Positions 1 through 64,000 of a DNA stretch of 64,000 nucleotides are shown here, one piece after another. The notes under the pieces were generated by a model. That model did not search any database and was not told the DNA's origin. It saw only the letters and a list, made by a program, of their open reading frames with translations. The position numbers were made by a program, and so were the translations under genes. The stretch lies in the IMG/VR virus record IMGVR_UViG_3300044551_000118; one strand, 5' to 3'. This stretch comes from a virus (lineage: Duplodnaviria; Heunggongvirae; Uroviricota; Caudoviricetes). Position 1 is the stretch's first letter, and the number at the start of each line of letters is the position of its first letter.

Positions 1-1284
1 ATGGGTATCGTCATGAACGATGACAGATTCGGCAGCGTGATTGCGCGCAAGAACAGGAACGGCGACGCGGCCTCGTGGCGGGCGAAGTACCACAGTCCCA
101 TCGACGGCAGCCAGGTGACGCGCTCCTTCAGATCGAAGAGCGCGGCGTATGCTTGGCTCGATGATGAACGCGACCTCGTGCGCGATCACATCAAGGGCCG
201 GGCGGCATGGGTGCATCCGTCCGAGCGGGAGAGGCGCAAGAGGGGCGCGGACACGCTCTTGCGCGAATACGCATGGGCATGGTACCGCAGGCACGGGCGG
301 ACGCGCGACGGGCATCCGCTGGCTCCGGCCACGCTGCGCTACAAGGACCTGGCGATGCTTAGGCTCGACGCCGCGTTCGGCTCTCGCCCCCTGCGTTCCA
401 TATCGCAGCGCGACGTGGACGAATGGCTTGCCTCTCCCGGCTTCGGGGGACGAACCCCGCTGCGCACGGCCTACCTGCTGCTGCGCTCCGTCATGACGGC
501 GGCCCAGAAGGATGGCTTAATCGATCGCAACCCTTGCGAGGCGGCTGTCCCCGCCAAGCCGAAGAGCGCCAATCGGCTCATCGCGCCCGCGACCCGAGAG
601 CAGATCGCCCGCATCGAGGCGGCGATGCCGGAGTATTCGCGCATCGCCATACGGGTGGCGCTCGCGTTCGGCCTGCGGGCCGCGGAGATATGCGCGCTGA
701 GGGTACGCGACTTCGACATGGATGCCATGGTCCTTCGTCTGCGCCATTCCGTGCGCCGGGGCGAGGGGGATGTGGGGCCGCTGCGCCTGGACGGCATGAA
801 GACCGATTCGAGCCGGGAGAACATGCCTATCCCGAGCGGACTCAAGCCGGTATTGGAGGAGCATATCGCCCGGTTCTGCGATACGGCGGGCGACGCCATG
901 CTCATCCGCCCCGTGCGCTCCGCCGTACTAAGCCCGAACACGCTGCGCGCCCAGTTCGACAGGGCGCGGACGAGGGCGGGACGCCCCGACCTGCATCTGC
1001 ACACGCTTCGCGCCACGGCCATCAGCGAGGCGGTGCACCAGGGCGCCGAGCCCGCCGAGACCCAGCGCTTCGGGCGGCACGCGGATCCGCGCGTGAGCCT
1101 TCAGGCATACCAGCGCGCCCGGGGCGAGAGCCGCATGCGCGAACTGTCCGACGACGTGTACGCGAGCCTGTTCGGCCCATCGGGCCACGAGAGCGCCAAG
1201 GCGGAGCTGGAGCGCACGGTGCGGGAGGCGAAGCTGCTGAACGAGCGGATACTGCGATTGGAGCGGCAGGTGGCGCGAGGCTAG
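1..1284 (+). CDS. int: tyrosine recombinase / phage-type integrase
   Basis: 427-aa ORF. C-terminal catalytic region has HxLR-type (HTLRATAIS) and tyrosine-containing (LQAYQRA) motifs. N-terminal SAM-like core-binding region. Followed by methyltransferase and excisionase-like genes. Confidence 0.8.
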   Translation: MGIVMNDDRFGSVIARKNRNGDAASWRAKYHSPIDGSQVTRSFRSKSAAYAWLDDERDLVRDHIKGRAAWVHPSERERRKRGADTLLREYAWAWYRRHGRTRDGHPLAPATLRYKDLAMLRLDAAFGSRPLRSISQRDVDEWLASPGFGGRTPLRTAYLLLRSVMTAAQKDGLIDRNPCEAAVPAKPKSANRLIAPATREQIARIEAAMPEYSRIAIRVALAFGLRAAEICALRVRDFDMDAMVLRLRHSVRRGEGDVGPLRLDGMKTDSSRENMPIPSGLKPVLEEHIARFCDTAGDAMLIRPVRSAVLSPNTLRAQFDRARTRAGRPDLHLHTLRATAISEAVHQGAEPAETQRFGRHADPRVSLQAYQRARGESRMRELSDDVYASLFGPSGHESAKAELERTVREAKLLNERILRLERQVARG

Positions 1285-1354
1285 CGCCGCCGGATGCACA
1301 CGCGCTTGTACTTCGCCTCGCCGCCCACCATGCTCTTGGCGAGGTCATAAGGGG

Positions 1355-2227
1355 CTACGCCCCCGTTGACCGCGCCGAGCAGCTCGAACGCGGCATCGGG
1401 CGAGGGCGAGAGCATGTCCATGACATTGATTGGCGCGCCCATCGGGCCGTGATAATCGTCGGGTTGAGATTCTTCGAGTCGCAGTCGATGATGTCCGTCC
1501 CGTCGAAATACGGGTGCAGTTTCGGGTCGTATGCCACGCCGGTATGGGCGTCCCCGCCCTTGCCAATCAGTCCTGAGGGCAGATTCGTGAACCAGCGGAT
1601 GCTGTTGAGGGCGACCGCGCGACGGCCCTCCCGCTCCTTGACCAGCACCGCGTCGATGTCGAAGCCGTAGCTGTCCGGGATGCGGAAGTATGTGTGATTG
1701 TCGGCGGTGCGCCCCAGCCAGCATCGCCCTTCGACGAACGCGGGCAGCACGGCGTGGTTGAGCGTCATATTGAGGCTTCCTATCGCCAGGAACCCCTTGC
1801 GCGAGCGGTCGATCACGCGGAACCAGTCGTCCCAGAGCGAGAAGGGCGGGTTGCCCAGGACGACATCGCACTGTGAGAGCATATCCAGCGCCTCAGGGCA
1901 GTCGAACGAGCCGGAGCCGGACAGGGGGGTGGGGATGAACTCCCCGTCTTTGAGATCCCATCGCGCCCCGCCGTCCCCGCCGAAGATGGTGTCCGTATCG
2001 GGCGAGTAGCTGATGCCGGTCACAGAGCGCAGGGAGAGGCGTCCCGCATTGTCGGCGGCCCACTGCATGAACCGCGACTCCGGCCCGTCGTTGGTGTTGC
2101 ACAGGATGCGCCTGCCCGCCAGGTCGGCGTCGTAGTGCGCGAGCTCGCGGTCCACGGTCTCCCGGAGCGTGTAGTACTCGTCGCGCTTGGCGCGCTGGGA
2201 CATCAGGAGACCGGCATTTCGAGGCAT
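1355..2227 (-). CDS. DNA N6-adenine methyltransferase (NPPF motif class)
   Basis: 290-aa ORF with the motif IV-like 'VLGNPPF' catalytic loop and an AdoMet-binding-like N-terminal region. Divergent from the second MTase. High GC3. Confidence 0.65.
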   Translation of the reverse strand: MPRNAGLLMSQRAKRDEYYTLRETVDRELAHYDADLAGRRILCNTNDGPESRFMQWAADNAGRLSLRSVTGISYSPDTDTIFGGDGGARWDLKDGEFIPTPLSGSGSFDCPEALDMLSQCDVVLGNPPFSLWDDWFRVIDRSRKGFLAIGSLNMTLNHAVLPAFVEGRCWLGRTADNHTYFRIPDSYGFDIDAVLVKEREGRRAVALNSIRWFTNLPSGLIGKGGDAHTGVAYDPKLHPYFDGTDIIDCDSKNLNPTIITARWARQSMSWTCSRPRPMPRSSCSARSTGA

Positions 2228-2235
2228 GGGGATAG

Positions 2236-2252
2236 ATATGCGTCCGACGCAT
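2236..2252. promoter_or_regulatory. perfect inverted repeat TATGCGTC-c-GACGCATA in the 35-bp divergent MTase intergenic region
   Basis: Read directly from the sequence. It sits between the start codons at 2227 (minus) and 2263 (plus). It is built from the ATGCGTC/GACGCAT box that recurs across the window. Confidence 0.45.
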
Positions 2253-2262
2253 AAGAGGCTCC

Positions 2263-3042
2263 ATGCTCACTCTTGGAGACTCCTATGAAACCGTCCCCCC
2301 CTCCGGCGCCGCGCTGGTCCTGACTGATCCGCCCTACGGCACCACGCACAACGCATGGGATGACAGGCCCGACCACGCGCGCCTGTGGGCGCTGCTCGAC
2401 TCGTTCGGCTGCCCGGTCGTCTCCTTCGGGGGCTTCCGGCTCATCGCGGGGCTGGCGGGAGCGGCGGGCGATGCGTTCCGCTACGATCTGATCTGGGAGA
2501 AATCCTGGCCCGTGGGGTACCTCAACTCCGGGCGCCAACCGCTGCGCGACCATGAGACGATCGGCGTGTTCGGGCGCGAGGCCGTGCCCTACCGCCCCCA
2601 GCGCGGCGGCGAGACGCTGGCCCATCCCGTCGCCAACGTCGCCTCCTTGCTCCGGCGGGGCGACAGGAACTACGGCAAGTGCGAGAACCGCACTATATGG
2701 ATGGATGACGGCACGCGCTCCCAGTACTCGGTGCTGCACGCGGGCTACGGCCCTTATGACGCCAGACGCAACGGCTCCATGCACCCCACCGCCAAGCCCG
2801 TCGACCTGCTCCGCATGCTCATCCGCATGTACAGCGAGCCGGGCGATCTCGTCTGCGATCCGTTCGCAGGCTCCGGCTCCACCGGCGTCGCCGCGAAGCT
2901 GGAGGGCCGAAGCTTCTTCGGGGTGGAGCGCGACCCGAAGTGGTTCAAGACGGCATCATCCCGCATCGAGAGCGCGCAGCTCCAGCCGACCATCGACGGC
3001 GGGGACGAACCACTGCCGGACATGAACCGGTTCGCATCGTGA
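2263..3042 (+). CDS. DNA methyltransferase, N4/N6 beta-class (N6_N4_Mtase-like)
   Basis: Motifs 'LTDPPYG' (DPPY) near the N-terminus and 'HPTAKP' / 'DPFAGSGSTG' (AdoMet binding) near the C-terminus. This order is typical of the beta-class amino-MTases found with ParB-like or phage MTases. Confidence 0.8.
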   Translation: MLTLGDSYETVPPSGAALVLTDPPYGTTHNAWDDRPDHARLWALLDSFGCPVVSFGGFRLIAGLAGAAGDAFRYDLIWEKSWPVGYLNSGRQPLRDHETIGVFGREAVPYRPQRGGETLAHPVANVASLLRRGDRNYGKCENRTIWMDDGTRSQYSVLHAGYGPYDARRNGSMHPTAKPVDLLRMLIRMYSEPGDLVCDPFAGSGSTGVAAKLEGRSFFGVERDPKWFKTASSRIESAQLQPTIDGGDEPLPDMNRFAS

Positions 3043-3065
3043 GAGTCGTCCCCATCCCGGTCGTC

Positions 3066-3395
3066 ATGAGGCCGGACGAAGCCGCACGGAGGCTGCACTG
3101 CTCGCTCAGGCATGTCTACGACCTCGACATCCGCATGGTCAGGCCGAGCGCCCGCATCGCGTGGGTGCGCTCGGACAGGCTCAACCGGGCGTCCGGCTCG
3201 CATTTCCCCGAGGAGCGCTTCGTGAGCCACTGGCCCGCGGTCGGCGAGACGGCGGACATGCTGCATGTCTCCGCTAGCATGGTGCACCAGTGGATGAGCG
3301 ACGGGAGGCTGGAGTACCGCAAGCCGCATGCGCGGCTGGCGCTGGTCGACCCGGAGAGTGTCGTCAGGCTCGTCGGGGGAGCGGTGCGGCGCTAG
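3066..3395 (+). CDS. xis: excisionase / HTH DNA-binding protein (Xis-like)
   Basis: Begins 'MRPDEAARRLHCSLRHVYDL', a typical HTH_17 / excisionase N-terminus. Lies downstream of the integrase and MTases. An alternative in-frame GTG start at 3039 overlaps the MTase stop (GTGA). Confidence 0.55.
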   Translation: MRPDEAARRLHCSLRHVYDLDIRMVRPSARIAWVRSDRLNRASGSHFPEERFVSHWPAVGETADMLHVSASMVHQWMSDGRLEYRKPHARLALVDPESVVRLVGGAVRR

Positions 3396-3411
3396 AAAAG
3401 AACAGCAAGAA

Positions 3412-3455
3412 GCCCCCTGCGGCCCGTAATGGGCTTGCAGGGGGCTTCTCTTATA
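3412..3455. terminator. bidirectional stem-loop terminator between convergent genes
   Basis: Hairpin agaagccccctgc...gcagggggcttct followed by a T-rich stretch. Located between the excisionase (plus) and flotillin (minus) stops. Confidence 0.5.
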
Positions 3456-3469
3456 TCTGCTGTGAAATC

Positions 3470-4855
3470 TCAGCCCTGCGCGACGGCGGAGAGGCTGTCG
3501 GGACCGTTCTTGGGCCGTGCGGCGATGCCCGCGGCGCTTCCGGCGACCAGCGAGCCCATGAGGGACTTCAAGTCGATGCCCACGGCGTCGGAGAGCGCAT
3601 CGGAGAGCTGGGAGGCGGCCTTGGAGGTGTCGCCCACCAGCTTCGTCTCGTTGCCCTCGCCGTACATGGTGATGCGGTCGACCTTGGACAGCGGCTCGGA
3701 GACGGCCCGCATGATCTCGGGCAGCGCCTTGATGTACTCCTGCGCCAGGATGTAGGGGTTCGACATGGCGTTGTACGCCTCGCCCTGCGCCTTGATGCCC
3801 GCGGCCTCGCCCTCGCCCTTGGCTTGGATGGCCTCGCCGTCGGCCCTGCCCCTTACCTTGGTGGCCTCGCCCTCGGCGGCGGCCTGCACTTTGAGGGCCT
3901 CGGATGCCTTGGTGCGGGTGAACAGGTCGGCCTCAGCGGCCTGTTGGGCCGCGTACAGATCGGCGTCCGCCTGCTTCCTCACGGTGGCGTTGAGTTCCTG
4001 CTCCCTGACTGCGGCGTTCTTCTCGGCGAGCACGGCCTGGCGTTCTGCGGCTGCGATCTGCGCGTCCTGCTCGGCGACCTTGAGCTCCTTGGTTCGCGTG
4101 GCCGTCTCGGTCTGGTACACCAGATCGGCCTCGGCCTTCGCCCGGTCGGACTCCTTCTTCAGCGCGGCCTTCTTCAATGCCAGCTCGTTGTCGCGCTCCG
4201 CGACCTCCTGCTCGGCCTGGATGCGGGCGAGCTGCGCGGCCTTCTGGATGGAGACCGACTGCTCCGCGCCCATGGCTTTGATGACGCCTTCCGTATCCGC
4301 GAAGTCCTGGACATTGAACGTGACCAGCTCAAGGCCCAGATTGTTCATGTCGGATTCGCTGACATCGAAGACGGTCTGGTTGAACTTCGCGCGGTCGCGC
4401 ATGAGGTCGACCAGCTCCATGCCGCCGATCGTTTCGCGCATCTTGCCCACCAGCACCTCGGTCACGTCCGCCATCATGGCGTCGCGCTTCGCGTTGAGGT
4501 AGTTGCGGGCGGCTATCTCCTTCAGCCCGTCGGAGGTGCCGATCTGGAAGTTGGCGACGGCCTTGACGCGGATCAAAATGGCGTCCTTGGTGGGGATGAG
4601 CTCCTGGGTGACCAGCTCGCTCTGGATGGCCCCAAGCAAGAGCCTGTCGATGCGCTGGAGGAAGGGGATGATGAAGGTGCTGCCGCCGGTGATGAAGCGG
4701 CGCCTGCCCAGGCCCGTGACGACGAGCACGGCATCCGTGGGCGCGACGTGGTAGGAGGAGACGGCCAGGACGACCAGAAGGACGGCCGCGGCGCCGATGA
4801 GGATGTAGGTAAGCAAGGGATATGTCTTTCGTTTGGATGTGATGACGAAAGGCAT
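3470..4855 (-). CDS. flotillin-like SPFH/band-7 protein (YqiK-like)
   Basis: N-terminal TM helix (LLTYILIGAAAVLLVVLAV) followed by an SPFH domain and a long Ala/Glu/Lys/Gln-rich coiled coil, as in flotillins. Start chosen at MPFVITSK; the upstream in-frame extension is Arg-rich. Confidence 0.8.
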   Translation of the reverse strand: MPFVITSKRKTYPLLTYILIGAAAVLLVVLAVSSYHVAPTDAVLVVTGLGRRRFITGGSTFIIPFLQRIDRLLLGAIQSELVTQELIPTKDAILIRVKAVANFQIGTSDGLKEIAARNYLNAKRDAMMADVTEVLVGKMRETIGGMELVDLMRDRAKFNQTVFDVSESDMNNLGLELVTFNVQDFADTEGVIKAMGAEQSVSIQKAAQLARIQAEQEVAERDNELALKKAALKKESDRAKAEADLVYQTETATRTKELKVAEQDAQIAAAERQAVLAEKNAAVREQELNATVRKQADADLYAAQQAAEADLFTRTKASEALKVQAAAEGEATKVRGRADGEAIQAKGEGEAAGIKAQGEAYNAMSNPYILAQEYIKALPEIMRAVSEPLSKVDRITMYGEGNETKLVGDTSKAASQLSDALSDAVGIDLKSLMGSLVAGSAAGIAARPKNGPDSLSAVAQG

Positions 4856-4920
4856 ATATGCGCCTGCTGTTCGGCTAGGCGCGCGTCCCTGAGCATCCGC
4901 TGGACGCATATATCAGGGAT

Positions 4921-5847
4921 ATGAACAAGAAGACAGCGCTCACGCTGACCGCCATCGTCGTCGCCGCGGCCCTCGCCATCGGGGCATGGTGGATATTCCT
5001 TCGTCCGAAGGCAGCGGCCCCGAGAGCGAAGCCGAAGGCATCCGCGTCCGTCTCCGCCCCGACCGCGCCGAACGCCGACCAGATAGCCGCGCTGACCGAT
5101 ATGGCTACCCGCTTCGAGCACGCCTCGCGCGACTGGGGCGTGGATCCCAACGCGATGACGGACGTGGATGCGAACAAGCTCAAGGACGGCGCGGCGGTCG
5201 TGAGCCAGTACCGCACGCCGTCCACGCTGGACAACGGGCCGCTGGATGCTGTCTCGTCGATCGACCGCAAGGGCGTGGGCTGGGATGCTCCCAGCCCCGT
5301 GTGCGCCGACACGACTCTGGAGCCATGCCACGCCATGCCGACCATGCTTTCCTACTGGGCCAACCAGCACTGGTCGATGGGCGCGCGGCTTTCGAGCGTC
5401 GACGCGCAGGTGAGGGATGCGAGGACGGTGGAGGTCAAGGGCACGGTGCGCGTGGGGCTGTGGACCATGCCGGATGCCGACGTGACGCGCGTGTACGGCC
5501 CGCATGCCGCCTGGGGCTTCTCGCCCGCTGCGGGCGATCAGACCTTCGACGACGTGCTGACCGTGAGCGACGGCAAGGTGACGAAGCGGGAGGCGTCCGC
5601 CGCGACGGACTGGATCGCGGACCCCTACTACGGCTCATGGGCGAAGAGCGACAACCCCGCGGACGGCACCATGTCGTGGGGCAATCGCGTCCAGCCGAAC
5701 ATCCCGCTGCTGGGAGACCCCCCCTCGCTCGGACTCGACAGGCGCGACCCCGGCATGGATATGCTCAAGAGCAGCAACGATGCGTCGTCCCCCGACTGGA
5801 AGAGGATCATCGACGAGGCGAGCCATGACCTGCCGAACCACCCGTGA
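4921..5847 (+). CDS. hypothetical membrane-anchored exported protein
   Basis: N-terminal signal/anchor (TALTLTAIVVAAALAIGAWWIF) then a Pro/Ala-rich linker and a globular region. High GC3. Preceded by a GGACGCATATAT box. Confidence 0.5.
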   Translation: MNKKTALTLTAIVVAAALAIGAWWIFLRPKAAAPRAKPKASASVSAPTAPNADQIAALTDMATRFEHASRDWGVDPNAMTDVDANKLKDGAAVVSQYRTPSTLDNGPLDAVSSIDRKGVGWDAPSPVCADTTLEPCHAMPTMLSYWANQHWSMGARLSSVDAQVRDARTVEVKGTVRVGLWTMPDADVTRVYGPHAAWGFSPAAGDQTFDDVLTVSDGKVTKREASAATDWIADPYYGSWAKSDNPADGTMSWGNRVQPNIPLLGDPPSLGLDRRDPGMDMLKSSNDASSPDWKRIIDEASHDLPNHP

Positions 5848-7089
5848 TCAGCCCTTCTCGTAGCGCCAGTACTCGGTGAACTCGCTGTAGAAGCCCGGCT
5901 TCTCGATGCTCACCTCGCCGCCCTGATCACCCGGATTGCCGTCTTCGACGCCGCCGGGGTGAGCGTGGTGGGCGCCTACGGTGGCATTGTCGCCGTCGTA
6001 GAACTCCACATGCTCCTTCGGGTTCAACAGAATATCGCCTCGCTTGAGGTCTTTGGCGGGGTCGGACGGCATGTCATGACGCGCGAATCCCATCGTCGCA
6101 AGCTGCGAACCCATGCTGTAGGTCGTCCATGGCCACCCGTCACCGAGCGGGAACTTGGCTCCGTCGCGCATCGAGTACCATACGAAGCTGGAGCAGTCCA
6201 TATCGGGATTATGGACCCTTCGCTCCTGCGAATAGCCGATGGAGTCGTCGGCGGCGTACTTGTCCGCCTGCTTCATATAGGCTTCGACCTTGGCGTTGTC
6301 CGCCACCGCCCCGCCCGACGTCTCGGATCCGCACGATGCTGCGGGGGAGGCGGCGGATGCCCCCGCGCCCGCAGCCGGCGCCGCGCTGGCCGTGGCGGGG
6401 AAGCTCACGGATCCGATCTGCGCGTAGTACTGCTCCGCGGCGGTCCGGCGGGCATCCCATGTCGCGGAGATGCTCGCCGGCCGCTCCCAGCCCGCCTCCC
6501 AGGCCCCCGCGGCCACTTTGGGATCGGTGGCGGTCAGCCAGGTCGCATACAGGGAGTTGCCGGAGACCGGCAGGCCCAGCCCCGCCGCCTGGTCGATGAA
6601 GACGTTATTGAAGTCGCTCTGCGCGGTCATCGCCAGCAGCGTGGCCTGTGCGGACGGATCGGAATCCGACTTCCCTGCCAGCCCGTGCTGCGCGAACTGC
6701 GCCGCTATCTTCGAGCGGGGCGTCCACTGGGCCAGCCCGTACCCGTTATCGGGGCTGGCCGCGGTCGGGTTCATGCTCGATTCGGCCTGCAGATTGCCCA
6801 TCACGCCCGCAGTGGAGGCGCGAGTGTACCCCTTGTCCGCGAACGCCTTCGCCACCGTCAGGACGATGTCGCTCGCCGGCGCCGAGGTCGCCCCTGCGGC
6901 GGCATCGGCGACGGCACCCGGGCAGTCGGAACCCGAATCGCCCGCATTGACGACCTGGTTGCCCGCCGCGGCGGAGATGGAGGCGGACTGCCCGCCTATC
7001 GCGCCCATGCCGGAGATGACGAGCACCGCGACGACGAGCGCGGCGGCGCCTATCGCCAGCGCCTTGAGTCTGAAGAGTCTGCCCAGCAT
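5848..7089 (-). CDS. secreted two-domain peptidoglycan hydrolase (lysozyme-like N domain + Cys/His amidase-like C domain)
   Basis: N-terminal TM/signal, then a region with 'GYGLAQWT' typical of phage-tail/ICE lysozyme-like domains. C-terminal 'DCSSFVWY...H...EFY' resembles NlpC/P60 or CHAP-type papain-like amidases. Confidence 0.6.
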   Translation of the reverse strand: MLGRLFRLKALAIGAAALVVAVLVISGMGAIGGQSASISAAAGNQVVNAGDSGSDCPGAVADAAAGATSAPASDIVLTVAKAFADKGYTRASTAGVMGNLQAESSMNPTAASPDNGYGLAQWTPRSKIAAQFAQHGLAGKSDSDPSAQATLLAMTAQSDFNNVFIDQAAGLGLPVSGNSLYATWLTATDPKVAAGAWEAGWERPASISATWDARRTAAEQYYAQIGSVSFPATASAAPAAGAGASAASPAASCGSETSGGAVADNAKVEAYMKQADKYAADDSIGYSQERRVHNPDMDCSSFVWYSMRDGAKFPLGDGWPWTTYSMGSQLATMGFARHDMPSDPAKDLKRGDILLNPKEHVEFYDGDNATVGAHHAHPGGVEDGNPGDQGGEVSIEKPGFYSEFTEYWRYEKG

Positions 7090-7167
7090 GCGAAGAGGCT
7101 ATGCGCCGGGCTCACCGGGACGCATATGGCCTATGACACCTCACTATATATAAAGGAGCATCTACTA

Positions 7168-7263
7168 TGACCATCATCATCGCCATCGTCGCATTTTTCG
7201 CAGGCTCGACTCTCGGCACCGTGGCTGCGGCGCTCGCGTTCGCCGCCCGGCGCAACGACTAGA
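7168..7263 (+). CDS. possible small hydrophobic peptide (31 aa)
   Basis: ATG preceded by AAAGGAG at correct spacing and a TATATA -10-like box. Translation MTIIIAIVAFFAGSTLGTVAAALAFAARRND gives a single TM helix. Not in the ORF track because it is short. Confidence 0.25.
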
Positions 7264-7270
7264 GGGCGAC

Positions 7271-7708
7271 ATGGAATTTCTGGTCGTCCACCAGCTCATG
7301 CTGGCAATGGAGCCGCGTCAGGCGCGGCTCGTCTACGAGGGACGCAAGAGCGTGGAGCCGCGCCGCGTGACGGCGCTTTCGCCTTTCGATCGCACATACC
7401 TCTACGAGGCAGCGCCCGTCGGCATGGTCACCGGGTGCGCGGATGCCGTGCGCATCGGCTACGGCGACCCGGAAGGGTTCTGGGAGCGCTACGGCGACCT
7501 GACATGCCTGACGTATGAGGAGTTCAAGGGCCTGGTCTGCGAGAAGGACTCTGATTGGGCCTATGCGCCGGGCCGGCGCCTCGTCGGCGGCTATGTGCTC
7601 ACGAATCCGCATCGCTTCGAGACCCCGCAGCCGCTCTCGCGGTTCGGCGTCAGGTGCGCCCCGCAGAACTTCGCGTACTGCAATTCCGACGCATACGGGC
7701 TGCTATGA
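7271..7708 (+). CDS. ASCH-domain protein
   Basis: Contains the GxKxxExR signature (EGRKSVEPR) near the N-terminus, as in ASCH/PUA-like domains. The true start may be an internal Met at 7298 or 7307. Confidence 0.5.
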   Translation: MEFLVVHQLMLAMEPRQARLVYEGRKSVEPRRVTALSPFDRTYLYEAAPVGMVTGCADAVRIGYGDPEGFWERYGDLTCLTYEEFKGLVCEKDSDWAYAPGRRLVGGYVLTNPHRFETPQPLSRFGVRCAPQNFAYCNSDAYGLL

Positions 7709-8130
7709 CCGAGAACGCAAGCGAATACACGCCCACGATGGGGGGCTACGGGCTGCTCTCCAACACGCCGGACGAGGACAGGGCGACCGACATGCTGCAC
7801 GCACTGGTCATGCCGCGCACGACCGGAGGCCTGTTCGCGGCGCGCAACCGCAACAACGGCCGCCTGCTCGTCGGGCGGCGGCAGACGGGCGGCGTAGCCG
7901 AGCTGGCGCCGGATGTCGAGGAGGGCAGGGTCTACGGCATATCCTGGGTGCTCTGCAAGTACGACATGGAGCATATCGAAGAGGCGGAGCTGGGCTTCTT
8001 CGATGAACGCTGGGCGACCCGTGCTTCGAGCGCATATGGCGAGTGGTCCGGCATGGCCCCGACCGCGCTCGACGACCCGCTGCTGGAGGAGACGCTGCTT
8101 CAGGGGCTGCTCTTCATACTGGAGCTATGA
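7705..8130 (+). CDS. hypothetical protein
   Basis: Start ATG overlaps the upstream stop (ATGA), which suggests translational coupling with the ASCH gene. 141 aa with no recognisable motif. Confidence 0.45.
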   Translation: MTENASEYTPTMGGYGLLSNTPDEDRATDMLHALVMPRTTGGLFAARNRNNGRLLVGRRQTGGVAELAPDVEEGRVYGISWVLCKYDMEHIEEAELGFFDERWATRASSAYGEWSGMAPTALDDPLLEETLLQGLLFILEL

Positions 8131-8229
8131 GACGAAGCCAAAGGGCCTGAACGCCCTGTATGGCACCGTCGCTCGGCGGCATGCAACGAACATTCTAAGC
8201 TCTCCGCGCATGGACGCATATCGGCGTCC

Positions 8230-9399
8230 ATGACTGATCAACATATGCCGCCGCTGCTCCACGCGCTGGACGGAGCGGACTTCGCCAACCCCTGGATGTG
8301 GGCCGTGCTCTCGCTCGTGCTCGTGTGCTATCTCCTCGCCGCCCACGCTTGCGAGAGCACGGCAGGCAGGGTCTTCTTCGCGCTCCTCGCGCTGCCGGCC
8401 GCATGGCTGGGCTTCTGCGCCCTGGACTTCGCCTTCGCCATCTTCACGCCGAGCGGGCAGAGCGTGAACTTCTTCGCCCGCATCATCGACTGGCCGTTTC
8501 GGCTCATCGTCGGCATCGGGCTCTTCATTCTCACGCTCATGCCGCCGTGGCTCAAGAGCGAGGAGAAGAACATCTCCGCCCCCGCGAAGAAGACGCCGGC
8601 GAAAGCGGGAGGGCTGGCCTCTCTCGCCCGGCGCTACGGCATCGCCAAGGCCGCGCCCGGCGAGAGAGCCGTGCAGGGCTTCAAGTGCGTCGACCACGAT
8701 GCGGGCGGCGAGGCCACGGCGCTCTATGGCAGCTCGCAGTGGATAAATCTGGAGGACGAGCGCAGGGCGGGCCGTCTCTACGGCACTCCGGGCGTGGGTC
8801 TGGAGTCCTCTGGATTCGGCTCCGGCTCGATAGGCTCGGGCCGCCGGGGCGAGGAGACGCTCGCCTGCATGATAGCCGCAAGCCATCTCAACGTCATCGC
8901 GTTCTACTCGCTGTATGGCCGTGATGCGGCCGGCAGCCGCACGGATGCCGACATCGACTGCGTGCTGCTCGGCGCCGACCTGCAGGGCCATGCGCGCGCA
9001 TGGTTCGTGGATGCGAAGAACTACAAGGGAGGCTCCGACACGCGCTACGTGGATGCGGGCAACGGCTCGCTGGCCCGCATCTCCAAGTCCCTTCACGCCT
9101 TCGTGTCCGGCTCGAGGGGATCCGTCACGCTGCCCATGAGCGGCAACATGGCGGCGCAGCGCGCCCACTGGGAGGGCGTCCTCAGGTCCCACGTCATCGC
9201 CTCGACGTGGTGCGTGTGCATGACGCCCACCGGCGAGCACGGAGCGCCTGACGCGTCCGGCGTCGCATGGCCGGGGAGCGTCCCCGCATGGAGTGTGGAG
9301 CAGCTCGCGTCGAGCATCAGGAGCGCGGCGCTCGCGCCGGTCGACTCCATACGGGCGGCGGACATCAATCTGTTCCGGTCGGCCCTGAAAGGCGCATAG
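8230..9399 (+). CDS. membrane-anchored NERD-like (nuclease-related domain) protein
   Basis: Three N-terminal TM helices. The C-terminal region 'GRRGEETLACMIAAS...DIDCVLLGADLQGHARAWFVDAKNYKG' matches the NERD pattern (G..GE, D.D, E.K). The start codon lies inside the palindrome CATGGACGC-atatcg-GCGTCCATG. Confidence 0.5.
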   Translation: MTDQHMPPLLHALDGADFANPWMWAVLSLVLVCYLLAAHACESTAGRVFFALLALPAAWLGFCALDFAFAIFTPSGQSVNFFARIIDWPFRLIVGIGLFILTLMPPWLKSEEKNISAPAKKTPAKAGGLASLARRYGIAKAAPGERAVQGFKCVDHDAGGEATALYGSSQWINLEDERRAGRLYGTPGVGLESSGFGSGSIGSGRRGEETLACMIAASHLNVIAFYSLYGRDAAGSRTDADIDCVLLGADLQGHARAWFVDAKNYKGGSDTRYVDAGNGSLARISKSLHAFVSGSRGSVTLPMSGNMAAQRAHWEGVLRSHVIASTWCVCMTPTGEHGAPDASGVAWPGSVPAWSVEQLASSIRSAALAPVDSIRAADINLFRSALKGA

Positions 9400-9408
9400 C
9401 GCGACGGC

Positions 9409-9966
9409 ATGAGCGACACACAGCCAAGGAAGCCCGACGGGCGGTTCGACAACGACCCGAATGCAGGAGGCGACGACCTGCCGGCGCTGGTCGACCCGGC
9501 GGACGAGTGGGACGGCGGCATTCTGACCGGCCCAGGCAAGGCGCGCGACCCGCACGAGCTGGCCGCGGCCACGCCATTCATCGACAAGGCGAAGGCTGGC
9601 CGCATCTCGTCGCGCCTATCAGATGCGGGCGTAAGCGCGGGCGTCATCGGCGACGAGGAGACGCGGTTCGAGTCCTCGGGCGGGCTGGTCGTGAAGGCCG
9701 CGGGATCGCGCGGCGAGGCCACGGTGCAGGGGCGCTTGAAGTACTATAGCGTGAGCAGGCTCTCGCGGCGGCGCATGTCGCTCCGCGAGACCATCTCCCG
9801 CAAGGGCTTGTCGCACATGAACGAGCGCGCCCGCGTGGACTTCGGGCCCGACACCTATTACGAAACGGAAGAGCAGGCGGCGGATGCCGCCATCGCATGG
9901 TGCCGGGACGGCGAGCTGAGGCCGGGCGTTGGCAGGGACCATTACAGCGATATCAAGGGATTCTAG
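9409..9966 (+). CDS. hypothetical protein carrying the shared N-terminal 'RKPDGRFDxDPNAGxxDLPxL' module (family member 1)
   Basis: N-terminus MSDTQPRKPDGRFDNDPNAGGDDLPAL aligns with the N-termini of the genes at 45683, 48999 and 52659. The C-terminal ~150 aa has no recognisable domain. Confidence 0.6.
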   Translation: MSDTQPRKPDGRFDNDPNAGGDDLPALVDPADEWDGGILTGPGKARDPHELAAATPFIDKAKAGRISSRLSDAGVSAGVIGDEETRFESSGGLVVKAAGSRGEATVQGRLKYYSVSRLSRRRMSLRETISRKGLSHMNERARVDFGPDTYYETEEQAADAAIAWCRDGELRPGVGRDHYSDIKGF

Positions 9967-10415
9967 TCCACAGGCCTCGTGCCCACTCCGTCCTCGAGCC
10001 CTTTGACGGCGAGCTGGAGACGGGCGGCAAGGGCGCCGTCGTCCGCCATGCGTCTCATGCCGGATTGGGCGTTCTTCGCGCTGAGGTGTTTTCGCGCATC
10101 GCCGACGATGATGCCCAGCTCATGGCGGGCGTGGGCGTTTGCCCACCACGCATCGTCATGAGGCGTGTCGAAGTCGGCGCGCGCGATGACTTCGCCCGTG
10201 CGTATATCGCGCACTGCGATGGCCGTGCGGCTCGACAGATCGATGCCGTAGCGCTCGGAAATCGGGACGGGTCTGAATTCCAGATTGGCGAGTGTGCCGA
10301 AGTCCTCGTTTTCGAGGAAGCGGAGCGGGAATAGCGACGGGTCGAGAATCGCCCACGCCAGCGGCGGCAAGATGCTAATCGGAAGACGAAGGGCCTTCGG
10401 TCTGTTGACAGTCAT
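9963..10415 (-). CDS. hypothetical protein, tandem paralog A
   Basis: Shares the LPPLAWAI block and overall collinearity with the next gene. GC3 on the minus frame (~80%) exceeds that of the overlapping plus-strand ORF (~60%). The motif 'GIDLSSRTAIAVRD' is faintly reminiscent of RuvC/YqgF-type nucleases. Start chosen by alignment with paralog B. Confidence 0.4.
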   Translation of the reverse strand: MTVNRPKALRLPISILPPLAWAILDPSLFPLRFLENEDFGTLANLEFRPVPISERYGIDLSSRTAIAVRDIRTGEVIARADFDTPHDDAWWANAHARHELGIIVGDARKHLSAKNAQSGMRRMADDGALAARLQLAVKGLEDGVGTRPVD

Positions 10416-10542
10416 GCCCATGATCGTATCCGAGGGCATCTCCAGGGTCGGGATGCTGCGGCAAAGCATCGGAGAACGGATTGGCGTATACCGGCGTGCA
10501 GTCCGCCTTGGTGAATCCTATGAGCTTGCACATGCCGTCCGC

Positions 10543-10980
10543 CTATGCCACCGTTCCCTCGCCGTCGCCCCACTCATGCACCGCCAGCGGCAGTCGCGCC
10601 GCGCGCGCGCCGCTGCCCGCGAGCGAGAGCATCGCCATATCCACGTTCGCCGCGTGTTTGAACAGCGCGAGATTGCCCATGATGATGCCCAGCTCGCCCC
10701 GGGAGCGGGCGGCTCTGGCCCACTGCGGAGGATGGGCCTCTCTGAACGCGACCGAGAGGAACGCACTGCCGTCGGAGTCGATCAGCTTCAGCGCCCTGCG
10801 GTCCGCGAGGTCAGCGCCCAGCCCGCTCGCTATCGGCACGGGCTGCTTTTCCAAGGCGAACAGCGAGAGGAAGCCGTGCTCCTTCGCGAAGCCTGCGGGC
10901 AGCGCGGCATCGGAGACGATGGCCCACGCCAGCGGCGGCATCAGATCGACGGACAGACGGAGCGCGAGCATGCGGCTCAC
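10543..10980 (-). CDS. hypothetical protein, tandem paralog B
   Basis: 145 aa, paralogous to 9963..10415 (MPPLAWAIVSD..., ELGIIMGN... blocks conserved). Confidence 0.4.
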   Translation of the reverse strand: MSRMLALRLSVDLMPPLAWAIVSDAALPAGFAKEHGFLSLFALEKQPVPIASGLGADLADRRALKLIDSDGSAFLSVAFREAHPPQWARAARSRGELGIIMGNLALFKHAANVDMAMLSLAGSGARAARLPLAVHEWGDGEGTVA

Positions 10981-11261
10981 GATTTCGCCCCGTCGATCTC
11001 ACGGAAGAACGCATCCGCGTCGTCTACGACGTAGACCTTCTGCCCGCGCTTCTCCAGCCGCCTGTGGATGGCGAGCTGCGCGGGACGGGCCTTGCCGCCG
11101 GGCCTCTTGACCTCGACGAAGTAGAGGCGCCCGCCGGGAAGGAACACGATGCGGTCCGGCACGCCGGCGGTGCCCGAGCAGGCCCACTTGGCGGCCCAGC
11201 CGCCATGGCGCTTCGCCAGTTCGACTAGACGGAGCTCGACGGTGCGCTCGCGCGTCCTCAT
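10977..11261 (-). CDS. VRR-NUC domain nuclease
   Basis: 94 aa with 'GVPDRIVFLPGGRLYFVEVKRPGGKARPAQ', the PD-(D/E)XK VRR-NUC signature. Overlaps its neighbours by 4 nt at both ends, indicating an operon. Confidence 0.65.
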   Translation of the reverse strand: MRTRERTVELRLVELAKRHGGWAAKWACSGTAGVPDRIVFLPGGRLYFVEVKRPGGKARPAQLAIHRRLEKRGQKVYVVDDADAFFREIDGAKS

Positions 11262-11707
11262 GAGAAGAAGCCCTTCCTCTTGCGCTTCTCCCGGGCCGGG
11301 GGAGCGGGCATCGCGCGGAGGATGTTCGCCGCCGCGCTCATGCCGAGGGCATCGAGCACCTCGACGTCCATGCTCCCGGCCATCCGCTCGCGCTGGGCAT
11401 CGCCGAGCGTCTGGCGCTTCGCCAGCGCGCGGAGCACGACCGGCTCTTCGTCCCACGAGAGGTCCTCGATCAGATCGTCGGGCAGTCCGCTTCGCCCCGC
11501 GACCTCGGCGCGCACGGAAGCCGCGGAGTCGCGGGCCAGGTCGCCCAGCGCGCGGCTTCCGATCGCCACCATGCGGGCGGCGGCCCAGCGCACCGGCTCC
11601 GCATCGTCGTACGCGGCGCCGTCCGCATCCTTCGCTCCGGTCAGCACGCCGGTCGCATCGTCTACCCAAGTCATGCAGGTACGTATGCGTCGTGGGCGAA
11701 GAGGCAT
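11258..11707 (-). CDS. hypothetical protein
   Basis: 149-aa ORF translationally coupled to the VRR-NUC gene. Alternative start at 11674 (MTWVDD). Confidence 0.4.
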   Translation of the reverse strand: MPLRPRRIRTCMTWVDDATGVLTGAKDADGAAYDDAEPVRWAAARMVAIGSRALGDLARDSAASVRAEVAGRSGLPDDLIEDLSWDEEPVVLRALAKRQTLGDAQRERMAGSMDVEVLDALGMSAAANILRAMPAPPAREKRKRKGFFS

Positions 11708-11782
11708 CGAAGAGGAGAAGAAGCAAACATTCCCGATGTGCGCTTTCCGCGCTGGGAATCCGCTTCGACGAGCGGTTTTGCG

Positions 11783-12044
11783 CCGAATATGGGCACATGG
11801 GCCGTATGCAGTGACTAGTACCCGTATGCGTTTTTCGTTGTTTTTTCAACGAAAATGGGCGAAACTGCATACAGAACATACAGGTGCATACGGCCCATAT
11901 GCACCCCTCAGCCCTACTGCCAGTAGGGCTTTAGCCCCCCTGCATATGAGCATATGGTTTATAGAGGCTTTGGCATGTTTTACCCCTATTTCGGGGTCTC
12001 TATAGGAAAAGCCGTATGCATATGCAGTCTCGTGCTTTTCGGGG
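11783..12044 (+). repeat. structured ~260-bp repeat element, copy 1 (MITE-like)
   Basis: Near-identical to the copies at 16538, 17176 and 18581. AT-richer than its surroundings. Contains the palindromes GCATATGC and CCCTACTGCCAGTAGGG and a hairpin with a T6 loop. Confidence 0.7.
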
Positions 12045-12196
12045 CGGAATCGACGGCGAGAACGACGCCTCCTCTGTCGTCGCCCGCGTGCATCGCACAT
12101 CCCAAATCGATGCCTCGCGAGGACGGACGCCGCAGACGCATAGCGGCGAGCTGAACACCAAGATCGGTCGAATCCACGATTGAAGGAGATAGACAA

Positions 12197-15100
12197 GTGA
12201 AACAAGGAAAGGCGACACGCGCCGCGGCGCTGGGAGCCACGCTGGCGATGCTGGCGGGAGCGGGGGCAGTATCTCCCGCCGCACTGGCGGACCCGCGCGC
12301 CCAGGATCAGCCGGGCGATTCGGGCTCGAACCCGGGCACGGGATCCACGCACACGGTGACGTTCGATACCGGCGTGGACGGGCAGACCTACCCGCCGCAG
12401 ACGGTCAACGACGCGAACGCCGCGGACCTGCCGACGCCCACGAACGGGGGGTCCCGCTTCGACGGCTGGTACAGCGGCGAAACGAGGTATGACGACAGCA
12501 CCCCCATCACCCAGGATGTGACCCTCACGGCCCGCTGGTCGAAGGCGGTCATGGTGACCGTCGAGTACGGCAACGGCCAGGAGGACGTGAGCGTGCCTGC
12601 ATTCGAGCACGACCTCTTCTCGCTCCCCGCCACGCTCGACCGCGCCGGCTATCGGTTCACCGGCTGGTCGCCCGACCCGACTACGCCGCTGAGCGAGGAT
12701 ACGACCTTCACGGCCCAGTGGGTCGCCGTGCATCAGGTGACGTTCGACTCCGACGGCGGCTCCGCCGTCGACTCCCCGCAGAGCGTGGACGACGGCACTC
12801 CCATCGCCAAGCCTGACGACCCGACGAAGGACGGACAGCTCTTCTCGGGCTGGACGCTCGCCTCTACCGGCGCCCCCTACGACTTCAGCCAGCCGGTGAC
12901 CGGCGACCTGTCGCTCAGGGCGACGTGGCGCGACGCCGTGCATCAGGTGACGTTCGACGTGAACGGCGGCACGAGCGTCGACGCGCAGTCCGTGCCCGAC
13001 AGCCAGAGCGCCGCGAAGCCCGCCGACCCGACGAAGGCAGGCGCCCGCTTCGATGCGTGGCTGGATGCCCACGGCGATCCGTACGACTTCAGCCAGCCGG
13101 TGACCGGCGACGTGAGGCTGACCGCCAGGTGGGTGACCCAGCACACGGTGACGTTCGACACCGGGGATGGCGGCTCGCCCGTGCCCTCGCAGAGCGTGGA
13201 CGACAAGGGCACCGCCACGAAGCCCGCCGACCCGACCCGCGACGGCTTCCGCTTCGACGGCTGGGACTACGACTTCTCGGCTCCCGTGACCGGGGATGTG
13301 ACCGTCACAGCCAAGTGGCATGCACTGCACCACACGGTGACCTTCGACACGGGCGGCGGCAGCGCCATCGCGCCCAAGACCGTGGACGACGGCTCCGCCA
13401 TCGGCGCGATGCCCGCCAATCCGACCCGCGCGGGCTACCGCTTCGCAGGCTGGCTCGGGACCGACGGCAAGGCGTTCAACGCCTCGACGCCCATCACGGA
13501 TGACACGACCATCACCGCCAAGTGGGTGGCCCAGGTCACGGTGACGTTCGACCCCGCGGGCGGGGCACTGGCGGCTCCCGCCTCCCAGACCTTCGACGCG
13601 AACGCGAACGCCTCCAAGCCCGCCGACCCGACGAAGGAGGACAGCGAATTCCTCGGCTGGTTCGCGCCCGGCGCGAGCGCCCCGTTCGACTTCGCGAACA
13701 CTCCGGTGACCGCCGACCTCACGCTCACGGCCCGCTGGAAGGCGCTGCACCATATGGTGACGTTCGACGCCAAGGGCGGCAAGGTGGCGGGGCTGGCGAG
13801 CCTCAAGACCACCGTGGCGACCGGAAGCCCTGCGACGAAGCCCGAAGACCCGACGTGGGCTGCCCACCGCTTCGATGGCTGGTACGGCCCGGACGGCGCC
13901 AAGTACGACTTCGCAACCCCCGTGGACGACGACATCACGCTCACGGCCCGCTGGACCGCGCTCTACGACGTGACGTTCGACTCCGAAGGCGGCTCGCAGG
14001 TGGCTTCGCAGACCGTGCCCGACGGCGAAACGATCAAGCCCGTCGCCGACCCGGCCAAGGCTTGGAACGCCTTCCGGGGCTGGACGCTCGACGGGCGGCC
14101 GTTCGCCGCGACGACTCCGATCACGAAGTCCATCACGCTCAAGGCGACGTGGGCCCCGGCTTCGCTGACCGTCGTCGCCTTCGGCGCCCTTCCCGCCGAC
14201 GGCGTGAAGACGTTCAACAGCGACAAGCCGCTGCCCGCCTCGCTGACCGTCACCGACGGCACGGACAGCTTCACGGCGCCGCAGGTCTCTCTTACGCACG
14301 ACGACAGCCAGGCGTTCGGGCGGATCGTGGACACGGGCATCTACGCCCAGTCGGCGACGGGCGGACAGCCGAGCGCGAACGTGACCGTGGTCTCCACCCA
14401 GGGCTCCGCGCTGAACGTGGACGGCATCGCCTTCGCCCGGAATGGCGACGGCACATGGTCCGCGACCGTCTCCCGCGCGCTGGACAAGGGCAACGACTCC
14501 GCGAGCCGCACCATCGCCCTCTCGGACGGCACATCCGCCGACTGGACGTGGAACGCCCCCGCCGCGGCGGCGGGCTCGGGCTTCGTGGCCCGGCAGGGCA
14601 CGGCGACGTTCGCGCTGCCCAACGGACAGAAGGGCGTGGTGCACGTCAACGCGCAGCGCAGCTACGACGCCTCGCTCTCGCTGTCCGTGAGCCGCACGGA
14701 TGCGAGCGGCAATACGTCGGCCATCCCGGTCATGACCGGCACGGCCGATGCGCCGGGCGGCCCCTACGCGCTGGGCAAGCTGCCGCACTCCGCCATCTCG
14801 GATGCCTACCGCGTGTCCTACGCGGCCGGCCCCGACGTGACGGGCGTGGACGTCGCCCCGGGCCTGGGCGCGCACGGCGAGCGCACGTTCGCCGTGACCA
14901 TCCATTACCTGGATGCGAACGGTGCGGCGCAGACCTCGAACGCCTCCATCACGCTGCCCTTCGATGCGGCCTCCGCGCAGCCGAGCGCTCCGAGCTCCGC
15001 GGCCCTCAAGGCCATCCTGGTCAACGGGCAGCCGATCGCGGGCTGGAACCCCGACGTGCTCGACTACACCATCGTCGCCCCGGACGCCTCCACCACGTAT

Positions 15101-16111
15101 CTGGTGAGCCCGCAGGCGGGCGACGGGCAGAGCGTGGTCGCGGGCGACAGCGTGAAGTCCGCCTACGCCACCAAGCAGCTGTGGACGGTGACCGGGCCGG
15201 ACGGAGCGAAGCGCGCCTACTCGGTCACGGTCGTGCGCCCGCACACGACGCCCACCGCCGACGAGAAGTTCGTCCCCGCTCTCTCCAAGGACGTCGGCGG
15301 GAGCGAGGCCGCGCCGGATGCGACCTCCACGGCGCTCAGGTCCTACGGGTACGTGGACAAGGATGGCAAATACACGCCCGTCGCGGGCGGCTCGATGGTC
15401 ATCCCCGACGGGGGGACGTTCGCCTACGAGACGTACGCGGGACAGGTCGCCAAGGTCACCCGCACGAAGGTCTCGGGCACCACGTGGAGCTACGACGTGG
15501 ATGTGTTGAGCCCTGACGGGGCGCACGTGGCCCGCACCACCGTGAAGGCCACGTACGTCACCCCGGCCACGCACGCCGCGGCCCTCACGGGCGTCAAGTT
15601 CGACGGCGCGGCCCTGAAGGGCTTCGACCCGAACAGGCACGACTACACGGTGGGCGTGGACAACCCCGACCGCTACGTGATCACCCCGCTGTTCGACGCG
15701 ATGGACGGCATGAGCGTGTCCGTGCGCAAGACGGGCCATACCGCCACGGTCACCGTGACTAGCGCGGACGGCCTGACGGTCGCGGTCTACACGTTCCACG
15801 TGACCACCCGCGAGCTCGCAGACGCCATCAACGGCGTGAAGGGCGCCTCCGCCGCGCTGACCGGGAACGGCGATGCGCTTGCGCAGACCGGCGCGAAGCT
15901 CACGGTCGGCATGGTCGTCGGACTCGCCGCCGCCGCGATCCTCTGGGCGCTCGCCGGTCTCTCGCTGGCGCTTCGCCGCCATCTGAGGAAGTCCGAGGGC
16001 GAATCCGACGTGACGGACGAGGGCGCGCAGCCCGAGGCGGCGGGCGAAGAGCCTGAAGCCCCGGAGCCGGAGGTCCCGGACGAGAGTGCGGAAGGCGCAC
16101 CGGAGGAGTAA
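12197..16111 (+). CDS. LAxTG-anchored surface protein with Listeria-Bacteroides (Flg_new-type) repeats
   Basis: Signal peptide. At least 10 repeats of the 'TVTFDxxGG...PxDPTKxGxxFxGW' module, then Ig-like regions. C-terminal LAQTG + hydrophobic segment + RRHLRK, followed by an acidic tail. Confidence 0.8.
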   Translation: MKQGKATRAAALGATLAMLAGAGAVSPAALADPRAQDQPGDSGSNPGTGSTHTVTFDTGVDGQTYPPQTVNDANAADLPTPTNGGSRFDGWYSGETRYDDSTPITQDVTLTARWSKAVMVTVEYGNGQEDVSVPAFEHDLFSLPATLDRAGYRFTGWSPDPTTPLSEDTTFTAQWVAVHQVTFDSDGGSAVDSPQSVDDGTPIAKPDDPTKDGQLFSGWTLASTGAPYDFSQPVTGDLSLRATWRDAVHQVTFDVNGGTSVDAQSVPDSQSAAKPADPTKAGARFDAWLDAHGDPYDFSQPVTGDVRLTARWVTQHTVTFDTGDGGSPVPSQSVDDKGTATKPADPTRDGFRFDGWDYDFSAPVTGDVTVTAKWHALHHTVTFDTGGGSAIAPKTVDDGSAIGAMPANPTRAGYRFAGWLGTDGKAFNASTPITDDTTITAKWVAQVTVTFDPAGGALAAPASQTFDANANASKPADPTKEDSEFLGWFAPGASAPFDFANTPVTADLTLTARWKALHHMVTFDAKGGKVAGLASLKTTVATGSPATKPEDPTWAAHRFDGWYGPDGAKYDFATPVDDDITLTARWTALYDVTFDSEGGSQVASQTVPDGETIKPVADPAKAWNAFRGWTLDGRPFAATTPITKSITLKATWAPASLTVVAFGALPADGVKTFNSDKPLPASLTVTDGTDSFTAPQVSLTHDDSQAFGRIVDTGIYAQSATGGQPSANVTVVSTQGSALNVDGIAFARNGDGTWSATVSRALDKGNDSASRTIALSDGTSADWTWNAPAAAAGSGFVARQGTATFALPNGQKGVVHVNAQRSYDASLSLSVSRTDASGNTSAIPVMTGTADAPGGPYALGKLPHSAISDAYRVSYAAGPDVTGVDVAPGLGAHGERTFAVTIHYLDANGAAQTSNASITLPFDAASAQPSAPSSAALKAILVNGQPIAGWNPDVLDYTIVAPDASTTYLVSPQAGDGQSVVAGDSVKSAYATKQLWTVTGPDGAKRAYSVTVVRPHTTPTADEKFVPALSKDVGGSEAAPDATSTALRSYGYVDKDGKYTPVAGGSMVIPDGGTFAYETYAGQVAKVTRTKVSGTTWSYDVDVLSPDGAHVARTTVKATYVTPATHAAALTGVKFDGAALKGFDPNRHDYTVGVDNPDRYVITPLFDAMDGMSVSVRKTGHTATVTVTSADGLTVAVYTFHVTTRELADAINGVKGASAALTGNGDALAQTGAKLTVGMVVGLAAAAILWALAGLSLALRRHLRKSEGESDVTDEGAQPEAAGEEPEAPEPEVPDESAEGAPEE

Positions 16112-16130
16112 TCTCCTCCAGAGACAACGA

Positions 16131-16177
16131 AAAGCCCCGCAGCAAGCCCATATTGGGCCGCTGCGGGGCTTTTTTCG
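16131..16177. terminator. rho-independent terminator
   Basis: aaaagccccgcagc...gctgcggggctttttt: a perfect stem with a T-run immediately after the surface-protein stop. Confidence 0.6.
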
Positions 16178-16185
16178 TATTCTGG

Positions 16186-16464
16186 CTAGTTCTCTTCGGG
16201 TGCCATGCCCCCGGCCCGTACGCAGGCCGCCGCGGTCAGGGCGTTGAGCCTCGCCGCATCCCCCAGCCCCATGCCGGAGTTGGCCTGGGCGAACGCCTCG
16301 TCGAGAACGGCGCGATCGGGCGCGGGGAGCGCGGAGACGATGGAGCGGGCGCGGGCGAACAGCCGCGCGTCGGATGCGGAGCGCTCGCGCAGATCCATGA
16401 GCCGGGCCCCGCCGAGCCTGTTCACCGCTCGGGCCGCATTGTCGATGTCTGCAGTGCTTGTCAT
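16186..16464 (-). CDS. hypothetical small protein
   Basis: 92-aa ORF ending just outside the bidirectional terminator. Ala/Arg-rich. Weak support. Confidence 0.3.
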   Translation of the reverse strand: MTSTADIDNAARAVNRLGGARLMDLRERSASDARLFARARSIVSALPAPDRAVLDEAFAQANSGMGLGDAARLNALTAAACVRAGGMAPEEN

Positions 16465-16504
16465 GACGGGCAGTATGCGTCAGAGGCGGAGGCTTCGATT
16501 CAGG

Positions 16505-16800
16505 GCGCCGAAAGAGGCGATCTGGTACTTTATTGCTCCGAATATGGGCATGTGCGCCATATGCGCCGGCTAGCACCCGTATGCGTTTTTCGTTGTTTTT
16601 TCAACGAAAATGGGCGAAACTGCATACAGAACATACAGGTGCATACGGGCCATATGCACCCCTCATCCCTACTGCCAGTAGGGCTTTAGCCCCCCTGCAT
16701 ATGAGCATATGGTTTATAGAGGCTTTTATATGTTTAAGGGCTGTTTCGGGGGTTCCATAGGAAAAGCCGTATGCATATGCAGTCTCATTGTTTTCGGAGC
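16505..16800 (+). repeat. structured repeat element, copy 2 (with extended left flank shared with copy 4)
   Basis: Core 16538..16800 with terminal inverted repeat GCTCCGAA...TTCGGAGC. The extra ~33-bp left flank gcgccgaaagaggcgatctggtactttattgct is shared with 18548..18580. Confidence 0.7.
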
Positions 16801-17175
16801 TGAATCTGCAAGAAAAGCGCATGTCGCGGAAAAACGCCCATCCCGCTTTTCATCGGACCCGAAAAGATGCGAAGAGCAGTCAAGAAAGGAGCATCGCCTG
16901 CCGACGAAAATGCGCAAGTCCGAGGAACGCTCAGATGTGCCCTCCTCGGACTTGCGCGATCCGAAAACCACGAAAACGACTCTCCGCGACCCCGAGGAGC
17001 AATGCGGGCAAAATCTATCGCCTGTGACGCGAAAGCTCGTCAGAGGCCATTCTCGTAGCCCTCAGAGGCATGTCCGCGCTTCTTCGCCGTCGCACTGGGC
17101 AAGAGCATCTGCGAAAAGGGGGCCCGTTCTTCGAGAAGAAGGGCCCCGATGGCGCAGAGTCCAGAACTTTCAGCC

Positions 17176-17439
17176 TCGAATATGGGCATATGCGCCGTAT
17201 GCGCCGGCTAGCACCCGTATGCGTTTTTCGGCGTTTTTTCGCCGGAAATGGCGAAAACTGCATACGGAACATACAGCTGCATACGGGCCATATGCACCCC
17301 TTAGCCCTACTGCCAGTAGGGCTTTAGCCCCCCTGCATATGAGCATATGGTTTATAGGGGCTTTGGCGTGTTTAGGGGCTGTTTCGGGGGTTCCATAGGA
17401 AAAGCCGTATGCATATGCAGTCCCGTGCTTTTCGGGGCC
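17176..17439 (+). repeat. structured repeat element, copy 3
   Basis: Same architecture as the other copies. Carries the compensatory hairpin variant cggcg-tttttt-cgccg (other copies: cgttg-tttttt-caacg). Confidence 0.7.
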
Positions 17440-17557
17440 ATATCTACGAAAAAGAGGACGCCTCTGCATTCGTGGTCCAGAACTTTCGCAAATGCCGCCC
17501 TGCGAGCAATCTATCGCCCATGATGCGAAAGGACGCCACGGGCGATCCTCGCGCCTC

Positions 17558-18532
17558 TCAGCGCCCATCCAGCGCGGGCGGAAGGCGCCAGCCGGCGGCG
17601 GAGGGCAGCCCCAGCCGCGCGACGAGCGTATCCATGTTCGCGCGCATCCAGTCGCGTTCGGGGGGCGCGCCCTGTGCGACCGGCGCGAAGCCGTCATCGC
17701 AGGATATCCGCTCCAGCCAGCAGGACGCGGGCGCCGCGTGCATGCGCGGCTCCCCGGCGCAGGCGCGGTCCAGGCGCGAGAGCACGGAGCCGTCGCGCGT
17801 GGCGTCGAGCCAGCACACGTGGATATGCTCGCAGCCGGGGTGGGCCAGCGCCTGGCGCCAGCGCTGGAACTTGCCCTCGATGCCGGTCGTGCTGGCGGTC
17901 GTCTCCACGCACAGCGCGGTCGAGGCGTCCATGAGGATGGCATCGGGCCCGCCCCGGCCCATGAGCGCGTCGCCCGTCATGTCGCAGAACCGCCCGAACG
18001 CCTCGCCGTACGCGGCCCAGCCCTGCCGGACGCCAGCCAGTCCTATCTCGGCGCTCATGAGATTGTGCCGCTCGGCCTGCCGGGCGCGGTGATGAGGCCC
18101 GGGCCCGAGGGAGGCTATCTCGACGGGGGAGGCCCCCAGCGCTTCGAGCGCATCGTCGACGTCATGCACGGACAGGCGCAGCGCCATGAACGAGGCGCGG
18201 AACGGGCTGGCGGACATACGCCCGTCCGTGGATACTGGGAAGCCCGCCTCCAGGATCCCCGCCCCTATCAGATCGAGATAGAGCCGGGAGGCTGGCGTGG
18301 CAGGCACCGACGGGTCGAAGCGGCGCATCTGGCCGGTCTCCAGCGTCCGCCACGAGTGGACGAGCCGGATGGCGCGGAGCGTCTGCGCAAGGCGCGCCCG
18401 CAGCCTCGCCTCCGCTTCGGCACGCTCCGGCATCCAGCCCGGACGAGAGTCTTCGGACGGCTCCAGCCAGTTGAGGAAGGCCCCGGCGAGCCAGTGGGAG
18501 GGGTCGAAGGGATCGAAAATCTGCTGCGGCAT
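17558..18532 (-). CDS. hypothetical protein (single gene bracketed by two direct copies of the structured repeat)
   Basis: 324-aa ORF with high GC3 and no recognisable catalytic motif. Sits exactly between repeat copies 3 and 4. Confidence 0.45.
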   Translation of the reverse strand: MPQQIFDPFDPSHWLAGAFLNWLEPSEDSRPGWMPERAEAEARLRARLAQTLRAIRLVHSWRTLETGQMRRFDPSVPATPASRLYLDLIGAGILEAGFPVSTDGRMSASPFRASFMALRLSVHDVDDALEALGASPVEIASLGPGPHHRARQAERHNLMSAEIGLAGVRQGWAAYGEAFGRFCDMTGDALMGRGGPDAILMDASTALCVETTASTTGIEGKFQRWRQALAHPGCEHIHVCWLDATRDGSVLSRLDRACAGEPRMHAAPASCWLERISCDDGFAPVAQGAPPERDWMRANMDTLVARLGLPSAAGWRLPPALDGR

Positions 18533-18547
18533 GAGGGACGGCTATGC

Positions 18548-18845
18548 GGCGCCGAAAGAGGCGATCTGGTACTTTATTGCTCCGAATATGGGCATGTGCG
18601 CCATATGCGCCGGCTAGCACCCGTATGCGTTTTTCGTTGTTTTTTCAACGAAAATGGGCGAAACTGCATACAGAACATACAGGTGCATACGGGCCATATG
18701 CACCCCTCATCCCTACTGCCAGTAGGGCTTTAGCCCCCCTGCATATGAGCATATGGTTTATAGAGGCTTTTATATGTTTAAGGGCTGTTTCGGGGGTTCC
18801 ATAGGAAAAGCCGTATGCATATGCAGTTTCGCTGTTTTCGGGGCC
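18548..18845 (+). repeat. structured repeat element, copy 4
   Basis: Core 18581..18845 plus the shared left flank. Downstream flank contains GTCCAGAACTTTC, which is also present next to copies 2 and 3. Confidence 0.7.
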
Positions 18846-18951
18846 ATATCCGCGAAAAAGGGGATGTCGCGCCACTCGCAGTCCAGAACTTTCGGATGGC
18901 CTCGCCCCTAATCGAGGCCATCCTCGCACCTTCCGACGCATACCGCCCTTC

Positions 18952-20322
18952 ATGACAGACACTCCCGAAGACTCTTTGGCATTCGACGCCGAGGCGATGG
19001 CGCGGCTCGACGATCCGAACGCCGTCACGTTCCTGACCGGCAAGGCGGGCAGCGGCAAGAGCACGCTCATCCGCCACTGGCTTCGCACCTCGGCGCCCGC
19101 CAACACGCTGGTCGCGGCGCCCACGGGCATCGCGGCACTCAATGTGAACGGGGTCACGCTCCATCATCTCATCCACGCCAAGCCCGGCATCACCCCCGAC
19201 GAGGCGGAGGGGCTGGGCCATCGCTGGAAGGGTTCGCCCTACAGCGACCTCGGCGCCCTGGTCGTCGACGAGATCAGCATGGTCCGCGCCGACCTCATGG
19301 ACTGCCTGGATCGGTTCCTCAAGGCCGCGCGCGGCTCCACGCTGCCGTTCGGAGGCCTCAAGCTCGTGCTGGTGGGCGACCTGGCGCAGCTGCCCCCGGT
19401 GGTCACGCGCGAGGACGCGAAGGCGTTCGATGGCTCGATATGGCCCGGCCCGTGGTTCTTCCAGTCCCATGCGATGGCCGAGGTCATGAAGGGGCTGGAC
19501 GTGGGACTGCGCGGCATCGAGCTCACGGAGATCCACCGCCAGAGCGACCCCGCGTTCATCGCGGCTCTGAACGCTCTGCGCGACGGGCGTCCGTCCCGCG
19601 GGTCGCTTGCGACGCTCAACGCCCGCGTGGCGCCGATGGGCGCGGACTGCGGCATCGTGCTCGCGGCCACGAACCGGCGCGCGGACGTCATCAACGCCGC
19701 CATGCTGGCGCGCCTACCCGGACCATCCGACGTCTTCACGGCGCAGATCGGCGGCGAGTGGGCGAAGTCGCTGAGGCCCGCCCCCGAGCGCCTGGAGACG
19801 CGGCCCGGCATGCGGGTCATGATGCTCACGAACGATCAGGGGGGCCTGTGGGCGAATGGCTCGATGGGGGAGCTTCTTCGCGTCGAGGACGGCGTGGCTG
19901 AGATCAGGCTCGACGACGGCAGCATCATCGAGGTCGGGCAGCACTCGTGGGAGGTCACCCGCCCTGTCGTGCGCGAGGTGGAGATGAACGACGGAGCGGG
20001 CGGCACGCGGAAGCGTAAACGGCTAGATTCGGTGGTCATCGGCTCCTACCGCCAGATGCCGTTCGCGCCCGGCTGGGCCGTGACCATCCACAAGTCGCAG
20101 GGCAAGAGCTTCGAGCGCTGCCGCATCGAGCTGCCGCCCGGCCCGCTGTTCGCCGCAGGGCAGGCGTACGTGGCCCTGAGCCGCGCCACGGGGCTGGACG
20201 GGCTGACCCTGAGCCGTCCGCTCTACCCCCGGGACGTCATCGCCGACCCCGCCGCGCTGGGCTTCCTGGAGGAGCTGCGCAAGGGCTTCCCGCAGCCGGC
20301 GGTGCAGGAAGGGCTGTTCTAG
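18952..20322 (+). CDS. Pif1/RecD-like (AAA_30 + UvrD_C_2) 5'-3' DNA helicase
   Basis: Walker A 'GKAGSGKST', 'VVDEISMV' (Walker B), 'LVGDLAQLPPV', and C-terminal 'TIHKSQGKSFE'. Typical of Pif1/RecD/TraA-family helicases on mobile elements. Confidence 0.8.
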   Translation: MTDTPEDSLAFDAEAMARLDDPNAVTFLTGKAGSGKSTLIRHWLRTSAPANTLVAAPTGIAALNVNGVTLHHLIHAKPGITPDEAEGLGHRWKGSPYSDLGALVVDEISMVRADLMDCLDRFLKAARGSTLPFGGLKLVLVGDLAQLPPVVTREDAKAFDGSIWPGPWFFQSHAMAEVMKGLDVGLRGIELTEIHRQSDPAFIAALNALRDGRPSRGSLATLNARVAPMGADCGIVLAATNRRADVINAAMLARLPGPSDVFTAQIGGEWAKSLRPAPERLETRPGMRVMMLTNDQGGLWANGSMGELLRVEDGVAEIRLDDGSIIEVGQHSWEVTRPVVREVEMNDGAGGTRKRKRLDSVVIGSYRQMPFAPGWAVTIHKSQGKSFERCRIELPPGPLFAAGQAYVALSRATGLDGLTLSRPLYPRDVIADPAALGFLEELRKGFPQPAVQEGLF

Positions 20323-20491
20323 TCGCAGAAATGCGAGAAACGCCCGTCTGCGGGCCTGACGTGCGCTGGTGGTAGGGGATGTATCGCCTTTCGCATATCA
20401 GGCACGCAGACGGGCGTTTCCGTTCGTCCTGCGGACATGCGTCCGTTTCCGCCGCGCCTCTCGAAGGGGGTGGCTTGTCTCCCTGTTTCGC

Positions 20492-21331
20492 TTATCCCGC
20501 GGTTCGAGCCGCGGCGTCGTTCCGCCCGTCCGATGCGTCCTTCTTTCCGTATTCGGGCAGCTCCGCCTGACGGAGCAGATGGTTGAGCGCATCTGCGATG
20601 ATCCCGCACTGCATCTCGACGGCGCCGGGTCGCACGCCCCGCTCCGTGAGTGCATCGTCGAGCCGCTTCGCCCCGAGGTCACCCCACGGGCTCACGCCGT
20701 GGCTTCGCATCACGTTTTCGAGCGCATCGAGCCGGACCAGTTCCTCTTTCTTCGCTTCGACGTCCAGCCGCTCGCGCTCCAGCTCTTCGAGCCGCCTGCT
20801 CATCGCCGTGCCGAAGCGCAGTCCGACGTTGCGCCAGTCCTCTTTCTCCTCCAGGAACCCCCTGGCATCCGCGTAATGCCGGTACCGGTCGCGCTCCCGG
20901 TTCGCGAAGCACAGGCGGGTGAGGATGGCGTCGCGCACGGCGGAGATGTTTGCGTCCTCATTGAACACAGGCCTGCGCCGGTAGCGCAGCGCCCCGGAGG
21001 ACGGCGTGTACCACATCAGCCCGATGGCCTGGGGCACCTCTTCGCGCGCGATCATGCCGGACGGGCACACGAGTGTGAGCGAATTCACATACTGGGCGTA
21101 CAGCGTGTACTTCGCGTCTCGCAGGAAGTCGCCCCGGTCGACCTTGATCTCGAACCCGTGCGCCTGCATGCCCGGCGCGCGGCGCACCAGATTCACGCCG
21201 TCGAGCCGGAGATTCCCGTTGGCGTCCGGACCCACGGCTATCTCCTCGAAGAAGCCGCAGCTCTCGAAATGGTAGCGCTTGGATAGGGCCCGCTTAATGT
21301 CGGACGATGTGACTTTCGCTTGGATTGACAT
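20492..21331 (-). CDS. MmcB-like PD-(D/E)XK family protein with C-terminal coiled coil
   Basis: 'GFEIKVDRGDFLRD' and surrounding blocks resemble the MmcB/DUF1052 nuclease-like core. The C-terminal half is Glu/Arg/Leu-rich coiled coil. Start chosen at MSIQAKV (internal Met). Confidence 0.4.
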   Translation of the reverse strand: MSIQAKVTSSDIKRALSKRYHFESCGFFEEIAVGPDANGNLRLDGVNLVRRAPGMQAHGFEIKVDRGDFLRDAKYTLYAQYVNSLTLVCPSGMIAREEVPQAIGLMWYTPSSGALRYRRRPVFNEDANISAVRDAILTRLCFANRERDRYRHYADARGFLEEKEDWRNVGLRFGTAMSRRLEELERERLDVEAKKEELVRLDALENVMRSHGVSPWGDLGAKRLDDALTERGVRPGAVEMQCGIIADALNHLLRQAELPEYGKKDASDGRNDAAARTAG

Positions 21332-21361
21332 GGGGGAGGATATGCGTCGGAGACGGAACAA

Positions 21362-21403
21362 GGGGCCTCCTGCGGAACGAATTCCGCAGGAGGCCCCTTG
21401 TTC
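21362..21403. terminator. strong stem-loop (ggggcctcctgcggaa-cgaa-ttccgcaggaggcccc)
   Basis: 16-bp perfect stem directly downstream of the minus-strand gene ending at 20492 and upstream of the plus-strand region at 21728. Confidence 0.5.
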
Positions 21404-21727
21404 CGATGAGTCCGACTACACCCGGCTCCTTCGCCTCTCGTAGGCCAGCAGCGCCCCGATCAGGGCGAGTGCGGCGCCGCCCGCGATGGCGGCGGGCAGG
21501 ACGATGCGGCGCATTCCTTCTCCGCCCGTCTGCCCAAGGCTGCTCGCGAGCGGCAGCTGCGCATTGGCGAAGACGGGGCTGCCGGTCATGTTCGTTCCAT
21601 CCCGCGACCGCTGCGCCGTGAACGGCAGCGGCCCGTCGCCGTCCGGCTCGCATGGGCGCGAGGCTCGGGAGCGCGGCGCAAGGCCGCTGAGTCGTTCGAC
21701 GCTCGCAAGGCCGCGCACGAGAAGGCG

Positions 21728-22155
21728 ATGGCGCGCTACGCGGACGATCTCGGCGCGTACGCCATCGCCCATGAGCGGTACGAACGGGAGCGCTCCGACT
21801 ACTCGCAGACGCTGAATGCGTTCCGTCAGGCCCGCGAGCACAGGGAGGCCCAGATAGAGCAGCGGCGCAACGAGTCCGAGCGGCGCCGCCGGCAGGCAAT
21901 CGCGGATGCCATGGCGCAGGCCCAGCGGATGGTCCCGCAGGCCATCTGCTGGGCGACGCGGAATCCGATAGGGAAGCTGCGCGAGTACGCGGGCATCATG
22001 GCCGGCGCCCAGCGTGTGCAGACCCCCCCCGCCGCTGCCCGACGCGGTCATCCCCGACATCGCGCCGCTCGAATCAATCCCCGAGCAGGCCCCGCACATG
22101 CGCGCCGAGCTCGAAGCGATGCGCGAGGAGGACGGCGCGCAGGACGTCTTCTGAC
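21728..22155 (+). pseudogene. coiled-coil protein gene interrupted by a frameshift at a C8 homopolymer (22019..22026)
   Basis: Plus frame has ~85% GC3 and a protein-like translation (MARYADDLGAYAIAHERYERERSDY...). After the C8 run the +1 frame continues as PLPDAVIPDIAPLESIPEQAPHMRAELEAMREEDGAQDVF* ending at 22155, whereas the original frame runs into Arg/Pro-rich junk. Confidence 0.35.
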
Positions 22156-22169
22156 AAGGCCCGGAGATA

Positions 22170-22212
22170 CGGCAGAGCGCCCCTGCGGATGATTCCGCAG
22201 GGGCGCTCTGCC
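22170..22212. terminator. bidirectional terminator hairpin
   Basis: cggcagagcgcccctgcgga-tgat-tccgcaggggcgctctgccg, between convergent genes. Confidence 0.55.
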
Positions 22213-22228
22213 GTATTCGGATCGGATC

Positions 22229-24010
22229 CTAGCGCATCCGCCGCGCGAGCGGGATGGTCGCCCCGGCGCACGAGAGCAGCAGCCCGATTGCCAGCAGCGG
22301 CATCACGCCGCCCGCGCCGGTCTGCGCGAGCCTGGCGCTCTGTTCGGGCTTGGGTTGCGTGGGGGCCGGCGTCTTCGCATCCGCCAGCGCGACCGCCGTG
22401 CCGTCCGCGCCGATCCGGTCGGCCTTGTCCGTCGTCACGTGGATGCCATTAGCATCCGTGCGGATGGTGATGGCGAACGACCGTCCGTCGAGCGCGTAGC
22501 CTTCCGGGGCCTTGGTCTCCCTGAGCGTGAAGTCGCCGTCCAGCCCCTCGATATGCGTCGCGTTGCCATTCAGAACGTTCTGCCCGTTCGCGTCGGGGAT
22601 GAGGCGCGAGCCGTCCTTCACGAACGTCATGGCTTCGTCCGTGCCTTTGCGGTTCAGGCTGAACTGCGCCCCATCCAGGGCCCTGCCGTTAAGGTCGGTC
22701 TTTTTGAGATCCAGCGCGCCGGTGTACACGATGGCCGGGTCGCCGTGCATGAGGCCGTCGTCCTGCCCGTCGTTCTCGGTTTCAGCGGATGAGGCGCGAG
22801 CCTCTGGAGCCCCGGTCGCGCCCGCGAACACGCCCGCGGGCGCGACCGGGTTGCCGTCCCTGCCGATGACCGCGCCCTTGTCGAGGATCGCGTCGAAGGA
22901 GAACGAGACGACAATCGGCTTGTCCGAGTCGGGCAGAGCGAGACCCCAGTCCGTACCCCAGTACGGGCTCTCGCCCCCGGCGTCCCACACTTGTCCGAAC
23001 GTGGCGGTCGCGGTGGAGCCGTCATGAGCGATGAGATAGTCGCCGTCCGCCGTGTCTTCCGGCAGATCGCCGTTCTCGTCCGGCTGGGCGTCCAGGGCCT
23101 TGAGGCGCTTCCCGTCGATGCTCACCTCCTCGTTGCCCGCCCAGGCCAGTCCCTTCGAGAGCGCGGCCTGAAGCATGCCCTTGTTCAGATGGGAGGAGTG
23201 CAGCGTCTGGGAGATGCTCACGCGCACCGTCTGCCCGATGGACGCCCCGGTCGTCGGCTTGGCATCCACGGCGGCGATGGGCTTGTCCATGAGGTCGGCG
23301 GCGGATGGTTTGCCGAGATAATAACTGCCGTTGCCCCAGGTGCCTATCCACGAGTTGTCTGTAGGGACATTGGGCGCGATCTCCGTGAAGACGATCGCAG
23401 GCGTGCTCGCGTGCGGGGAATCGGCGGACGTGCGGATGAGATACGCGCCGGGCGCAAGCCCCGTGAAGCCATCCCCGTCGCCCGTGGAGAAGGTTGCGGC
23501 GGGCGCGGGCAGCCCATTGCTCGCAGCAAGATTCTCCGCGAAGGCCTGCATGTCATCGGAGACGTCCCCCTTTGCAGTCGCATCTGCGACGCTCTGGAAC
23601 GGATTGCCCGGATCCGCATGGGTCCTGAAGTCTGTCGGCATGGCATCGAGGAGAACGGAGGCATCGGCGATGGGATGCATCCTCACGTCTTCGATTCCGT
23701 ATTCTCGCAGGTTCTCCGGGATGTCATCCGTGCAGGGGGTGTCCCTATATCCAGGATAAGGAGTGAGGCAGGTCATCGTCTCGCTCGCCGAGGCGTACCC
23801 CGCCAGCGGGATGGCCTCAAGCCTATAAGCGCCCTTCTCGGTCAGCGCCGGGATGTCCTGACTGACGCTGATGGTCGTGAGCGACGTGATATCAGGCTGA
23901 TAGGGCGATTCCTCGGCCTGCGCCGGGATGGCGCCGATCATGGTCATGGGGATGACGGCCAGGAGCGCCATCAGCGCTTTTACCGCCCCCCCTCCTATGC
24001 TTTTTCGCAT
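22229..24010 (-). CDS. LAxTG-anchored pilin-like / adhesin protein with CnaB-type (SpaA-like) domain
   Basis: Signal peptide. 'DGDFTLRETKAPEGYALDG' matches the LxETxAPxGY pilin/CnaB isopeptide-domain motif. C-terminal LAQTG + TM + RRMR. N-terminal ~200 aa is paralogous to the 56946..57968 product. Confidence 0.75.
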   Translation of the reverse strand: MRKSIGGGAVKALMALLAVIPMTMIGAIPAQAEESPYQPDITSLTTISVSQDIPALTEKGAYRLEAIPLAGYASASETMTCLTPYPGYRDTPCTDDIPENLREYGIEDVRMHPIADASVLLDAMPTDFRTHADPGNPFQSVADATAKGDVSDDMQAFAENLAASNGLPAPAATFSTGDGDGFTGLAPGAYLIRTSADSPHASTPAIVFTEIAPNVPTDNSWIGTWGNGSYYLGKPSAADLMDKPIAAVDAKPTTGASIGQTVRVSISQTLHSSHLNKGMLQAALSKGLAWAGNEEVSIDGKRLKALDAQPDENGDLPEDTADGDYLIAHDGSTATATFGQVWDAGGESPYWGTDWGLALPDSDKPIVVSFSFDAILDKGAVIGRDGNPVAPAGVFAGATGAPEARASSAETENDGQDDGLMHGDPAIVYTGALDLKKTDLNGRALDGAQFSLNRKGTDEAMTFVKDGSRLIPDANGQNVLNGNATHIEGLDGDFTLRETKAPEGYALDGRSFAITIRTDANGIHVTTDKADRIGADGTAVALADAKTPAPTQPKPEQSARLAQTGAGGVMPLLAIGLLLSCAGATIPLARRMR

Positions 24011-24092
24011 TTTCTTCCTTTCGTTCGGTTCCTACGAGGTCATCCCGCGCTATGCATCGGACGCATGCTCGGACGAGGCATAGGAGGAGTGC

Positions 24093-24656
24093 ATGGCGAA
24101 GAAAGCGAAGACGAAACCGAAGAGGCCGGTGCGGTCCGAATCCCGCACGCGGGCCGAGGCTCTGGCGGCGGCCAAGGCGTTCCTGCGCGCGATGCTGGAG
24201 CTCTACGATCTCGACCGCGGGGACGCGGGCGTGTGGGGCGAGCGCGAGTGGCTGGCGGTGCGCATGGAGGGGCCGAATCTGGCGCAGGTCGCCGCGCGGC
24301 TGTCCATCCGCCCCGGCTACGCCTTCCGCGACCTCATCGAGCCGCTACGCGACGCGCTGCTCGGCTACTCGCCGGACGACGACCTGCTCGACCTCTGGGA
24401 GCCGAACGTGCTGGGACGCATGGGCGGATCGAGGAAGCGCATGAAGGACATGCTCGACGCCGACCAGGCGCATTTCGCGGATGTCGCCGCGAGGCTGGAC
24501 GCAGACGACATAGCGAGGGCCGCGGGAGCGTTCGCGGCCCGCTCCAAGAGCCTCGGCATCGCCGAATACGACGAGGAGGAGGCCGAGGAGCGCAGGAACG
24601 GCGGGAGGGTCGACCTCTCGCTGACGATGAACGGAGGAGATTCTACTGATGAATGA
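24093..24656 (+). CDS. hypothetical protein
   Basis: First gene of a tightly packed plus-strand cluster (24093..25921) with overlapping stop/start codons. Preceded by a GGACGCAT box. Lys-rich N-terminus and acidic C-terminus. Confidence 0.5.
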   Translation: MAKKAKTKPKRPVRSESRTRAEALAAAKAFLRAMLELYDLDRGDAGVWGEREWLAVRMEGPNLAQVAARLSIRPGYAFRDLIEPLRDALLGYSPDDDLLDLWEPNVLGRMGGSRKRMKDMLDADQAHFADVAARLDADDIARAAGAFAARSKSLGIAEYDEEEAEERRNGGRVDLSLTMNGGDSTDE

Positions 24657-24867
24657 CGGCTATCAGATGCTCACGGTGAGCGCGGAGGCGACGCAGCGCG
24701 CCACGAAGACGCTCTCCGTCGTATGGCCCGACTCTCTTGGCGAGCCGACCCCCGAGCACGTGCTCGCGGAACTGAAGCGCGGCGGCCTTGAGGTCGAAGA
24801 GGTGGACAGCGACGAGGACGAGCCGACGTACGAGGACTGCGCCGTGCTGAATGCGGAAAGGGAGTAG
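24649..24867 (+). CDS. hypothetical small acidic protein
   Basis: 72 aa. Start overlaps the upstream stop. Confidence 0.4.
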   Translation: MNDGYQMLTVSAEATQRATKTLSVVWPDSLGEPTPEHVLAELKRGGLEVEEVDSDEDEPTYEDCAVLNAERE

Positions 24868-24873
24868 CGCACG

Positions 24874-25335
24874 ATGGAGCTTGACGGACGGAGATACCAG
24901 CGCATCGACGACGTGAACGAGGCGATGCCGGGCGACCTGGCGCAGATGGGCCACTGGCGCCAGGTTGAGATAGACGAGGTGGAGCGGGACGACGAGGGCG
25001 ATGTCATCCGCCTTCTCGCCGGCACCTGCGGATACGAGGTGGGCGAGCTGCCCATCTACATGCGCGGGATCAGGTTCCTGCTGCGCCCCGAGGGCGAGCT
25101 GCCGAGCGAGCCGGGGCTCTACCGCTCCGCGGTCATGGACGAGACCACGCTCTACCTCCGCTCCGGGGACGAGTGGCTGGCGAAGCGCTGCAACCCGTGG
25201 ATGCTGATCGAGCCGGATTGCGGCTACTTCCTCCATGGCTCGCTCTCCGACGCGCAGCTGCTGAACATGCTGGGCGGCAGGGAGCTGCTGCCCGTCAAGA
25301 CCGAATACGCGAACGACAAGGAGGCGACCCGATGA
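24874..25335 (+). CDS. hypothetical protein
   Basis: 153 aa with high GC3. Operon member. Confidence 0.5.
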   Translation: MELDGRRYQRIDDVNEAMPGDLAQMGHWRQVEIDEVERDDEGDVIRLLAGTCGYEVGELPIYMRGIRFLLRPEGELPSEPGLYRSAVMDETTLYLRSGDEWLAKRCNPWMLIEPDCGYFLHGSLSDAQLLNMLGGRELLPVKTEYANDKEATR

Positions 25336-25754
25336 GCCGCAGGAGGAAGAGCGCCAAGGCGCCGAAGGAAAATCCCAAGGCGCTCGGCATGCCGCCGGAT
25401 GCCATCCATCCCGGCGACATGATCACGCTGGGCGACGGCAACACGTACACGGTCGCCGGGGTCGGCGACGATGGCGGCGTCCGGTTCAGCACGGAATTCG
25501 CGGCAGGCGTCGTCAAACCCCAAGATATCGTCACATTGACCCCTAGGCCGTTCGAGCTGCCGAGCGAGGAGGGGCCGTACGCCGACGCCGCGCACGATTT
25601 CTCGCTCTGGTTCCATCAGCCGAATCTCGCCGCATCATGGATCCCCCTGTGCGACGGGAACGGCGGAAAGCCCGAGCGAGACGCCCCGCTCTCGGACGAG
25701 GAGATGTCCGAGAGCCGCCCCGACCTCAAGTCATTGGCGGTCAGGACATCATGA
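25332..25754 (+). CDS. hypothetical protein
   Basis: ATGA overlap with the upstream gene. Lys/Arg-rich N-terminus MSRRRKSAKAPKENPK. Confidence 0.45.
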   Translation: MSRRRKSAKAPKENPKALGMPPDAIHPGDMITLGDGNTYTVAGVGDDGGVRFSTEFAAGVVKPQDIVTLTPRPFELPSEEGPYADAAHDFSLWFHQPNLAASWIPLCDGNGGKPERDAPLSDEEMSESRPDLKSLAVRTS

Positions 25755-25921
25755 GAGCGCTCTCCGAATCCCAGCTCGACGCGCTGGCCCTGCTTCGCTA
25801 CGGGCCGGCGTACGCCTGCGACGGCTACCGTCGCCGCACCTTCGAGTCGCTGGTGTCGCGCGGCCTGGCCGCAAGACATGGCGACCGGTACTACGCTCAG
25901 GGGCGTTCCATCGAGGACTAG
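25751..25921 (+). CDS. hypothetical small protein
   Basis: 56 aa. ATGA overlap with the upstream gene. Confidence 0.35.
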   Translation: MRALSESQLDALALLRYGPAYACDGYRRRTFESLVSRGLAARHGDRYYAQGRSIED

Positions 25922-25989
25922 CTCTGCACGGACGCATAACCCCTCTCAGCAATCATCACGATTCCTGAGAGGGGTTCGCGTATGTGGAA

Positions 25990-26253
25990 TCAGATTTCCT
26001 TCAGCTCGAAAATCTCCTCCAACTTCGGCACCTCGTTCTGGCTCAGCACCGCCAAGGGATTGCCATTGACGCGAAGCGTGAACCAGAAGGCGTAGCTTCC
26101 GCTCTTCGATGAGGTGAAATCCCTAGCCGATCGCTCGATGTCGACTGACAGCTCCAGCAGGTCGCCCACGCGCACGCCATGCGCATACCGCGCCCTGCTC
26201 TTGCGCCTGATCACCGTCACTGTCAGCGGCGCCGAGGTCATGCGGATGCTCAT
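25990..26253 (-). CDS. hypothetical protein
   Basis: 87 aa. Last gene of a minus-strand cluster (29460..25990) of small overlapping genes. Confidence 0.4.
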   Translation of the reverse strand: MSIRMTSAPLTVTVIRRKSRARYAHGVRVGDLLELSVDIERSARDFTSSKSGSYAFWFTLRVNGNPLAVLSQNEVPKLEEIFELKEI

Positions 26254-26471
26254 TGCCTCTCCTCTGTTTTCCGCTTCGCCGCGCGTATGGCGGCGCTCGC
26301 GTCATCCAATGCATCCAGTATGTCGCTTACGGACAGAATGAGCGCGTTCGTGCCGCCGGGATTGGCGGGTGCTCCGCCGAGCTGCCCGTACAGGCTCTCA
26401 GCGGAGACGAACGCTGCCATCGTCTGGCTCTGGATGGCATCCAGCGCGCGCAGCGCGATTTCATCGTCCAT
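26250..26471 (-). CDS. hypothetical small protein
   Basis: Start chosen at MDDEIAL. 4-nt overlap with the downstream gene. Confidence 0.35.
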   Translation of the reverse strand: MDDEIALRALDAIQSQTMAAFVSAESLYGQLGGAPANPGGTNALILSVSDILDALDDASAAIRAAKRKTEERQ

Positions 26472-26484
26472 GTTGGAATTCCTT

Positions 26485-26667
26485 TCAGCCAAGAGCATCT
26501 TCAAGCCAGTCGCAGTCGCGGCACAGCCATTCGCCGACGCATCCATCATAGGACGCCGCGCACTCGAAGCAGACGAGACGGAGGCAGACATGGCATGGCA
26601 CCAGGCAATCCCCCCTGCCGAAGATCGTGCGGAAGAACATGATCTGCGCTTCACCGTCGCGCTCCAT
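26485..26667 (-). CDS. possible Cys-rich (zinc-ribbon-like) small protein
   Basis: 60 aa with a CxxC...CxxC...CxxC pattern (CHVCLRLVCFECAASYDGCVGEWLCRDC). Confidence 0.3.
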   Translation of the reverse strand: MERDGEAQIMFFRTIFGRGDCLVPCHVCLRLVCFECAASYDGCVGEWLCRDCDWLEDALG

Positions 26668-26687
26668 CAGCGTCAGCGTATCGTCTG

Positions 26688-27047
26688 TCACGCCCGCCCC
26701 GTGCGTCCCGCATCCGAGATCGCGCCGAGCACCAGCGTCAGCATGTCCTCCGCCTCGTCGCGTTCGCAGTGCTCTCGTCGCATGATGGAGCGAATGACAT
26801 CCTCCCATCCCGTCCTGTCGAGCTTCAGCGGCTGGGCATCGTGCGCGGCGAGCGCACGGGTCGCCTTGGCGCGGACGGCATCCTTGAGCCTGTCGAAATG
26901 CTCTTGGTCCCAGCGGGGAATGCGGTCCTCCCACTCCCTCGCCATGATGGAGCGCAGCGTAAGCCCTACATAGGCGTTGACTATGTTCTCCATCGTGGGG
27001 TCGGGCGCATCTCGCGCCTCGCCGATGATGGCGTCCAGCTCGCTCAT
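26688..27047 (-). CDS. hypothetical protein
   Basis: 119 aa with natural composition. 4-nt overlap with its upstream neighbour. Confidence 0.45.
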   Translation of the reverse strand: MSELDAIIGEARDAPDPTMENIVNAYVGLTLRSIMAREWEDRIPRWDQEHFDRLKDAVRAKATRALAAHDAQPLKLDRTGWEDVIRSIMRREHCERDEAEDMLTLVLGAISDAGRTGRA

Positions 27048-27415
27048 AGGCTTCGCTCCTTCCGGGATTTCGCCACGGCCTTCAAGATGGCGTGGATGAT
27101 GTACGTGTTCGTGATGACAGGAGCGCCGAGTTTTCGGGCGGCATCCTGCGCTGCCCTGATATCCTCGTCATCCCAGCCCAGGCGTTCGTGGAATCGCCTC
27201 TCCTCTCTCACGGAGCGCAGCGTCCAGCCGCCGAAGCGGATGCGGAAGGTATCCCAGCTCTCGTGCCAGTCGCCAATGGCATCGGAGCACATCCAGACGG
27301 CGGTGCCCGCCTCGCCTTTCCTGCGATAGGCCATCAGCGTCTCGCCGGAAGGGTGCGAGAGCACATAGCGGCCCGGCTTCAATGGCTCAACAGAGTCGTA
27401 CTGCAATTTGGTCAT
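27044..27415 (-). CDS. hypothetical protein
   Basis: Start chosen at MTKLQYD (internal Met of the 199-aa ORF). ATGA coupling. Confidence 0.45.
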   Translation of the reverse strand: MTKLQYDSVEPLKPGRYVLSHPSGETLMAYRRKGEAGTAVWMCSDAIGDWHESWDTFRIRFGGWTLRSVREERRFHERLGWDDEDIRAAQDAARKLGAPVITNTYIIHAILKAVAKSRKERSL

Positions 27416-27786
27416 GACATCTTCCTGTATTCCCTGACCGCCGCGAACGCCTCGTCCATGACGGTCAGGCGCTTGTCGCCGTCCGGCGCGTAGCGCTGCT
27501 CCTCTCCGAATGCCTCCGACGCTATGGCGGACTCCTTGCCGCGGAGCACGAGCGCCTCGTCGCGCACGGCGGCGATGAAGTCGTCGAACAGAATGATGCG
27601 GTAGGCATCGCTCGTATCGAGCAGATCGGCGATGTCGGCCCACGCCATCCTCTCGCCGCCGTACGTGAAGCCGTCCGAGTCGCGCCAGAAGGCGTCCACT
27701 GCGACGTCGGCTTCAGGATCCAGCGCCAGATACAGGCCGAGCGCGTCCGGCTCGGTCATCGCTTCGTTCGTCAGCTGTATTATCAT
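27412..27786 (-). CDS. hypothetical acidic protein
   Basis: 124 aa. Operon member. Confidence 0.45.
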   Translation of the reverse strand: MIIQLTNEAMTEPDALGLYLALDPEADVAVDAFWRDSDGFTYGGERMAWADIADLLDTSDAYRIILFDDFIAAVRDEALVLRGKESAIASEAFGEEQRYAPDGDKRLTVMDEAFAAVREYRKMS

Positions 27787-28223
27787 GCTTCGGTCCTTTC
27801 GATCTCCGCCTTCACGATGCCCGCCTTGCGGCGGTACTCATTGCGGATCATGGGCGGCAGCCCGAGCCACGCGCTCCAGTGCTCCGATTCGCCTGGGTCG
27901 GGCGAAGCCATGTTCGCATCCGCCTTCCATATGCCGTAGGCGATGGCATCCAGCACTCCGTCCGGAGCGCCCTGCGGCTCGGGGGCCGTGCTGATGGCGG
28001 GCACGCGCTCCTGTTCCTCTTCGTTCCAGCGCGAATGCTCGGGGCAGTAGAGCAGGGGGGCCTTGCCCTTGCGTTTCACGCTCGCCCAGTCGCCGTCCCA
28101 CGCCGCCTCTACAAGATCGTCGATGTCGTAGAACCAGTTCGCATCGCCGTCCTCGCCAGCCTCGGCGGAGCAGCCCGGGGCATCGCAGATGCCTTTGAGG
28201 AAGATGTGCCGTTCGCAGGTCAT
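27783..28223 (-). CDS. hypothetical protein
   Basis: Start chosen at MTCERHIF. Cys/His-containing N-terminus. Confidence 0.4.
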   Translation of the reverse strand: MTCERHIFLKGICDAPGCSAEAGEDGDANWFYDIDDLVEAAWDGDWASVKRKGKAPLLYCPEHSRWNEEEQERVPAISTAPEPQGAPDGVLDAIAYGIWKADANMASPDPGESEHWSAWLGLPPMIRNEYRRKAGIVKAEIERTEA

Positions 28224-28423
28224 CGCTTCGCCTCCGTCATGCCGTCGAGCAGCTCTCCGATGCGCTTGCCCGCCGCATCGCGCCGCTCGGACGAAAGCGG
28301 AATCGCCCCCGAGCGCCATGCTCCGAGCGCACCGAGCAGGCCATGCAGCTCAAGGCCCTTGGCGATGCTCTCCAGCGCTTCGGTCTTCCGCGCCGTCATC
28401 GGGTCCTCATATCGAGCCATCAT
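28220..28423 (-). CDS. hypothetical small protein
   Basis: 67 aa. ATGA coupling. Confidence 0.35.
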   Translation of the reverse strand: MMARYEDPMTARKTEALESIAKGLELHGLLGALGAWRSGAIPLSSERRDAAGKRIGELLDGMTEAKR

Positions 28424-28698
28424 CGATGCTCCTCCCTGTAGTCTTCGAGCGCCGCTTCAAACCCGGCGCGGTTCGCCTCCGCCGCGACGCGGAACGCATC
28501 GCGGATGTCGCCGGTCCTCTCATAGACGACTTCCGCCATCGCGGCGGTGCGATCGCCCGGCGTGAGCGCGGAGGTGACGAACGCCGAGAGCGCCTCCATC
28601 GCCGCCTCCATCGCCTCGTCGCGGCTGGCGTACCGCCCCTCCGATGCCTCCATATAGGCGAGCACCAGCTCGGCTATCTTCGGAATGTCCTTCGGCAT
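28420..28698 (-). CDS. hypothetical small protein
   Basis: 92 aa, Ala/Glu-rich. Confidence 0.4.
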   Translation of the reverse strand: MPKDIPKIAELVLAYMEASEGRYASRDEAMEAAMEALSAFVTSALTPGDRTAAMAEVVYERTGDIRDAFRVAAEANRAGFEAALEDYREEHR

Positions 28699-28701
28699 GG
28701 C

Positions 28702-29460
28702 TCAGTCCTTTCCCACGATTTCGCGCATGTGCATCAGCGCTTCTTTCGCCTCATCACGGTAGGTCTCGACCAGCGCGTCGTCCCACGCGCCGGGCAGTCC
28801 CTTCTCGTCCTTGCCCAGCAGCCGGGCGATGGCCTGACGGTACAGACCGTACAGCCGCTTGGACATGGCCGCTATCTCGGCCTCGGACGGCTCGGCGGTG
28901 CGGCCCGCGACGTAGGCGTCTTGCTCGGACCTGATGTCCGCGTTCTGGCATTCGAGGTCGTAGTTGGGTACTTCGCCTTCGTCCAGTTCACTGCGGTCGG
29001 CGACTGGCACGAGAAGCGGATAACGCTCCTCTGCTTCGTTCTGCGCGATGCTCATGGCTCTACCTCGCTCAAATCCGGGCACGACGTTCTCGGGCTTGAG
29101 GACGACCTTGTAGTGATCGGGGCTCACATTGGCGGAGTCGACCTGCTCGACGAAGTACGTCACGTTGTCCGAGAGCCCGAGGAAATGCTTCTTGTACTGG
29201 TCGGGCCCGGTCTTGCAGGTGACCTCCAGCTGGTGGTCGTCGCGGTCGACGAGGATGGAGCAGAAGCCCTCGATGGAGAGCAGGTACTTGTCCGTGATCC
29301 CGTTGACGAAGACTATCTTGCGGGCGACCTTGAAGTTGTCCGAGTCCTGCGAGAGGTTGTGCGATGCGGTATCCGCATCCGAGCACGCCGACAGGGAGAG
29401 CACCGCGGCTATGGCGGCGAGCCCTGCGACGATGCGCTTGGGCTTGATGCGAATTGTCAT
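28702..29460 (-). CDS. lipoprotein (signal peptide with lipobox LSAC)
   Basis: MTIRIKPKRIVAGLAAIAAVLSLSAC... followed by a ~225-aa domain. First gene of the minus-strand cluster, just downstream of inverted repeat copy 5. Confidence 0.55.
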   Translation of the reverse strand: MTIRIKPKRIVAGLAAIAAVLSLSACSDADTASHNLSQDSDNFKVARKIVFVNGITDKYLLSIEGFCSILVDRDDHQLEVTCKTGPDQYKKHFLGLSDNVTYFVEQVDSANVSPDHYKVVLKPENVVPGFERGRAMSIAQNEAEERYPLLVPVADRSELDEGEVPNYDLECQNADIRSEQDAYVAGRTAEPSEAEIAAMSKRLYGLYRQAIARLLGKDEKGLPGAWDDALVETYRDEAKEALMHMREIVGKD

Positions 29461-29710
29461 GCTCTCCATATGCGTCCCGGATGGGCGGGTATGATCGATT
29501 CCCGCGAGCGACAAGAGCATTAGGGATATGGGGCCGGACGAGCTGAAGGCTGCGGCGACAGAGAGCGAACAGGCGCGCGCCGCAGTGGACGCCGAGCGAC
29601 GACGGCGATGGGATTCGTTCAAGGAAATCCTGAAAACGCCTTTCAAGAGCATCCTCGACTAGGCGCGACGCGCCCGGCGTCCATTAACTGAATCCCCGTA
29701 AATCATCGAA

Positions 29711-29948
29711 CTGCATATGCATACGGCTTTTCCTATGGAACCCCCGAAACAGCCCTTAAACATGCCAAAGCCTCTATAAACCATATGCTCATATGCAGGG
29801 GGGCTAAAGCCCTACTGGCAGTAGGGATGAGGGGTGCATATGGGCCGTATGCACCCGTATGTTCTGTATGCAGTTTCGGCTGTTTTCGTTGAAAAAACGC
29901 CGAAAAACGCATACGGGTGCTAGCCGGCGCATACGGCGCATATGCCTC
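29711..29948 (-). repeat. structured repeat element, copy 5 (inverted orientation)
   Basis: Reverse complement of the 16538-type element. Lies between two divergent gene clusters. Confidence 0.7.
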
Positions 29949-30418
29949 TTTCTGATGCGATGCGCCGCATCTCCCGACGCACACAGCGGGGCATGACACT
30001 GCTCAATGATTATCTGAAGCCTCTTGAGAAGTCCGGCGTTCTGGAGCCCTCCGAGCTCGCGGAGCGCATCCTCGCAGGCCTTTCCAAGCCCGACGCCAAG
30101 TCGTTGCTCGCCGAGGTGCTGCCCGGAGCCATCGCCACGGCCCAGTCCCGCGAGCGCATGCGCCCCTCGCGCACGCCGACCATGACCAGCGGCAAGGTCG
30201 CGGCCCAGCGGGCCATGTTCTCGCCCTTGTTCCATGTAGTGATTCCGCTCGCCTCCGGGCGCAAGCTGCTCGCGGACTGCGTGAAGGGCGATCTGCTCGA
30301 ATACGCGGAGACCTTGCGCACGCACGCCCGCATGACGATGGCGAAGGCGGACGAGTACGAGCGCATGGCGAACGAGCTGCCGGACGATACGACCACAGTC
30401 ATCGAGGCGTTCGGATAG
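29942..30418 (+). CDS. hypothetical protein
   Basis: 158-aa ORF starting at the edge of repeat copy 5. Alternative start at MTLLNDY, 29992. Confidence 0.4.
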   Translation: MPLSDAMRRISRRTQRGMTLLNDYLKPLEKSGVLEPSELAERILAGLSKPDAKSLLAEVLPGAIATAQSRERMRPSRTPTMTSGKVAAQRAMFSPLFHVVIPLASGRKLLADCVKGDLLEYAETLRTHARMTMAKADEYERMANELPDDTTTVIEAFG

Positions 30419-30674
30419 GCGGGGTGCATGCAGGAGAGCGAGGAAGCGGCGATTCCTCCCCGCCCACAAGGGGCGGAGTTTCCTCGCCGCAAATCTCATG
30501 AAGCCCCCGCGCGAAGCCCAAGCATCTCTCGGACAACCAAGAAAAAGACGGCTTCGCGCGGGGCCTTTTTCCTCAAGCGGGACGCATCAGAGAGGCAACG
30601 AGGGCGCTCAGAGGTCGTCCGAACAGCCAATATGCTGGCAGCGCCCTCGCCCAACCTATAGAAGGAGAACCCAT

Positions 30675-31505
30675 ATGAAGACTCTAGATGACCCGGCTCT
30701 GTCTAAGCTCGCGGACATGCTCGATGATCTGGAAGGCGAGCGCAAGGCCACTGCGAACCGCGTGCGCATCCTCACCGCCGCCACGCCCGACGAGGACGGC
30801 GTCATGCGAGGCTTCGCGCTGTCCGCCGACGATCCGTCCGTAAGGACCATGGAGGCGCTCAACGAGGGGCTCTCCAAGCTGGAGCACGAGGCGGTCCTCC
30901 AGCTCCAGCGGGTCATGCGCAAGCACCCGCTCGGCGCATGGCAGAGGGCGCAGAAGGGCGTGGGGGAGAAGACCCTCGCCCGTCTGCTCGGAGCCATCGG
31001 AGACCCGTACATCCGCCGCGACGACGGGCAGCCGCGCACCGTGCACCAGCTCTGGGCGCTGTGCGGGCTCCACGTCATCGAGGGACGCGCTGCAAAGCGC
31101 ACGAAGGGCGTGCAGTGCAATTGGAGCACCACCGCCAAGACCCGGGCCTACTTGATTTCCGAGGCCATCGTCAAGGCCGGCGTGCGCACCGCCGAGGACG
31201 GCTCCAAGATCGCCCTCTCGCCCTACGCGCAGGCGTATCTCGACCGCCGCGCCCACACCGCGCTCACGCATCCCGAGGCGAGCGCAGCGGACGAGAGGAA
31301 GGGTCTGGGCTGGACAAAGGCCCACGCCCACGCGGATGCCATGCGCATCGTCTCCAAGACCTTCCTGAAGGCCCTGTGGCGCGAGGCCAAGCGATTGCAC
31401 GAGGAGGAAGGCGGGGACGACGGCTCGCTTCTTCTGGTAATCGATGGAGTGAAAGACTCCGACTTCGCCGCGCTTGAGAGCGAAGCGTCGCTCGCGAGCG
31501 CCTGA
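30675..31505 (+). CDS. hypothetical protein with a region resembling the C-terminal domain of IS110-family transposases but lacking the DEDD/RuvC-like N-domain
   Basis: Good RBS (AAGGAGAA). 'KGVGEKTLARLLGAIGDP...LWALCGLHVIEGRAAKRTKG...' loosely follows the Transposase_20 pattern (GiG..tA..Ll.eiGD...r.....l.a.aGL.P...sG). The N-terminus is coiled-coil-like. Confidence 0.45.
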   Translation: MKTLDDPALSKLADMLDDLEGERKATANRVRILTAATPDEDGVMRGFALSADDPSVRTMEALNEGLSKLEHEAVLQLQRVMRKHPLGAWQRAQKGVGEKTLARLLGAIGDPYIRRDDGQPRTVHQLWALCGLHVIEGRAAKRTKGVQCNWSTTAKTRAYLISEAIVKAGVRTAEDGSKIALSPYAQAYLDRRAHTALTHPEASAADERKGLGWTKAHAHADAMRIVSKTFLKALWREAKRLHEEEGGDDGSLLLVIDGVKDSDFAALESEASLASA

Positions 31506-31563
31506 CGAAGATTTGCCGCATGCCCATCGTCCCACCGTGCAGCCTAAAGCAAGGCGCTTCTTG

Positions 31564-33441
31564 CTAACCCTGTTCCATGATTCGCGCCAGCTCAGAGGCA
31601 TCCATGAGCTGGGCCCCGGTGCCCATATCCTTTGGTTTTGGCTTCGTGCCCGTGCCGTCATCTCCGCCGCTCGGCGCGGGCGTAGGGGCCTCTCCGCCGA
31701 ACTCGGCTTTTGAATCCTCCCACCCCTCCTTGAGCAGCCGAAGGATGCTGTCGGTGGCGAGCGCCTTCTGCAGCGGCAGATCGATGCGCTGGGTGAGGAA
31801 GTTCATGAAGGCGCCGTCGATCTGGTCATCAGGCCCGTGCTTGCGCAATGTGTCAAGGTACTTGCCCCTGTCCACGTCGTCCGGCAATCCCAGCAGGTCG
31901 ACCAGGCGGCGTCCGAAGACCTCTACATCCGACATGCCGTCGCGACCGGCCCAGTAGGTCTTGTATACACGCCCGCGCTGCCCCGAGAGCTCGGCTCGCC
32001 CCACGCCCTTCGACACGCCGCCGTCCCTGATGTAGACGGGAATCTCCGGCATGTCATGCTGATCATGGAAGGTCGCCAGGATGGCGGAGCTGGGGTTCGC
32101 GCCCTGCACCATGCGGTGTCCGAAGAGATCGCGGGTCGTGGGCCCCAGCCCGGAGCGGTCATTCACGGTCTGCGAGGCCAGGATGAGGATGTACCCCTGC
32201 GCTCGGGCGGTGCGCAGAATGCGCAGGGCCTTCATCTTGATGTCGTACTCGGCCTGCCCGTTGTATTGCTGCTCGAAGATGGCGGGGGGCACCTTCTCCG
32301 GATTCGGGATTGATTTGACCATGATGGCGGCATCGACGAGCGAGGAGAACTCATCCACGACCACGACGTGCCGCGGGTATTTGGCCTTGGCCCAGTCGGG
32401 GATGGAGTACCAGTTTTGCCAAGCATTCTCCTTCCACACCTTCGCGCGTTCGCCATGCTCCACATCCTCGATGAGGAGATTGAGGACCCCTGCTGACTGC
32501 TGCACGGACTCGCAGCCCCAGTGCCCCGGCGTGACCCACGGGCGCAGCCAGTAGTAGTCGGTGGCTTTGTTCGACAGGTCGATGATGGAGAGGAGCGGCT
32601 TCTGCGCGACCAATCCCGCGAGGATGTTGTTGATCGCCACGCTCTTGCCGGAGCCTCCCTCGCCGCCGATCAGCAGGAACGAGGATTCCTTCCAGTCGAC
32701 GGACGCGGTTTCGTAGTCGAGCCCGCCCGCCTTGGGCAGCAGCACGCCGAACGGGGTTCTGGAGAACTGCTCTGGAGAGCCGAGTCCGTCAAGGGGGAAG
32801 GGGTGCACGGGAAGAAATGTCGGCGGCTCGCCGGGATGGATGTCGATCGTGCCCTCTCGCGCGTCCGCATCGAAGTACCAGCCGGGCCGGCCTATCTGCA
32901 GGCAGGCGGACTGCACCTTGGAATCGTATTTGTCGGACGTGTAGATGATCGAGGAGTCGAGCGCGCAGTGCCAGCCGCCGTCCTTCGCCGGCTCGACTTT
33001 CGCCTCCCATGGCTTGAGTCCCATCGCGGCGGTCAAAAACCCCCGCGCGGTCGTTTGCTCGGGGCTCAGCCGCTCGAAGATGGCTTTGCCCTCGTACGGG
33101 CGGAACTCCGTCATCTTGAAGCCCGGCAGCGAGCTCTCGTAGTTCGCCTGCACCTTGGCCGCCGCGCTCGGCGTGCACTGGGACGCCGCGAGCTTGACGA
33201 CCTTGCGGTCTCCGTTGTCCTCCACGGAGGCCACGGAGCGGTCCACCAGCACGGCGACGTGCCGCTCCGCATCGATGTAATCCAACTCCGCGTCGGAGGC
33301 CTCTGGCGTCTCGCGCCTGAATTTGTCGAGCATGCGGTCGAGCAGGGCGCGGTGCGAGGCGTCGCCCACGGGGTCGAAGACGAACGACGCGCCCGCCTTG
33401 TTTTTGATCTTGGATGGGTAGCTGCACTCAAATTTCTGCAT
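31564..33441 (-). CDS. FtsK/SpoIIIE-family DNA translocase (TraB/TraSA-like conjugative dsDNA transfer ATPase)
   Basis: Walker A 'GGEGGSGKS', Walker B 'HVVVVDEF', and the FtsK-type motor-domain blocks. This family drives conjugation of actinomycete ICEs and plasmids. Confidence 0.85.
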   Translation of the reverse strand: MQKFECSYPSKIKNKAGASFVFDPVGDASHRALLDRMLDKFRRETPEASDAELDYIDAERHVAVLVDRSVASVEDNGDRKVVKLAASQCTPSAAAKVQANYESSLPGFKMTEFRPYEGKAIFERLSPEQTTARGFLTAAMGLKPWEAKVEPAKDGGWHCALDSSIIYTSDKYDSKVQSACLQIGRPGWYFDADAREGTIDIHPGEPPTFLPVHPFPLDGLGSPEQFSRTPFGVLLPKAGGLDYETASVDWKESSFLLIGGEGGSGKSVAINNILAGLVAQKPLLSIIDLSNKATDYYWLRPWVTPGHWGCESVQQSAGVLNLLIEDVEHGERAKVWKENAWQNWYSIPDWAKAKYPRHVVVVDEFSSLVDAAIMVKSIPNPEKVPPAIFEQQYNGQAEYDIKMKALRILRTARAQGYILILASQTVNDRSGLGPTTRDLFGHRMVQGANPSSAILATFHDQHDMPEIPVYIRDGGVSKGVGRAELSGQRGRVYKTYWAGRDGMSDVEVFGRRLVDLLGLPDDVDRGKYLDTLRKHGPDDQIDGAFMNFLTQRIDLPLQKALATDSILRLLKEGWEDSKAEFGGEAPTPAPSGGDDGTGTKPKPKDMGTGAQLMDASELARIMEQG

Positions 33442-33646
33442 GCTGCGCTGCTATGCGAAGAGAGGAGCGCCGCCGGTCGACGCGCGGTCGTTCGCATAAT
33501 CCATGGGGGGCGCTCCTGCCGTGGCATATGCGTCAGAAGGAAGAAAGGGCGCCGGCGGCGCACGTGTGGTTGTGCGCGCCACTTCCCGGGCCTTGCGGCG
33601 CTCTGCGATATCCGATGCGTCCCGCACGGGACGCATATGCCCCTTC

Positions 33647-34180
33647 ATGAAGAATCTACGAGAACTGAAGCAGCACTACATGCCGGATATCTGCACCGTA
33701 TCTGCGGCGCTCATCCGCTCCGGCGTGTACCTGTGCCTGTGCGACAACTGTCTGACCTATCAGGAGACGGGCCGCGAGGGCGCCATCGCCTTCCTCGCGC
33801 GCCACTACCCGCACGGCATGCACCATGTGATCGACGTGCCCATGTCCGGCGATTTCGACGCGGTGCGCATGGACGGCTTTCGCACGTTCCGCAACTCCCG
33901 CGAGGCCGCTGCGGGGCTGGGCACGGCGAACGGCATGCTCCTCGCCGAACCGGAGGAGATCGTCGCCGCGGCCTGCGTGAACGGCGAGGCCTACGGGCAC
34001 CGCTGGGCGCTGCCCAACCGCATCGTCATGGATGGCCGCGAGACGTTCTCGTGCGACAAGGCCGCTGCGGACGCCATGAAGAGGAACGAGAACTCCAAGG
34101 CGAACGCGGGCAACATCGCCCGCGCCGCGAGCCGCGGGAACGGCGTGGCGTACGGTCATCGCTGGGAGTGGGCGCTATGA
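33647..34180 (+). CDS. hypothetical protein with duplicated 'NG(E/V)AYGHRW' motif
   Basis: 177 aa. A palindrome ATGCGTCCCG-ca-CGGGACGCAT sits 10-33 nt upstream of the start. Confidence 0.45.
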   Translation: MKNLRELKQHYMPDICTVSAALIRSGVYLCLCDNCLTYQETGREGAIAFLARHYPHGMHHVIDVPMSGDFDAVRMDGFRTFRNSREAAAGLGTANGMLLAEPEEIVAAACVNGEAYGHRWALPNRIVMDGRETFSCDKAAADAMKRNENSKANAGNIARAASRGNGVAYGHRWEWAL

Positions 34181-34761
34181 GCGCCCGTCTCTTCCTCGAC
34201 TTCGACGGCGTGCTCAACGTGCTGGGCGATGCCGCGCATTTCCACGACGATGCCCATTTCGACGCCGATCGCGAGGCGTACGCGCCCATCGACGGCATCG
34301 CCTACCATCTGCGCTGGTCGGGCGAGCTGGCGGACCGCCTTTTCGCGCTCTTCGCCGACTGCGAGGCGACATGGCTCTCCACGTGGGAGCCGTACGTGGG
34401 CCTCCTGGAGCCGAAGCTCGGCTGGGACCCGCATGCCATCGGCACCGTGAAATGGTACGACCCGGTGACGTGGATAGGCCGGAGCACCGGCAAACTGGAG
34501 ACCATCCTCTCCGCCGTGCGGGGCGGCGGCGCCGAGCCCATCATCTGGGTCGACGACGAGGAGTGCGGGATATACGCGAAAAAGAAGATACAGCACCTAT
34601 GTCCGGCCATGCCGGTGCTCATGGTTCAACCCAGCCCTGTGACCGGCATATCGAAGCGGCAGTTGGCACTGATCGAGCACGCCGTGCATGGCAGCATCGC
34701 GCCCGGCGTGACGCTGGACGACGAGGCGCGTTTCAGCCCTACTTCGCACCAAGGCCTCTGA
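34177..34761 (+). CDS. HAD-superfamily phosphatase-like protein
   Basis: N-terminal 'LFLDFDGVLN' (DxDG motif I of HAD) and a C-terminal 'IWVDDEE' motif-IV-like block. ATGA coupling to the upstream gene. Confidence 0.5.
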   Translation: MSARLFLDFDGVLNVLGDAAHFHDDAHFDADREAYAPIDGIAYHLRWSGELADRLFALFADCEATWLSTWEPYVGLLEPKLGWDPHAIGTVKWYDPVTWIGRSTGKLETILSAVRGGGAEPIIWVDDEECGIYAKKKIQHLCPAMPVLMVQPSPVTGISKRQLALIEHAVHGSIAPGVTLDDEARFSPTSHQGL

Positions 34762-35257
34762 GCCACTCCTCCTCGCCGATGGCGTAGCGCTCGCGGGCCA
34801 GCGGGGCGAAGCACCCGAGCGTGTAGGCGTCCGCGATGTCCGCAAGAAGCACGGAGTCGCCCGCCATCTCGGCGATAAGCATGCCGTCCTGGAAGAACGC
34901 CAGCCGCCCCGGGCGCCCGGTGCGCGAGTACGCCGCCCAGGATGCGTCCCCGCCCGGCTGGACGGCCTTCACGCCTTGCCTTGAGTCGTCGCAGCCCGTC
35001 CAGCCGATTTCGTAGGCGCGGTACGCCGCCCGGCGAAGCGGGCTCACGCCCCGGTGCCGGCGCTTCACCGCCCCCCCCCTCGTCGGCCTCACGCGAAGAC
35101 GGGCCGCGGGATAGAGCCGCGCCATCGCCTTGCGCGCGCGGCGGGCCTGGGCGTATGTGGGCAGAGGCGAGCGCCGGGCAAGCACGATGCCGCCGCGCTC
35201 CATGACGTCCGTCCACTGCGTCAGATTCGCCGCCTTGATCTGCACGCTCCACTCCAT
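34739..35257 (-). CDS. hypothetical protein
   Basis: 172-aa ORF convergent with the HAD gene. Natural composition in its C-terminal half. Confidence 0.35.
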   Translation of the reverse strand: MEWSVQIKAANLTQWTDVMERGGIVLARRSPLPTYAQARRARKAMARLYPAARLRVRPTRGGAVKRRHRGVSPLRRAAYRAYEIGWTGCDDSRQGVKAVQPGGDASWAAYSRTGRPGRLAFFQDGMLIAEMAGDSVLLADIADAYTLGCFAPLARERYAIGEEEWLRGLGAK

Positions 35258-35502
35258 GGCCTTGCCTCGCTTTCCGCATCGACTCGGGGGCTATGCGCAC
35301 AGCCGCGCATGATGCAGCAAAGAAAGCCGCTGCGCTGAGGCAGCAGAGGCGCATCGGATATGCTCCCGGCGACTGCTCGCCGAGGGCCTCCTTATATCCG
35401 CCCCGACCTTAGGCATAGCCCCTGTCCGGGCGGGCCGCGAAGCAGGACGCATGCCGCTCATGTGAAAGCGGGAAAGTCTCCCGCGACAAGGAGAGGAAGA
35501 AC

Positions 35503-38001
35503 ATGCGCAAGCAGTTCATCGCAGGAGCCGCGGCGGCCATCGCCATCGCGGCGCTCGCAAGTCCGTCGGTCGCCATGGCCGACGAATCCAACGGGGTCCA
35601 GCCCGACGCGGTCGGGGCTGTCCAGAGCGCGAAGAGCGCTGCGGCAGATGCTGCGCAGGCCACGGCCAAGGCGCAGGAAGCCACGCCGCCGCAGGTGCGA
35701 GCGGCCCAGAGCAACGTGACGCAGGCCGCGCAGGGCGTGACTCAGGCCCAGAGCAACCTGAACGCCGCACAGAGCGCAGCCGGGGCCGCGGCGGCCCAAG
35801 TGCCGCCCGCCCAGAGCGACCTGAATGCCGCGAACGCGCAGGTCTCGCAGGCCCAGAGCGCGAATGACGCCGCCCGGATGAACCTCGAAGCGGCCCAGTC
35901 CGACCCCGCCGTGCAGCAGGTCGCATCGGCTCAGGCCAGCCTCGACCAGTCCGCCAAGAACCTCGACGCCGCCTCGCAGGCGGTGAACGACCAGCAGAGC
36001 AGGGTTGATGACCTGTCCAGGCAGTCCGAGACGGACGCCAAGGCCCAGAGCGATGCTCAGGCCAAGGCCGATGCAGCCGACAGGGCGAAGGGCGCCGCCT
36101 CGCAGAATCTGACCGCAGCCAAGGAGCAGCCCGCCCCGACCCAGCCGGATGCCTCCGATGCCGCCAAGGCGGACGCCTCCGCGAAGTCCGCCGATGATGC
36201 CGCCAAGGCATCCGATGCCGCCGCGAGCAAGGCCAAGGGCATGGCGGACGCGGCCTCCAAGGCCCTCTCGGACGCCAATGCCGCAGCCGCCAAGGCCAAG
36301 GGCATGGCGGACAACGCGAACAGCCCTACCGCCAACAGCGCCGTGGGCTTCTTCGACGCCACCGGCTTCCCCGGCGCGGCTCAGGCGCTGACCGACCCGA
36401 AATCGCAGCTCGGCCCCACCAGCGACGCCTCCAAGGACACCAGCTGGCTGCACGTGGGCGACAAGGACTCCTCCACGAGCCTCGACAACATGCTCAAGGC
36501 CCTGGACCTGATCGACAAGGGCAACGCCATCCGCAAGTCGTTGGGCCTTCCCGAGTGGAAGATCAACTACAATCAGACCGCGCTGGCCGAGCTCGCCGCC
36601 GACTACAACACGTACTCCGGCAACATGGAGCACCTGTGGGGCACGTACACGTGGAACCAAAACCTCGCGTGGGGCTGGAACAACCCGTACGACGGCTGGT
36701 ACACGGCCGAGAAGGCGACCTTCGACGCCTACGCCAAGGACCATCCGGGAATCAGGGGCCTGCCCGCCTATCGGGTCTCCCAGCAGTACCCCGGCATCTA
36801 CAAGCAGGTGGGGCACTACCTCAACATCATCGACCCCGGCGTGAACGTGACCGGCTTCGCCCACGCCATCGGCGGCTACTACGGCGTGACGGATGCGCAG
36901 GACGCCGCGTGGATGGACGACTACGACACCAACCCGCACATCTTCACCACCGCGCAGGCCCGCTCCCAGATCGCGCGATACCAGAGCGACCTGAAGAACG
37001 CCTCCAAGCTCTACGCCGACGCGAAGGCCAAGGTCTCCAAGGCCTCCACCGCCGCGGCAGCCGCGCAGAGCGCCCTGAAGGCGTTGCAGACCCGAGCCGA
37101 GGCGGCCCACGCGAACGCGGATAGACTCGCTGCGGATGCCAAGAGCGCTCAGGCCGCGTACGACAAGGCAAAGGCCTCCTATGAGGCGAAGAGCGCCAGC
37201 CGCACGCAGGCCATCGCCGCCGCGCAGAGCGCCTACGACAAGGCATCCGCCGACGCCGCGGCCGAGCACTCCGCGCTGTCGCAAGCCAAAGCCAACGCCA
37301 CACAGCTCGCCGCCTCTCTGAACAAGGCAAAGGCCGCGCTGCCCGGAGACATCGCCGCCCGCGACGCCGCAGCCAAGGCTGTAGCCGCCGCCAAGGTCAA
37401 CCTCGCCAAGGCGAATGCCAAGGGCGATGCCCTGGCACGGCTCGAAGCCGCGCAGGACAAGGCCGCGAAGGCCGGCGCGGTGCTCGAAGCCGCTAAAGCC
37501 AAGGCGTCGGACGCCGCCAAGGCGCTTGAGGCCGCCAAGGCGAACGCCGAGACGACCGCGAATGCCGCAAGCGAGGCGCAGCGCAAGCTGGATGCCGCGC
37601 AGCGCGCGCTGACGGACGCCAAGGCCGCTCTGGAGCAGGCCAAGGCCGATGTCGCCAAGGCCGCATCCGACGCCGCCAAGGCCAAGGCCAAGGGCGACAA
37701 GGCCGCATCCGATGCGACGGTTGCGGACGCGGCGGTGAAGGTCGCCAAGAAGGCCGCCCAGCAGCCTGCGGCAGCGGTCGTGTCCGCGAGCGAGCAGAGC
37801 GCCTCCGCCCCGAAGAGCGAGACCAAGGATGACGCCAATGCGGCGCAGGCCCCCAAGGGCATGGTCGTGACCGGAGCCACGAACGCCGGCTCCGAGCCGC
37901 TGGCGTCCACGGGAGCCAGCGCGGACGTCGCGCTCGGCCTCATGGCCATCATGGCGGTTGCCGGAGTCGGCTGTACGCTGGTGCGCCGCCGCTTCGAGTA
38001 A
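35503..38001 (+). CDS. LAxTG-anchored surface protein with Ala-rich coiled coils and a CAP/SCP-like domain
   Basis: Signal peptide. Long AQSA/AKAxA heptad-like repeats. The central block 'GNMEHLWGTYTWNQNLAWGWNNP...GHYLNII' resembles CAP (SCP/TAPS) signatures. C-terminal LASTG + TM + RRRFE. Confidence 0.7.
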   Translation: MRKQFIAGAAAAIAIAALASPSVAMADESNGVQPDAVGAVQSAKSAAADAAQATAKAQEATPPQVRAAQSNVTQAAQGVTQAQSNLNAAQSAAGAAAAQVPPAQSDLNAANAQVSQAQSANDAARMNLEAAQSDPAVQQVASAQASLDQSAKNLDAASQAVNDQQSRVDDLSRQSETDAKAQSDAQAKADAADRAKGAASQNLTAAKEQPAPTQPDASDAAKADASAKSADDAAKASDAAASKAKGMADAASKALSDANAAAAKAKGMADNANSPTANSAVGFFDATGFPGAAQALTDPKSQLGPTSDASKDTSWLHVGDKDSSTSLDNMLKALDLIDKGNAIRKSLGLPEWKINYNQTALAELAADYNTYSGNMEHLWGTYTWNQNLAWGWNNPYDGWYTAEKATFDAYAKDHPGIRGLPAYRVSQQYPGIYKQVGHYLNIIDPGVNVTGFAHAIGGYYGVTDAQDAAWMDDYDTNPHIFTTAQARSQIARYQSDLKNASKLYADAKAKVSKASTAAAAAQSALKALQTRAEAAHANADRLAADAKSAQAAYDKAKASYEAKSASRTQAIAAAQSAYDKASADAAAEHSALSQAKANATQLAASLNKAKAALPGDIAARDAAAKAVAAAKVNLAKANAKGDALARLEAAQDKAAKAGAVLEAAKAKASDAAKALEAAKANAETTANAASEAQRKLDAAQRALTDAKAALEQAKADVAKAASDAAKAKAKGDKAASDATVADAAVKVAKKAAQQPAAAVVSASEQSASAPKSETKDDANAAQAPKGMVVTGATNAGSEPLASTGASADVALGLMAIMAVAGVGCTLVRRRFE

Positions 38002-38011
38002 TCGGCATACG

Positions 38012-38066
38012 AGACGGCAAGGGGCCGTCTGCAGGACTTCCTGCGGACGGCCCCTTGCCGTCTCGC
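38012..38066. terminator. long perfect hairpin terminator
   Basis: gagacggcaaggggccgtctgcagga-cttc-ctgcggacggccccttgccgtctc immediately after the surface-protein stop. Confidence 0.6.
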
Positions 38067-38089
38067 TATTCAAGATTTGAGCGGCAAGG

Positions 38090-38426
38090 ATTCCCCGCCC
38101 CTTGTGGGCGCGGGAGGAATTGCCGTCCTTTCGCCCGCCCTTCCAGACGCATACATGCACTCATGAAACGGAAGAGCCCGAGCGCCAAGCGGCGGGAGAG
38201 TGCGTCTTCAAGTTCTCGCGTCCGCGTGCTCAACATGCCTCTCGCCTTCACCGAGGAACAGTTCGCGCTTCTGCTTCATGCAGCCGACCTCTACAGTCGC
38301 TGCTGGCAGTCGATAACAGAGTGCGCTGCGCCCATGATGGACGAAGCGCCTGCGATGGCGTCTGCTCTGCAGACAGTCGCAGGAATCACGCTCACGTCCA
38401 AGCCGCAGGGATCGTCCCTGCGGTAA
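38090..38426 (+). mobile_element. tnpB: IS200/IS605-family remnant: left-end-like hairpin plus 5' fragment of tnpB (OrfB_IS605 N-terminal region), copy 1
   Basis: 'RVRVLNMPLAFTEEQFALLLHAADLYSRCW' matches the TnpB N-terminal 'lk.rl.Pt.eQ...l......R..yN' region. ~250 bp (including upstream ccccgccccttgtgggcgcggg) is ~85% identical to 55705..55965. The ORF is truncated after ~90 codons. Confidence 0.55.
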
Positions 38427-38509
38427 TTGACATCCAGCCGCACATCCGTGAAACATGTTGCGCGTAGTCTTTTCCGATGTCAGAGAAGACCGAAAACAAG
38501 GAGAGAACC

Positions 38510-38842
38510 CTAATAAGAGACCGGCCTCGGGTCGTCCTCGAACCATGTGGCGTCTTCATCGCACTCGAAGCCGAGCGCCTTGAACTCCTCTGGAGTCTCG
38601 GCGGCTCCGCGCATGTCCGTAGGCACAATCCCGCCGTTCGGCCTATGGAAGAGCCTTACGCGCATGTCGAGAATCACGTCCTGATCAGGGTCGCACAGGC
38701 TCTCCAGTACGGGCAATGCCAGTCGTCGCGCCTCGCGATTATCCCTCGCGGCGACGAGGATGACCCATTCAGGGGAGTCTGGGCCATAGGCGTGGGCGCA
38801 GTACACGTGGTTGCCGGGATGACCGGCTTCAAGTCCGCTCAT
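38510..38842 (-). CDS. hypothetical protein
   Basis: Start chosen at MSGLEAG (internal). Weak support. Confidence 0.3.
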   Translation of the reverse strand: MSGLEAGHPGNHVYCAHAYGPDSPEWVILVAARDNREARRLALPVLESLCDPDQDVILDMRVRLFHRPNGGIVPTDMRGAAETPEEFKALGFECDEDATWFEDDPRPVSY

Positions 38843-38971
38843 GACCACTCCTCCTCGCTCTCGAAGAGCCTGTCGAATTCGGGGCACAGATGCCGCAGCC
38901 GCTTCGTCTCGCGCCAAGCATCCGCGCCAGCCGATCCGTCGGTGAAATCATCATGCCCGACGGTATGCGTC

Positions 38972-40246
38972 TCAGGCGAACGGCAGCAGATGCGCCAGCA
39001 GCAGTCCTGCGTACGTGAGAGCAGTCAGCCCCATGATGTCCATGTTCAGCCGCCGTTCGTCGTATGTGCGCAGTCCTCCACCCGGCATAAGCATCGCGGC
39101 CAGCGGCAGCACCGGCGCGAAGTACCGGCTCTGCATCCCCTCGGCATACCCTCCCGGAGTGCCGAGCCATGTGGAGACCATCGCCAGTACGGTCAGTGCG
39201 AGGAACGCGCACAGCGTGGCGCCTGCGGCCCATCGCATCGAGCACGGCGCATGGCGCGCGGCGCCGATGCCCGCGAGCACGAACGCCACGAGGATGGGCG
39301 CCATGACCGGCAGCGGCAGCAGCGCGAATTCGCTGCCGGTCACCAGCTGCACGTTGCGCGTGATATTCCGCCCGCCCTCGACCGTGGAGACGTCCAATGG
39401 CTGGACGAGGCTGCGGCCTACGGATTCAAACAGCAGCACGGGATGGGAGAGCAGCTGATGCTGCGCGGCGGCGACGCCTGCGACATCCTTCACGCCGGGG
39501 GCTATCATCCGCGTGGCGTGGCGCCAGAGCAGCGCGGGAGCCAGCGCCGCGAGCGCGGGCAGGGCGAGCAGCGCGTTCCGCAGGGCGTCCCCGCGCTTCA
39601 GGCAGACGGCGAGCAGGACGAGCAGCGCCAGGTTCGTGGGCTTCGTGGCGCCCAGCATGGCGGCGCACGCGGTCAGAGCCGCAAGCGACCACGGCCAGCG
39701 GCGTCCGGAGTCTTTCAGATGCAGCGCCAGGGCGATGAACAGGAACGCGACGGACGTGTTCACGGCGTCCGCAGTGGGATAGAGATAAGAGAGGAACACG
39801 GTCGGCATCAGGGCGGCCATCGCCATGAGCATCGCCAGCCGCCCGCTCAGAGCGATGGCCAGAGCAGTGAGGGCCGCGCAGCACAGCAGCGTCAGGGCCG
39901 AGGCGATATGGTAATGCCCGGGCGCGAGCGCCGAGGGGAAGTAGAGGAGCGGCGAGTAGACAGACGTGTTGTTGAACTGCAGGAAGCCGCCGTGCACGTC
40001 GATCGAGCCGTACTGCGCGGGATTGGCGGGGTTGGGCAGCGCCCTCAACTGCCCGGATGCTATCTGACAGGCGCGCCACCAGTGTTGCCCCTCGTCGTTG
40101 CGCGACGGCCTGCGATCGAAGAGGATGAGCGTCATGCCGCACAGGGCCGCGAACAGGAAGTACAGGCCGGCGATGCGGATGGGCATATGGCACGCGCCGG
40201 TGCGCTCGCCCAATGCGTGCCGGGGGATAGACTCTTCGATTCTCAT
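38972..40246 (-). CDS. polytopic membrane protein (DUF2142 / glycosyltransferase-87-like topology)
   Basis: At least 10 predicted TM helices with large Ala/Leu-rich hydrophobic segments. Start chosen at MRIEES; other in-frame Mets at 40258 and 40186. Confidence 0.55.
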   Translation of the reverse strand: MRIEESIPRHALGERTGACHMPIRIAGLYFLFAALCGMTLILFDRRPSRNDEGQHWWRACQIASGQLRALPNPANPAQYGSIDVHGGFLQFNNTSVYSPLLYFPSALAPGHYHIASALTLLCCAALTALAIALSGRLAMLMAMAALMPTVFLSYLYPTADAVNTSVAFLFIALALHLKDSGRRWPWSLAALTACAAMLGATKPTNLALLVLLAVCLKRGDALRNALLALPALAALAPALLWRHATRMIAPGVKDVAGVAAAQHQLLSHPVLLFESVGRSLVQPLDVSTVEGGRNITRNVQLVTGSEFALLPLPVMAPILVAFVLAGIGAARHAPCSMRWAAGATLCAFLALTVLAMVSTWLGTPGGYAEGMQSRYFAPVLPLAAMLMPGGGLRTYDERRLNMDIMGLTALTYAGLLLAHLLPFA

Positions 40247-40370
40247 GACCGCTCGCATGCGTCGGACGTAGGGCGCGAGGTTATCGCTACTGCATACAAG
40301 CGAAGGCCCGCGACTGATTCCTTGCAAAGAAGTCAGGCGCGGGCCTTCGCTATCATGTCCTCTATTGCGC

Positions 40371-40724
40371 CTACTGCGCAGACAACACCTCAGGCCACTT
40401 GTCCTCGGCGATGCTCTCGCACTGCTCCTTCGAGGGCGCGTAGACCCAGCCCTCTCCGACCACAGGCCCGTCTTCGCAGACGCCCCGGTAGTCGGGTCCC
40501 AGACAGACGGCTTCGCAGAAGCCGCGTTCCATCGACCAGAGGTCGCCCAGGCCGGCATCCGTCAGCACCGTGAGTCCTTCGATGAAATAGCGCTCGTACT
40601 CGCCCGGGGACGAGGCCTTCACCCGCGCCGCGATGCGCCTGGCGTCCTCCGCGCTCGCGCACGCGCAGATCGTGCGGAACTCCTCGCCCGTGTCGCCGGA
40701 TATCAGATAGATCCTATCGGGCAC
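40371..40724 (-). CDS. hypothetical protein
   Basis: 117 aa with several Cys. High GC3. Confidence 0.4.
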   Translation of the reverse strand: MPDRIYLISGDTGEEFRTICACASAEDARRIAARVKASSPGEYERYFIEGLTVLTDAGLGDLWSMERGFCEAVCLGPDYRGVCEDGPVVGEGWVYAPSKEQCESIAEDKWPEVLSAQ

Positions 40725-40845
40725 GATGCCGCCTCTTCCTTCGTCAGACGTTCTCTATGCGATACGGACCGATCAGCGCATGGCGCGCGGCGAACAGAAG
40801 CGGGTCGTCGAGGAAGAACGCCAGGTCCGACATGCTTGCGCAGCA

Positions 40846-41637
40846 TTACGGCCTCCATTCCATAGGGCTGTTCACGGCCCTGAATGTCCGTTCGTCGCCG
40901 TCCGCCTCCATCAGGAGCATGCTCCCGTCGCCGATAGGCTCGCCGTCCGGCGTGGCGCTCATCGTGTCGCAGAAGAAGAGCGACCCGGAGCTGCGCACGG
41001 TCGGCATGGGCGTGTGGCCCACTACCTGCGGATATCGCCTGTCGCCGAACGCCATCAGCTCCCCGGCGTCCGTCCAGAGCGGCGAGGGGACGGCATTCTC
41101 TGCTCCGCCGCGAGCCGGGCCGACATCGCACATGAGCGAAGGCAGACGGAACGCGCCGAGGATGAAGAGATTGAGCAGGGATGCGATCTCATCCGGCGTA
41201 TCCTCGCCATGCCCGTGCGCATCCAGCCACTGGCGGGTGACGCCCGCGTGCGTAGCCAATACCTTGCCATCCGACCATGCGACCTTGGGGCAAAGCTCGG
41301 CCATGACCGACTCGTGGATGTGCCGGTAGGCTCCGGGGCGGAAGCCCGGGCAAAGGCCCGCGTCGCGCAGCTCGCGGCACTGAGTGCGCCCCACGACGTA
41401 GGGGATGTCGTGGTTGCCGAGAAGGTACACGCTCTCGCAGGGCAGCTGGCGCGTCCATCGCACCAGCGCGTCGTACGCCTCTATCTGCCGCTTGTTCGAG
41501 ATATTCCAGTCGTCCATGTAGTCGCCGAGGAACACCATGCGGTCGGCTGCGGTGATGCGGGCCAAGTGACAGGCCCGCTGCATCGCGAGATCGGACTTGG
41601 CATGGATGTCGCCCACGAAGAGCGTGCGCTCAGACAT
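40846..41637 (-). CDS. calcineurin-like metallophosphoesterase
   Basis: Motifs GDIHAK (GDxHG-like), GDYMDD (GDxVDRG-like) and GNHD, in the canonical order of the PPP/ApaH-type phosphoesterase fold. Confidence 0.75.
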   Translation of the reverse strand: MSERTLFVGDIHAKSDLAMQRACHLARITAADRMVFLGDYMDDWNISNKRQIEAYDALVRWTRQLPCESVYLLGNHDIPYVVGRTQCRELRDAGLCPGFRPGAYRHIHESVMAELCPKVAWSDGKVLATHAGVTRQWLDAHGHGEDTPDEIASLLNLFILGAFRLPSLMCDVGPARGGAENAVPSPLWTDAGELMAFGDRRYPQVVGHTPMPTVRSSGSLFFCDTMSATPDGEPIGDGSMLLMEADGDERTFRAVNSPMEWRP

Positions 41638-41639
41638 TC

Positions 41640-42286
41640 TCCTGCCTTTCGTTGAGCGTGATGACGTCCCATCGCGTGTATATGGCTGTCACCTGGCCCG
41701 ACGGAGCGACCTTGCCGCCCGCCCGGTCGATGATGCAGAGCATCGTGCGCCCCTCGTTCGGCTCCGCCGCGTACGCATCGGCGGGCCATTCGCTGTAGTC
41801 GCCGCCGACGTAGACGCGGAACGGCTTTCATCGTCGCGCCGTCCCCTCGAATTCGAGGTTATTGACGTACAGGGTGGCCTGCCCATCGTGGATGCGGAGT
41901 TTTCCGGCGCTGGGACGACCGTCCGGGAGATGCAGCCAGACTCGCTGCACGCTGGCGTCCGTGTACCCGTCCCATCCTTCGAGGCCGGTGACATGGTAGG
42001 CGTCCTCGACCTTCGAGATGTTGGTTTCCGCGATGCGCTTGTTCTCCGGCTGCCGGATGATGCCGCGCACGCCGAAGAACAATCCCGCGAGGACTCCAAC
42101 GCCCGCTAGGGCGGCGATAATGAAACGAATGGCTATTTTTCCCCTATGCGAGTCGAACTTAAGCTCAGGCAGAATCATGAACAGTACCATCCCGGCGAAT
42201 GCGATGAAGAACGCGGCCGCCAGTCCCGGCGCTATCGCATTGGCGGCGGATGCCGTCTGCTGGATTTCGGCTGATGCGAGCGTCAT
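41640..42286 (-). pseudogene. membrane-protein gene interrupted by an in-frame TGA (stop at 41828..41830)
   Basis: The 152-aa ORF 41828..42286 (two or three TM helices) continues in the same frame after TGA as KPFRVYVGGDYSEWPADAYAAEPNEGRTMLCIIDRAGGKVAPSGQVTAIYTRWDVITLNERQENV, whose stop overlaps the phosphoesterase ATG (ATGTCTGA). Confidence 0.45.
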
Positions 42287-42540
42287 GACTTGGCCTCCGC
42301 ATCCGGATACCGCTGCGCGAATTCCGCATCGTCGAAGAGGAGTATGGATTCGATCTCGCCATACGGGATCATCATGAGCACGTCCACCTCCGGACCTTCA
42401 TGGGACATGAAGTTCCTGAAGCAGGCGGGGTCCTCCACGATGCGACCTATGGGGCGGAAAGACAGGAAGTGTTCGTCCTCGCCGTATCCGTCCGCGACGA
42501 GGACGCGGCTGCGGCTCCTGACATTGACGAGGATCCTCAT
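42283..42540 (-). CDS. hypothetical small protein
   Basis: 85-aa C-terminal part of a longer Arg-rich ORF. Start chosen at MRILVNV. Coupled to the upstream gene. Confidence 0.35.
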   Translation of the reverse strand: MRILVNVRSRSRVLVADGYGEDEHFLSFRPIGRIVEDPACFRNFMSHEGPEVDVLMMIPYGEIESILLFDDAEFAQRYPDAEAKS

Positions 42541-43073
42541 TCCGTCCCCTTCGGCGCTCCGGGCAGCAGCCGCTGCATCACGCGGCCGAAGGATTCGAGC
42601 GCGAACGGGCGGGACTCCGCGCCGCCCGCGAGCTTGACGGTCACGCCGCCCCTGCGTCCCGGCTTCCACGCCACGCCATCTGGGATGGCCCCGTCGTGCG
42701 CGGCGATGGACTTGGACAGCCACGCGGGGCTGGTGACCTCGGGCACCGGGTAGTTCACGGTGATGACGCTCGGGCGTCCGCCCACGGTGATGTGGTGCTC
42801 CACGAGGAAGTCGCCGAACGCCAGTGGGTCGGACACCTCGTATCTGCCCTCGCCGTCCTTGGACACGCTGATGGTCGCGGAGGGGGCGCCGTCGAACACG
42901 GCGTCCTCGCTCTCGGAGTCCGCATCGTGCGTGCGCAGGTACTCGGCCTTCGCGGCCTTGAACGCGCCGTCGATGCGCTTGGAGAGGATCTGCATGCCCG
43001 CCATCGCGGCGCGCAGCTGGTCTTCGGAGAGGTCGGAGAAGTCGAACTCGTCCGCCTTGGTCTTCTTGGTCAT
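42537..43073 (-). CDS. hypothetical protein (coiled-coil N-terminus)
   Basis: 178 aa beginning MTKKTKADEFDFSDLSEDQLRAAMAGMQ. High GC3. Confidence 0.45.
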   Translation of the reverse strand: MTKKTKADEFDFSDLSEDQLRAAMAGMQILSKRIDGAFKAAKAEYLRTHDADSESEDAVFDGAPSATISVSKDGEGRYEVSDPLAFGDFLVEHHITVGGRPSVITVNYPVPEVTSPAWLSKSIAAHDGAIPDGVAWKPGRRGGVTVKLAGGAESRPFALESFGRVMQRLLPGAPKGTE

Positions 43074-43149
43074 GGCTCTTTTCCTTTCGATGGGCAGAAT
43101 CGCCTATGATTCCTACATGCGTCCTATTCGCGCAATCCTGTGACGCATA

Positions 43150-43714
43150 TGCGTATCCAGCGCGCGACGTCAACGTTCTCCATAAAGACGATGGCGGCGG
43201 CAGAAGCCCCTTACTGCTTCGTAACGGACCGGGCCAGCGCCGCGCGCATTGCTTTCCTTCGGGACGCATACGAAACACTGCGCGGCGTCAACGTCGCTGC
43301 GTCGAATGGTTTCAACAGCATTCGGCGCGGAGCGATGGCGGGGAGCAGCCCGATCGATCACCTCGGCAAGCCACGACCCCCGCCAGCGCCGCGCCTTTTC
43401 CTCTTATCGGACGCATAGCGCGTATCGCACGGCGTCAACGTCGCCGCCGCGGATCCTTTGAGACAGTCCGTGGGCGGATCGATGGCGGGGATAGGACGAT
43501 TTAGACAACCTTTTTCGTCTGCTGAAGCCCCGCCAGCGCCGTGCATTTTCCTTATCGGACGCATAGGCATTATCAGAACGCGGCGTCAACGCCGCTGCCC
43601 TGCGGGCTTTACGGGATCATTCACTCGCGGGATTGCAGAACGATGGCGGGCGAGGATGGTCTGATAACCTTCCACCCGATGACCCCGCCAGCGCCGCGCT
43701 CTTCCTCTTTTCAG
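43150..43714. repeat. tandem array of four ~120-150-bp non-coding direct repeats
   Basis: Unit starts near 43150, 43270, 43417 and 43565. Conserved blocks per unit: GCGxCGTCAACG, GATGGCGGG, CCCGCCAGCGCCGCGC and TTTCCTxTTATCGGACGCATA. Confidence 0.6.
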
Positions 43715-44404
43715 AATTCCGGCTCGTCCGGGTCTGCGATGAACGAGCCGCGCACCTCCCTGATGCCCGCCAGCCTCTTCCAGACACCCTCGGGGATGTC
43801 CACTCGCTCGCCGTTCGGCCCGTCCACGCGCTTCACGCCCCAGATGCCCACCAGCGCCGCGTCGTGCAGCGCGTGGGAGAAGTCCGGGCCGCTCACAGGC
43901 AGCGCTCCGGGGATAGCCCAAGCGTTGAACGGGGCATCTAGGGGATCGAGCGTGGGGCGCGGATGCTCGGGGGGCTGGTATCGCTTCGGCGCGACGGCGA
44001 GCAGCGCATGCGCGAACTCGACCGGCATCTCGCGGGCGACGTGCGCGACTGTCTCAAGGGACAGGGCGCGGGCCATGGCCTCGTCGCCGTCCATGCCCCG
44101 GACGTGCAGCGCCGAGGCGAATGCGGCGGCCGTGGCGAACGGCATTCCGTTCAGGCCCAGCGCCCCGTAGCGAGAGCGCAGCCACGACCATGACTCGCCG
44201 TCGTCCTCAGGCACGCGACAGGGAACATCCGGCAGGAACTCGAAGTACGGGCGCCAACTCAGCTCGCCCTCATGCATCGCCGCATCCCGCTCGCGCCCGT
44301 GGCCCGGCTGCTCCGCGCGATGCATGGCGATGGCGGCGTCCGCCGCGCGGAGCAGCCCGTCGTCGGCGGAGGAGAGCGCGAAGCCGTTGAAATCTATGGT
44401 CAGC
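43711..44404 (-). CDS. hypothetical protein
   Basis: Start chosen at MLTIDFNGF (internal Met of the 247-aa ORF). No recognised motif. Confidence 0.4.
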
Positions 44405-44483
44405 ATGGACTGCGATATGCGTCGGAAGACGCCAGCGGCCCGTGCAGGAGACATCCCGCACGGGCCGCTCTGTTCGATGTCTT

Positions 44484-45683
44484 CTAGGCTTCCTGCTCCT
44501 CCATGCTCACGTCGATGTAGCCGTCCTGCGCGTGGTAGTCATGCATCGCATCGACGTCATAGGAGGTGTACTGCTCTCCGGCCTCGCGGCACAGCCGCAT
44601 GGCGCGGCGGGTCTCTTTCGAGGGCACGAGCATATCCGTCTGCGCCCCCGTCAGCTCCTCGCCCGCGTCGTAGCGGCGCTGCACGTCGTCGAAGACGGCC
44701 TGTATCTGCGCATCGGTGGCGGAGCCGCCGAGCTCGAAGACGGCGGCACGACGCGCACGCCCCTCTGGGGAATTGACCCCTCGGACAATCGCATCATGCA
44801 TGCCCGGAGTCGCGTACGCCCTGCCCTTCGGCGGATGGACGGTGATGTGGGCCTGCCAGCCGGTGCCGTAGTCGTCGGTGCGGCAGCTGACCTTGTAATC
44901 CGCCGGTATCTCGCCGCGCCTCTGGAGGGCCTTGATGTCGCGCCGCATGCCTTTGACCCGCTCGGCGGGGGAGAGATGCGAGTCGTAGCGCCCGCCCGTG
45001 AAGGCCGTGCCGCCGGTCTGGCCCACGGTGGTCGTCCCCGGCTTGATGGGGTTGGGGATGCCGGAAAGCTCTCCCTTGATGTAGTGCGCGGCATCGTCCG
45101 CGTTTGTGAAATGCCTGGAATCCGCGTCGTTCCAGTAATCCTTGTCATCCTCGTGCACCTCGACGGAGCACGCCCCGCCCAGATGCTCGACGGCCACCAG
45201 ATGCGTGCCGTCGCCCTTGTCGAAGAAGCGCCTGAAGTCGGTGCCCGCCCGGCGGGAGCCGTCCTCCCTGAGGCCGAGCTCCGCGAAATCATCCGGCGGC
45301 GCTTCGATGGGGCGGGAGCTTCCCCCCAGCTGGACCGCGATGTAGGTCGCCGCCTCGAACGCGGTTGCGAAGTGGTTGGAGTTCACGGCGTTCTGGTAGT
45401 CGTCATCGTCTGCCGTGCGCAGCTCGACATCGCAGCTCCCGTCCGCGTTATCGGTGGCCCACAGCTGCTCGCCGTCTCCCTTGGCGAAGGACCGCCTGAG
45501 CTGGTTGCCGCTATTCCAGACATCCTCCGCTTCGAGGCCATACTCCTCGAAGACGTCCTGCGGCCCCTGTGCTGCGGATGCACCGAGGCTCGGCAGGTCG
45601 CCTGCGCCCGCGTTGCCCTTGCTGTCAAACTCGCCGCCCGTGCTTGCGGGCGATCCTTTCGGTTTCCTTGCCTGATTGCTCAT
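44484..45683 (-). CDS. hypothetical protein carrying the shared N-terminal module (family member 2) and an internal tandem domain duplication
   Basis: N-terminus MSNQARKPKG-[8-aa insert]-EFDSKGNAGAGDLPSL. Two consecutive ~95-aa repeats (FAKGDGEQLWATDNADGSCDVEL...HFATAFEAATYIAVQLGG / FDKGDGTHLVAVEHLGGACSVEV...HFTNADDAAHYIKGELSG). Confidence 0.55.
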   Translation of the reverse strand: MSNQARKPKGSPASTGGEFDSKGNAGAGDLPSLGASAAQGPQDVFEEYGLEAEDVWNSGNQLRRSFAKGDGEQLWATDNADGSCDVELRTADDDDYQNAVNSNHFATAFEAATYIAVQLGGSSRPIEAPPDDFAELGLREDGSRRAGTDFRRFFDKGDGTHLVAVEHLGGACSVEVHEDDKDYWNDADSRHFTNADDAAHYIKGELSGIPNPIKPGTTTVGQTGGTAFTGGRYDSHLSPAERVKGMRRDIKALQRRGEIPADYKVSCRTDDYGTGWQAHITVHPPKGRAYATPGMHDAIVRGVNSPEGRARRAAVFELGGSATDAQIQAVFDDVQRRYDAGEELTGAQTDMLVPSKETRRAMRLCREAGEQYTSYDVDAMHDYHAQDGYIDVSMEEQEA

Positions 45684-45691
45684 GATGCCCT

Positions 45692-45973
45692 CTATGCGAA
45701 CCGGAGCTGGCGATACGGCCCGTACGCCTCGATGAGGCTGGCGGGCACCACGTCCAGACGGGCCAAGCGATTGCGCTCCGATATCCATGTGACATGGGGC
45801 ATCTCCGCTTCGCGGTAGAGGCCGGGCGCCAGATGCTTCGCGTTCCCCTCTTCATGCCGGGCGACGACCAGCTCGGTGCGGTCGCCCTCGGCGAGGTAGA
45901 GGTGTCCGTCCGGAGTGCGGTAGGCGCGCTGGCGGGTGTTGCGGATGAGATAGGGAGTCGGGTAGGTCTTCAT
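45692..45973 (-). CDS. hypothetical small protein immediately upstream of family member 2
   Basis: 93 aa, ending 9 nt before the downstream start. Confidence 0.4.
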   Translation of the reverse strand: MKTYPTPYLIRNTRQRAYRTPDGHLYLAEGDRTELVVARHEEGNAKHLAPGLYREAEMPHVTWISERNRLARLDVVPASLIEAYGPYRQLRFA

Positions 45974-46023
45974 GTCCCGAGGAATGCGTCCTGCAGCAGA
46001 ATCGCTTCGAGCAGGGCAGGCAT

Positions 46024-46256
46024 GCCGTCCTATGGCTTTCCTAAGAGGACCCCCGAAAACCCCCTATATATCCTATTATCCCCCTATAATCCATAGGACG
46101 GTATGTATAGGGGGTTTAATACTTACTCGCAGTAGGGCTCAGGGCGTCCTATGGCCCATAGGACACCGTATGATCCATAGGACGTTTCCGCTGTTTTCGA
46201 AGCCGAAAAGCCGCAAAACGTCCTATGGATCATACGGCGTCCTTTCGCGCGCATGC
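46024..46256 (-). repeat. divergent variant of the structured repeat element (copy 6)
   Basis: Same block order as the inverted 16538-type element, but the GCATATGC/CCGTATGC units are replaced by TCCTATGG/CCATAGGA units. The ...cccccgaaa..., ...gcagtaggg... and ...gttttcg...gaaaa... blocks are retained. Confidence 0.5.
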
Positions 46257-46477
46257 CGCTTTTCGCCGACGCATAACCTGACTTAACCCCCGCGCGAAGC
46301 CTGCCCGAGGCGCCATGTCGTTCCACATCGTTTCTGGCGCCGACGGGCCTTCGCGTGGGGCGCCTCGTATCCGGATAGGGGAAAGCGCGGCAGCTGCCGG
46401 TCCACTGGCCGTACGTTTCCTCGATGAGCTGCGACGCTATTGTCGGCAATCCGTCCCATCCGCGCATAGACATCCAT

Positions 46478-46774
46478 ATGTCTGCAACAAACATCGCCGC
46501 CACCGGATGGCGCGCATTCTGGGCCAACCTTCTCAATCCCGGCACCATGAGCCTTTTCATCGCCGTGGTGCTGTTCATCGTGCTGCTCGGCTTCGTGTTC
46601 CGCAACACCGTCAGCGCCTTCAGTTTTGCGCTCCGCGCCGGGGCCTTCGTGCTCGCCGCATGCATGGTCATCGGCTTCGCCGGCGTGCTGGGCATCACGT
46701 TCAATGGGCTGGCCCCGATAGTCAACTGGCTCCTGGAGATCGTGCACGCCCCGCTCTACATGCCGGAGGCCTGA
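46478..46774 (+). CDS. hypothetical membrane protein
   Basis: Three predicted TM helices. Start chosen at MSATNIA. Confidence 0.4.
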   Translation: MSATNIAATGWRAFWANLLNPGTMSLFIAVVLFIVLLGFVFRNTVSAFSFALRAGAFVLAACMVIGFAGVLGITFNGLAPIVNWLLEIVHAPLYMPEA

Positions 46775-46780
46775 CCCATC

Positions 46781-47779
46781 ATGGCGAATCGCAGAAGCGG
46801 ATCCTCCGGCGGGATCGGATGGTTCATGGGGTTCCTGGGCACCCTGTTCGCGGTGTGCTGCCTGATGGTGGTGCTCGTCTCCTCGGGCATGTGGCGCACC
46901 CTCGTCGAGACGTTCGGCATCGGCGACGGCGGCGCATCCACATCTCAGCTGACGACGCCCGCCCCCGCGCCCACGCGAGAGTCGGGGGCGAAGACGCCCG
47001 CGCAGTGGCTCTCCGAGCTCTTCGGCCAGGCGACGGGAGCGGCTCCCGAGGCGCCCGCTCCGGCCCTGACGGCGAAGCCGGGCGCCATCCCGTCCATGCC
47101 CAAGGTCGCGATTCCCTCCATTCCCGCGCCCTTGGCCCCGGCGAACGGCTGGGGCGGGCATATCGCCGCCTATAACGCGGCGCTGGGGCAGCTCAATGGC
47201 ATCGCGGTCGCCAAGCCTGCGATAGGCGGATACAATCGCGACGCGCAGTTCGGCGGCTGGGCGAACAGCGCCGCCCTGTGCGGCAAGGGCACGACCCGCG
47301 ACGCCATATTGAAGCGTGATCTGATAGGGGCGACCTCGGACAAGGACTGCCAGGTGACGCTGGGGCTGCTCCACGACCCGTACACGGGCGCGGACATCCC
47401 CTTCAAGCGCGGCACCGGCACTAGCGCCGCCGTGCAGATAGATCATGTCGTCGCCCTGCTCGACGCCTACGGCTCGGGGGCGCGCAGCTGGTCCCAGGCC
47501 AAGCGAGTGCAGTACGCGAACGATCCCGACGTCCTTCTCGCCGCCGACGGGCCGGCGAACATGTCCAAGGGCGCAGGCCTCGACTTCAACGGCACGGCCC
47601 AGTACCGCGCCCAAGGCACGGTCGCGCCCGATGTGTGGATGCCGGACAACAAGGCATATAGGTGCGATTATATGACCAAGCGCGTGAATATTAAAGCCAA
47701 GTACGGCCTGACGATGACGGCGCGCGAGAAGCAGCAGACAGTGCAATACATCGCGGCATGCGCCGCAGGGAAGAACTGA
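46781..47779 (+). CDS. membrane-anchored DUF1524/HNH-like (His-Me finger) nuclease-domain protein
   Basis: N-terminal TM, then a Pro/Ala linker. C-terminal 'VQIDHVVALLDAYGSGA...DPDVLLAADGPANMSKGAG' matches the GmrSD-C/DUF1524 nuclease signature. Confidence 0.55.
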   Translation: MANRRSGSSGGIGWFMGFLGTLFAVCCLMVVLVSSGMWRTLVETFGIGDGGASTSQLTTPAPAPTRESGAKTPAQWLSELFGQATGAAPEAPAPALTAKPGAIPSMPKVAIPSIPAPLAPANGWGGHIAAYNAALGQLNGIAVAKPAIGGYNRDAQFGGWANSAALCGKGTTRDAILKRDLIGATSDKDCQVTLGLLHDPYTGADIPFKRGTGTSAAVQIDHVVALLDAYGSGARSWSQAKRVQYANDPDVLLAADGPANMSKGAGLDFNGTAQYRAQGTVAPDVWMPDNKAYRCDYMTKRVNIKAKYGLTMTAREKQQTVQYIAACAAGKN

Positions 47780-47786
47780 GGAATCC

Positions 47787-48179
47787 TTGGCATCACTCAT
47801 CGCGCAGTGCAATCAGGCCCTTGAGGCCGCCGGCTGGCAGCCGAAGGACAACAGGGATTACTTCACGAAGTGGCATGGAAGGATGGTGCGCGTGCTCATC
47901 ATCGCGGCGTGGGCCGAGGACAGGCACTACGGCGAGCTCATCATCCGGCGCGCGGAGTGCGAATCCTCCGCCCGGCCCGACCAGATGCGGCACATGGCCG
48001 CGTTCGCAGACACTGAGGCGATTCATTTAGGCGAGTGCGAAGGGAGTGCGGATGCGCTGACGAAGCTCCTGACCGGCCTCGACTACTGGTCGGAGCAGAA
48101 TCCGTTCCATGACTCCGCAGAGAAGAGGAATGCCGATATGGCGCTGTTCCGAAGGGGAAGCGCTGCAAGAAAAGGATAG
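47787..48179 (+). CDS. hypothetical protein
   Basis: 130 aa with natural composition. Confidence 0.45.
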   Translation: MASLIAQCNQALEAAGWQPKDNRDYFTKWHGRMVRVLIIAAWAEDRHYGELIIRRAECESSARPDQMRHMAAFADTEAIHLGECEGSADALTKLLTGLDYWSEQNPFHDSAEKRNADMALFRRGSAARKG

Positions 48180-48267
48180 AAAGAGCGGAGAGCCGCTGCC
48201 GGGCCAAGTATGAGCATGCGCTTAATGTTTGTGTAGCAGCTCTCCGCTCGTCATCCTTCATGCGTCC
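48179..48267. repeat. ~90-bp hairpin element, right-flank copy (R1) of the Doc-like module
   Basis: gaaagagcggagagccgctgccgg...gcagctctccgctcgtcatccttcatgcgtcc. Related to 49533..49624, with a compensatory stem change. Confidence 0.45.
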
Positions 48268-48273
48268 GTCATC

Positions 48274-48999
48274 TCAGGGCCGAATGATGGCATGCTCCCT
48301 GAGCCACCCCGCAAGCTCCCGATCGTCGTCACTCCCGTAGTAGCGCAGCAGCATGCCGCGCACGCTCGTGTCCATTTCGGACTGAGGAATGGAGAGCACG
48401 CCCGCGCGTTCTTTGATGAGCAGATGATTGGCGAGCATGATGGCGGTGCGCTTGTTGCCGTCCGTGAACCACTGTCCCCGGCATGTCTGGCAGAACAGAG
48501 ATATGCCGCGATCAACAGGGTCGGGCACATATTCCAGATTGCCTAGGCGCATCTGGATACCCTCCAGCGACGGCGGCATCGGCTTCCATGACGTGCCCGA
48601 GATGCGCACGTCCTCCCGGCGCATGGCGCCTGGATTCGTCGTCAATCCGCCTGCTCCCAGCGTGCGGTTGTACGCGCAGGCGGTGAGCCAGTCGGCGGGC
48701 TCCTCCTCCACTGTGTCGAAGAGCTGCTGCCATGCGTGCTTGATGTTGTTGACGGTCATCACCTTGCTGGCCTGCATGGTGTGCGGCGTCACGCCCTCGA
48801 AAATCTGTTTGGTCTCCGGGAACGTGATGCCCGGCACTTCGATCCCTGCCGTTGTCCACACCAAGTCAATGACCTTGCGCTTGGCGAGTTCGATGCATGG
48901 ATTGCCCGTCTGCGATGCGGCAGGCAGCTCCGGCAGGTCGTTCGCCCCTGCGTTGGGGTCGAAATCGAATTTGCCATCAGGCCGTCTCGGCTGCGTCAT
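48274..48999 (-). CDS. Doc/Fic-family protein with shared N-terminal module (family member 3); catalytic His replaced by Gln
   Basis: N-terminus MTQPRRPDGKFDFDPNAGANDLPEL. Fido motif region 'QWFTDGNKRTAIMLANHLL' matches the Doc signature HxFx(D/N)(A/G)NKR except for Q in place of H. Confidence 0.65.
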   Translation of the reverse strand: MTQPRRPDGKFDFDPNAGANDLPELPAASQTGNPCIELAKRKVIDLVWTTAGIEVPGITFPETKQIFEGVTPHTMQASKVMTVNNIKHAWQQLFDTVEEEPADWLTACAYNRTLGAGGLTTNPGAMRREDVRISGTSWKPMPPSLEGIQMRLGNLEYVPDPVDRGISLFCQTCRGQWFTDGNKRTAIMLANHLLIKERAGVLSIPQSEMDTSVRGMLLRYYGSDDDRELAGWLREHAIIRP

Positions 49000-49523
49000 G
49001 CCGCCATCCTCTCCTTCAGGGGGATAATGATGTTCCCGTGCGCATACTCGCGCAAGGCGGCCTCATCGGGAAGCAGGGACAGATAGCGCTCCCGGTCATT
49101 CGCGGGCACGACCCATACGCCCTCGCCGCTCTGCATCGCCGCATGATTGGCGAGCAGGCCGCCCAGAACCGGGCTGTCATGCAGAACGCTTGCGATATGG
49201 ATGGCATCCCCTTCGAGAGGCACCGCAGGGAGCTTGATTCCGAGAAGTGCGGCATATCGTTTCGCAGCGTCGGCAAGCGACTCTTCATGGCAATCCGCGG
49301 CATATGAGATGCATGATGCAAGAGAGAACACCAGTGCCACATCGCCGACCGGCATGCCCTCGCTCGCCCATCCTGACGCGACGATGCCCGAGACCTGCGT
49401 GAAGCCGATCGACGGCGAGGCGAGGCAGGCCAGCCCGAAGGCCATGTCCTCCGCGCTGGAAAGGAGGAGCCGCTGGATGTCTGTGATCTGCATGCCACTC
49501 ATTCTAGCCGCCGTTCGTTTCAT
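48996..49523 (-). CDS. hypothetical protein, upstream partner of the Doc-like gene
   Basis: 175 aa. Its stop overlaps the Doc-like start (ATGA). Confidence 0.45.
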   Translation of the reverse strand: MKRTAARMSGMQITDIQRLLLSSAEDMAFGLACLASPSIGFTQVSGIVASGWASEGMPVGDVALVFSLASCISYAADCHEESLADAAKRYAALLGIKLPAVPLEGDAIHIASVLHDSPVLGGLLANHAAMQSGEGVWVVPANDRERYLSLLPDEAALREYAHGNIIIPLKERMAA

Positions 49524-49532
49524 ACCGCGATG

Positions 49533-49624
49533 AGAAAAGAGCGAAGAGCCGCTGCCGGTCGTTTTTTTGGGCGTGCGTGTCGATTCTGGGCTATGGCTCT
49601 TCGCTCGTCACCCTTCATGCGTCC
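49533..49624. repeat. ~90-bp hairpin element, left-flank copy (R2) of the Doc-like module
   Basis: gaaaagagcgaagagccgctgccgg...ggctcttcgctcgtcacccttcatgcgtcc. The stem AGAGCGAAGAGCC/GGCTCTTCGCTCG covaries with R1 (G-to-A change compensated by C-to-T). Confidence 0.45.
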
Positions 49625-49675
49625 CATCTTTCTTGACGCATATTCCATCTCAACCCAATAAAGGAGAGAAGTTTT

Positions 49676-50281
49676 ATGAAAACCAAGAAAACGCTCTGGA
49701 TCACCCTCGGCTCCATCGGAGCGGTGGTCGTCCTGCTCGTCATCTCGCTCATCGGCTCCTATAATTCGATGGCAAGCTCAAAGAACGACGTAGAGAATGC
49801 ATGGAGCCAGGTCGAGGTGAGCTACCAGCGCCGCGCCGACCTCATCCCCAATCTCGTGAAGGTCGCCCAGCAGGCATCCGTGCGCGAGCAGGATATCCTC
49901 ACCGCAGCCCTGAACGCCCGCTCCAAGGCCCTGAGCGCCAACGTCGCGCCCGGAGACGCCAATGCCCTTGCCCAGTCGCAGGCCCCTGTGGACAGCGCCC
50001 TGAGCCGCCTTCTGGCGCTCAATGAGTCGTATCCCGACTTGAAGAGCAACCGGAACTGGGAGGATCTGCAATCCCAGCTGGAGGGCACGGAGAATCGAGT
50101 GGCGGTATCCCGATCGGACTACAACGACGCGGTGCGCGGCTACAACGACCGCATCGTGCGCTTCCCCGGCAACGCGCTCGCCGGGATGTTCGGCTTTGAG
50201 AAGGTCGGATACTTCGCCGCCCAGCAGGGTGCGCAGGATGCCCCGTCCATCATGTTCGACAATCCGAGCGCGACCAAGTGA
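49676..50281 (+). CDS. lemA: LemA-family protein
   Basis: N-terminal TM and the conserved LemA core (NAWSQVEVSYQRRADLIPNLV...RYNDAV). Confidence 0.8.
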   Translation: MKTKKTLWITLGSIGAVVVLLVISLIGSYNSMASSKNDVENAWSQVEVSYQRRADLIPNLVKVAQQASVREQDILTAALNARSKALSANVAPGDANALAQSQAPVDSALSRLLALNESYPDLKSNRNWEDLQSQLEGTENRVAVSRSDYNDAVRGYNDRIVRFPGNALAGMFGFEKVGYFAAQQGAQDAPSIMFDNPSATK

Positions 50282-51042
50282 GCCGCGCTCTTCCCAGGCG
50301 GCTGATCGCCCTTGCGCTCGCCCTGCTCTCGCTCATCGCACTGGCCGCGTGCGGCGCGATCGCGGACCCGCAGGCCATTCCCAAGGCCTCCACGCTCATG
50401 CGCCCGGTGGTCGACATGACCGGCACGCTCTCGGACTCCGACATCGATGCGATATCCAAGGCCGCGGACAACAATGCGAAGAATCACACGTCCCCGCAGG
50501 TGGCGGTGCTCATGGTCGGCTCGCTGCCCGGCGGCGACACCGGGGAGCAGGCATCCCTCAAGGCCGCCCGAGCGTGGGGGATAGGCGGCAAGGGCATGAA
50601 GAACGGCGTGCTGTTCTATATCGCCAAGGACGACCACGAGATGCGGCTGGAGGTCGCGGACGGCGTGGGCGACCGCCTCACCGACCTGGAGTCCGACCGC
50701 ATCCTGGACGACCATGTGAAGCCGCTGTTCAAAAAGGACAGGTACGCCGAGGGGATCGAGACGGGGGTGAAGCTCGTGCGCGCCGAGATAGGCGGCAGGC
50801 CGGGGACGACGCACGTTGGGAGTGGGCGGAAGAGCGCCGACGCTGCGGACAAGGCGAAGGCGCCCAACATCTTCGTCGGCATACTCTCCTTCGTCCTGCT
50901 GTTCGCGCTGCTCTTCTTCATCCTGCCGTTCATCCTGCTCTTCGGCGGCTCGTCGTCAAGCTCCTCCTCGTCATCCTCCAGTGGCTCGTCGTTCGGCGGA
51001 GGCGGCGGCTTCTCGGGCGGCGGAGCATCGTCGGGCTGGTGA
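50278..51042 (+). CDS. TPM-domain (TLP18.3/Psb32/MOLO-1 phosphatase-like) protein with Gly/Ser-rich tail
   Basis: GTG start overlapping the LemA stop. 'VVDMTGTLSDSDIDAISKA...VAVLMVGSL...GVLFYIAKDDHEMRLEVADGV' matches the TPM domain. LemA-TPM gene pairs are a conserved association. Confidence 0.75.
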   Translation: MSRALPRRLIALALALLSLIALAACGAIADPQAIPKASTLMRPVVDMTGTLSDSDIDAISKAADNNAKNHTSPQVAVLMVGSLPGGDTGEQASLKAARAWGIGGKGMKNGVLFYIAKDDHEMRLEVADGVGDRLTDLESDRILDDHVKPLFKKDRYAEGIETGVKLVRAEIGGRPGTTHVGSGRKSADAADKAKAPNIFVGILSFVLLFALLFFILPFILLFGGSSSSSSSSSSSGSSFGGGGGFSGGGASSGW

Positions 51043-51107
51043 GTCCGAATAACACGAAAAGACCGACGCCGCAGATACCTCTATCTGCGGCGTCGGTCTT
51101 TTTTATG

Positions 51108-51878
51108 TCAGCCTAGAAGACGAAGTCTCGGACTGCTTTCGCAACCGTCTGCGCGATGAGCCCCCCCCTCGTCGCGGGCCGCGCTCTTGCGCATCTCGAT
51201 CATGACCGATGCCAGTCCGTGCTTCGGGTCATCGAGATTGTTGGGGACGATGGACCCCTTGAAGACCTCATTGAGACCCACGCCCAGCCCGAGGAATTCC
51301 AGTTGCTCGCCGAGCATACTCGCCAGCTCCATGCCCCGCGCGTCGCCGTTGTGCCCGAGGCATACCTGCGGGCGTCCATCGTCCGCGTGCAGCTCATAGG
51401 GCCACGGCTCGTCCGAGTAGGTGTGCACGTCGAGCAGAACGCACTGGCCGAACTGGGCGATCATGCGCTGGGCGACATGGGTCAGCATCGCATGGTAGGG
51501 CCAGTAGACCTCGGCCATGCGGTCGCGCACTTCCAGATCGTCCGGCTCCTGACCGGGCCTGTAGATGGGATCGCCGTTCTCGTCGCGCGTGTAGACGACG
51601 CCCATACCGACGGCGTTCATCTCCTCGCGCTCGTCGGGATACCGTTCGACGTCGCAATATACCCGACTGACATCGGTGCCTAGCAGCTGGCCCATGGCGC
51701 GCTGCGCGATGGTCTCGCCCACGACATCGGCGTAAGAGTCCGCGAGATTGCAGATGGTCCGCTGCGTGCGCCTGACATCCGCCAGTCGCATGGAGTCGAA
51801 ATCACGAGCGAGGCCCGCATGCGGCACGGAGACCAGCGCCGGGAAGTCGCCGAAGGAGTTCAGTGAAAGAGTCTGCAT
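51108..51878 (-). CDS. N-formylglutamate amidohydrolase-family (FGase-like) protein
   Basis: 256-aa C-terminal portion of a longer ORF. Start chosen at MQTLSLNSF. Conserved blocks VSVPHAG..., DVERYPDE..., DVHTYSDE... resemble the FGase/zinc-hydrolase family. Confidence 0.5.
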   Translation of the reverse strand: MQTLSLNSFGDFPALVSVPHAGLARDFDSMRLADVRRTQRTICNLADSYADVVGETIAQRAMGQLLGTDVSRVYCDVERYPDEREEMNAVGMGVVYTRDENGDPIYRPGQEPDDLEVRDRMAEVYWPYHAMLTHVAQRMIAQFGQCVLLDVHTYSDEPWPYELHADDGRPQVCLGHNGDARGMELASMLGEQLEFLGLGVGLNEVFKGSIVPNNLDDPKHGLASVMIEMRKSAARDEGGAHRADGCESSPRLRLLG

Positions 51879-51978
51879 GCGATGTTGTATGCGTCCGGAA
51901 AGAAGGAGAAACAGCCGCCGCGCGCGCCTGGGATATACGGATTGGATGAGGGCGGCTGTATAACTTCTCTTATGCGTC

Positions 51979-52659
51979 CTAGTCTTCCGCGACCAGCCTT
52001 GCCGCTTCGACCGCATCGTCGTACTCAACATACGGCGGATTCTCCGGCGCATTATCTGCGACCGCCATCGCCACCACGTCGGGTCGTCCCAGCCTCTCAT
52101 AATTCCACCCGTCAGGGGCGTATTCGTCATTCCACGCCACGCGGGCGACAGGCCTGAAGCCGTGGCGACCATAGAGGCTCGGCAGACCCCCTCGGATGTC
52201 GTAGCAGTCGAGCCTTCTCGCGCCCCTCTCCACGGCCTTCTCGACCAGTGCGTCGCCGCCGTGCTCGCCTTTGTACGAGAACACGGATACCAGCTCGTCG
52301 CCATCCGCGATGGCGAAGCCGGTGCGCCCGTCCTCGTCCAGATAGAGGTCGTCGCGCAGATAGTCGTCCGCGTCGTGCACATCCACCGCCGAAGCCATCG
52401 GATTGTTCTCCTTGAGCGCCGCGATGCGATCGCGAAACAATTCGGCGTTCTCCGGCGTGGCGTCCAGCTTGAAGAAGAGCTTCGGCGATGCGCTGGGAGC
52501 CGCGCCGTCCAGACTCACGCCGCCTACAGGCTCGCACGGGACCTTGTTTCCGCCGATGCTCAGGTACGCCTTGCGCGGGTTCAGGCTCGGGAGGTCGGAT
52601 GCCCCCGCGTTCGGGTCGAAATCGAATTGCCCGTTGGGCTTCCTAGGCTGATTGGTCAT
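51979..52659 (-). CDS. GNAT-family N-acetyltransferase with shared N-terminal module (family member 4)
   Basis: N-terminus MTNQPRKPNGQFDFDPNAGASDLPSL. C-terminal region shows a GNAT fold pattern (..VSVFSY...GDALVEKAVERGARRLDCYD...LYGRHGFRPV). Confidence 0.6.
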   Translation of the reverse strand: MTNQPRKPNGQFDFDPNAGASDLPSLNPRKAYLSIGGNKVPCEPVGGVSLDGAAPSASPKLFFKLDATPENAELFRDRIAALKENNPMASAVDVHDADDYLRDDLYLDEDGRTGFAIADGDELVSVFSYKGEHGGDALVEKAVERGARRLDCYDIRGGLPSLYGRHGFRPVARVAWNDEYAPDGWNYERLGRPDVVAMAVADNAPENPPYVEYDDAVEAARLVAED

Positions 52660-52691
52660 GCCGTCGCGCTATGCGAGCGGCGGCATGCGTT

Positions 52692-52919
52692 CTACTCGAA
52701 GTGGACGACCTGCCAGATGCCGAGCGGCTCCATGCTCTCCGCCGTCACGATGGCCTCCGTCTCGCTCTCACAGTCGAGCGCTGCGGTGCGGATGCCATAT
52801 TCGGCGTCCTCGCGGCTCAGCGTATCGGGGTACTGGGCCATGATCTCCTCGACCCGCTTGGCGACCGCTTTTTCGATGGCGGGCGTGCTTTCTTTGAGTC
52901 CCACTCGGTTCGTCATATT
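52692..52919 (-). CDS. hypothetical small acidic protein upstream of the GNAT gene
   Basis: 75 aa from MTNRVGLK; the ORF may extend to 53030. Ends 33 nt before the GNAT start. Confidence 0.35.
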   Translation of the reverse strand, partial: NMTNRVGLKESTPAIEKAVAKRVEEIMAQYPDTLSREDAEYGIRTAALDCESETEAIVTAESMEPLGIWQVVHFE

Positions 52920-53313
52920 CGTTCCTTTCGTTTCCGCATCATATGCGTCCTGCAATCCAAGGCCGTTGCCTGGCTCCAGCCTATCATTTTCGCTCTGGAC
53001 GCATTCCCGGTATGCTAACCCGTAGAACATAGGGAAAGATTACGAAAAGGAGTGCAGAAAGCGTGGCAAAGCCCTCCCAGCCGTGCGCGAGGCGTTCGGA
53101 GAGCCTGGTCTCGAATTCCTCGAAGCCGGTCGAGTATGCGACGTCGATGTCGCGGCAGACAAGGCCGCCCACGGGCCGCAGGGCCGCCAGCCGAAGGGCG
53201 CTCCCGGAGGAATCGGCGGACGGTTCGCCTAGCGTCGCTCTGAGCGCCTAGCTGCGGCTGATGCTGCAATGATGCCCGGCGTTGCCATCAGGCCTGGAGT
53301 TTGCACCCGTCGC

Positions 53314-53676
53314 ATGACAGAGTATGTGCATCCAGCGCATAGCGCGAATCCCATGAGACTCTTCCTGTGCTCCGCCCAGCCGTACATCGCCAGCATGTTC
53401 CTGCTCGCGATCGTCGTCTACATACTGCACGTCCAGCCGCATCATCGCTCAGCGCCCGCGTGGCTGAACGCCGCCATGGCGCTCTCGGCGCTGGGCATGG
53501 GCTCCTGCGAGCTGACCATCGATCTCACGGGCTATCCCATCGCCATCCCCGCGGCGCTGGCATTCTTCGCGCTGTCCGCCGTCATGGGACGGATGGCGTT
53601 TCGTCAGCTCTTCGGGCCGAGCGCCGCGTCCAGCCGCGCCGTGAAGCCGTCCAGCGACTTCGCGTCCCGCTCGTAG
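53314..53676 (+). CDS. hypothetical membrane protein
   Basis: Three predicted TM helices. Start uncertain (53269 or 53314). Confidence 0.3.
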   Translation: MTEYVHPAHSANPMRLFLCSAQPYIASMFLLAIVVYILHVQPHHRSAPAWLNAAMALSALGMGSCELTIDLTGYPIAIPAALAFFALSAVMGRMAFRQLFGPSAASSRAVKPSSDFASRS

Positions 53677-54060
53677 CCCGCCTTCGCCGCATCTGTGCCC
53701 ACGGTGCAGTCGCGCGACTTCGGAGCCGGCACCGGCTTCTCGACCAGCGAGACGACCGCGCCCATGTCCTTCACGTCCGCATCGAGCGACTGCACGGCCT
53801 TCACGCCCCTGCCGTACGCCGCGTTCGCTCGGTCATAGGATGCCGACGTGAGGGCGCCTGCGGACGCGCATGCGGAGATGGAGGCGCGGAGTGCGGTCTC
53901 ATGGCGCGCCGCGGCGTACAGATGCCAGCCGCCGACGCCCAATGCCAGCGCCAGCACGGCCAGGACCGCCCCGAGGCGCAGGGCGAATCGCCAGCGGCGG
54001 TCGCGTCGCTCGATGCGGTAGTCGTTGAGGCCGCGGGCCAGCGCCCGCTCGAAGCTATCC
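53604..54060 (-). CDS. hypothetical membrane-anchored protein
   Basis: TM segment FALRLGAVLAVLALALGVGGW followed by a ~110-aa soluble domain. The N-terminal part of the 235-aa ORF is Arg/Ser-rich and overlaps the next gene out of frame. Start approximate. Confidence 0.3.
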
Positions 54061-54327
54061 AACGCTCTGCCTTCTGAGCGAATACTCGACGACCGCGCCA
54101 TCGCGCGTCCGATCGAAGAGCTCATGCCCCCGCTTCGAGATCTCCAGCGCATGCATGACCGCCTCGGGGGCCGTGCGGATGTCCAGGCGCGGGCGATGCA
54201 CTGCATCGGCCCACTGGTTCTGGATGACCGTGAGCTCCACGCGATTCGCGCTGGACACCTGCCATGACTGGCGTTCGATGCGATGCGCGACGACGAAGGC
54301 AGCGGCGACATCTGCGAGCGATCTCAT
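54055..54327 (-). CDS. hypothetical protein
   Basis: 90 aa. ATGA-type coupling with the upstream small membrane protein. Confidence 0.35.
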   Translation of the reverse strand: MRSLADVAAAFVVAHRIERQSWQVSSANRVELTVIQNQWADAVHRPRLDIRTAPEAVMHALEISKRGHELFDRTRDGAVVEYSLRRQSVG

Positions 54328-54524
54328 GATGCGCTCCCTTTGCCCATGCGAATCTCTCGAATGCCTCCGCGCGTGACGATGGCGACCACGGTTCCCGAGA
54401 ACAGGAAGAACCCGGCGCTCAGCGCATCCTGCCAGCGGTCCGATGCGAGATAGAGAACCGCGTTCATGGCGGCGGCGGCGAACAGCAGAGCGATGACGGC
54501 GAAGCAGACGAGATAGTAGCGCAT
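54324..54524 (-). CDS. hypothetical small membrane protein
   Basis: 66 aa with two TM helices. Confidence 0.35.
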   Translation of the reverse strand: MRYYLVCFAVIALLFAAAAMNAVLYLASDRWQDALSAGFFLFSGTVVAIVTRGGIREIRMGKGSAS

Positions 54525-54872
54525 CTATCGCGCCTCCCGGATGTCGAGCTTCACGACGTTGCGATGCGAGACCTCAAGCGGCTCCGCATGCGGCTCAGGA
54601 TGCTCCAGCCCGCCGAGCATCGCCAGGCATTCGGCATCCGAGTACGTGCCATCCCCATAGCCGCCGCCGATGAGGTTGATGGCGCCGCGCACGCCCTGCT
54701 CGAGGTCGGCGACGGAGTACATGAGCTCGCCCTTGGGGTGGAAGGGCCACTGGTGCGTGAGCACGACGTAGCGCTCTCCCCGCGCGCGGACATCCCACCA
54801 GTAGCTGGATTCTGATTCGGGGATGGCGAAGCGCACCTGCCTCGCATCCTGCGGCATTTCAATGTTGGTCAT
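54525..54872 (-). CDS. hypothetical protein
   Basis: 115 aa. First gene of a four-gene minus-strand operon, preceded by an ATATGCGTCGG box. Confidence 0.45.
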   Translation of the reverse strand: MTNIEMPQDARQVRFAIPESESSYWWDVRARGERYVVLTHQWPFHPKGELMYSVADLEQGVRGAINLIGGGYGDGTYSDAECLAMLGGLEHPEPHAEPLEVSHRNVVKLDIREAR

Positions 54873-54905
54873 GAAAGAATATATGCGTCGGCGGTTGCTC
54901 TTGTC

Positions 54906-55622
54906 TTAGAGCACCCTCCGTATCACATACCCGCCCGGGAACACATTGCCCACCGTGTTCACGCGGGTGCCGGCGCCCGGTGTCTCGGCGCCGATCTCCA
55001 TGCCGTTGCCGATGTAGATGGCGGCATGATGGCTGTTGGCGAGGATGTCGCCGGGCTTCGCGTCCGCCAGCGAGGCGACCGCGACGCCCGCTCCCGCCTG
55101 CGCCCCCGAGTAATGCGGGAGGCCCACGCCGAAATGCGCGAACACGTACATGACGAACCCCGAGCAATCCCAGCCGGAGGGCGTCGTGCCGCCCCAGGCA
55201 TACGGAGCGCCCTGGAAGCCCAGCGCGAACGCCGCGGGCGACGCGCCGTCGGGTACGGGCACAGGAGCCGCAGATGCGCTGGATGGAGCCGCAGGGGGCG
55301 TCTCAAGCGGCTCTCTTTCGGCGGAGCGGCTGGCTGCCTGCGCGGCCTCGCGCTCGCGCTGCGCTCTCTCGGCGGCAGCCTTCTCCGCCGCCCTCTCGTC
55401 CGTGCTCTTGGTGTGCGGGACGTTCAGCGGCTCAAGCCCGCCCCAGCTTCCCGTCACGCTCGTGGCGGTCGACTCGGCGAGCAGATCGCGCTTCGGCTGC
55501 ACCGCCGCGAACGACCGAACGGAGGACACGGGGCCGGATGACGGCGCGGCCATCGCCGTCATGGGCAGGCACAAGGCGATCGCCGCAGGGAGCGCGAGCA
55601 GCGCCTTCTTCGCATGGTTCAT
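54906..55622 (-). CDS. secreted NlpC/P60-family peptidoglycan endopeptidase
   Basis: Signal peptide (MNHAKKALLALPAAIALCLPMTAMA) and a Glu/Ala/Arg-rich coiled region. C-terminal 'APYAWGGTTPSGWDCSGFVMYVF...H...' is the NlpC/P60 Cys-His core. Confidence 0.75.
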   Translation of the reverse strand: MNHAKKALLALPAAIALCLPMTAMAAPSSGPVSSVRSFAAVQPKRDLLAESTATSVTGSWGGLEPLNVPHTKSTDERAAEKAAAERAQREREAAQAASRSAEREPLETPPAAPSSASAAPVPVPDGASPAAFALGFQGAPYAWGGTTPSGWDCSGFVMYVFAHFGVGLPHYSGAQAGAGVAVASLADAKPGDILANSHHAAIYIGNGMEIGAETPGAGTRVNTVGNVFPGGYVIRRVL

Positions 55623-55699
55623 GGTTGGGCCTATGCGTCGGCATGTGACGCATATGGGACGAAATGAACGATTTCTCGATTTCCATGATTTTTGCGGCG

Positions 55700-56125
55700 A
55701 GGCCACTCCTCCCCTTGTGGGCGTGAGAGGAATCGCCGCCTCCTTGCTCCCCCATATGCGCCCCCGCTCTGACGCATACATGCACTCATGAAGCGGAAGA
55801 GCCTGAGCGCCAAGCGGCGGGAGAGTGCATCCTCAAGCCCTCGCGTGCGCGTGCTCAACATGCCTCTCGGCTTCACCGAGGAGCAGTTCTCGCTTCTCAT
55901 GCGCGCAGCCGATCTCTACGGTCGCTGCTGGCGGTCGATAACGGAGTGGTGCTGCGCCCATGAGTCGGCATCGCGCAAGACGGTGCATGAGGCAAATTAC
56001 TACAGGCTGCGAGAAGCGTATCCCGAGCTTCCCGCCCAGTTCGTCATCCGCGCCATAGCTTCGGCCTTAGGCGCGGTCAGGAGCTGGAACTCCGACCATC
56101 CAAGGAGGAAGTGGCGGCATAAGAA
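55700..56125 (+). mobile_element. tnpB: IS200/IS605-family remnant: left-end-like hairpin plus 5' fragment of tnpB, copy 2
   Basis: MKRKSLSAKRRESASSSPRVRVLNMPLGFTEEQFSLLMRAADLYGRCWRSITEW...ANYYRLREAYPELPAQFVIRAIASALGAVRSWNS matches TnpB N-terminal blocks and then degenerates. ~85% nucleotide identity to copy 1. Ends at a hairpin (56120..56168). Confidence 0.55.
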
Positions 56126-56189
56126 GGCCCCTGCGCGTCGAAGTCAAAACGACGTGCAGGGGCCTTCTTATGCCGTTACGACGAAAGCC

Positions 56190-56735
56190 TCAGCCCTTGG
56201 CGTTGTAGTCCGCAGCCAGCGCGTTGAGTGCAGTGAAGAGCTTGTTCACATATACGCACGGGCCGATAATGGCGAGCAGATCGAGAGCGAACCAGCCGGG
56301 AGCCACGAGATTTGCCAGCAGTGACACCGGCACCGAGACGATGAGCGCCCACAGCACGCTCCACAGCCAGTAATCACGGGCGGACACGGTACGCTCCAGA
56401 CCGCGCCGTGCCAGCTCGTCGCCGATGCGGTTCGAGAAGTTGTTGTACCACACCAGCCCGGCGATGCCGAGCGTGATCGGGGAGACGAGGAACGCCAGCA
56501 GGCAATAATGCATGGTCCGCTTGCCGTCATGCGCGGCGATGTTGACGGTGTTCGCGCTCTCGGTCAAGACAACGATATCGTAGATCCCGAGCGTGAGAAT
56601 GCCGAACCCGAGGTACTTGAGCAGCGTGCGGTTCGTCTTACGCGGCGCGATGGGAGCCGTGGAAGCAGAAGCCGCTACCGGTGCGCCTGCAGGCGGGGTC
56701 GGCGGTTCGAGCGGGATGGGATTGGCTTCGGTCAT
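56190..56735 (-). CDS. DUF4234-like small membrane protein
   Basis: Start chosen at MTEANPIPLE. 'LLKYLGFGILTLGIYDIVVL' and repeated TM helices match the DUF4234 pattern. Confidence 0.45.
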   Translation of the reverse strand: MTEANPIPLEPPTPPAGAPVAASASTAPIAPRKTNRTLLKYLGFGILTLGIYDIVVLTESANTVNIAAHDGKRTMHYCLLAFLVSPITLGIAGLVWYNNFSNRIGDELARRGLERTVSARDYWLWSVLWALIVSVPVSLLANLVAPGWFALDLLAIIGPCVYVNKLFTALNALAADYNAKG

Positions 56736-56945
56736 AGGGTCTTCTTTCCTTGGATGCAGGGCGTTCAGCTCAGATGCGGAACGCCCTGCATGGAATATGG
56801 CTATGCGCTGCTGGACGCATGACAAGAGACAAGCCGCCCGCCCAAAGCGTGCACGAACGCCCGAAAGATCTTCGGCGGACGACCTTATGCAACAAGAGGC
56901 CCCCTGCGGAAATCGCTTCCGCAGGGGGCCTCCGTCTCTCCGCTA

Positions 56946-57968
56946 TCAGCTCTTCTGGCTCTTGGCGCGATGCCTCTTGACGGCTGCAAGCGCAATGCCG
57001 GCTCCCGCCAGCACGACGGCCGGGGTGACGACCGCGCCGATCTCGGCGCCCGTCGTGGCGAGCTGGGCCTCCGGCTGTTTGGCTGCGACTGGCGTCGGCT
57101 TGACTGCGGAGGCCGGCGCAGTGGACGGCTTGCTCTTGTCCGTCACGGGCTTCTTCGCGGCATCAGCCGGCTTGGTCGTGCCCTTGTCCGGATTGTCGGG
57201 AGTCACGGGATTGTCGGGCTTCGTCGGGTCCACTGGAGCCGTGGTTGAACTGTCGTTCGCTCCGGTGGCGATGAGCGGGAACCCCGAATCCCAGACCGAG
57301 GCTTCGCTGCCGTCGGCGGCTCCGACCGGAGTGGCCCTGACGGCGGGCGCGATGGCCCTCTTCGATCCGGGGGCGGTGCGGATCAAATAGACGCCCTCGC
57401 TCAGCGTGAAGGCGTCGTCGGCCGACGTATCGATGATCTGGGCGGCAGGCGGCAATCCGTCGCTCTTCGAGAGCGCATCCGCGAACGCGGACATATCCGC
57501 ATCGGAGACGAGTGGGAGAAGCCCTTTGTTGAGATTGTCGAAGACAGCCTGGAGCGGATTGGACGGATCCGGCTTCGCGGTGGTTCTCATGCCGTCCGGC
57601 ATCGCCTTGTAGACGAGCGCGGGATCGAATCCGGCGACCGGCTCCATGACGGCGGTCGAAAGCGCGCACTGATGGTCGCCTTCGTCGCACGATCCCACGG
57701 TCACGTCGGTGTAGGTCGCCAGCGGGATGGCCTCGATCAGGACGTCGCCCTTGGGGAGCGGCCTCTCCGCATTCGTCGTCGGGTCTCCGAAGTTGATGGT
57801 GATGTGCGTATCCCTGCCGATGTCGAAATAGCCGCTCGGGTCGCTTGCCATGGCAGCCGGCGCGAATGACAGGCATGCCGCCAGCGCCGCGGCGGACGCC
57901 AGGATCGTTTTTCTTCTCAAGATCTCCCTTTCTACGGGATTGTCGTTGTCGTCGGAATCGCTATGCAT
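56946..57968 (-). CDS. LAxTG-anchored surface protein, paralog of the N-terminal region of the 22229..24010 pilin-like protein
   Basis: Signal peptide. Block 'EAIPLATYTD...AMPDGMRTTAKPDPSNPLQAVFD...MSAFADALSKSDGLPPAA...GVYLIRTAPG' aligns with the 22229 product. Pro/Thr/Lys-rich stalk. C-terminal LATTG + TM + KRHRAKSQKS. Confidence 0.7.
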   Translation of the reverse strand: MHSDSDDNDNPVEREILRRKTILASAAALAACLSFAPAAMASDPSGYFDIGRDTHITINFGDPTTNAERPLPKGDVLIEAIPLATYTDVTVGSCDEGDHQCALSTAVMEPVAGFDPALVYKAMPDGMRTTAKPDPSNPLQAVFDNLNKGLLPLVSDADMSAFADALSKSDGLPPAAQIIDTSADDAFTLSEGVYLIRTAPGSKRAIAPAVRATPVGAADGSEASVWDSGFPLIATGANDSSTTAPVDPTKPDNPVTPDNPDKGTTKPADAAKKPVTDKSKPSTAPASAVKPTPVAAKQPEAQLATTGAEIGAVVTPAVVLAGAGIALAAVKRHRAKSQKS

Positions 57969-58042
57969 CGGCGAAAAGCGCCAAGGACGCGGCGGCGGAT
58001 CACCCTACGGGGCGATCCGCCGCCGCGTCCTTGGCGGAGAAA

Positions 58043-59485
58043 TCAGGCCCTGCGCCGCCGCGCGGCGGCGAGCATCCAGCCTGCGGTCAGCAGCATGGCG
58101 CTCAGCACGGCGAGAGGCATTGCGTTCACGCCGGTCTGCGCGAGCTTGACGGGGGCCTGGGCCTCATGCTTCACGGGCTGCGGAGCCGGTGCTGCGGGCT
58201 TCGGCGTCAGGTCGGTCACGCTGATGTTATCCAGCGCGAAGTCGTTGCCGTTGCCGTTGTTGCTCGGCACCTTGTCGTAGTTCTGCCCGACGAGGCCGGA
58301 GGCGTTGGTCCGATCGGTCGGCCAGCCGTACTCCATCGAGAACGTCCTGCCGTCGCGCGTGAACTCATTGGGCGAGCCGTCGTTGTAGTTGTTGTCGGAC
58401 GACCACTGGAAGCCGGGACGGGTGCCATCGACGGGCTTGAAGAACATATTGCCGTCAGCATCCCAATCCTGAGTCAGCCCCGGCAGCTGTCCCGGCCCGA
58501 CCTCGGAGTTCGGGTAGTTGCCCACGCCGGTGCCGAACGAGCTGTGCGCGGATGCGTCGGTGACGTGCAGCGTGATGCCGCCCGTCACGTCGGGCACATG
58601 CACGACGGCTGTGACGCGCCCGTAATGCACCGCGTTGTTCCCATCCGTGTAGCCCTGCCATTTGGCGGATGGAGTGCCGTCGTAGTCGGCGAACAGCGCC
58701 CCCGCGTTTTTGAGATGCAGCGTCCTGAAGCCGTCCTGCGTGCAGGGGTCGATGGGGGCGCCGACCGGATGGCTCACGCCGCCCTGCGTGTAGGAGAGCT
58801 GGAGGCTCGGGTGCGTGTCCGCAGGCGCGTCGCAGTAGGTGGCTGCGGCGTCATAGGAGAATGCGATGTCGCGCCCGGAGCCGTCCGGGAACGTGATGGG
58901 CTTCGTCGTGCCGAAGACGTCCGCATCCGGCTTGCCGCCCGATGTGTTGTCCGCGAGGGCGCGGTTGGATGCGGCCTTGTCCGGGTCGCTCAGCAGTCCC
59001 AGCGCGTACGCCTTGGCCCGAACGGCGAGGAAGTCCGCGTATGGGGTCGTGGTGCTGCCGTCCCAGCCGATGTTGCGTCCGCAGTACGTATCGTCCACGG
59101 CGCGCTGCGAGGGCTGTCCGTGATCGGGATCCGAAACGATCGCTCCTTCGCCGACGTCGCCGAAGGCGTCGGGCATCCAGTTGGGGTCGGTCTGCTCGAT
59201 GGTCTGGCCGTTATCCTGCAGCGTGGTGCTGGCGTCGCCGATGATGCCGTTGCAGTATCCGGCGTTCGAATAGTAGTCGGAGGCGGACAGTCCCTTGCCG
59301 TACGCTTTGAGCGTGGTCAGACCGCCCGTGCCGAAATCCTCCGAATAGACTACCGTCCCATTATTCTGCGGGGGGGGGGTGCCGTTATCGGCCATCGCCG
59401 CCGGGGCGATAGCCAGGCATGCGGCCAGGATGGCGCCGGATGCCGCGATGGGCTTGCGTGGTTGCAAAATCATTCTCCTTTCCAT
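58043..59485 (-). CDS. LAxTG-anchored surface protein (hypothetical, Gly/Asp/Thr-rich)
   Basis: Signal peptide, a ~400-aa domain without recognised motifs, and C-terminal LAQTG + TM + RRRRA. Confidence 0.7.
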   Translation of the reverse strand: MERRMILQPRKPIAASGAILAACLAIAPAAMADNGTPPPQNNGTVVYSEDFGTGGLTTLKAYGKGLSASDYYSNAGYCNGIIGDASTTLQDNGQTIEQTDPNWMPDAFGDVGEGAIVSDPDHGQPSQRAVDDTYCGRNIGWDGSTTTPYADFLAVRAKAYALGLLSDPDKAASNRALADNTSGGKPDADVFGTTKPITFPDGSGRDIAFSYDAAATYCDAPADTHPSLQLSYTQGGVSHPVGAPIDPCTQDGFRTLHLKNAGALFADYDGTPSAKWQGYTDGNNAVHYGRVTAVVHVPDVTGGITLHVTDASAHSSFGTGVGNYPNSEVGPGQLPGLTQDWDADGNMFFKPVDGTRPGFQWSSDNNYNDGSPNEFTRDGRTFSMEYGWPTDRTNASGLVGQNYDKVPSNNGNGNDFALDNISVTDLTPKPAAPAPQPVKHEAQAPVKLAQTGVNAMPLAVLSAMLLTAGWMLAAARRRRA

Positions 59486-59601
59486 GAAGATAATTCAGAA
59501 GGACATATGCGTCCATCAGGAGAAGGAAAAGGCGGAGCGCCGCGTCGGGGATGGATGCTCGGGGCATTGCCGGGCGCTCCGCCTATCGCACTGCATGCGT
59601 C

Positions 59602-60552
59602 CTAATCAGACAAAGCCGCCGCATACGCCTCCATGAGCCTGCGCACGACAGGAGCCATGTCCGCAGGCAGCCTGTAGTCATCGTCTCGCAACGCCACGAT
59701 GCGCAACCATCCCTCGTCCAGCTCGGCCTTCGACATCGAAGCCGCCTTGGCGGCTTCTGGCGCATCGACGCCTGCGGCAAGCGCGAGCATGCCCGTCCTA
59801 TCCGCCGCATCGAGCCGCATGCGGGCCTTCGCCATATTGCTGTACGCCGCGGCGCGCTGCTCCTCCGTCCACGTCAGGCTCTCCTCCACGCCATCCGCCG
59901 CCAGCCGGGCGTTCGTCACGGCCTTGCCCAGGCACACGATGCCGCGCACGTTCAGCCAGCCGACCTGAACCCGGTGCTGGTCGCGGTAGAGCGAGCGGGC
60001 CGCCTTGCGGGCGGCATCCGCGGTATCGGGAGCCGGCTCCGCCATCCATGCCTTGAGCGCATCCGAGAACCGATCGACCTTCGGCTCTCCCGGCTGTCCG
60101 GTCATATGCCAGACGATCAGCTCGGACACGACCGCTCCGTGCGCGCGGGCGCGCCGTGGCTCGTCGAGCCATGCACGGCACTCGGGCCACCAGGCGGCGG
60201 CGTAATGCAGGTCATCCGCATCGCCGATCGAAGCCAGCATGCGGATGAGCGAAGATGCAAGCGGGTCGTCGCCCGGATGCGATTTCGGCTTGCGCGGAGC
60301 GTTCTTCGTTTCGACAGGCGCGCATTCGGGGCAGCGCACGCGCTTGGGGAACAGGTCAGTCGGCTTCTCGCCATGGAAGTTCGCGGAGAAGCGGGAGACT
60401 GCATGCCCGCATTCGAGCCTCAGCTCATAGCGCCTGTTGAGCCAGTAGTGGTAATGCTGGCCCCAGATATCCGAGTCATTACCGCGATCGTGGACGACGA
60501 TGGATGCGACCTTGCGCAGGGGCTGAATTTGTTTGCTCATAGGCGATGACAT
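59602..60552 (-). CDS. hypothetical protein (N-terminal Cys/His cluster)
   Basis: 316 aa. N-terminus has a CGH...CPEC arrangement suggestive of a zinc finger. High GC3. Confidence 0.5.
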   Translation of the reverse strand: MSSPMSKQIQPLRKVASIVVHDRGNDSDIWGQHYHYWLNRRYELRLECGHAVSRFSANFHGEKPTDLFPKRVRCPECAPVETKNAPRKPKSHPGDDPLASSLIRMLASIGDADDLHYAAAWWPECRAWLDEPRRARAHGAVVSELIVWHMTGQPGEPKVDRFSDALKAWMAEPAPDTADAARKAARSLYRDQHRVQVGWLNVRGIVCLGKAVTNARLAADGVEESLTWTEEQRAAAYSNMAKARMRLDAADRTGMLALAAGVDAPEAAKAASMSKAELDEGWLRIVALRDDDYRLPADMAPVVRRLMEAYAAALSD

Positions 60553-60650
60553 GCGTCTAGGAGGGAAAAAGGCGGGGCACCGAGCGCGATCTGGGCATTC
60601 GCAAGGCGCTTGGGCGTTCCGCCTACCATCCCATATGCGTCAGGCGCAAT

Positions 60651-61373
60651 CTAGTAGTGGATAAACGAATGCTCTGCAGCTTGTTTCGCGGAGAACGTGC
60701 GCGACATCGTCCGCCCGTCCAGCGCCGCGCCGCTCTCGGATGTCGTGATCGAGCCGTCTCTGCCGATGGATTCCACGATGGCGACGTGGCCGTACTGCGC
60801 GGAGGAGCCGTCCTGCCCGGCTGCGAACACCATGACGTCGCCCGCGTGCCGGGGAACATCGTCCACCCAGTAGCCGAGCTTCCGGGCTGAATCCGCCCAC
60901 ATGTCCCCGTTGCCCAAGTGCGAGCCGACTGGAAGGCCGAGCTGATGGCGGCGCACGTAGGCCCACCAGGTGCACTGCGAAAACTCGTAGGCATTGCCGC
61001 TGTCCCCGGTCGGATGATCGGGGTTGAAGCCGGATGGCAGCAGGCTCTCGTCCGTCCCGTTGACCCACGCCCGCACCGTCGCATTGGATGCCGGGATGGC
61101 GGACAGGCTCTTCGCGTCGATGCCACCACCGCTCTGCCAGACGCCCGTGACGGGCGTGCGCGCGCTTGAGCGCGAGACCTCGCCGCCGGCATCCGCAGGG
61201 CGGCTCAGGGCGATGCGGGAGGCGTTCTGAGAGGGTGTCGCCGGGGCGTTCGCCATCGCCAGCGAGGGTACGAGCGCCAGCAGCGAAAGCGGCGCGAGCG
61301 AGAGCCACATGGCCCGCTTGCGCTTCCGTCTGCTCTCCCGCCGCGTCGGAGCAGGCTTGTGCCGCGCGCTCAC
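60651..61373 (-). CDS. secreted CHAP-domain peptidoglycan amidase/peptidase
   Basis: Signal peptide. 'EFSQCTWWAYVRR...GHVAIVESI' gives the Cys...His CHAP arrangement. Such hydrolases commonly accompany Gram-positive conjugative transfer clusters. Confidence 0.75.
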   Translation of the reverse strand: MSARHKPAPTRRESRRKRKRAMWLSLAPLSLLALVPSLAMANAPATPSQNASRIALSRPADAGGEVSRSSARTPVTGVWQSGGGIDAKSLSAIPASNATVRAWVNGTDESLLPSGFNPDHPTGDSGNAYEFSQCTWWAYVRRHQLGLPVGSHLGNGDMWADSARKLGYWVDDVPRHAGDVMVFAAGQDGSSAQYGHVAIVESIGRDGSITTSESGAALDGRTMSRTFSAKQAAEHSFIHY

Positions 61374-61669
61374 GCGCCGAACCTCAGCCCGCTCACTGCA
61401 GCGTCCACGGCCCAGACGCTCGACATGAAGCGCTTGTGCATGAGCCGCACGCGGCGGGTCTTGGGACTGTTATGCATCACGCCGCCGAGATACGGCATGT
61501 CCGCGAACACCGCGGACTTGGTCACCTGCACCACCGGCGCGTCGATCGCGTTCACCACGTCGCGCGGCTTCGTGGCCTGCCCGGACGGAAGGTAGGTGAA
61601 GGACGCTGTGCCGCCCTGGACTGGATTGAGCTCGATGAAGCGCCCGTCCGCGTATGTTCTGATCGCCAT
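61370..61669 (-). CDS. hypothetical protein
   Basis: 99 aa. ATGA-type overlap with the CHAP gene. Confidence 0.4.
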   Translation of the reverse strand: MAIRTYADGRFIELNPVQGGTASFTYLPSGQATKPRDVVNAIDAPVVQVTKSAVFADMPYLGGVMHNSPKTRRVRLMHKRFMSSVWAVDAAVSGLRFGA

Positions 61670-61681
61670 GATGGAATCTCC

Positions 61682-62701
61682 TTAGTCGGACGAATCCGAT
61701 GAAGCGTCCGTATCCGTGGATGCGTCCAAGGGCGCGGGCGATGCCGAATCGGATGCGCCTTTCGGCTTGGCGGGCGCCGGACCCGACCAGCGGTTCGCGT
61801 AGTCCTTGATGCCCGGCCCCGTGCCCGCAGGCCCCCATGCCAGGATCTTCGGGGTGCCGTCGGGGTCGCGCAGAATCACGTCGTAGTCGAAGCGGGCGCC
61901 CTGCGAAGTGTCATCCGGGGCCTTGGCGGTGATGGTCACCGAGACGACGGCGGTATCCGAGCTGGACTTGTCGCGCGCCACCTTGCCGCGATCCAAGTAT
62001 GCGCCGTTGTTCACTGTCACGCTGTCCGCGCCGCCCAGGGACAGCGGCATGTAGGAGGCCCCCGGGTTCGGGTCCGCCACGATGGTGGTCAGCAGCGATC
62101 TGTCCGAGCCGAACAGGGCATTGCCCCAGTTGGTCAGCAGCCGGGAGGCGGCGCCCGGAGGCGCGTACTGCTTGATGGAGCTCGGCCAGGAGTGGCCCGC
62201 CCCCGCGCCGGATGCGACGGACACGGGAGCCGAGAGCGGCGTGGCGGCGGGGTTGCCGATCGGCTGCCCGCCCGGGCCGATGACCGCATCCACCGTCCAC
62301 CAGCGCCCGTCCTGGCCCTGCACGGTCATCGTGTGGCGCATGGCCGTGAACGCCTTGTTGGACGTATCTCCGGACACCTGCAGCGCCTGGGCGCCGTTCC
62401 AGCTCACGATGGATGCGGGGCCTCCCAGCGGGCTGCCGGAGCCCAGCCACGACTCGACCTGCTGGTAGGCGGACTGCTTGCCAGACGGATTGAAATCGGG
62501 TTTGATGGGCGGCTTGGGCGGGGGCATGGAGCCGATCGTCATGATCAGATAGACGAGCAGCCCCAGGATGACGTACCAGACGATCCGGTACCACCGGGTG
62601 CGGCCCGCCACCAATTTCACGAACTCCTTGTCGGGGTCCGGCTCCTTCTTGACCGCCTCGGCCCAGACGTCCGCTTCCTTCTTCTTCGCTTTGAGTGCCA
62701 T
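61682..62701 (-). CDS. hypothetical membrane-anchored protein
   Basis: N-terminal Lys-rich segment, one TM helix (IVWYVILGLLVYLIMTIGS), then a ~270-aa exported domain and a Ser/Asp-rich tail. Confidence 0.5.
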   Translation of the reverse strand: MALKAKKKEADVWAEAVKKEPDPDKEFVKLVAGRTRWYRIVWYVILGLLVYLIMTIGSMPPPKPPIKPDFNPSGKQSAYQQVESWLGSGSPLGGPASIVSWNGAQALQVSGDTSNKAFTAMRHTMTVQGQDGRWWTVDAVIGPGGQPIGNPAATPLSAPVSVASGAGAGHSWPSSIKQYAPPGAASRLLTNWGNALFGSDRSLLTTIVADPNPGASYMPLSLGGADSVTVNNGAYLDRGKVARDKSSSDTAVVSVTITAKAPDDTSQGARFDYDVILRDPDGTPKILAWGPAGTGPGIKDYANRWSGPAPAKPKGASDSASPAPLDASTDTDASSDSSD

Positions 62702-62804
62702 GTATCCACGCTATGCGTCCGCGCGGCGCATAGCGATGCCGCGAGCGCGCCGAGAGACGGCGCGGACATCCTCTCCCCCAAGAGAAGGAAGGAAGCACAT
62801 CCCC

Positions 62805-63176
62805 ATGATCACCGGAAAATCCATCGACCTGGCCTACGGCTTCGGCACCATCACCAATCAGACCAAGGGGGCGGCGGCCCTGTTCGCCTCCACTGTCGCA
62901 GGCTCCAGCTTCGGCACGGCGCTGAAGGTCATCGGCGCGCTGGTCGTCTTCGTCTCCGTCGCCGTCATCCTCATCCGCAAGTTCTGGCCCAACAGCCCGC
63001 TCGGCTCGATGGTTCAGGGCTCGAGCATCTTCGTGTGGGTCACCTGCGGCATCCTCCTGGGCGTCACGATGTTCGCGCCCGGCACCATCCTGCCGATTGT
63101 CGGCGTCATCGTCGGCATCGTGCCGGACGTCGCCGTGTGGGCGGCCTCCAAGCTGTTCCCGGGCATCGGACTGTAG
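62805..63176 (+). CDS. small polytopic membrane protein (possible conjugation-associated, VirB2/PrgI-like size class)
   Basis: RBS GAAGGAAGGAAG. 123 aa with three hydrophobic helices. Confidence 0.4.
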   Translation: MITGKSIDLAYGFGTITNQTKGAAALFASTVAGSSFGTALKVIGALVVFVSVAVILIRKFWPNSPLGSMVQGSSIFVWVTCGILLGVTMFAPGTILPIVGVIVGIVPDVAVWAASKLFPGIGL

Positions 63177-63192
63177 GGGAAGAGGGGACGCG

Positions 63193-63600
63193 ATGCTCTT
63201 CGACATCACCCGCATCAGCGGCAACAGGGTCGACCAGGTCGACGAGCTCAAGATCACGCAGCGCATCTGGTTCCGCTCCACCGATCTGCTCATCGCCCTG
63301 GCCGGGCTTCTGCTCGGCGCCCTGGCAGCCGTCCCCTTCTTCGCCCTCTTCGCCTCCACCTGGCCGCTGGTCCTGAGCCCCATCGGCATGGTGATCGCCC
63401 TGACGTTCTTCACCCGCAAGCGCTCGGTGGCCGGGGAGTTGAACCCCCGGCGCTTCGACCGCATGCGAGACCGCGCCAAGGCCCTGGACGGGCAGTTCAT
63501 CCTGCCCGGCTCCGGCGAGCCCTTCAGCCCCAACAGCTACCGCATCGTCGAGCAGTGGAGGCGCCCGATATACGGGCGCAAGCCGTACAAGCTGGAATAG
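63193..63600 (+). CDS. small membrane protein
   Basis: 135 aa from MLFDITRISG with two TM helices. Follows the previous gene by 16 nt. Confidence 0.4.
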   Translation: MLFDITRISGNRVDQVDELKITQRIWFRSTDLLIALAGLLLGALAAVPFFALFASTWPLVLSPIGMVIALTFFTRKRSVAGELNPRRFDRMRDRAKALDGQFILPGSGEPFSPNSYRIVEQWRRPIYGRKPYKLE

Positions 63601-63714
63601 AGGCGTCGCGATGCGCGAAGCGGCCCTCTGCATTCTCTCGTTCTTCTTGTGAAGGATGGGGGAGGCGGAAAGGCCGCTTCTTGCGTCTCTGGGGGTGGAT
63701 GCATACGAGAGGGC

Positions 63715-63888
63715 ATGATTAGCTTGCTTGCTCTGGGGATATCCGCCGCCGTATTCCTGACGGTCTCGATCTGCTCCTTCGTCGCTCTGCGAGACGACAT
63801 CCTGAATCTGGAGGACCTGTTCGCCGCCTCGGAGCGGAACCGCGCCGCATGGGACGCGATGTTCGAGCAGCTGCGGGGCGAGCGATGA
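63715..63888 (+). CDS. hypothetical small membrane protein
   Basis: Start chosen at MISLLALGI. One TM helix. Weak support. Confidence 0.3.
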   Translation: MISLLALGISAAVFLTVSICSFVALRDDILNLEDLFAASERNRAAWDAMFEQLRGER

Positions 63889-64000
63889 GCATAATGGCCC
63901 TCGTCCTTCTTCTGCTCTCGCTGGTCGTCGCCTCATTCGGCTACGCCCTGCACCGCATTCTCAGCCACGGAATCGATTGCCGCGGCATTGACGGGCGTTC
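63885..64000 (+). CDS. hypothetical membrane protein (5' partial, runs off the window)
   Basis: ATGA overlap with the upstream gene. MSIMALVLLLLSLVVASFGYALHRIL... Confidence 0.3.
   Translation, partial: MSIMALVLLLLSLVVASFGYALHRILSHGIDCRGIDGR

Follow-up and report, generated by a model that had tools for sequence, protein, structure and literature searches.

A directional GGACGCATA box most likely serves a Bifidobacterium conjugative island as its core promoter

In Actinobacteria and Deinococcus, the promoters of leaderless genes carry a -10 hexamer, TANNNT, at a constant distance upstream of the start codon. Short asymmetric motifs that are repeated 10-35 times per element, oriented with transcription and placed mostly in short intergenic gaps near start codons are known from actinobacterial mobile elements; the start-associated sequences (SAS) of cluster K mycobacteriophages sit 3-8 bp from the start and include a ribosome-binding site, and the stoperators of cluster A mycobacteriophages are repressor sites at no fixed distance to start codons. 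Group-3 sigma factors have composite -10 regions (GCCGATAA for sigma-28/WhiG, CCCCATNT for sigma-32), and promoters of the sigma-28 and sigma-32 type also need a conserved -35. In Bifidobacterium breve, a plasmid-specific 34-bp motif of megaplasmid pMP7017 overlaps the -10 of 19 promoters (PMC10832533), and in Bifidobacterium pseudolongum leaderless transcripts account for 15% of start sites (PMC4782308).

The window analysed here, a stretch of 64,000 nt, is a Bifidobacterium conjugative island integrated at tRNA-Val and reaching at least 10 kb past the window. A sequence-only reading had described an over-represented box in front of most of its transcription units, at coordinates that are correct within 0-6 nt. 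The box is real: the 8-mer ATGCGTCC/GGACGCAT occurs 31 times in the whole window against 4.38±2.22 (maximum 10) in dinucleotide-preserving shuffles, a chance level slightly above the 2-3 copies first estimated, and the 7-mer ATGCGTC/GACGCAT occurs 57 times against 16.1±4.2. By our own ORF calls ~86% of the window is coding, and 48 of the 57 7-mer copies fall in the ~14% called non-coding; inside genes there are nine copies, a density no higher than chance. The box is directional, type I being (yCC)GACGCATA on the sense strand and type II n-n-CGCATAG. In this orientation GACGCAT or CGCATA lies within 110 nt upstream of 38 of the 53 genes that open a transcription unit, which agrees with the placement originally reported. 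All features are collected in Table 1.

Table 1. Boxes, box-hairpin units and GCATA-rich repeats in the window (SD, Shine-Dalgarno sequence).
Feature	Position	Strand	Spacing	Start codon	Remarks
Type I GACGCATA	2237..2244	-	10 nt	ATG 2227	EcoRI-like methylase gene 1355-2227; no SD
Type I	2246..2253	+	10 nt	ATG 2263	N6/N4 methylase; back to back with box 2237
Type I	4903..4910	+	11 nt	ATG 4921	308-aa protein; start also called independently in L006
Type I	7688..7695	+	10 nt	ATG 7705	
Type I	8213..8220	+	10 nt	ATG 8230	389-aa zinc-ribbon protein
Type I	11684..11691	-	10 nt	ATG 11674	
Type I	16474..16481	-	10 nt	ATG 16464	
Type I	18935..18942	+	10 nt	ATG 18952	PIF1-like helicase
Type I	21341..21348	-	10 nt	ATG 21331	hairpin directly upstream
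Type I	29469..29476	-	9 nt	ATG 29460	Phage_VG64-domain protein
Type I	33630..33637	+	10 nt	ATG 33647	inverted partner 33614-33621
Type I	38146..38153	+	10 nt	ATG 38163	87-aa ORF
Type I (GACGCATG)	40256..40263	-	10 nt	ATG 40246	DUF2142 membrane protein; 424-aa start independently called in L001
Type I	44416..44423	-	10 nt	ATG 44406	hairpin directly upstream
Type I (GACGCATT)	45983..45990	-	10 nt	ATG 45973	
Type I	51888..51895	-	10 nt	ATG 51878	FGase-family protein
Type I	54882..54889	-	10 nt	ATG 54872	
Type I	55632..55639	-	10 nt	ATG 55622	NlpC/P60 hydrolase
Type I	55771..55778	+	10 nt	ATG 55788	
Type I (GACGCATG)	60550..60557	-	10 nt	ATG 60540	
Type I	62712..62719	-	11 nt	ATG 62701	339-aa protein
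Type II CGCATAG	7100..7107	-	N9	ATG 7089	phage-tail-lysozyme-like protein
Type II	9391..9398	+	N9	ATG 9409	
Type II	18543..18550	-	N9	ATG 18532	
CGCATAC box	29926..29933	+	N8	ATG 29942	start uncertain, alternative ATG 29960
Type II	33452..33459	-	N9	ATG 33441	FtsK/SpoIIIE-like protein
Type II	45693..45700	-	N8	ATG 45683	
Type II	46461..46468	+	N8	ATG 46478	
Type II	52670..52677	-	N9	ATG 52659	
Type II	53334..53341	+	N10	ATG 53353	
Box, SD-led gene	7119..7126	+	~40 nt	ATG ~7167	31-aa hydrophobic peptide
Box, SD-led gene	12135..12142	+	55 nt	GTG 12197	1304-aa surface protein, Listeria-Bacteroides repeats
Box, SD-led gene	24060..24067	+	26 nt	ATG 24093	
Box, SD-led gene	30581..30588	+	87 nt	ATG 30675	predicted leader opens with hairpin
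Box, SD-led gene	35446..35453	+	50 nt	ATG 35503	832-aa Ala-rich wall-anchored protein
Box, SD-led gene	43116..43123	-	43 nt	ATG 43073	
Box, SD-led gene	49635..49642	+	34 nt	ATG 49676	LemA
Box, SD-led gene	52942..52949	-	26 nt	ATG 52916	
Box	59506..59513	-	21 or 33 nt	ATG 59485/59473	SD before 59473
Box, SD-led gene	61719..61726	-	50 nt	ATG 61669	inside 3' end of upstream gene
Box, N10-12, hairpin, T-rich tail	51896..51978	-			between stop codon 51979 and next promoter box
Box-hairpin-T-tail unit	59514..59601	-			right after stop codon 59602; stem from offset 10
Box-hairpin-T-tail unit	60558..60641	-			after stop codon 60651; stem from offset 10
Box-hairpin-T-tail unit	48150..48266	-			after stop codon 48274; sequence resembles unit 49510-49623; borders two-gene segment missing from variant L013
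Box-hairpin-T-tail unit	49510..49623	-			stem from offset 10
Two successive box-hairpin units	33460..33621	-			boxes 33614-33621, 33527-33534; precede own box of FtsK-like gene
Box, long hairpin, T-rich tail	20330..20443	-			stem from ~offset 15; downstream of gene 20492-21331
Four tandem units	43142..43710	+			121, 147, 148, ~148 bp; boxes 43142, 43263, 43410, 43558
Box, long hairpin	46268..46380	+			hairpin from ~offset 13; no clear T tail
GCATA-rich repeat copy	11774..12045	-			upstream of leaderless gene
GCATA-rich repeat copy	16457..16800	-			
GCATA-rich repeat copy	17121..17439	-			
GCATA-rich repeat copy	18543..18845	-			
GCATA-rich repeat copy	29693..29965	+			
GCATA-rich repeat, diverged copy	46031..46268	+			

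The directionality of the box and its fixed 10-nt offset to the start codon had previously been missed. At 21 places an ATG that opens a gene lies 9-11 nt past GACGCAT; the exact arrangement GACGCAT-N10-ATG is found 20 times against 0.24±0.47 expected, GCATA-N9/10-ATG 32 times against 1.9, and the variant CGCATAG-N9-ATG stands at nine further genes, with individual spacings of N8-N10. All 30 box-led genes start with ATG, and 28 of them have no Shine-Dalgarno sequence, which is present at other island genes. Anti-SD duplex energies of the box-led genes have a median of -2.5 or +0.1 kcal/mol, with just 2 of 30 reaching -6; for the 51 other called genes the median is -5.9 kcal/mol, 24 of them reach -6 and 13 start with GTG or TTG. 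The ORFs opened by box-led ATGs are long, with GC3 above 0.8, and many of these ATGs are gene starts called independently in other assemblies. Furthermore, a hairpin directly precedes the box at several of these genes, which leaves the box as the sole conserved element separating hairpin and ATG. At offset 10 the base is A, preceded mostly by C, which matches the usual pyrimidine-purine pair of transcription start sites.

The same offset recurs at a second, unrelated feature. Around 13 boxes are followed, from about offset 10, by a long hairpin with a T-rich tail; perfect 7-nt stems with such a tail begin at offsets 10-14 past GACGCAT and never at 0-9, the background being 0.0016 per position. 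Each of the four tandem units consists of a box, N10, a three-way-junction fold closed by GCGCGGCG/CGCCGCGC and a T-rich tail, and their closing stem shows one compensatory change, from G-C to A-U. The box core is also the building block of a structured repeat of ~270-340 bp, as had been pointed out; its 5-6 copies hold roughly ten GCATA/TATGC cores each, counted on the alignment, in both orientations.

On balance, a family of integrative conjugative islands in the Bifidobacteriaceae probably uses the box as its core promoter (-10 region) element, with leaderless mRNAs at ~30 genes. The box is best read as a non-canonical -10-region element from which, we infer, transcription starts 10 nt downstream of GACGCAT; the conserved block would then lie at about -17 to -10. 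At ~30 genes the start would be the A of the ATG, giving a leaderless mRNA that needs no Shine-Dalgarno sequence. At ~10 genes it would give a short leader of roughly 11-80 nt with a normal Shine-Dalgarno sequence, and at ~13 places an RNA of 55-135 nt that is one long hairpin or three-way junction ending in a T-rich terminator tail, its first paired base at or within a few nucleotides of +1. The box does not fit the housekeeping sigma factor hexamer TANNNT, no conserved -35 is present upstream of the boxes, and a T at hexamer position 6 occurs in just 4 of 29 sites, the background frequency. Recognition by a known sigma-70-family factor is therefore not matched, and a dedicated specificity factor of island or host, either an alternative sigma or a protein associated with RNA polymerase, probably reads the box. 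Canonical sigma-70-type promoters were not enriched in 20 kb with ~25 genes (4 against 3.1 expected).

Compared with the described systems, the box resembles leaderless promoters in being a conserved element a short fixed distance from an ATG, with no Shine-Dalgarno sequence, ATG starts only and little or no -35, and in having T and A at about -12/-11; it differs in that its block is (GA)CGCATA, the near-invariant T at -7 is missing, and it is confined to one mobile-island family where leaderless promoters are genome-wide. Like SAS and stoperators it is short, asymmetric, repeated, oriented with transcription and intergenic near start codons, but it has no Shine-Dalgarno complementarity and its offset is exact. 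In its GC-rich "extended -10" with (C)ATA behind it, at about -17 to -9, the box recalls the group-3 sigma promoters, although the sequences are not identical, the conserved -35 is lacking and the island yielded no such sigma factor. With the pMP7017 motif it shares the host family, an element-specific distribution over many promoters and absence from chromosomes, and the gene sets are related (sortase, SpaA pilin, InlB-repeat protein, EcoRI-like methylase, FtsK-like protein). The pMP7017 motif is, however, AWAYATGYTATACTGAATATGTCCACATAAAAWA, with a canonical TATACT -10 and genes whose leaders carry ribosome-binding sites; the box is not enriched in pMP7017, and GACGCAT-N10-ATG does not occur in the first 100 kb of that megaplasmid.

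Inverted box pairs, all of which exist as listed except that the arms at 49617/49635 are 11 and not 9 nt apart, had suggested palindromic binding sites. Their arms are spaced 1, 7, 8 or 11 nt. Each arm of the pairs 2238/2246 and 55633/55647 stands 10 nt before its own divergent ATG (for 55647, that of a mere 45-codon ORF); in the pairs 33615/33630 and 49617/49635, one arm leads to a hairpin unit at offset 10 and the other lies 10 nt before an ATG (33630) or 34 nt upstream of an SD-led gene (49635). The "palindromes" are thus back-to-back divergent units and not one binding site. With variable arm spacing and a separate downstream unit for each arm, they give no support to a dimeric regulator, although a regulator that reads the same box may exist. 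The two other original suggestions, an unusual promoter element and a site of element-wide control, fit the sense orientation, the 10-nt offset to SD-less ATGs and hairpins, retention in relatives and absence from controls.

It is possible, if unlikely, that a repressor or activator encoded by the island uses the box as its operator. The box would then overlap weak host-type promoters, and this global regulator would hold most of the island's genes off or on at once, in an arrangement resembling the pMP7017 motif or the repressor sites that recur in temperate actinophages. The box is found across the whole element and is confined to the island family, a precedent exists within the same bacterial family (PMC10832533), box pairs lie 83-88 and 147-148 bp apart, near whole numbers of helical turns, and the integrase gene has no box upstream, as expected if integration is separately controlled. 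The GCATA/TGCATA cores packed in both orientations into the ~270-bp repeats also look more like a protein-binding array, which counts against a promoter. Yet there is no separate -10 element beside the box other than the TA within it, and two unrelated features, the ATG and the start of a stem, keep the same exact distance of 10 nt, which implies that the box positions RNA polymerase. A single asymmetric site of 8-9 bp is short for a dimeric regulator, the spacing of inverted pairs varies from 1 to 11 nt, and among ~80 island proteins no sigma factor, RNA polymerase or obvious regulator was found except one HTH_17 excisionase-like protein. Operator and core promoter could coexist, the GACG part then being an operator joined to the -10.

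We consider it improbable that the box acts in RNA, either as an endoribonuclease site cut ~10 nt downstream, by which long transcripts would yield leaderless mRNAs and hairpin RNAs, or as a translation-initiation signal replacing the Shine-Dalgarno sequence. The constant distance to AUG and hairpin base would be accommodated, and so would a feature without obvious purpose in a promoter, which counts against that reading: 4-5 times a box lies between a stop codon and the same gene's terminator hairpin, and so within the upstream gene's transcript. However, in divergent gene pairs the start codons are just 35 bp apart and the gap is filled by the two boxes, so that any other promoter must lie inside the neighbouring gene, and the hairpins directly upstream of many boxes would block read-through. 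The box has no complementarity to the anti-SD sequence, and ~10 more distant copies stand at variable distances, 20-90 nt, upstream of genes with their own Shine-Dalgarno sequence, which argues against a translation signal. Very improbable, in our view, is a DNA-level maintenance site, that is an 8-bp guide for an FtsK/SpoIIIE-like translocase (cf. KOPS, SRS, TRS), a recombination core bounding cassettes, or a methylase or restriction target. The island does encode an FtsK-like protein, a tyrosine recombinase and two methylases, GACGC is the HgaI recognition site, and the segments 48152-49634 and 55642-60611, missing from the variant L013, end at or beside box-hairpin units. But box orientation tracks each gene and not the axis of the element, copies are restricted to intergenic DNA at a constant offset from ATG, the boxes on either side of a hairpin, in contrast to the cores of integron attC sites, are direct repeats that lie outside its stem, and the hairpins differ between variant junctions, which are therefore not simple site-specific products.

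The arrangement is kept in relatives. Related islands of other Bifidobacterium species retain GCATA(G)-N9/10-ATG; where the FtsK-like proteins are just 53-57% identical it is found at gene starts 4-8 times per ~20 kb against ~1 expected, and at the FtsK orthologue GCATAG-N9-ATG is kept in 5 of 6 lineages despite diverged flanks. The density is specific to the island, CGCATA-N9/10-ATG occurring at 0.42/kb in the window against 0.017/kb in a chromosomal control that is one redundant region of mostly other species (845 kb around tRNA-Cys, from metagenome contigs mostly Bifidobacterium-like by appearance, GC 39-65%).

With a box exactly 10 bases before the start codons of genes that have no ribosome-binding site, transcription of most island genes probably starts at a non-standard promoter and yields leaderless mRNAs. 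Terminator-like hairpins stand between many of the genes, and most genes therefore look like self-contained promoter-gene-terminator modules. If the box positions transcription starts, homologous recombination at these conserved promoter-terminator linkers would explain the boundaries of the variants.

The box, taken here as the 7-mer GACGCAT together with the 8-mer ATGCGTCC/GGACGCAT, is strongly over-represented in the window, as the sequence-only reading had claimed. The 8-mer occurs 31 times against 4.4±2.2 expected from dinucleotide-preserving shuffles of the 64-kb window, and GACGCAT 57 times against 16.1±4.2. On a rough gene map built from codon-position GC content, on which the split between coding and non-coding DNA is based, the non-coding part (about 14% of the window) holds 48 of the 57 GACGCAT copies; the nine intragenic copies are not above chance. 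The proposal that the box heads most transcription units also holds, since 38 of 53 genes apparently starting such units have GACGCAT or CGCATA within 110 nt upstream in the sense orientation. The positions of individual copies given in that reading agree to within a few bases. A full-text search of one paper library returned no paper with the box as a motif.

When the 57 copies are oriented, A follows GACGCAT in 35 and ATG is found at bases 10-12 past its T far above chance, preceded by C; nothing is conserved upstream, where no column exceeds 0.3 bit between -60 and -2 relative to the box. The arrangement GACGCAT-N10-ATG occurs 20 times against 0.24±0.47 expected in Markov-simulated sequence. 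This form of the box (type I) is followed 21 times, at 9-11 nt, by an ATG that starts a long ORF, with GC3 above 0.8 in all except two (0.71-0.72). At nine more gene starts a second form (type II), CGCATAG, stands 8-10 nt ahead of the ATG. The consensus of 29 aligned sites is y-C-C-G-A-C-G-C-A-T-A with the core CGCATA, of which CGCAT is fixed by the selection of sites and the final A is found in 26 of 29; G-A stands ahead of the core in two thirds of them. Many of the box-led ATGs agree with the starts that public collections, with a gene caller of their own, assign in other assemblies of the island, and tblastn matches to the FtsK-like protein begin at residue 1 in four other species.

Leaderless genes carry a characteristic signature, namely ATG as the only start codon, no Shine-Dalgarno (SD) sequence, C/A at -1/+1 and an element at a constant short distance; it is the promoter -10 region that ends up at a constant distance from the start codon. 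All 30 box-led starts are ATG. Anti-SD pairing, taken as the best value within 18 nt upstream of the start, is weaker than -6 kcal/mol in 28 of the 30 and reaches -6 in the other two, with medians of -2.5 (type I) and +0.1 (type II) kcal/mol. For the 51 other called genes the median is -5.9 kcal/mol; 24 of these reach -6, many have a textbook AAGGAG, and 13 start with GTG or TTG. The box-led genes are therefore like leaderless genes in having no SD, an ATG start and an element at a constant distance from it, and they probably give rise to leaderless mRNAs through transcription starting at the ATG. In B. pseudolongum 15% of the mapped start sites belong to leaderless transcripts (PMC4782308).

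A box at a constant distance from ATG could also be a signal in translation or in the RNA. About ten copies lie in the sense orientation 20-90 nt upstream of SD-led genes, and the distance from box to start is constant only for genes without an SD. A further 13 copies or so have no downstream ORF; behind them comes a long hairpin (a three-way junction in the case of the tandem units) and after it a T-rich tract. All 57 copies were scanned for stems with a 7-nt arm, a perfect complement 25-150 nt downstream and then 5 or more T in 10 nt. Such stems were found to start at offsets 10, 11, 12, 13 and 14 past GACGCAT (4-6 matches each, nine copies in all), offset 10 being the position of the A of ATG; none begins at offsets 0-9 in the 57 copies, the background rate being 0.0016 per position. 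The simplest meaning of an offset common to the A of ATG and the first paired base of a hairpin is that it is the transcription start; offset 10 would have this role because the same position marks both ATG and unrelated hairpin stems. There is also little space for another promoter. Some box-led genes have a hairpin directly upstream, the box being the sole conserved element between hairpin and ATG, and the ATGs of the divergent methylase genes are separated by 35 bp, 17 of which are taken by two boxes (TATGCGTC-C-GACGCATA). A scan for the consensus TTGACA-N16-18-TATAAT in 20 kb with about 25 genes gave 4 matches against 3.1 expected. The copies at SD-led genes, the hairpin units and the lack of space for another promoter speak for a promoter and against a signal in translation or RNA. 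Since the offset is exact, the box would contain at least the element that positions RNA polymerase.

Several known kinds of repeated site were compared with the box. The SAS motif of cluster K, 3-8 bp away from the start codon, contains the ribosome-binding site, whereas the box has no anti-SD complementarity and is spaced 9-10 nt past GACGCATA. Translocase guide sequences of the KOPS, SRS and TRS type are skewed along a replicon or clustered in one cis locus, independently of genes; the boxes follow the orientation of the adjacent gene on both strands and their excess is confined to intergenic DNA, so that this reading is very unlikely. The box also differs from a cassette boundary like integron attC, in which inverted core sites form the hairpin stem and promoterless cassettes lie in one orientation; the boxes lie outside the stem as direct repeats, with genes in both orientations. 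GACGC within the box is the HgaI recognition site, a reading dropped because the offset disagrees with where the enzyme cuts (5/10).

The main rival to a promoter is a regulator reading the same box, and the sequence-only reading had proposed a dimeric DNA-binding global regulator as one of several options. All the listed inverted pairs exist, with the correction that the gap of 49617/49635 is 11 nt and not 9. The operator of a dimeric regulator would have inverted half-sites at constant spacing; most copies of the box are single, the spacing of the inverted pairs is 1, 7, 8 or 11 nt, and each arm either has its own downstream feature at offset 10, an ATG or a hairpin, or precedes an SD-led gene. 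The palindromes are back-to-back units and not a symmetric operator. What is left of the earlier proposal, a regulator acting at the box itself, we consider unlikely. Direct box pairs 83, 84, 87, 88 and 147-148 bp apart are near whole 10.5-bp helical turns; other pairs (96, 121 and 124 bp) are off these multiples, and the fit may be coincidence.

Positions of boxes, hairpin units, repeats and selected genes in the window
Feature	Position	Strand	Remarks
Tyrosine integrase gene	1-1284		opens the window
EcoRI-like methylase gene	1355-2227	-	three called starts among assemblies (307, 282, 290 aa); box-plus-10 rule gives ATG 2227
Inverted box pairs	2238/2246, 55633/55647		each arm 10 nt ahead of its own divergent ATG; the ATG served by the 55647 arm starts a 45-codon ORF only
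Excisionase-like HTH_17 protein	3039-3395
Boxes upstream of SD-led genes	7119, 12135, 24060, 30581, 35446, 43116, 49635, 52942, 59506, 61719		sense
31-aa very hydrophobic peptide gene (MTIIIAIVAFFAGSTLGTVAAALAFAARRND)	7119-7262	+	strong SD, ~40 nt past box; also called in L006, another assembly
Repeat of ~270-340 bp, 5-6 copies	11774-12045, 16457-16800, 17121-17439, 18543-18845	-	17121-17439 is followed by another repeat copy
Repeat of ~270-340 bp, same family	29693-29965, 46031-46268	+
Box-led genes with hairpin directly upstream	21331, 44406, 18952, 51878
Box-hairpin units before the box of the FtsK-like gene	33615, 33528		two units
Inverted box pairs	33615/33630, 49617/49635		one arm then hairpin unit at offset 10; 33630 arm 10 nt before ATG, 49635 arm 34 nt upstream of SD-led LemA gene
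832-aa protein	35503-38001	+
Four tandem units	43142-43710	+	121-148 bp; box, fold, T-rich tail; blocks in common
Segment absent from island variants	48152-49634		Fic gene and neighbour
Box between stop codon and hairpin	51972/51889, 59595/59507, 60635/60551, 48260
Perfect 20-bp stem	51057-51102		A and T runs on both sides; between convergent TPM-domain and FGase-family genes
Segment absent from island variants	55642-60611		five genes

If the ATG is taken as +1, CGCATA has its TA at -11/-10 in type I and at -12/-11 in type II, the usual place of the TA of TANNNT, and the conserved block spans -17 to -10, that is, the 'extended -10' zone and the upstream half of the hexamer. A housekeeping sigma-70-type promoter (TTGACA-N17-TATAAT; actinobacterial TANNNT) would have A at position 2 and T at position 6 of the -10 hexamer; the box contains TA, but T at position 6 is found in only 4 of 29 sites, which is the background frequency, and there is no -35 element 16-18 nt upstream. 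An ECF sigma promoter (GGAAC-N16-17-CGT) does not fit, there being no upstream conservation and no GGAAC-like -35. Group-3 sigma factors have composite -10 regions (GCCGATAA, CCCCATNT) and also need a -35; the box resembles these in style but has no -35. Because the box lacks both the position-6 T and a -35, we infer that a dedicated specificity factor reads it. Among about 80 island proteins, searches of Pfam, PHROGs and NCBIfam found no sigma factor, RNA polymerase or regulator except the excisionase-like HTH_17 protein.

The spacing is kept in relatives of the island. GCATA-N9/10-ATG occurs 32 times in the 64-kb window against 1.9 expected, and 4-8 times against 0.35-1.15 expected in each of the related loci L002, L003, L005, L010, L011 and L013 (about 20 kb each), where it lies mostly at called gene starts. 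At the FtsK orthologue GCATAG-N9-ATG is kept in 5 of 6 lineages, the spacer and the upstream bases having fully diverged. The recognition sequence drifts with the element, since relatives have mainly type II and the window mainly type I, a drift that a factor moving with the element would account for more readily. In the first 100 kb of the B. breve megaplasmid pMP7017, GCATA-N9/10-ATG occurs 8 times against 3.8 expected and GACGCAT-N10-ATG not at all. For chromosomal DNA, 120 metagenome contigs (845 kb around tRNA-Cys) were used; here GACGCAT is at chance level (0.25/kb), and CGCATA-N9/10-ATG at 0.017/kb compared with 0.42/kb in the window. These contigs, reached via the tRNA-Cys pattern, are mostly Bifidobacterium-like by appearance, redundant, and from one region, so that on the point raised in the sequence-only reading, island-specific or genome-wide density, specificity to the island is supported and not proven.

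The promoters mapped on pMP7017 are canonical (PMC10832533). Its 34-bp motif AWAYATGYTATACTGAATATGTCCACATAAAAWA is the nearest concrete case, an element-specific promoter motif in the same bacterial family, but it differs from the box in sequence, in its canonical -10 and in serving genes with leaders; over 100 kb of the megaplasmid the box shows no enrichment. The general kind, element-specific promoter motifs and leaderless genes with a promoter at constant distance from ATG, is already known in Actinobacteria.

The window has a GC content of about 66%. In other assemblies a tRNA-Cys/tRNA-Val(GAC)/tRNA-Val(CAC) cluster lies about 230 bp ahead of the integrase gene (L006 1-586, upstream of window position 1) and is likely to be the integration site of the island; there is no box before the integrase gene in this upstream region. 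Also encoded are two DNA methylases, an excisionase-like HTH protein, a PIF1-type helicase, a VRR-NUC nuclease, an FtsK/SpoIIIE-like ATPase, CHAP and NlpC/P60 wall hydrolases, a SpaA-type pilin, a 1304-aa surface protein with Listeria-Bacteroides repeats, and Fic, LemA/TPM and GmrSD-like proteins. Homologues of the FtsK-like protein are found at 53-61% identity in Bifidobacterium castoris, B. canis, B. cuniculi, B. animalis and Bombiscardovia coagulans, and at 26-28% in pMP7017-type megaplasmids of B. breve and B. longum; much of the gene set is also on pMP7017. Candidate carriers of a member of the island family are the strains B. castoris 2020B, B. canis GSD1FS, B. cuniculi LMG 10738 and B. 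animalis subsp. animalis 2022B. From the tRNA cluster, the gene content and these homologues, the window is judged to belong to a conjugative island that is integrated at tRNA genes in a member of the Bifidobacteriaceae and continues at least 10 kb past the window end. In the phage and plasmid collections, megablast with 25 kb found a single 97-bp match, to pMP7017, and the viral contig collection held no relatives of the FtsK-like gene. LemA homologues come mostly from other phyla. The spacer pattern of the tRNA cluster had no match in metagenomes, and tRNA and Rfam searches of the window gave none, with chance hairpin matches only at a relaxed threshold.

The 832-aa protein, the one large protein with no domain match, in Pfam or otherwise, has a signal-peptide-like N-terminus, long repetitive stretches rich in Ala, Lys and Gln, a globular part in the middle and, past LASTG, a hydrophobic anchor at the C-terminus. 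It is probably a wall-anchored coiled-coil surface protein of the conjugation apparatus; a YonO-like polymerase was dropped in view of the Ala-rich composition, the N-terminus and the C-terminal anchor. The perfect 20-bp stem near 51 kb resembles a strong bidirectional terminator.

In 4-5 places a stop codon is followed within 0-8 nt by a box, then by N10, a hairpin and a T-rich tail, and then by a second box, which stands N9-10 ahead of the next ATG. The hairpin resembles a terminator of the gene upstream, and a promoter placed between stop codon and hairpin in this way would yield a short RNA fully paired at its 5' end. In the tandem units the fold runs from offset 10, is closed by GCGCGGCG/CGCCGCGC and contains two inner hairpins; fold z-scores are -3.6, -3.3 and -1.0, the closing stem has one compensatory change from G-C to A-U, and the units have no Rfam match. 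They are candidate small-RNA genes. A promoter TTGACG-N15-18-TATGCG in the opposite direction was dropped, as its spacing is uneven (15, 15, 18) and no gene lies downstream. The longer repeat, four copies of which are about 95% identical, fills the largest intergenic gaps, mostly upstream of leaderless genes. As had been noted from sequence, it is built of a box-like unit, and by our own count each copy holds about ten GCATA/TATGC cores, which lie in both orientations (TGCATATGCA and TGCATA-N7-TATGCA are examples). Two hairpins are also part of the repeat, CCCTACT/AGTAGGG and the AT-rich TTTYCGNNG-A6-CNNCGAAAA, the latter kept by compensatory changes. Neither the tandem 147-bp unit nor the repeat of about 270 bp was found in the other related loci and the plasmid collection examined. 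Two segments are absent from island variants 95-99% identical (L013 714-842, 7396-7421), and their boundaries coincide with box-hairpin units or are no more than about 25 nt away. Gain and loss of gene modules would accordingly take place at these units, which may serve as linkers for module exchange.

The observation itself is solid, and the proposed promoter mechanism, well supported by the logic of the sequence, is likely. Taken further, an unrecognised island-encoded sigma-like or polymerase-associated factor would read (GA)CGCATA and express most island genes as leaderless mRNAs; it would also drive a dozen 5'-closed hairpin RNAs, including the four-unit tandem array, and the promoter-hairpin units could double as linkers for the exchange of gene modules between island variants. 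That this island family of the Bifidobacteriaceae has its own orthogonal transcription code, made up of island factor, leaderless mRNAs, hairpin RNAs and exchange linkers, is put forward as a tentative possibility.

If the promoter reading is correct, the rule of box plus 10 nt would fix gene starts that are miscalled in these islands, and some 13 small hairpin RNAs of 55-135 nt are flagged as candidates, along with the family of GCATA-rich repeats. A compact and possibly orthogonal promoter for the engineering of bifidobacteria would follow if the promoter reading is correct. Several Bifidobacterium species have the island, and Bombiscardovia has an FtsK-like homologue; should the reading hold, most of the genes on this island of more than 75 kb would depend on one non-standard promoter and on translation without a ribosome-binding site, pointing to a specificity factor that possibly switches the whole island on or off.

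Follow-up and report, generated by a model that had tools for sequence, protein, structure and literature searches.

Iteron and parC arrays of low-copy plasmids (R1 parC, pB171) form the wider class with which the repeats described here can be compared. Imperfect-dyad intergenic repeats of 120-300 bp and high identity include VCR/attC, REP/ERIC/Correia-type repeats and MITEs, and the ssoA, ssoT and ssoU origins of rolling-circle plasmids and ICEBs1 are non-coding imperfect palindromes of 150-300 nt whose activity is orientation-dependent. The omega (ParB) protein of pSM19035 binds parS/operator arrays of contiguous heptads (PMC9499535). The leading regions of conjugative plasmids carry Frpo/ssi elements, single-strand promoters in which Frpo is defined by -35/-10 sigma-70 hexamers inside the hairpin stem (PMC11541004; for promoters of this type, Masai & Arai 1997, as cited there). 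Stem-loop TIGR arrays are built from palindromic units with a 9-nt module (PMC12045711; bioRxiv 10.64898/2026.09.09.750476).

A repeat family with mirrored box arrays

The window, that is, the whole 64-kb stretch of DNA that was analysed, contains six copies of a ~270-bp repeat unit, which is a real, previously undescribed non-coding family with dyad symmetry. A repeat search of the window returned four direct copies (11749-12048, 16504-16803, 17142-17441, and 18548-18847; 84-98% identity) and one inverted copy (29694-29946; 89-93% complementary). An nhmmer profile built from these five recovered each of them (E~1e-100), far exceeding chance, so the family reported in the first-pass annotation is genuine. 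Copy 1 (11776-12054, plus strand) was placed by both the repeat search and nhmmer. Copy 2 (16504-16809, plus; core 16531-16809) and copy 4 (18548-18853, plus; core 18575-18853) have ~33 bp of left flank in common, as direct reading confirmed. Copy 3 (17170-17447, plus) has the 13-mer GTCCAGAACTTTC at both flanks, and copy 5 (29687-29961, minus) is the inverted copy. Mutual identity among these five is 85-98%. Copy 6 (46031-46266, minus) is a divergent variant at 60-64% identity that follows the plan of copies 1-5 with boxes GTCCTATGG/CCATAGGAC. Its homology is secure (nhmmer, E=8e-24), but the co-linear block order once ascribed to it is not: it lies on the minus strand (46266 to 46031) and only appeared co-linear because the left half of the repeat is a quasi-palindrome (reverse-complement self-matches, E 1e-6 to 1e-10).

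The element is AT-richer than its surroundings, as had been noted (GC 0.48-0.54 vs 0.659 for the window). It had also been said to hold no sustained ORF; stop-free frames of 82-107 codons are in fact present on both strands of copies 1-5, but their GC3 is 0.39-0.49 vs 0.73-0.92 in real genes and none of them is retained in copy 6. A coding reading was therefore rejected, and the repeat is non-coding. Searches with an exact 46-mer (genome contigs), a 29-mer (viral contigs), and a degenerate 28-mer (metagenome contigs) gave no match. The source samples are evidently outside these collections, because a search for contigs encoding given proteins did return repeat-carrying contigs. One copy searched by blastn in distant mode against phage and plasmid collections also gave no match.

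Each copy is laid out as a box hairpin, a conserved core, direct boxes, a T-rich loop, and inverted boxes. In the left half, a short T6 hairpin is flanked left and right by three to four boxes of the form (C/T)GCATA(C/T)G, which are spaced at 9-10 bp and read outward, the two sets pointing away from each other. The conserved core CCCTACTGCCAGTAGGG occupies the center, and the right half consists of two direct boxes, a T-rich segment of ~54 bp, and two inverted boxes. The boxes are 8-9 bp long (consensus GCATAYG in copies 1-5) and form phased, mirrored arrays around the core. There are 12-13 such A-type boxes per copy vs about 0-1 per 250 bp elsewhere. Contiguous runs of at least four short boxes, direct and/or inverted, are also what characterizes an omega-like (type Ib) operator array, and the same is seen in two related elements, L105 and L184. 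The palindromes GCATATGC and CCCTACTGCCAGTAGGG pointed out earlier were both found by direct reading. Other parts of the initial description held for some copies only. The T6 hairpin cgttg-T6-caacg does become cggcg-T6-cgccg in copy 3, but copy 5 has an uncompensated cggcg...caacg; in another strain, L008, copy 1 has a likewise uncompensated cgtcg...caacg. The terminal inverted repeat (GCNCCGAA/TTCGGNGC, 8 bp) is weak and confined to copies 1-4: in the form first reported, GCTCCGAA/TTCGGAGC, it is perfect in copy 2, 7/8 in copies 1, 3, and 4, and missing in copies 5 and 6.

The boxes switch while the layout is preserved. Copy 6 has TCCTATGG/CCATAGGA where the other copies have GCATAYGG/CCRTATGC, and arrays of the same plan with a different box occur in related integrated elements: L105 uses GTATTCA (TGTATTCAG/TGAATACA; 34 copies, all inside the array) and L184/L007 use ATGCATAC (ATGCATACA; 23 copies). 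The core CCCTACTGCC..GGG is present here and in L105; it was not found in L184, which retains the box hairpins. Mirror symmetry is preserved in the three lineages, and in all three the T-rich loops lie on the strand of the downstream gene. L105 has five tandem copies on the same strand with no genes between them, the last adjoining a promoter box and an ATG, and the L184 copy, like copy 4 here, immediately precedes the helicase promoter. The earlier suggestion that the half-sites of a bound factor coevolved is thus both backed and extended by an identical architecture with wholly different boxes in related elements.

Promoter context and the host element

Five of the six copies (all but copy 3) lie between divergent gene starts, each with the element-specific promoter box GACGCATA, a promoter-region location in keeping with an omega-like operator array. 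To the left of copy 1 is a leftward leaderless gene (promoter box 11684-11691, ATG 11674), and to its right a rightward Flg_new surface-protein gene (box 12135-12142, GTG 12197). Copy 2 is 24 bp from the promoter box of a 92-aa gene on the minus strand (ATG 16464). Copy 4 separates a minus-strand 324-aa gene (ATG 18532) from a PIF1-like helicase gene (box 18935-18942, ATG 18952). The box-rich end of copy 5 adjoins the promoter of an operon (ATG 29993) comprising a 141-aa partner gene, a tigRNA, and tasA, and its other end is ~220 bp from a minus-strand gene for a Phage_VG64-domain protein (ATG 29469). Copy 6 is bracketed by a promoter box on the plus strand (46268-46275) and a gene on the minus strand whose start is at 45974. 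The A-type box is itself the element promoter box (CGCATAC), and the strand that faces the leftward gene has three of them in a row. That the copies are nothing more than clustered promoter boxes is nevertheless less credible, because the boxes of copy 6 and L105 are unlike the promoter box while the flanking promoters keep GACGCATA-like boxes.

The cargo of the host element includes a tyrosine integrase (1-1284), orphan methylases, CHAP and lysozyme domains, an FtsK-like ATPase, and LPXTG proteins; L105/L007 encode a VirB4-like AAA_10 protein. The host element looks conjugative and integrative, and its family, mobile elements of 150-220 kb from gut Coriobacteriia-like bacteria, seems to be undescribed. 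A profile search with its helicase found only relatives of at most 42% identity in GTDB genomes, and tblastn against plasmids gave at most 35% identity. Some strains of the element family carry Ro60 with a Y RNA. A Y-RNA reading of the repeats was rejected: YrlA occurs only in the Ro60 cassette of another strain and not in the repeats.

The strains show a single presence/absence difference involving the repeats. At 16485-17540, 1,056 bp made up of copy 2, a 340-bp spacer, copy 3, and ~90 bp are replaced in L008 (a 209-kb relative, 98.5% identical) by the 8 bp TGCAGGCA, with no target duplication, and the block ends 19 bp and ~90 bp outside the element cores. L008 thus lacks copies 2 and 3, and the loci of copies 1, 4, 5, and 6 are occupied in both strains. 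Copy 4 is 88% identical to its L008b orthologue, with flanks at 98.8%, and orthologous copies between strains are mosaics of other copies. Since the copies diverge more than their flanks and are mosaic, the comparison indicates gene conversion among functional repeats.

A proposed docking platform and its alternatives

Most likely, each copy is a multi-site protein-docking or regulatory DNA cassette and not a MITE. More specifically, and only tentatively, we favor a double-stranded DNA platform in divergent promoter regions for a putative element-encoded, co-evolving binding protein. Each copy would then be a cis-acting double-stranded cassette, neither gene nor transposon. A sequence-specific DNA-binding protein encoded by the element, in all probability small, dimeric, and able to polymerise from one box to the next, would load cooperatively on the 12-13 boxes of a copy. 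Because all copies but copy 3 lie in divergent promoter regions, box occupancy would control the operons on either side together; instead of this, or as well, the copies may serve as pairing or partition sites of a 150-220-kb integrated element. Protein and box specificity would have drifted together, with copy 6 and the related elements retaining the plan and changing the boxes, and copies would spread and homogenise via duplication and gene conversion, not transposition. Anatomy, positions, box switching, strain polymorphism, and the mosaic evolution of the copies are directly observed, whereas we infer that a binding protein exists, what it is, and that the arrays have a regulatory or partition role. 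Tandem boxes at 9-10 nt within one arm are unneeded by a hairpin and typical of protein-site arrays, and in copy 6, L105, and L184/L007 all boxes were replaced in concert with the layout retained. The non-coding copies fold with no strand preference, sit (all but copy 3) between divergent promoters, and resemble no known RNA family. Against a platform, the small proteins nearby gave no DNA-binding match in Pfam, NCBIfam, or PHROG, and no paralogous DNA-binding protein pair fitting the two box types was found. The proteins scanned, from 64 kb of an element of at least 150 kb and including many ORFs with no assigned function, contained no recognisable RHH/HTH ParB or ParA ATPase. Single boxes were absent from other promoters, so there is no dispersed operator network. 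Helical phasing of the A/T tracts, the intrinsic-curvature test, argues little for a platform, being marginal here (p 0.01-0.065) and not significant in L105.

A serious rival, though on balance a less likely one, is that the copies act as strand-specific hairpins: either on the single-stranded DNA of a conjugative element during transfer or replication, as an origin, a priming site, or a Frpo-like promoter, or as a structured multicopy small RNA. Long stems would then be formed by the box arms, with the conserved core unpaired or in a small hairpin. Two long imperfect hairpins and a small core hairpin are predicted (z-scores -2.3 to -4.1), but the two strands, folded as RNA or as DNA, are similar in energy and z-score, their consensus topologies differ, and there is no strand-specific wobble bias, the wobble mismatches of one strand being balanced by those of the other. 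In the covariation analysis called for by the first-pass annotation, 11 predicted pairs are changed on both sides vs 2.9 in shuffles, with covariation measures above both shuffled and slid controls. Nearly all of these changes come from copy 6, however, which retains only 46/76 predicted pairs, and compensatory changes follow automatically when boxes are replaced wholesale in both orientations. These double changes, together with the mirror symmetry of three lineages and the central hairpin of copy 3 changed on both arms, count against a platform, as do the T-rich loops strand-matched to the downstream gene and the five gene-free tandem copies of L105; a strand-specific hairpin would account for all of these as well. 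Varying stems around a conserved core recur in L105, whereas in L184 only the box hairpins, and not the core sequence, persist; loop T-richness and orientation to the downstream gene are conserved; and four copies here and five in L105 lie on the same strand. The host element, moreover, looks conjugative and integrative, and such elements have a single-stranded stage. Set against this, two of the six copies lie on the opposite strand, a stem has no need of a single box repeated in tandem within its arm, and no sigma-70 -35/-10 pair occurs in or around the copies, the very pair that defines Frpo when inside a stem (PMC11541004). Rfam 15 gave no match at the gathering threshold for the window and none at E<=1 for copies 2-4 or the L105 array, and there is no clear terminator. 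Rather doubtful is the broader proposal that giant integrative/conjugative elements of high-GC Gram-positive gut bacteria use the repeats as structured, strand-specific signals of a new class. Such signals might be a Gram-positive Frpo/ssi counterpart, with hairpin promoters or priming sites that work on single-stranded DNA and are read by the GACGCATA-type transcription machinery of the element, or a multicopy scaffold RNA with tandem boxes titrating an element-encoded protein, and in both versions stems and partner protein would co-evolve between lineages.

Mobility had been one of two ideas at the outset, and we consider it improbable that the copies are non-autonomous mobile elements, whether MITE-like or site-specific cassettes that a host-element transposase or recombinase would move in trans. 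Copy number does vary between 98.5%-identical strains (copies 2 and 3 are missing in L008), the copies are break points of short-read assemblies, the host element encodes the tyrosine integrase at 1-1284, and copies 1-4 have the weak 8-bp terminal inverted repeat. That repeat is missing from copies 5 and 6, though, and the polymorphism is a composite block that ends 19 bp and ~90 bp beyond the cores; no precise empty site, nor one of element size, was seen in relatives, and four loci are occupied in both strains. The 13-mer GTCCAGAACTTTC is the closest approach to a target-site duplication. It forms direct repeats left (17159-17171, plus) and right (17475-17487, plus) of copy 3, recurs right of copy 4 (18881-18893, plus), and is over-represented (4 matches vs 0.7 expected); it is not directly downstream of copy 2, where it had also been placed. 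The L012 orthologue of copy 4 has GTCCAGAACTTTC on its right and the one-base variant GTCCAGAACTTTTC on its left. As the same sequence stands beside different copies, it belongs to an extended flank or marks a site of recombination and is not a duplicated target. Elsewhere the flank scan gave only 5-6-bp chance matches, and copies 1, 2, 4, 5, and 6 have no target-site duplication. The ~45 window proteins scanned (64 kb of at least 150 kb) included no transposase, of the IS200/IS605 type or any other, and thus no partner enzyme whose ends match those of the copies; the PHROG "transposase" match is TasA. The MITE reading is thus unsupported. Meanwhile, a TIGR-TasA locus with one stem-loop tigRNA adjoins copy 5; its TasA scores 170 bits against NCBIfam NF052498 (cutoff 100), and the gene is ~700 bp from the copy. 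This proximity, and palindromic boxes with a 9-nt period, invite the hardly credible reading that the repeats are guide-RNA arrays or targets of that system. We re-implemented the published stem-loop rules (box C, CNA, a 9-nt spacer, and box D, YG, in pairs within 15 nt, with a stem of 5 bp or more around them). Exactly one unit was found, at 30500-30568, and none in any copy, whereas applied to Tas homologues (L101-L103) the script recovers upstream arrays of 5-7 units, and no element like these copies occurs there. An array reading is thereby refuted. A target reading was rejected too, the tigRNA spacers having no match in the copies, and copies 1-4 and 6 are 12-18 kb away from tasA.

If the copies are loading platforms, as we tentatively favor, the arrays would be control or segregation hubs of 150-220-kb mobile elements of gut Coriobacteriia-like bacteria, elements that carry adhesins, orphan methylases, and a TIGR-TasA RNA-guided DNA binder. 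Box switching would then be a natural case of co-evolving protein-DNA specificity and bear on how related elements exclude one another through incompatibility and immunity. Should the copies prove to be RNAs or hairpin signals on single strands, the Frpo/sso concept would gain both a new phylum and a new type of promoter. In either case, the repeats explain why short-read assemblies of these elements fragment, and they provide a marker for finding relatives.

Comparison with known systems

Like stem-loop TIGR arrays, the repeats have palindromic units near tasA and a 9-nt module length; unlike them, they have no pairs of box C, 9-nt spacer, and box D and no variable spacers, and they are absent at other Tas loci. 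They share with VCR/attC-type repeats a mostly uniform orientation between genes, assembly breaks, and gene cassettes that vary between strains. Integron attC/VCR sites differ in having RYYYAAC/GTTRRRY core sites, where the ends here read GCNCCGAA...TTCGGNGC, and an IntI, where the only integrase found has a generic Phage_integrase domain. Unlike REP/ERIC/MITE repeats, the copies have no target-site duplications and their variation is not cassette-precise; unlike genome-wide repeats, they are confined to one mobile element in the data examined.

As in single-strand origins, the palindromes are imperfect, stems vary, and short conserved unpaired motifs persist; RSB/CS-6 motifs are lacking, multiple copies occur in both orientations, and no Rep/RCR module was identified. 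Frpo/ssi elements are likewise ~300-nt dispersed homologous repeats, present several times in one transmissible element, where they fold into long imperfect hairpins ahead of ORFs. The present repeats differ in having no promoter-like sites in 16100-19100 (three copies) and no -35/-10 sigma-70 hexamers in the stems, copies on both strands (four plus, two minus), arms of tandem boxes, and a host in a high-GC Gram-positive lineage.

Unlike omega arrays, the boxes here come in mirrored sets split by 30-55-bp loops and a conserved core, in units of ~270 bp with five to six per element (tandem in L105), and no ParA, ParB, or RHH gene was recognised among the scanned proteins. Like omega arrays, they are several dispersed non-coding arrays of at least four boxes each, located in promoter regions; the box is short (7-11 bp), contiguous, and both direct and inverted, and box and putative protein are lineage-specific.

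A non-coding box repeat in six copies

A repeat search of the window recovered a ~250-300-nt sequence in four direct copies (c1, 11776-12054; c2, 16531-16809; c3, 17170-17447; c4, 18575-18853; all +) and one inverted copy (c5, 29687-29961, -), at 84-98% identity. In a profile search of the window, the five-copy profile matched each of these at E~1e-100 and a variant at 46 kb, c6, at E=8e-24. The six-copy family proposed by the first-pass annotation is real. Copy 6, however, is not co-linear with the others, as had been thought: it matches on the minus strand (46266->46031), and it seemed co-linear because the left half of every copy matches its own reverse complement (E 1e-6 to 1e-10). The copies are AT-richer, as described (48-54% GC versus 65.9% for the window), and each holds 12-13 boxes of the form (C/T)GCATA(C/T)G, versus about 0-1 per 250 bp elsewhere. 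They had also been said to lack a sustained ORF. Stop-free frames of 82-107 codons do exist, but their GC3 is 0.39-0.49, versus 0.73-0.92 in window genes, and copy 6 keeps none of them; the repeat is therefore non-coding. Rfam gave no match to the repeat, short-read contigs terminate within its copies, and the family seems to be undescribed.

On the + strand, copies 1-4 begin with a weak end motif (GCNCCGAA), then three to four RTATGCGCC boxes at 9-nt spacing, a hairpin (TTTTTCGNNG-T6-CNNCGAAAA) and three to four oppositely oriented boxes (TGCATACNG) at 10-nt spacing. An invariant core (CCCTACTGCCAGTAGGGCTTTAGCCCCCC) is followed by two direct boxes (TGCATATG AGCATATGG), a T-rich segment of ~54 nt, two inverted boxes (CCGTATG CATATGCA) and a second end motif (TTCGGNGC). 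Reading the sequence confirmed the palindromes, the T6 hairpin and the 8-bp complementarity of the ends, as well as the ~33-bp flank that copy 2 has in common with copy 4 and the exchange of GCATAYG boxes for TCCTATGG in copy 6. Copy 6 shows that the two box types can coexist within one element.

Putative promoter boxes and related elements

The window belongs to an integrated mobile element. It encodes a tyrosine integrase (1-1284) and two orphan DNA methylases, hydrolases of the lysozyme and CHAP types, an FtsK-like ATPase and a PIF1-like helicase, several surface proteins (LPXTG/SpaA/Flg_new), and VRR-NUC, Fic and GmrSD_C domains; two JGI contigs, 150,294 and 209,659 bp long, encode identical proteins. 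One Tas homologue carries the NCBI annotation Collinsella, which points to a Coriobacteriia-like host.

The 8-mer GACGCATA occurs 35 times in the window, versus 1.3 expected (for example, + strand: 2246, 4903, 7688, 8213, 18935, 33630, 38146, and 55771; - strand: 62712-62719, 55632, 54882, 44416, 21341, 16474, and 11684). At least 19 leaderless genes have it 8-9 nt ahead of their ATG; where a gene has a Shine-Dalgarno sequence, it stands 30-75 nt upstream. This placement before ATGs, and the absence of a -35 partner when one was looked for, make the 8-mer look like an element-specific -10-only promoter, which would imply a dedicated sigma-like factor, as for T4 late promoters. Some related elements (L004, L007, and L184) are likewise enriched in it, and a Collinsella prophage and unrelated actinobacterial loci lack it. 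Five of the six copies, the exception being c3, stand between two divergent promoters of this type. The box of c1-c5 (A-type) is identical in sequence to the promoter box, and three A-type boxes stand in tandem on the strand that faces the leftward gene.

Other repeats also carry promoter boxes. Three tandem ~147-bp units at 43256-43700 (+) each open with a GGACGCATA promoter box, continue with GGCGTCAACG(T/C)CGC and close with a T-run-bearing G/C hairpin; each resembles a small transcription unit, possibly non-coding. A second repeat family (38061-38323 versus 55674-55948, 73-87% identity) combines a hairpin with a GACGCATAC promoter box and the first part of small paralogous genes (ATG at 38163 and 55788); 45 bp of it recur in inverted orientation at 30458-30502, immediately before the tigRNA described below. 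Among the genes, 9409-9966 (+), 48274-48999 (-) and 51979-52659 (-) share a near-identical ~30-aa N terminus (..QPRKPDGRFDFDPNAGA..DLP..) and differ in their C-terminal domains, one of which is Fic/DOC; the common N terminus may be a secretion or transfer signal on polymorphic effectors. Tandem paralogues with 40% identity (9963-10517 and 10543-10998, both -) lie just left of copy 1.

Related elements were reached via a helicase profile. One, L105, is a 224-kb contig whose start adjoins an integrase and three tRNA genes, which suggests integration at a tRNA site (tRNA-Gly/Cys/Val, L105 3297-3583 region; the integrase shares 70% DNA identity with that of the window). A 1.9-kb stretch of this contig that is free of genes holds a 274-nt element five times over, in tandem and on one strand, with the copies 352-528 bp apart; the last of them abuts a promoter box and an ATG. 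Each copy has a box hairpin, then the core AGCCCTACTGCCGTAAGGG, three boxes in direct orientation, a T-rich loop of 37 nt and three boxes in inverted orientation. Its box, TGTATTCAG, is found 34 times in the array and nowhere outside it. In L184, an IMG/VR contig of 187 kb, and the related L007, the copies are made of ATGCATACA boxes; one of them immediately precedes the helicase promoter, like c4 in the window. At L184 5290-5400, the first repeat copy is trailed by a helicase gene fragment (..GMRVMMLSDDP..), so that repeat and helicase start were duplicated as one. The helicases of these lineages are only 52-59% identical; the core sequence is common to the window copies and L105 and was not found in L184. 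Across these lineages the architecture is thus conserved, with the box replaced wholesale.

Strain variation and the TIGR-Tas locus

The first-pass annotation had proposed a MITE-like mobile element, and comparison with a 209-kb relative (L008/L099, 98.5-98.8% identical to the window) speaks against it. Copies c1, c4, c5, and c6 occupy the same places in both. The sole site lacking copies in the relative corresponds to window 16485-17540, a 1,056-bp composite in which a 340-bp spacer separates c2 from c3 and about 90 bp follow, and which is replaced there by eight unrelated bases with no duplication. A scan of the copy flanks found no target-site duplications. The 13-mer GTCCAGAACTTTC does lie on both sides of c3 and also after c4, and in another strain it brackets the c4 orthologue, the left one being a one-base variant; this placement fits a recombination junction or an extended flank rather than a target duplication. 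We therefore regard a mobile cassette as improbable. Orthologous copies are 88% alike between strains, versus 98.8% for their flanks, and are mosaics of other copies, a pattern that indicates concerted evolution by gene conversion. Overall, the family spreads through duplication and recombination.

The strains also differ elsewhere. Absent from the 209-kb relative are a 3-kb block (35495-38496) holding an 832-aa Ala/Lys-rich surface protein and an 875-bp block (40755-41630) holding a metallophosphatase gene. Conversely, L099 holds a 3-kb cassette of other strains, whose insertion point in the window lies between 26620 and 26667; it carries a TROVE/Ro60 (vWA) gene (L099 18091-19689, +) with a YrlA-like Y RNA ahead of it (17833-17945, +; Rfam RF02553, 42 bits, E=3e-7, short of the gathering score). 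The cassette is missing from the window strain.

Copy 5 adjoins a TIGR-TasA locus (29993-31505, +) composed of a partner gene (29993-30418; phrog_4604), a tigRNA (30500-30568) and tasA. The ORF at 30498-31505 matched NCBIfam NF052498, "TIGR-Tas RNA-guided endonuclease" (170 bits versus a cutoff of 100), with no Pfam match; the true tasA is probably 30675-31505 (276 aa), with AGAAGGAG as its Shine-Dalgarno sequence. As its product is essentially a Nop-type domain alone, we call it TasA-like. Published stem-loop rules yielded one tigRNA unit only, within the mechanically called ORF: an unusually long 18-bp stem with CCA-agcatctct-CG-gacaa-CCA-agaaaaaga-CG, then a T-run. Homologues in Collinsella-type prophages have five to seven units and a conserved upstream partner gene. 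Could the repeat itself be TIGR-related? No such unit lies within the repeat copies, no repeat occurs at other Tas loci and neither of the two tigRNA spacers has a target in the window; a TIGR array is thus ruled out, and we give a TIGR relationship almost no credence. Copy 5 simply lies in the region upstream of the operon.

Folded structure or protein-binding sites

The copies had been described as structured, with compensatory changes, and a strand-specific ssDNA or RNA hairpin signal would account for several features. Predicted folds beat shuffles (z from -2.3 to -4.1), and in the consensus fold 11 pairs are changed on both sides, where shuffles gave 2.9 +/- 1.2 and slid controls 0-4. In c3 the T6 hairpin has changes in both arms, mirror symmetry is conserved, T-rich loops lie on the strand of the downstream gene in all lineages, and the tandem array of L105 is gene-free. 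The double changes stand as counted. Against taking them as evidence for RNA, nearly all come from copy 6, which keeps only 46/76 pairs, and they follow automatically when one box is swapped in both orientations. Moreover, the opposite strand folds as well (-67.6 versus -65.8 kcal/mol, consensus) with a different topology, and strand-specific wobble pairs are not in excess. In four independent box lineages, each arm repeats one box in tandem with a period of about one helical turn, an arrangement that a protein array requires and a stem can do without. A/T-tract phasing is marginal only. We consider a hairpin signal only somewhat less likely than the DNA platform suggested below.

As the likeliest reading, we tentatively suggest that the repeat is a dsDNA platform whose phased boxes would be bound by an element-encoded protein co-evolving with the box; a minor share of the probability goes to none of the readings considered. 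From its position in divergent promoter regions, such a platform might work as a common operator, as a site for pairing or partition, or as both. Its closest known analogue is the set of heptad arrays that omega binds on pSM19035 (PMC9499535); that of a hairpin signal is Frpo/ssi (PMC11541004). The defining features of each are only partly present here.

Follow-up and report, generated by a model that had tools for sequence, protein, structure and literature searches.

Four ORFs in the window, i.e., the whole 64,000-nt stretch of DNA analysed here, opened with the same module of 25–33 aa (the leader) and were mutually unrelated over their remainder: P1 (9409..9966, plus strand), P2 (44484..45683, minus strand), P3 (48274..48999, minus strand), and P4 (51979..52659, minus strand). 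All four lay at the coordinates, and had the N-termini, given for them in a first-pass annotation of this DNA. The leader occurred in a short form in P1 (aa 1–27, nt 9409–9489), P3 (aa 1–25, nt 48925–48999), and P4 (aa 1–26, nt 52582–52659), and in a long form with a GSPASTGG insert in P2 (aa 1–33, nt 45585–45683). When the four proteins were aligned, 16 columns were invariant; 14 of these fell within residues 1–27 of P1, beyond which no credible alignment among the four proteins was obtained. The pattern GGN4TTYGAYN9AAYGCNGGN7GAYCTNCCN4CT matched the window four times, at exactly the four leaders (0.00 matches expected from 100 shuffles), and no further intact leader was retrieved from the window by a --max hmmsearch of all six-frame ORFs. 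A single leader-like fragment (ca. 53180–53232, plus strand; GRQPKGAPGGIGGRFA followed by a stop codon; iE 6e-6) ends a small ORF (53083..53232, plus strand) that is possibly a decayed leader gene. The stop codon of this ORF is in frame with the subsequent membrane-protein ORF.

Over 22 aligned leader codons, identity amounted to 0.77 and 0.80 at the first and second codon positions, respectively, vs. 0.51 at the third, and each pair of leaders shared 14–18 identical residues, 6–8 of which (i.e., 35–57%) were differently encoded. Since the first two codon positions are more identical than the third and identical residues are variously encoded, it is the leader peptide that is conserved, rather than recently copied DNA. 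Its consensus reads M-x(1-3)-Q-[PA]-R-K-P-x-G-(optional sPxsxGG)-[QERK]-[FY]-D-x3-N-A-G-x2-D-L-P-x-L and is followed by a flexible, Gly/Ala/Pro-rich linker; in both AF2 models made (P2 and P4), the leader was predicted to be disordered. Being rich in Pro, Gly, Asp, and Asn, and having no hydrophobic stretch, RRxFLK motif, or lipobox Cys, it did not qualify as a Sec, Tat, or lipoprotein signal, and no family was matched in Pfam, NCBIfam, PHROGs, or PADLOC. The first-pass annotation had likewise recognised no known signal in it.

The 158-aa tail of P1 had no family match (Pfam, NCBIfam, PHROGs, PADLOC). A close upstream gene had been described only for the three clustered genes (P2–P4), yet P1 has one too: a membrane-anchored 389-aa ORF with a faint NERD match (8230..9399, plus strand) that stops 9 nt before the P1 ATG. 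A weak relative of this ORF (24% identity over 304 aa, E 0.008) adjoins a leader-GNAT gene in B. adolescentis-type loci. In P2, the proposed internal duplication was confirmed as two units of ~85 aa (about nt 45303–45557 and 45042–45293, minus strand; 42% identical, E = 7e-20), and its C-terminal domain of ~170 aa is common to two further carriers, P0002 and P0003. The AF2 model of P2 (pLDDT about 30 in the leader and 75–92 in the C-terminal domain) yielded no fold match. P2 is flanked by two genes without assigned function, i.e., a 93-aa ORF upstream (45692..45973, minus strand; 8-nt gap) and a 231-aa protein directly downstream (43711..44406, minus strand), a homologue of which is located in locus L006, two genes upstream of a leader-deamidase gene.

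The first-pass fold calls for P3 (Fic) and P4 (GNAT) proved correct. Behind its leader, P3 carries a Fic/Doc-like domain that matched Pfam Fic (PF02661; 32.1 bits, gathering cut-off 24, E 2.2e-7) and phrog_11900 (E 5e-21), and scored only 19.7 bits against TIGR01550 DOC_P1 (cut-off 38.65). Its motif QWFTDGNKRTA has Gln in the catalytic His position; this Gln176 is invariant in 21 members of the Fic-like family, which also conserves F, G, N, K, and R. A canonical Fic/Doc protein (HxFx(D/E)GN(G/K)R) was thus ruled out by Q-W-F-T-D-G-N-K-R, without His, and some payloads, such as this Fic-like domain, may be non-enzymatic. The small ORFs upstream of the clustered genes were correctly placed for P2, P3, and P4 and had been regarded as unrelated, which did not hold for P3: its upstream ORF (48996..49523, minus strand, overlapping P3 by 4 nt, ATGA) is a truncated, degenerate Fic-like paralogue without the FxDGNKR loop (hhalign probability 97.2%, E 4.7e-11, against the Fic-like family). 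This ORF measures 175 aa in the ORF list and 168 aa by gene callers, which start it at 49502; it matched neither Pfam nor NCBIfam and is no Phd/YefM- or VbhA-type antitoxin. A syntenic counterpart is present in locus L026, and a separate canonical VbhA+Fic pair was found in locus L023.

P4 joins its leader to a GNAT-fold acetyltransferase-like domain (aa ~30–226). Its AF2 model (pLDDT 88, with residues 1–29 at about 46–50) had only GNAT acetyltransferases as top Foldseek matches in the PDB (probability 1.0, TM 0.45–0.55), and its homologues in phages are annotated as acetyltransferases. A phmmer search of P4 against the PDB gave nothing relevant, and neither P4 nor its upstream ORF was matched in Pfam, NCBIfam, or PADLOC. 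To the TacT/AtaT/KacT/ItaT-type toxins there was no sequence link, no RHH or DUF1778 gene lies upstream, and no TA toxin was among the top fold matches. The upstream ORF, without assigned function, encodes 112 aa (52692..53030, minus strand; 32-nt gap to P4); the first-pass annotation had used an internal start at 52919, which gene callers extend to 53030. Immediately downstream lies an N-formylglutamate amidohydrolase-family gene (Pfam FGase; 51108..51878, minus strand), and the same pairing of a P4-type gene with FGase exists on Rhodococcus plasmids.

An HMM search with the leader N-termini and a listing of the attached C-terminal domains, as the first-pass annotation had proposed, returned 14 cluster representatives as true carriers (exhaustive search of 1.84 billion protein representatives), with P1 itself among them as P0001. 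These carriers are 84–420 aa long, and the leader opens the protein as called in 12 of them, being offset to residue 6 in P0011 and to residue 14 in P0012. After leader removal, the 14 representatives and the carriers in fetched loci presented 12 BLAST-unrelated tails, including Fic-like, GNAT, glutamine-deamidase toxin, pentapeptide-repeat, and further unassigned domains. Carriers cluster, with a maximum of six in the 5.5-kb cluster of locus L006, where one carrier with Pfam Gln_amidase (“Papain fold toxin 1”) accompanies five pentapeptide-repeat carriers. The leader form can vary on a single tail, being long in P2 and short in P0002 and P0003, and the leader is kept between loci that have no other sequence in common. 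Tails also occur on other N-termini: the Fic-like tail was found leaderless or with other N-terminal modules, and the GNAT tail leaderless, with an “MCKPKPGPRC” domain, in a 2017-aa ORF, and at the C-terminal end (~130 aa) of the minor capsid protein whose gene directly follows portal in Microbacterium phages Barnstormer and UtzChips. One N-terminal module on many unrelated C-terminal domains, which in turn occur on other N-termini, is the make-up of modular effectors, and the idea of a constant leader with a variable payload was borne out. With no known signal or family matched, and with a mobile module rather than part of a fixed larger domain, neither of the two findings that the first-pass annotation had named as speaking against it was therefore obtained. 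The leader was absent from every plasmid in PLSDB and from proven conjugative Bifidobacterium megaplasmids; it is restricted to one family of mobile elements of Bifidobacterium type, and looks like an undescribed addressing tag of effector proteins.

As to genetic context, the leader genes belong to a long series of co-oriented genes that includes those for CHAP, NlpC/P60, and membrane proteins, and adjoin orphan methylases; the window further encodes a lysozyme, LAxTG adhesins, and a single-domain FtsK/SpoIIIE-like ATPase (31564..33441, minus strand; weak Pfam match, Walker A at 32664). The latter is, besides a PIF1 helicase, the only P-loop ATPase in the window, and its homologues (26–34% identical) are annotated as FtsK on Bifidobacterium megaplasmids and Micrococcales plasmids. 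It is a candidate motor for coupling or translocation in this element. The related locus L017 contains a weak, sub-threshold VirB4-like AAA_10 match. Because the window, at whose right edge the contigs end, holds neither VirB4 nor a recognisable relaxase, we can only infer that the element is conjugative.

A CGCATAG box, confined to this element family, was found in the arrangement CGCATAG-N8-9-ATG before P1 (9393..9399, plus strand, 9 nt before the ATG), P2 (45692–45698), and P4 (52669–52675), and equally before the genes for the FtsK-like ATPase (33451–33457), the lysozyme (7099–7105), the NlpC/P60 protein (55631–55637), and a 339-aa operon-head membrane protein (62711–62717), all but that of P1 on the minus strand. 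P2 and P4 each have a start-proximal box of their own, and the TAG stop of the 93-aa ORF lies inside that of P2.

The reading we favour, tentatively and at somewhat less than an even chance, is that the leader is a short, disordered N-terminal addressing peptide (“header”), specific to a family of integrative and probably conjugative elements of Bifidobacterium type, by which unrelated effectors are docked onto a single partner, most probably the transfer apparatus. Recombination would put the leader before many unrelated effector domains, and the leader would dock every carrier onto one partner, which may be the element's own transfer apparatus, e.g., the FtsK-like ATPase. The effectors would then accompany the DNA into the recipient cell or be displayed at the mating junction, where they would aid establishment (anti-restriction, host takeover) or antagonise non-kin cells. 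What was observed is that the leader is modular, N-terminal, selected at the peptide level, predicted to be disordered, and restricted to one element family, that carriers cluster and bear payloads of effector or toxin type, and that a start-proximal box is shared with putative transfer genes; recognition of the leader by the transfer apparatus, translocation of the carriers, and action of the effectors are what we infer. To our knowledge, proteins are marked for T4SS by C-terminal or internal signals, never by N-terminal ones, which counts against a transfer role, as do the lack of VirB4 and of a recognisable relaxase in the window and the absence of the leader from PLSDB plasmids and the conjugative megaplasmids. 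Nor did any gene family consistently co-occur with leader genes in the loci examined, the contigs of which were short. There are precedents for conjugation systems transferring proteins (PMC8406263, PMC5675462), and MuF toxins (PMC5576092) and polyvalent proteins have been described as delivery-type carriers, with N-terminal header domains proposed for conjugative delivery and GNATs found on T4SS-type elements (PMC5512222).

The same short, disordered leader with its flexible linker would also be typical of a linear motif or degron. It could then bind a common cytoplasmic factor (a protease adaptor, chaperone, or “master” inhibitor) and keep effectors short-lived or inactive until needed, without export, in the producing or newly invaded cell. 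No secretion machinery is attributable to the leader, the diverse payloads would all require common control, and the carriers have a common promoter-like box and would therefore act as one regulon. Such intracellular docking nevertheless appears unlikely, given that the same payloads are found elsewhere on true delivery carriers (the phage minor capsid protein and the giant ORF), not on regulatory tags. No conserved candidate binding partner lies near the leader. We also know of no ClpX or Lon N-terminal tag that the leader resembles, a further point against it.

A toxin–antitoxin reading, which the first-pass annotation had entertained, came out weak. The carriers would here be ordinary type II pairs (Phd-Doc-like, GNAT-RHH-like) with a common N-terminal extension, perhaps for antitoxin binding or autoregulation, in line with the small ORFs that immediately precede P2, P3, and P4, with the use of Fic and GNAT folds by TA toxins, and with a leaderless P3 relative that comes after a gene with a weak RHH match. 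The partners are, however, mutually different, belong to none of the Phd, RHH, or DUF1778 families, and track the tails instead of the leader; that of P3 is itself a Fic-like paralogue, and P2 and P4 have start boxes of their own. His is replaced by Gln throughout the Fic-like family, P4 has no sequence link to TacT/AtaT, and PADLOC/NCBIfam gave no toxin matches beyond weak generic Fic/Doc similarity. In L006, moreover, the six leader genes stand back to back without partner ORFs (none between the pentapeptide carriers), as does the tandem pair in L013, so that we regard such pairs as improbable.

Little probability is likewise given to a packaging role, in which the leader would direct proteins into a particle (a phage capsid, a gene-transfer-agent-like particle, or a vesicle), much as the T4 capsid-targeting sequence does, or the N-terminal packing signals that contractile injection systems use. 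Those systems have the same architecture, variable cargo behind a short N-terminal leader and several carriers in each genome; a GNAT payload resides within a phage minor capsid protein, and some genes of the window have a phage flavour (Phage_VG64, an integrase, and a lysozyme of phage-tail type). Against this, neither the window nor any leader locus encodes capsid, portal, terminase, tail, sheath, or baseplate proteins, the leader pattern had 0 matches in 2.9 million viral contigs and no tblastn match in 50,697 phage genomes, and the surface adhesins, sortase-type anchors, and hydrolases favour conjugation. Finally, a functionless peptide as nucleotide-level by-product (of a translation-initiation/regulatory region or a gene-conversion tract) would fit the 20 identical nt directly before the ATG of P1 and P4 and the conserved CGCATAG box beside many leaders, but is very improbable, as this box is located before the ATG and is found ahead of non-leader genes as well, third codon positions diverge, identical residues are differently encoded, and the peptide is retained between otherwise dissimilar loci.

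Compared with known systems, the leader genes resemble Doc (Phd-Doc), TacT, AtaT, and KacT in their Fic/Doc-like and GNAT folds and small upstream gene, but lack the catalytic His, the antitoxin families, and any sequence relationship to the GNAT toxins; those toxin families have no such leader. Short N-terminal leaders with variable cargo are known as the T4 capsid-targeting sequence, PVC/eCIS packing signals, T3SS N-terminal signals, and double-glycine, NHLP, and Nif11 leaders, all of which share with the present leader its occurrence on several unrelated cargos per genome. Its consensus is unrelated to theirs (differing from the LSxxELxxIxGG type, among others), T3SS signals show no sequence conservation whereas this leader is conserved, and the window encodes no prohead protease, capsid, contractile sheath, T3SS, or C39-peptidase ABC transporter. 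Polymorphic toxin systems were reportedly described by Zhang and co-workers in 2012; unlike their folded trafficking domains (LXG, MuF, ArdC-N, PAAR, RHS), the leader is a disordered peptide of 26–33 aa for which neither a processing peptidase nor a known trafficking domain was seen. Its links to a delivery pathway are contextual (the CGCATAG box shared with the genes for the FtsK-like ATPase and hydrolases, and an element-type backbone), and its small neighbour ORFs lie upstream, vs. immunity genes that usually lie downstream.

Further likenesses concern delivered effectors. As in Bartonella VbhT/VbhA and the Bep effectors, the Fic domain of P3 is joined to a separable module and has a small partner encoded upstream; in VbhT/Bep, a Fic protein encoded on a conjugative element is fused to a translocation signal recognised by the conjugative system, and a TA-like module therefore became a delivered effector (Harms et al. 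2017, PMC5675462). The BID signal is nonetheless a folded C-terminal domain of ~100 aa with a charged tail, vs. a short, disordered N-terminal leader, and VbhA is an inhibitor helix of ~60 aa, vs. a 175-aa pseudo-Fic beside a P3 that lacks the catalytic His. Since the GNAT-type domain is part of the Barnstormer/UtzChips minor capsid protein, the P4-type payload is also carried by a virion-delivery module, as in the MuF-family toxins of temperate phages (Jamet et al. 2017, PMC5576092), although the Microbacterium carrier is a ~400-aa structural protein that matches Pfam VG15 and may not be a MuF protein, and the window has no virion genes. Polyvalent proteins differ in being one giant polypeptide, each leader effector being a separate small protein. 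With them and with polymorphic toxins, the leader genes share a constant N-terminal module with shuffled C-terminal effector/toxin domains, payloads that include the Pfam polymorphic-toxin domain Gln_amidase and GNAT, and a location on mobile elements beside methylases and nucleases, with an LPD28 gene in the related locus L026 (Iyer et al. 2017, PMC5512222). That an N-terminal header may link cargo proteins to the conjugation apparatus has already been proposed there (PMC5512222).

All four ORFs that the first-pass annotation had grouped by their N-terminus were recovered, i.e., P1 (9409-9966, +), P2 (44484-45683, -), P3 (48274-48999, -), and P4 (51979-52659, -), and the 26-33-aa module with which they begin (the leader, followed in each carrier protein by its own tail) is an N-terminal peptide that is confined to one lineage, predicted to be disordered, and kept by purifying selection. 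In the P1-P4 alignment, 14 of the 16 invariant columns fall within P1 residues 1-27 (M1, Q5, R7, P9, G11, F13, D14, N18, A19, G20, D23, L24, P25, and L27), with no credible four-way similarity beyond the leader. A degenerate DNA pattern for G-x-F-D-x3-N-A-G-x2-D-L-P-x-L matched the window exactly four times, at the starts of P1-P4, against an expectation of 0.00 (100 dinucleotide-preserving shuffles). No fifth intact copy was found among all six-frame ORFs of the window (hmmsearch --max), the sole extra match being a leader-like fragment at ~53180-53232 (+), in a small ORF (53083-53232, +) that ends in GRQPKGAPGGIGGRFA and a stop in frame with a downstream 107-135-aa membrane-protein ORF. On contig L010, a truncated leader (9484-9555, -) reading MSNQARKPKGSPASTGGECGFEY, then a stop, also stands just 5' of an intact leader gene, and both remnants have the look of scars left by decay or recombination.

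An exhaustive HMMER search with a 30-position leader profile against 1.84 billion cluster representatives yielded 15 matches at E <= 1e-3, 14 of which are true carriers, whereas P0014, which has FDGQTNAGGGDL repeats in its interior, is a false positive. The carriers are 84-420 aa long, and the leader starts from residue 1 in 12 of them, being offset to residue 6 in P0011 and to residue 14 in P0012 (where the call takes in an upstream start). It occurs in a short form (MSNQPRKPNGQ[FY]DFDPNAGxGDLPxL) or, with an insert, in a long form (MSNQARKP[KA]GSPASTGG[EQ][FY]Dxx[GP]NAGxGDLPxL), followed in every carrier by a Gly/Ala/Pro/Ser-rich stretch, which matches the expectation for a tethered linear motif. 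Leader-stripped tails fell into 12 clusters unlinked by BLAST at 1e-3, which bears out the earlier proposal of a constant leader with a variable payload. The identifiable tails comprise the Fic-like tail of P3, the GNAT tail of P4, Pfam PF15644 ("Papain fold toxin 1, glutamine deamidase", E 7e-7), and five distinct pentapeptide-repeat proteins, while one further tail has a weak C-terminal HTH_23 match under the Pfam cut-off. When the carrier contigs were fetched and rescanned with a leader HMM built from 17 sequences, carriers proved to cluster, with six in 5.5 kb (L006), three (L013), or two plus a truncated remnant (L010). The L006 cluster (2241-7657) holds the five leader-tagged pentapeptide-repeat proteins and the glutamine-deamidase toxin homologue, and is adjoined by an IS605-type TnpB gene.

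The leader module is new to every library searched, having no match in Pfam, NCBIfam, PHROGs, or PADLOC (nor have P1, P2, or any of the small ORFs upstream of P2, P3, and P4), and it carries no hydrophobic core, twin-arginine motif, or lipobox that would make it a known signal. Moreover, no N-terminal signal of its kind was found described in the literature searched. The exact degenerate DNA pattern gave 0 matches in each of the viral, genome, and metagenome collections, the strict leader was absent from 185,579 GTDB species representatives by exact DNA pattern, and tblastn searches with the leader peptides gave nothing beyond chance-level matches in PLSDB plasmids or INPHARED phages. A 45-aa leader profile gave nothing at E <= 10 in a word-indexed search of 5.8 billion proteins, for which size it is too short. 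Three motif assignments were rejected by eye. Neither the Gln nor the fifth hydrophobic position of a beta-clamp-binding motif is conserved, an EF-hand-like Ca loop breaks down in the long form, and a mimic of the SSB tail would require a free C-terminus.

P4 was modelled from a 39-sequence alignment (pLDDT 88, pTM 0.81) as globular over residues 30-226, with residues 1-29, which include the leader, at a pLDDT of ~46-50, and the top PDB fold matches of this predicted structure are all GNAT acetyltransferases (probability 1.0), as the fold had been called before. The only match of P4 in a PDB sequence search, the MS2 coat protein, was at chance level. P4 homologues show five kinds of N-terminus, i.e., the exact leader, a related form (MNQPREPKGAPGGTGGRF...GLPGL), a degenerate form (RRREPKG[IL]PxGGRF...SDL), a ~190-aa domain, or no extension. 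The degenerate form is frequent on GNAT tails of human-gut Bifidobacterium (e.g., P0049, named as a B. adolescentis protein, with 253 member sequences), and among 51 GTDB-representative loci holding the GNAT tail it was the only leader encountered, in a single Bifidobacterium MAG. The unrelated ~190-aa "MCKPKPGPRCTPH..." domain precedes the GNAT tail in Rhodococcus, Nocardia, and Microbacterium (P0060, P0065, P0069, and P0073; L032, L033, and L041 ~7533-8783); it has MC[KR]P.PGPRC.PH, then a coiled coil and YDSTPGGQ.EL, matches nothing in Pfam, and may be a further header domain that has not been described. Two copies that are identical are labelled as Gammaproteobacteria and Dehalococcoidia MAGs, probably through mis-binning. 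In Microbacterium phages a P4-type domain makes up the C-terminal part of the minor capsid protein whose gene comes directly after the portal gene (Pfam VG15). Most homologues of the Fic-like tail are leaderless, one example being the "Fic family protein" that NCBI lists for Bifidobacterium sp. BRDM6; in a few the N-terminus is leader-like but degenerate and ends in DDL.P, and Firmicutes relatives have a different N-terminal domain. Because GNAT and Fic-like tails exist leaderless or behind other N-terminal domains, the leader is a separable module and not part of a single fixed larger domain, and recombination puts it before many unrelated effector-type domains within one mobile-element family.

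Leader forms can also swap on one tail, since P2 has the long form and its relatives P0002 and P0003 the short one. The internal duplication reported for P2 was confirmed as two ~85-aa units (42% identical, E 7e-20), of which P0002 and P0003 have one or zero copies. The P2 model is weak overall (pLDDT 61), with the leader again disordered (pLDDT ~30), and Foldseek gave no significant fold match for its domains from this model; the best match, a CDI immunity protein (E 0.02, rmsd 13 Å), was rejected. No gene family was found to accompany leader genes constantly, with NERD-like and 231-aa families recurring just twice each. A membrane-anchored NERD-like protein (8230-9399, +) adjoins P1 upstream, and a weakly similar one (E 0.008) is encoded convergently with a leader-GNAT gene on B. 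adolescentis-type contigs (L017 10668-11606), i.e., beside a different tail. Members of a 207-231-aa family (43711-44406, -, and L006 7892-8515) stand beside leader genes in two otherwise unrelated loci. Immediately downstream of P1 and convergent to it lie two paralogues (9963-10469, -, and 10543-10980, -) with a common LPPLAWAI...PVPI... pattern, one of them preceded by GCATAG-N9-ATG at 10531-10548.

The window (66% GC, no tRNA genes) resembles an integrated mobile element, its host being an actinobacterium with Bifidobacterium as closest named relatives. It encodes a tyrosine recombinase at its left edge, two orphan methylases, a flotillin-like protein, a phage-tail-type lysozyme, a PIF1-type helicase, a Phage_VG64-domain protein, CHAP and NlpC/P60 hydrolases, a single-domain FtsK/SpoIIIE-like ATPase (31564-33441, -), a SpaA-type protein, and a Listeria-Bacteroides-repeat surface protein. 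Three surface proteins (35503-38001, +; 56946-57968, -; and 58043-59485, -) have terminal LAxTG-type sorting signals (LASTG, LATTG, and LAQTG), after each of which come a hydrophobic stretch and basic residues. In the 832-aa one, an Ala/Gln/Lys-rich coiled coil surrounds a globular domain at the centre, and this composition accounts for the AT skew of 0.35 in that region. The related contig L002 lacks the insert, at ~56-60.5 kb, that bears two of the three. A 335-aa ORF (30498-31505, +) has no Pfam match; its C-terminal half resembles, by eye, the C-terminal region of IS110-family transposases (QLWALCGLHVIEGRAAKRTKG). P2, P3, and P4 lie within a long co-directional minus-strand array (~62.7 to 39 kb) together with hydrolases and several membrane proteins, and in L010, L013, L020, and L026 carriers are flanked by orphan methylases or restriction-type nucleases. 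The FtsK-like ATPase is 26-34% identical to annotated FtsK proteins of Bifidobacterium megaplasmids (including the B. breve pMP7017 record), a range that also covers large Micrococcales plasmids, and the lysozyme and its neighbouring gene are common to pMP7017 as well. VirB4 and relaxase were not found in the window; a related B. adolescentis-type locus encodes an 852-aa protein with a sub-threshold AAA_10 match, and L010 a 987-aa FtsK-like protein. Related contigs all end at about the same place as the window, with no extension past 64 kb. Both T4SS-type and FtsK-type DNA-translocation systems are known from actinobacterial ICEs (PMC3218068).

The 20-nt identity upstream of P1 and P4 arises because both have the heptamer CGCATAG, of which the window has 19 copies where 9.5 ± 3.1 would be expected (19 being reached in 0/100 shuffles), and GCATAG-N9-ATG is seen 9 times for an expectation of 0.41. 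Of the 19 boxes, ten lie 8-10 nt before the start codon (ATG) of a real ORF, vs. 9% of random positions. The boxed ORFs are P1 (box at 9393-9399), P2 (45692-45698), P4 (52669-52675), the FtsK-like ATPase (33451-33457), the lysozyme (7099-7105), NlpC/P60 (55631-55637), a 339-aa membrane protein heading the long array (62711-62717), two small membrane proteins, and the 17558-18532 gene; the other three of the ten boxes are at 18542-18548, 46463-46469, and 53336-53342, with 9 more copies elsewhere in the window. An inverted pair of the box (CTATGCG-N9-CGCATAG) spans 62711-62733, and a CTATGCG-N3-CGCATAG palindrome separates two divergent leader genes in L006. The box also precedes gene starts in related loci (L010, L013, L017, L019, L020, and L026), and was not found before gene starts in the pMP7017 region, Rhodococcus plasmids, or chromosomal locus L023. 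This start-proximal box is confined to the element family and offers a way to define its regulon. It may be an operator or a -10-like element of leaderless mRNAs, which the T at -12 and A at -11 (counted from the A of the start codon) would fit. Whatever its mechanism, the box groups P1, P2, and P4 with the putative transfer genes as one expression class.

The most economical reading of the leader is that of an addressing tag, which would dock the element's effectors to one common partner, most plausibly its transfer apparatus. We favour this only tentatively, because no T4SS signal known to us is N-terminal and because we infer both recognition and export. The conserved 26-33 aa provide a search handle for the whole effector set of the element family, and the effector repertoires of gut Bifidobacterium mobile elements are, to our knowledge, essentially uncharted. 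As a portable tag, the leader has a function testable by simple reporter fusion and, if transfer were confirmed, it would be a tool for protein delivery between Bifidobacterium-like cells. Possible, though doubtful, is the bolder version in which the leader is the first sequence-defined N-terminal translocation signal for export of proteins by actinobacterial (Gram-positive) conjugation, with the FtsK-like motor recognizing it and injecting the effectors; we know of no sequence-defined protein-substrate signal for such conjugation. A shuffled arsenal of DNA-mimic pentapeptide proteins, pseudo-Fic, GNAT, and deamidase toxin would then enter the recipient before the DNA or together with it.

A degron or a cytoplasmic motif for docking, e.g., to an inhibitor, is rather unlikely in our estimate, but it too would be instructive, in that the mobile element would have one handle by which to control a dozen unrelated effectors.

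That the carriers are true toxin-antitoxin toxins with an N-terminal extension is improbable, and the toxin-antitoxin reading of the first-pass annotation, which saw classical toxin folds behind small unrelated ORFs, is weak. In the P3 family, which spans Bifidobacterium, Oscillospiraceae, Clostridia, and phrog_11900, an invariant Gln (Gln176) replaces the catalytic His of HxFx(D/E)GN(G/K)R while FxDGNKRTA is kept, so that the family may be non-catalytic or use different chemistry. The ORF overlapping the P3 start (48996-49523, -) is not unrelated to P3, being a truncated, degenerate Fic-like paralogue (hhalign 97.2%, E 4.7e-11); like the syntenic L026 2815-3351, it is devoid of the FxDGNKR active-site loop, and it may be a pseudo-enzyme partner or inhibitor. 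This kinship was seen only by profile comparison, since BLAST links none of the partner ORFs between loci. Those of P2 and P4 match no family, and the L006 and L013 carriers stand back to back and have no partner ORFs. Partners go with the tail and not with the leader, since a leaderless P3 relative stands behind a gene with a weak RHH match instead. P4 is linked not to a recognized antitoxin family, but to an adjacent N-formylglutamate-amidohydrolase-family gene (51108-51878, -). The same pair adjoins in a different order on Rhodococcus linear plasmids (L015 4746-6678 and L016 4740-6672), which suggests a functional pair, e.g., acyl-transfer/deacylase.

A particle-packaging signal is similarly improbable. 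Finally, a nucleotide-level artefact is very improbable, as leader pairs share 14-18 identical residues over 22 aligned codons with 6-8 of those encoded by differing codons, and the identical fraction is 0.77 for first, 0.80 for second, and 0.51 for third codon positions, so that conservation acts at the peptide level.

Modular effectors with a constant N-terminal module are an already known kind of system. N-terminal header domains for conjugative delivery have been proposed and GNATs reported on T4SS-type elements (PMC5512222), protein transfer by conjugation systems is known (PMC8406263), and in Bartonella a Fic toxin with an upstream partner has a separable T4SS signal (PMC5675462). The same payloads appear to ride established delivery carriers elsewhere. 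MuF-type toxins sit on phage minor capsid proteins (PMC5576092), where the leader's GNAT payload is also found, and a GNAT-type domain lies inside a 2017-aa ORF of a Sutterella MAG (L052 4845-10895) that has no Pfam match and may be one of the giant polyvalent-type proteins (PMC5512222). Among such systems, it would be unusual for a Gram-positive mobile element to have an N-terminal tag that is both short and conserved in sequence.
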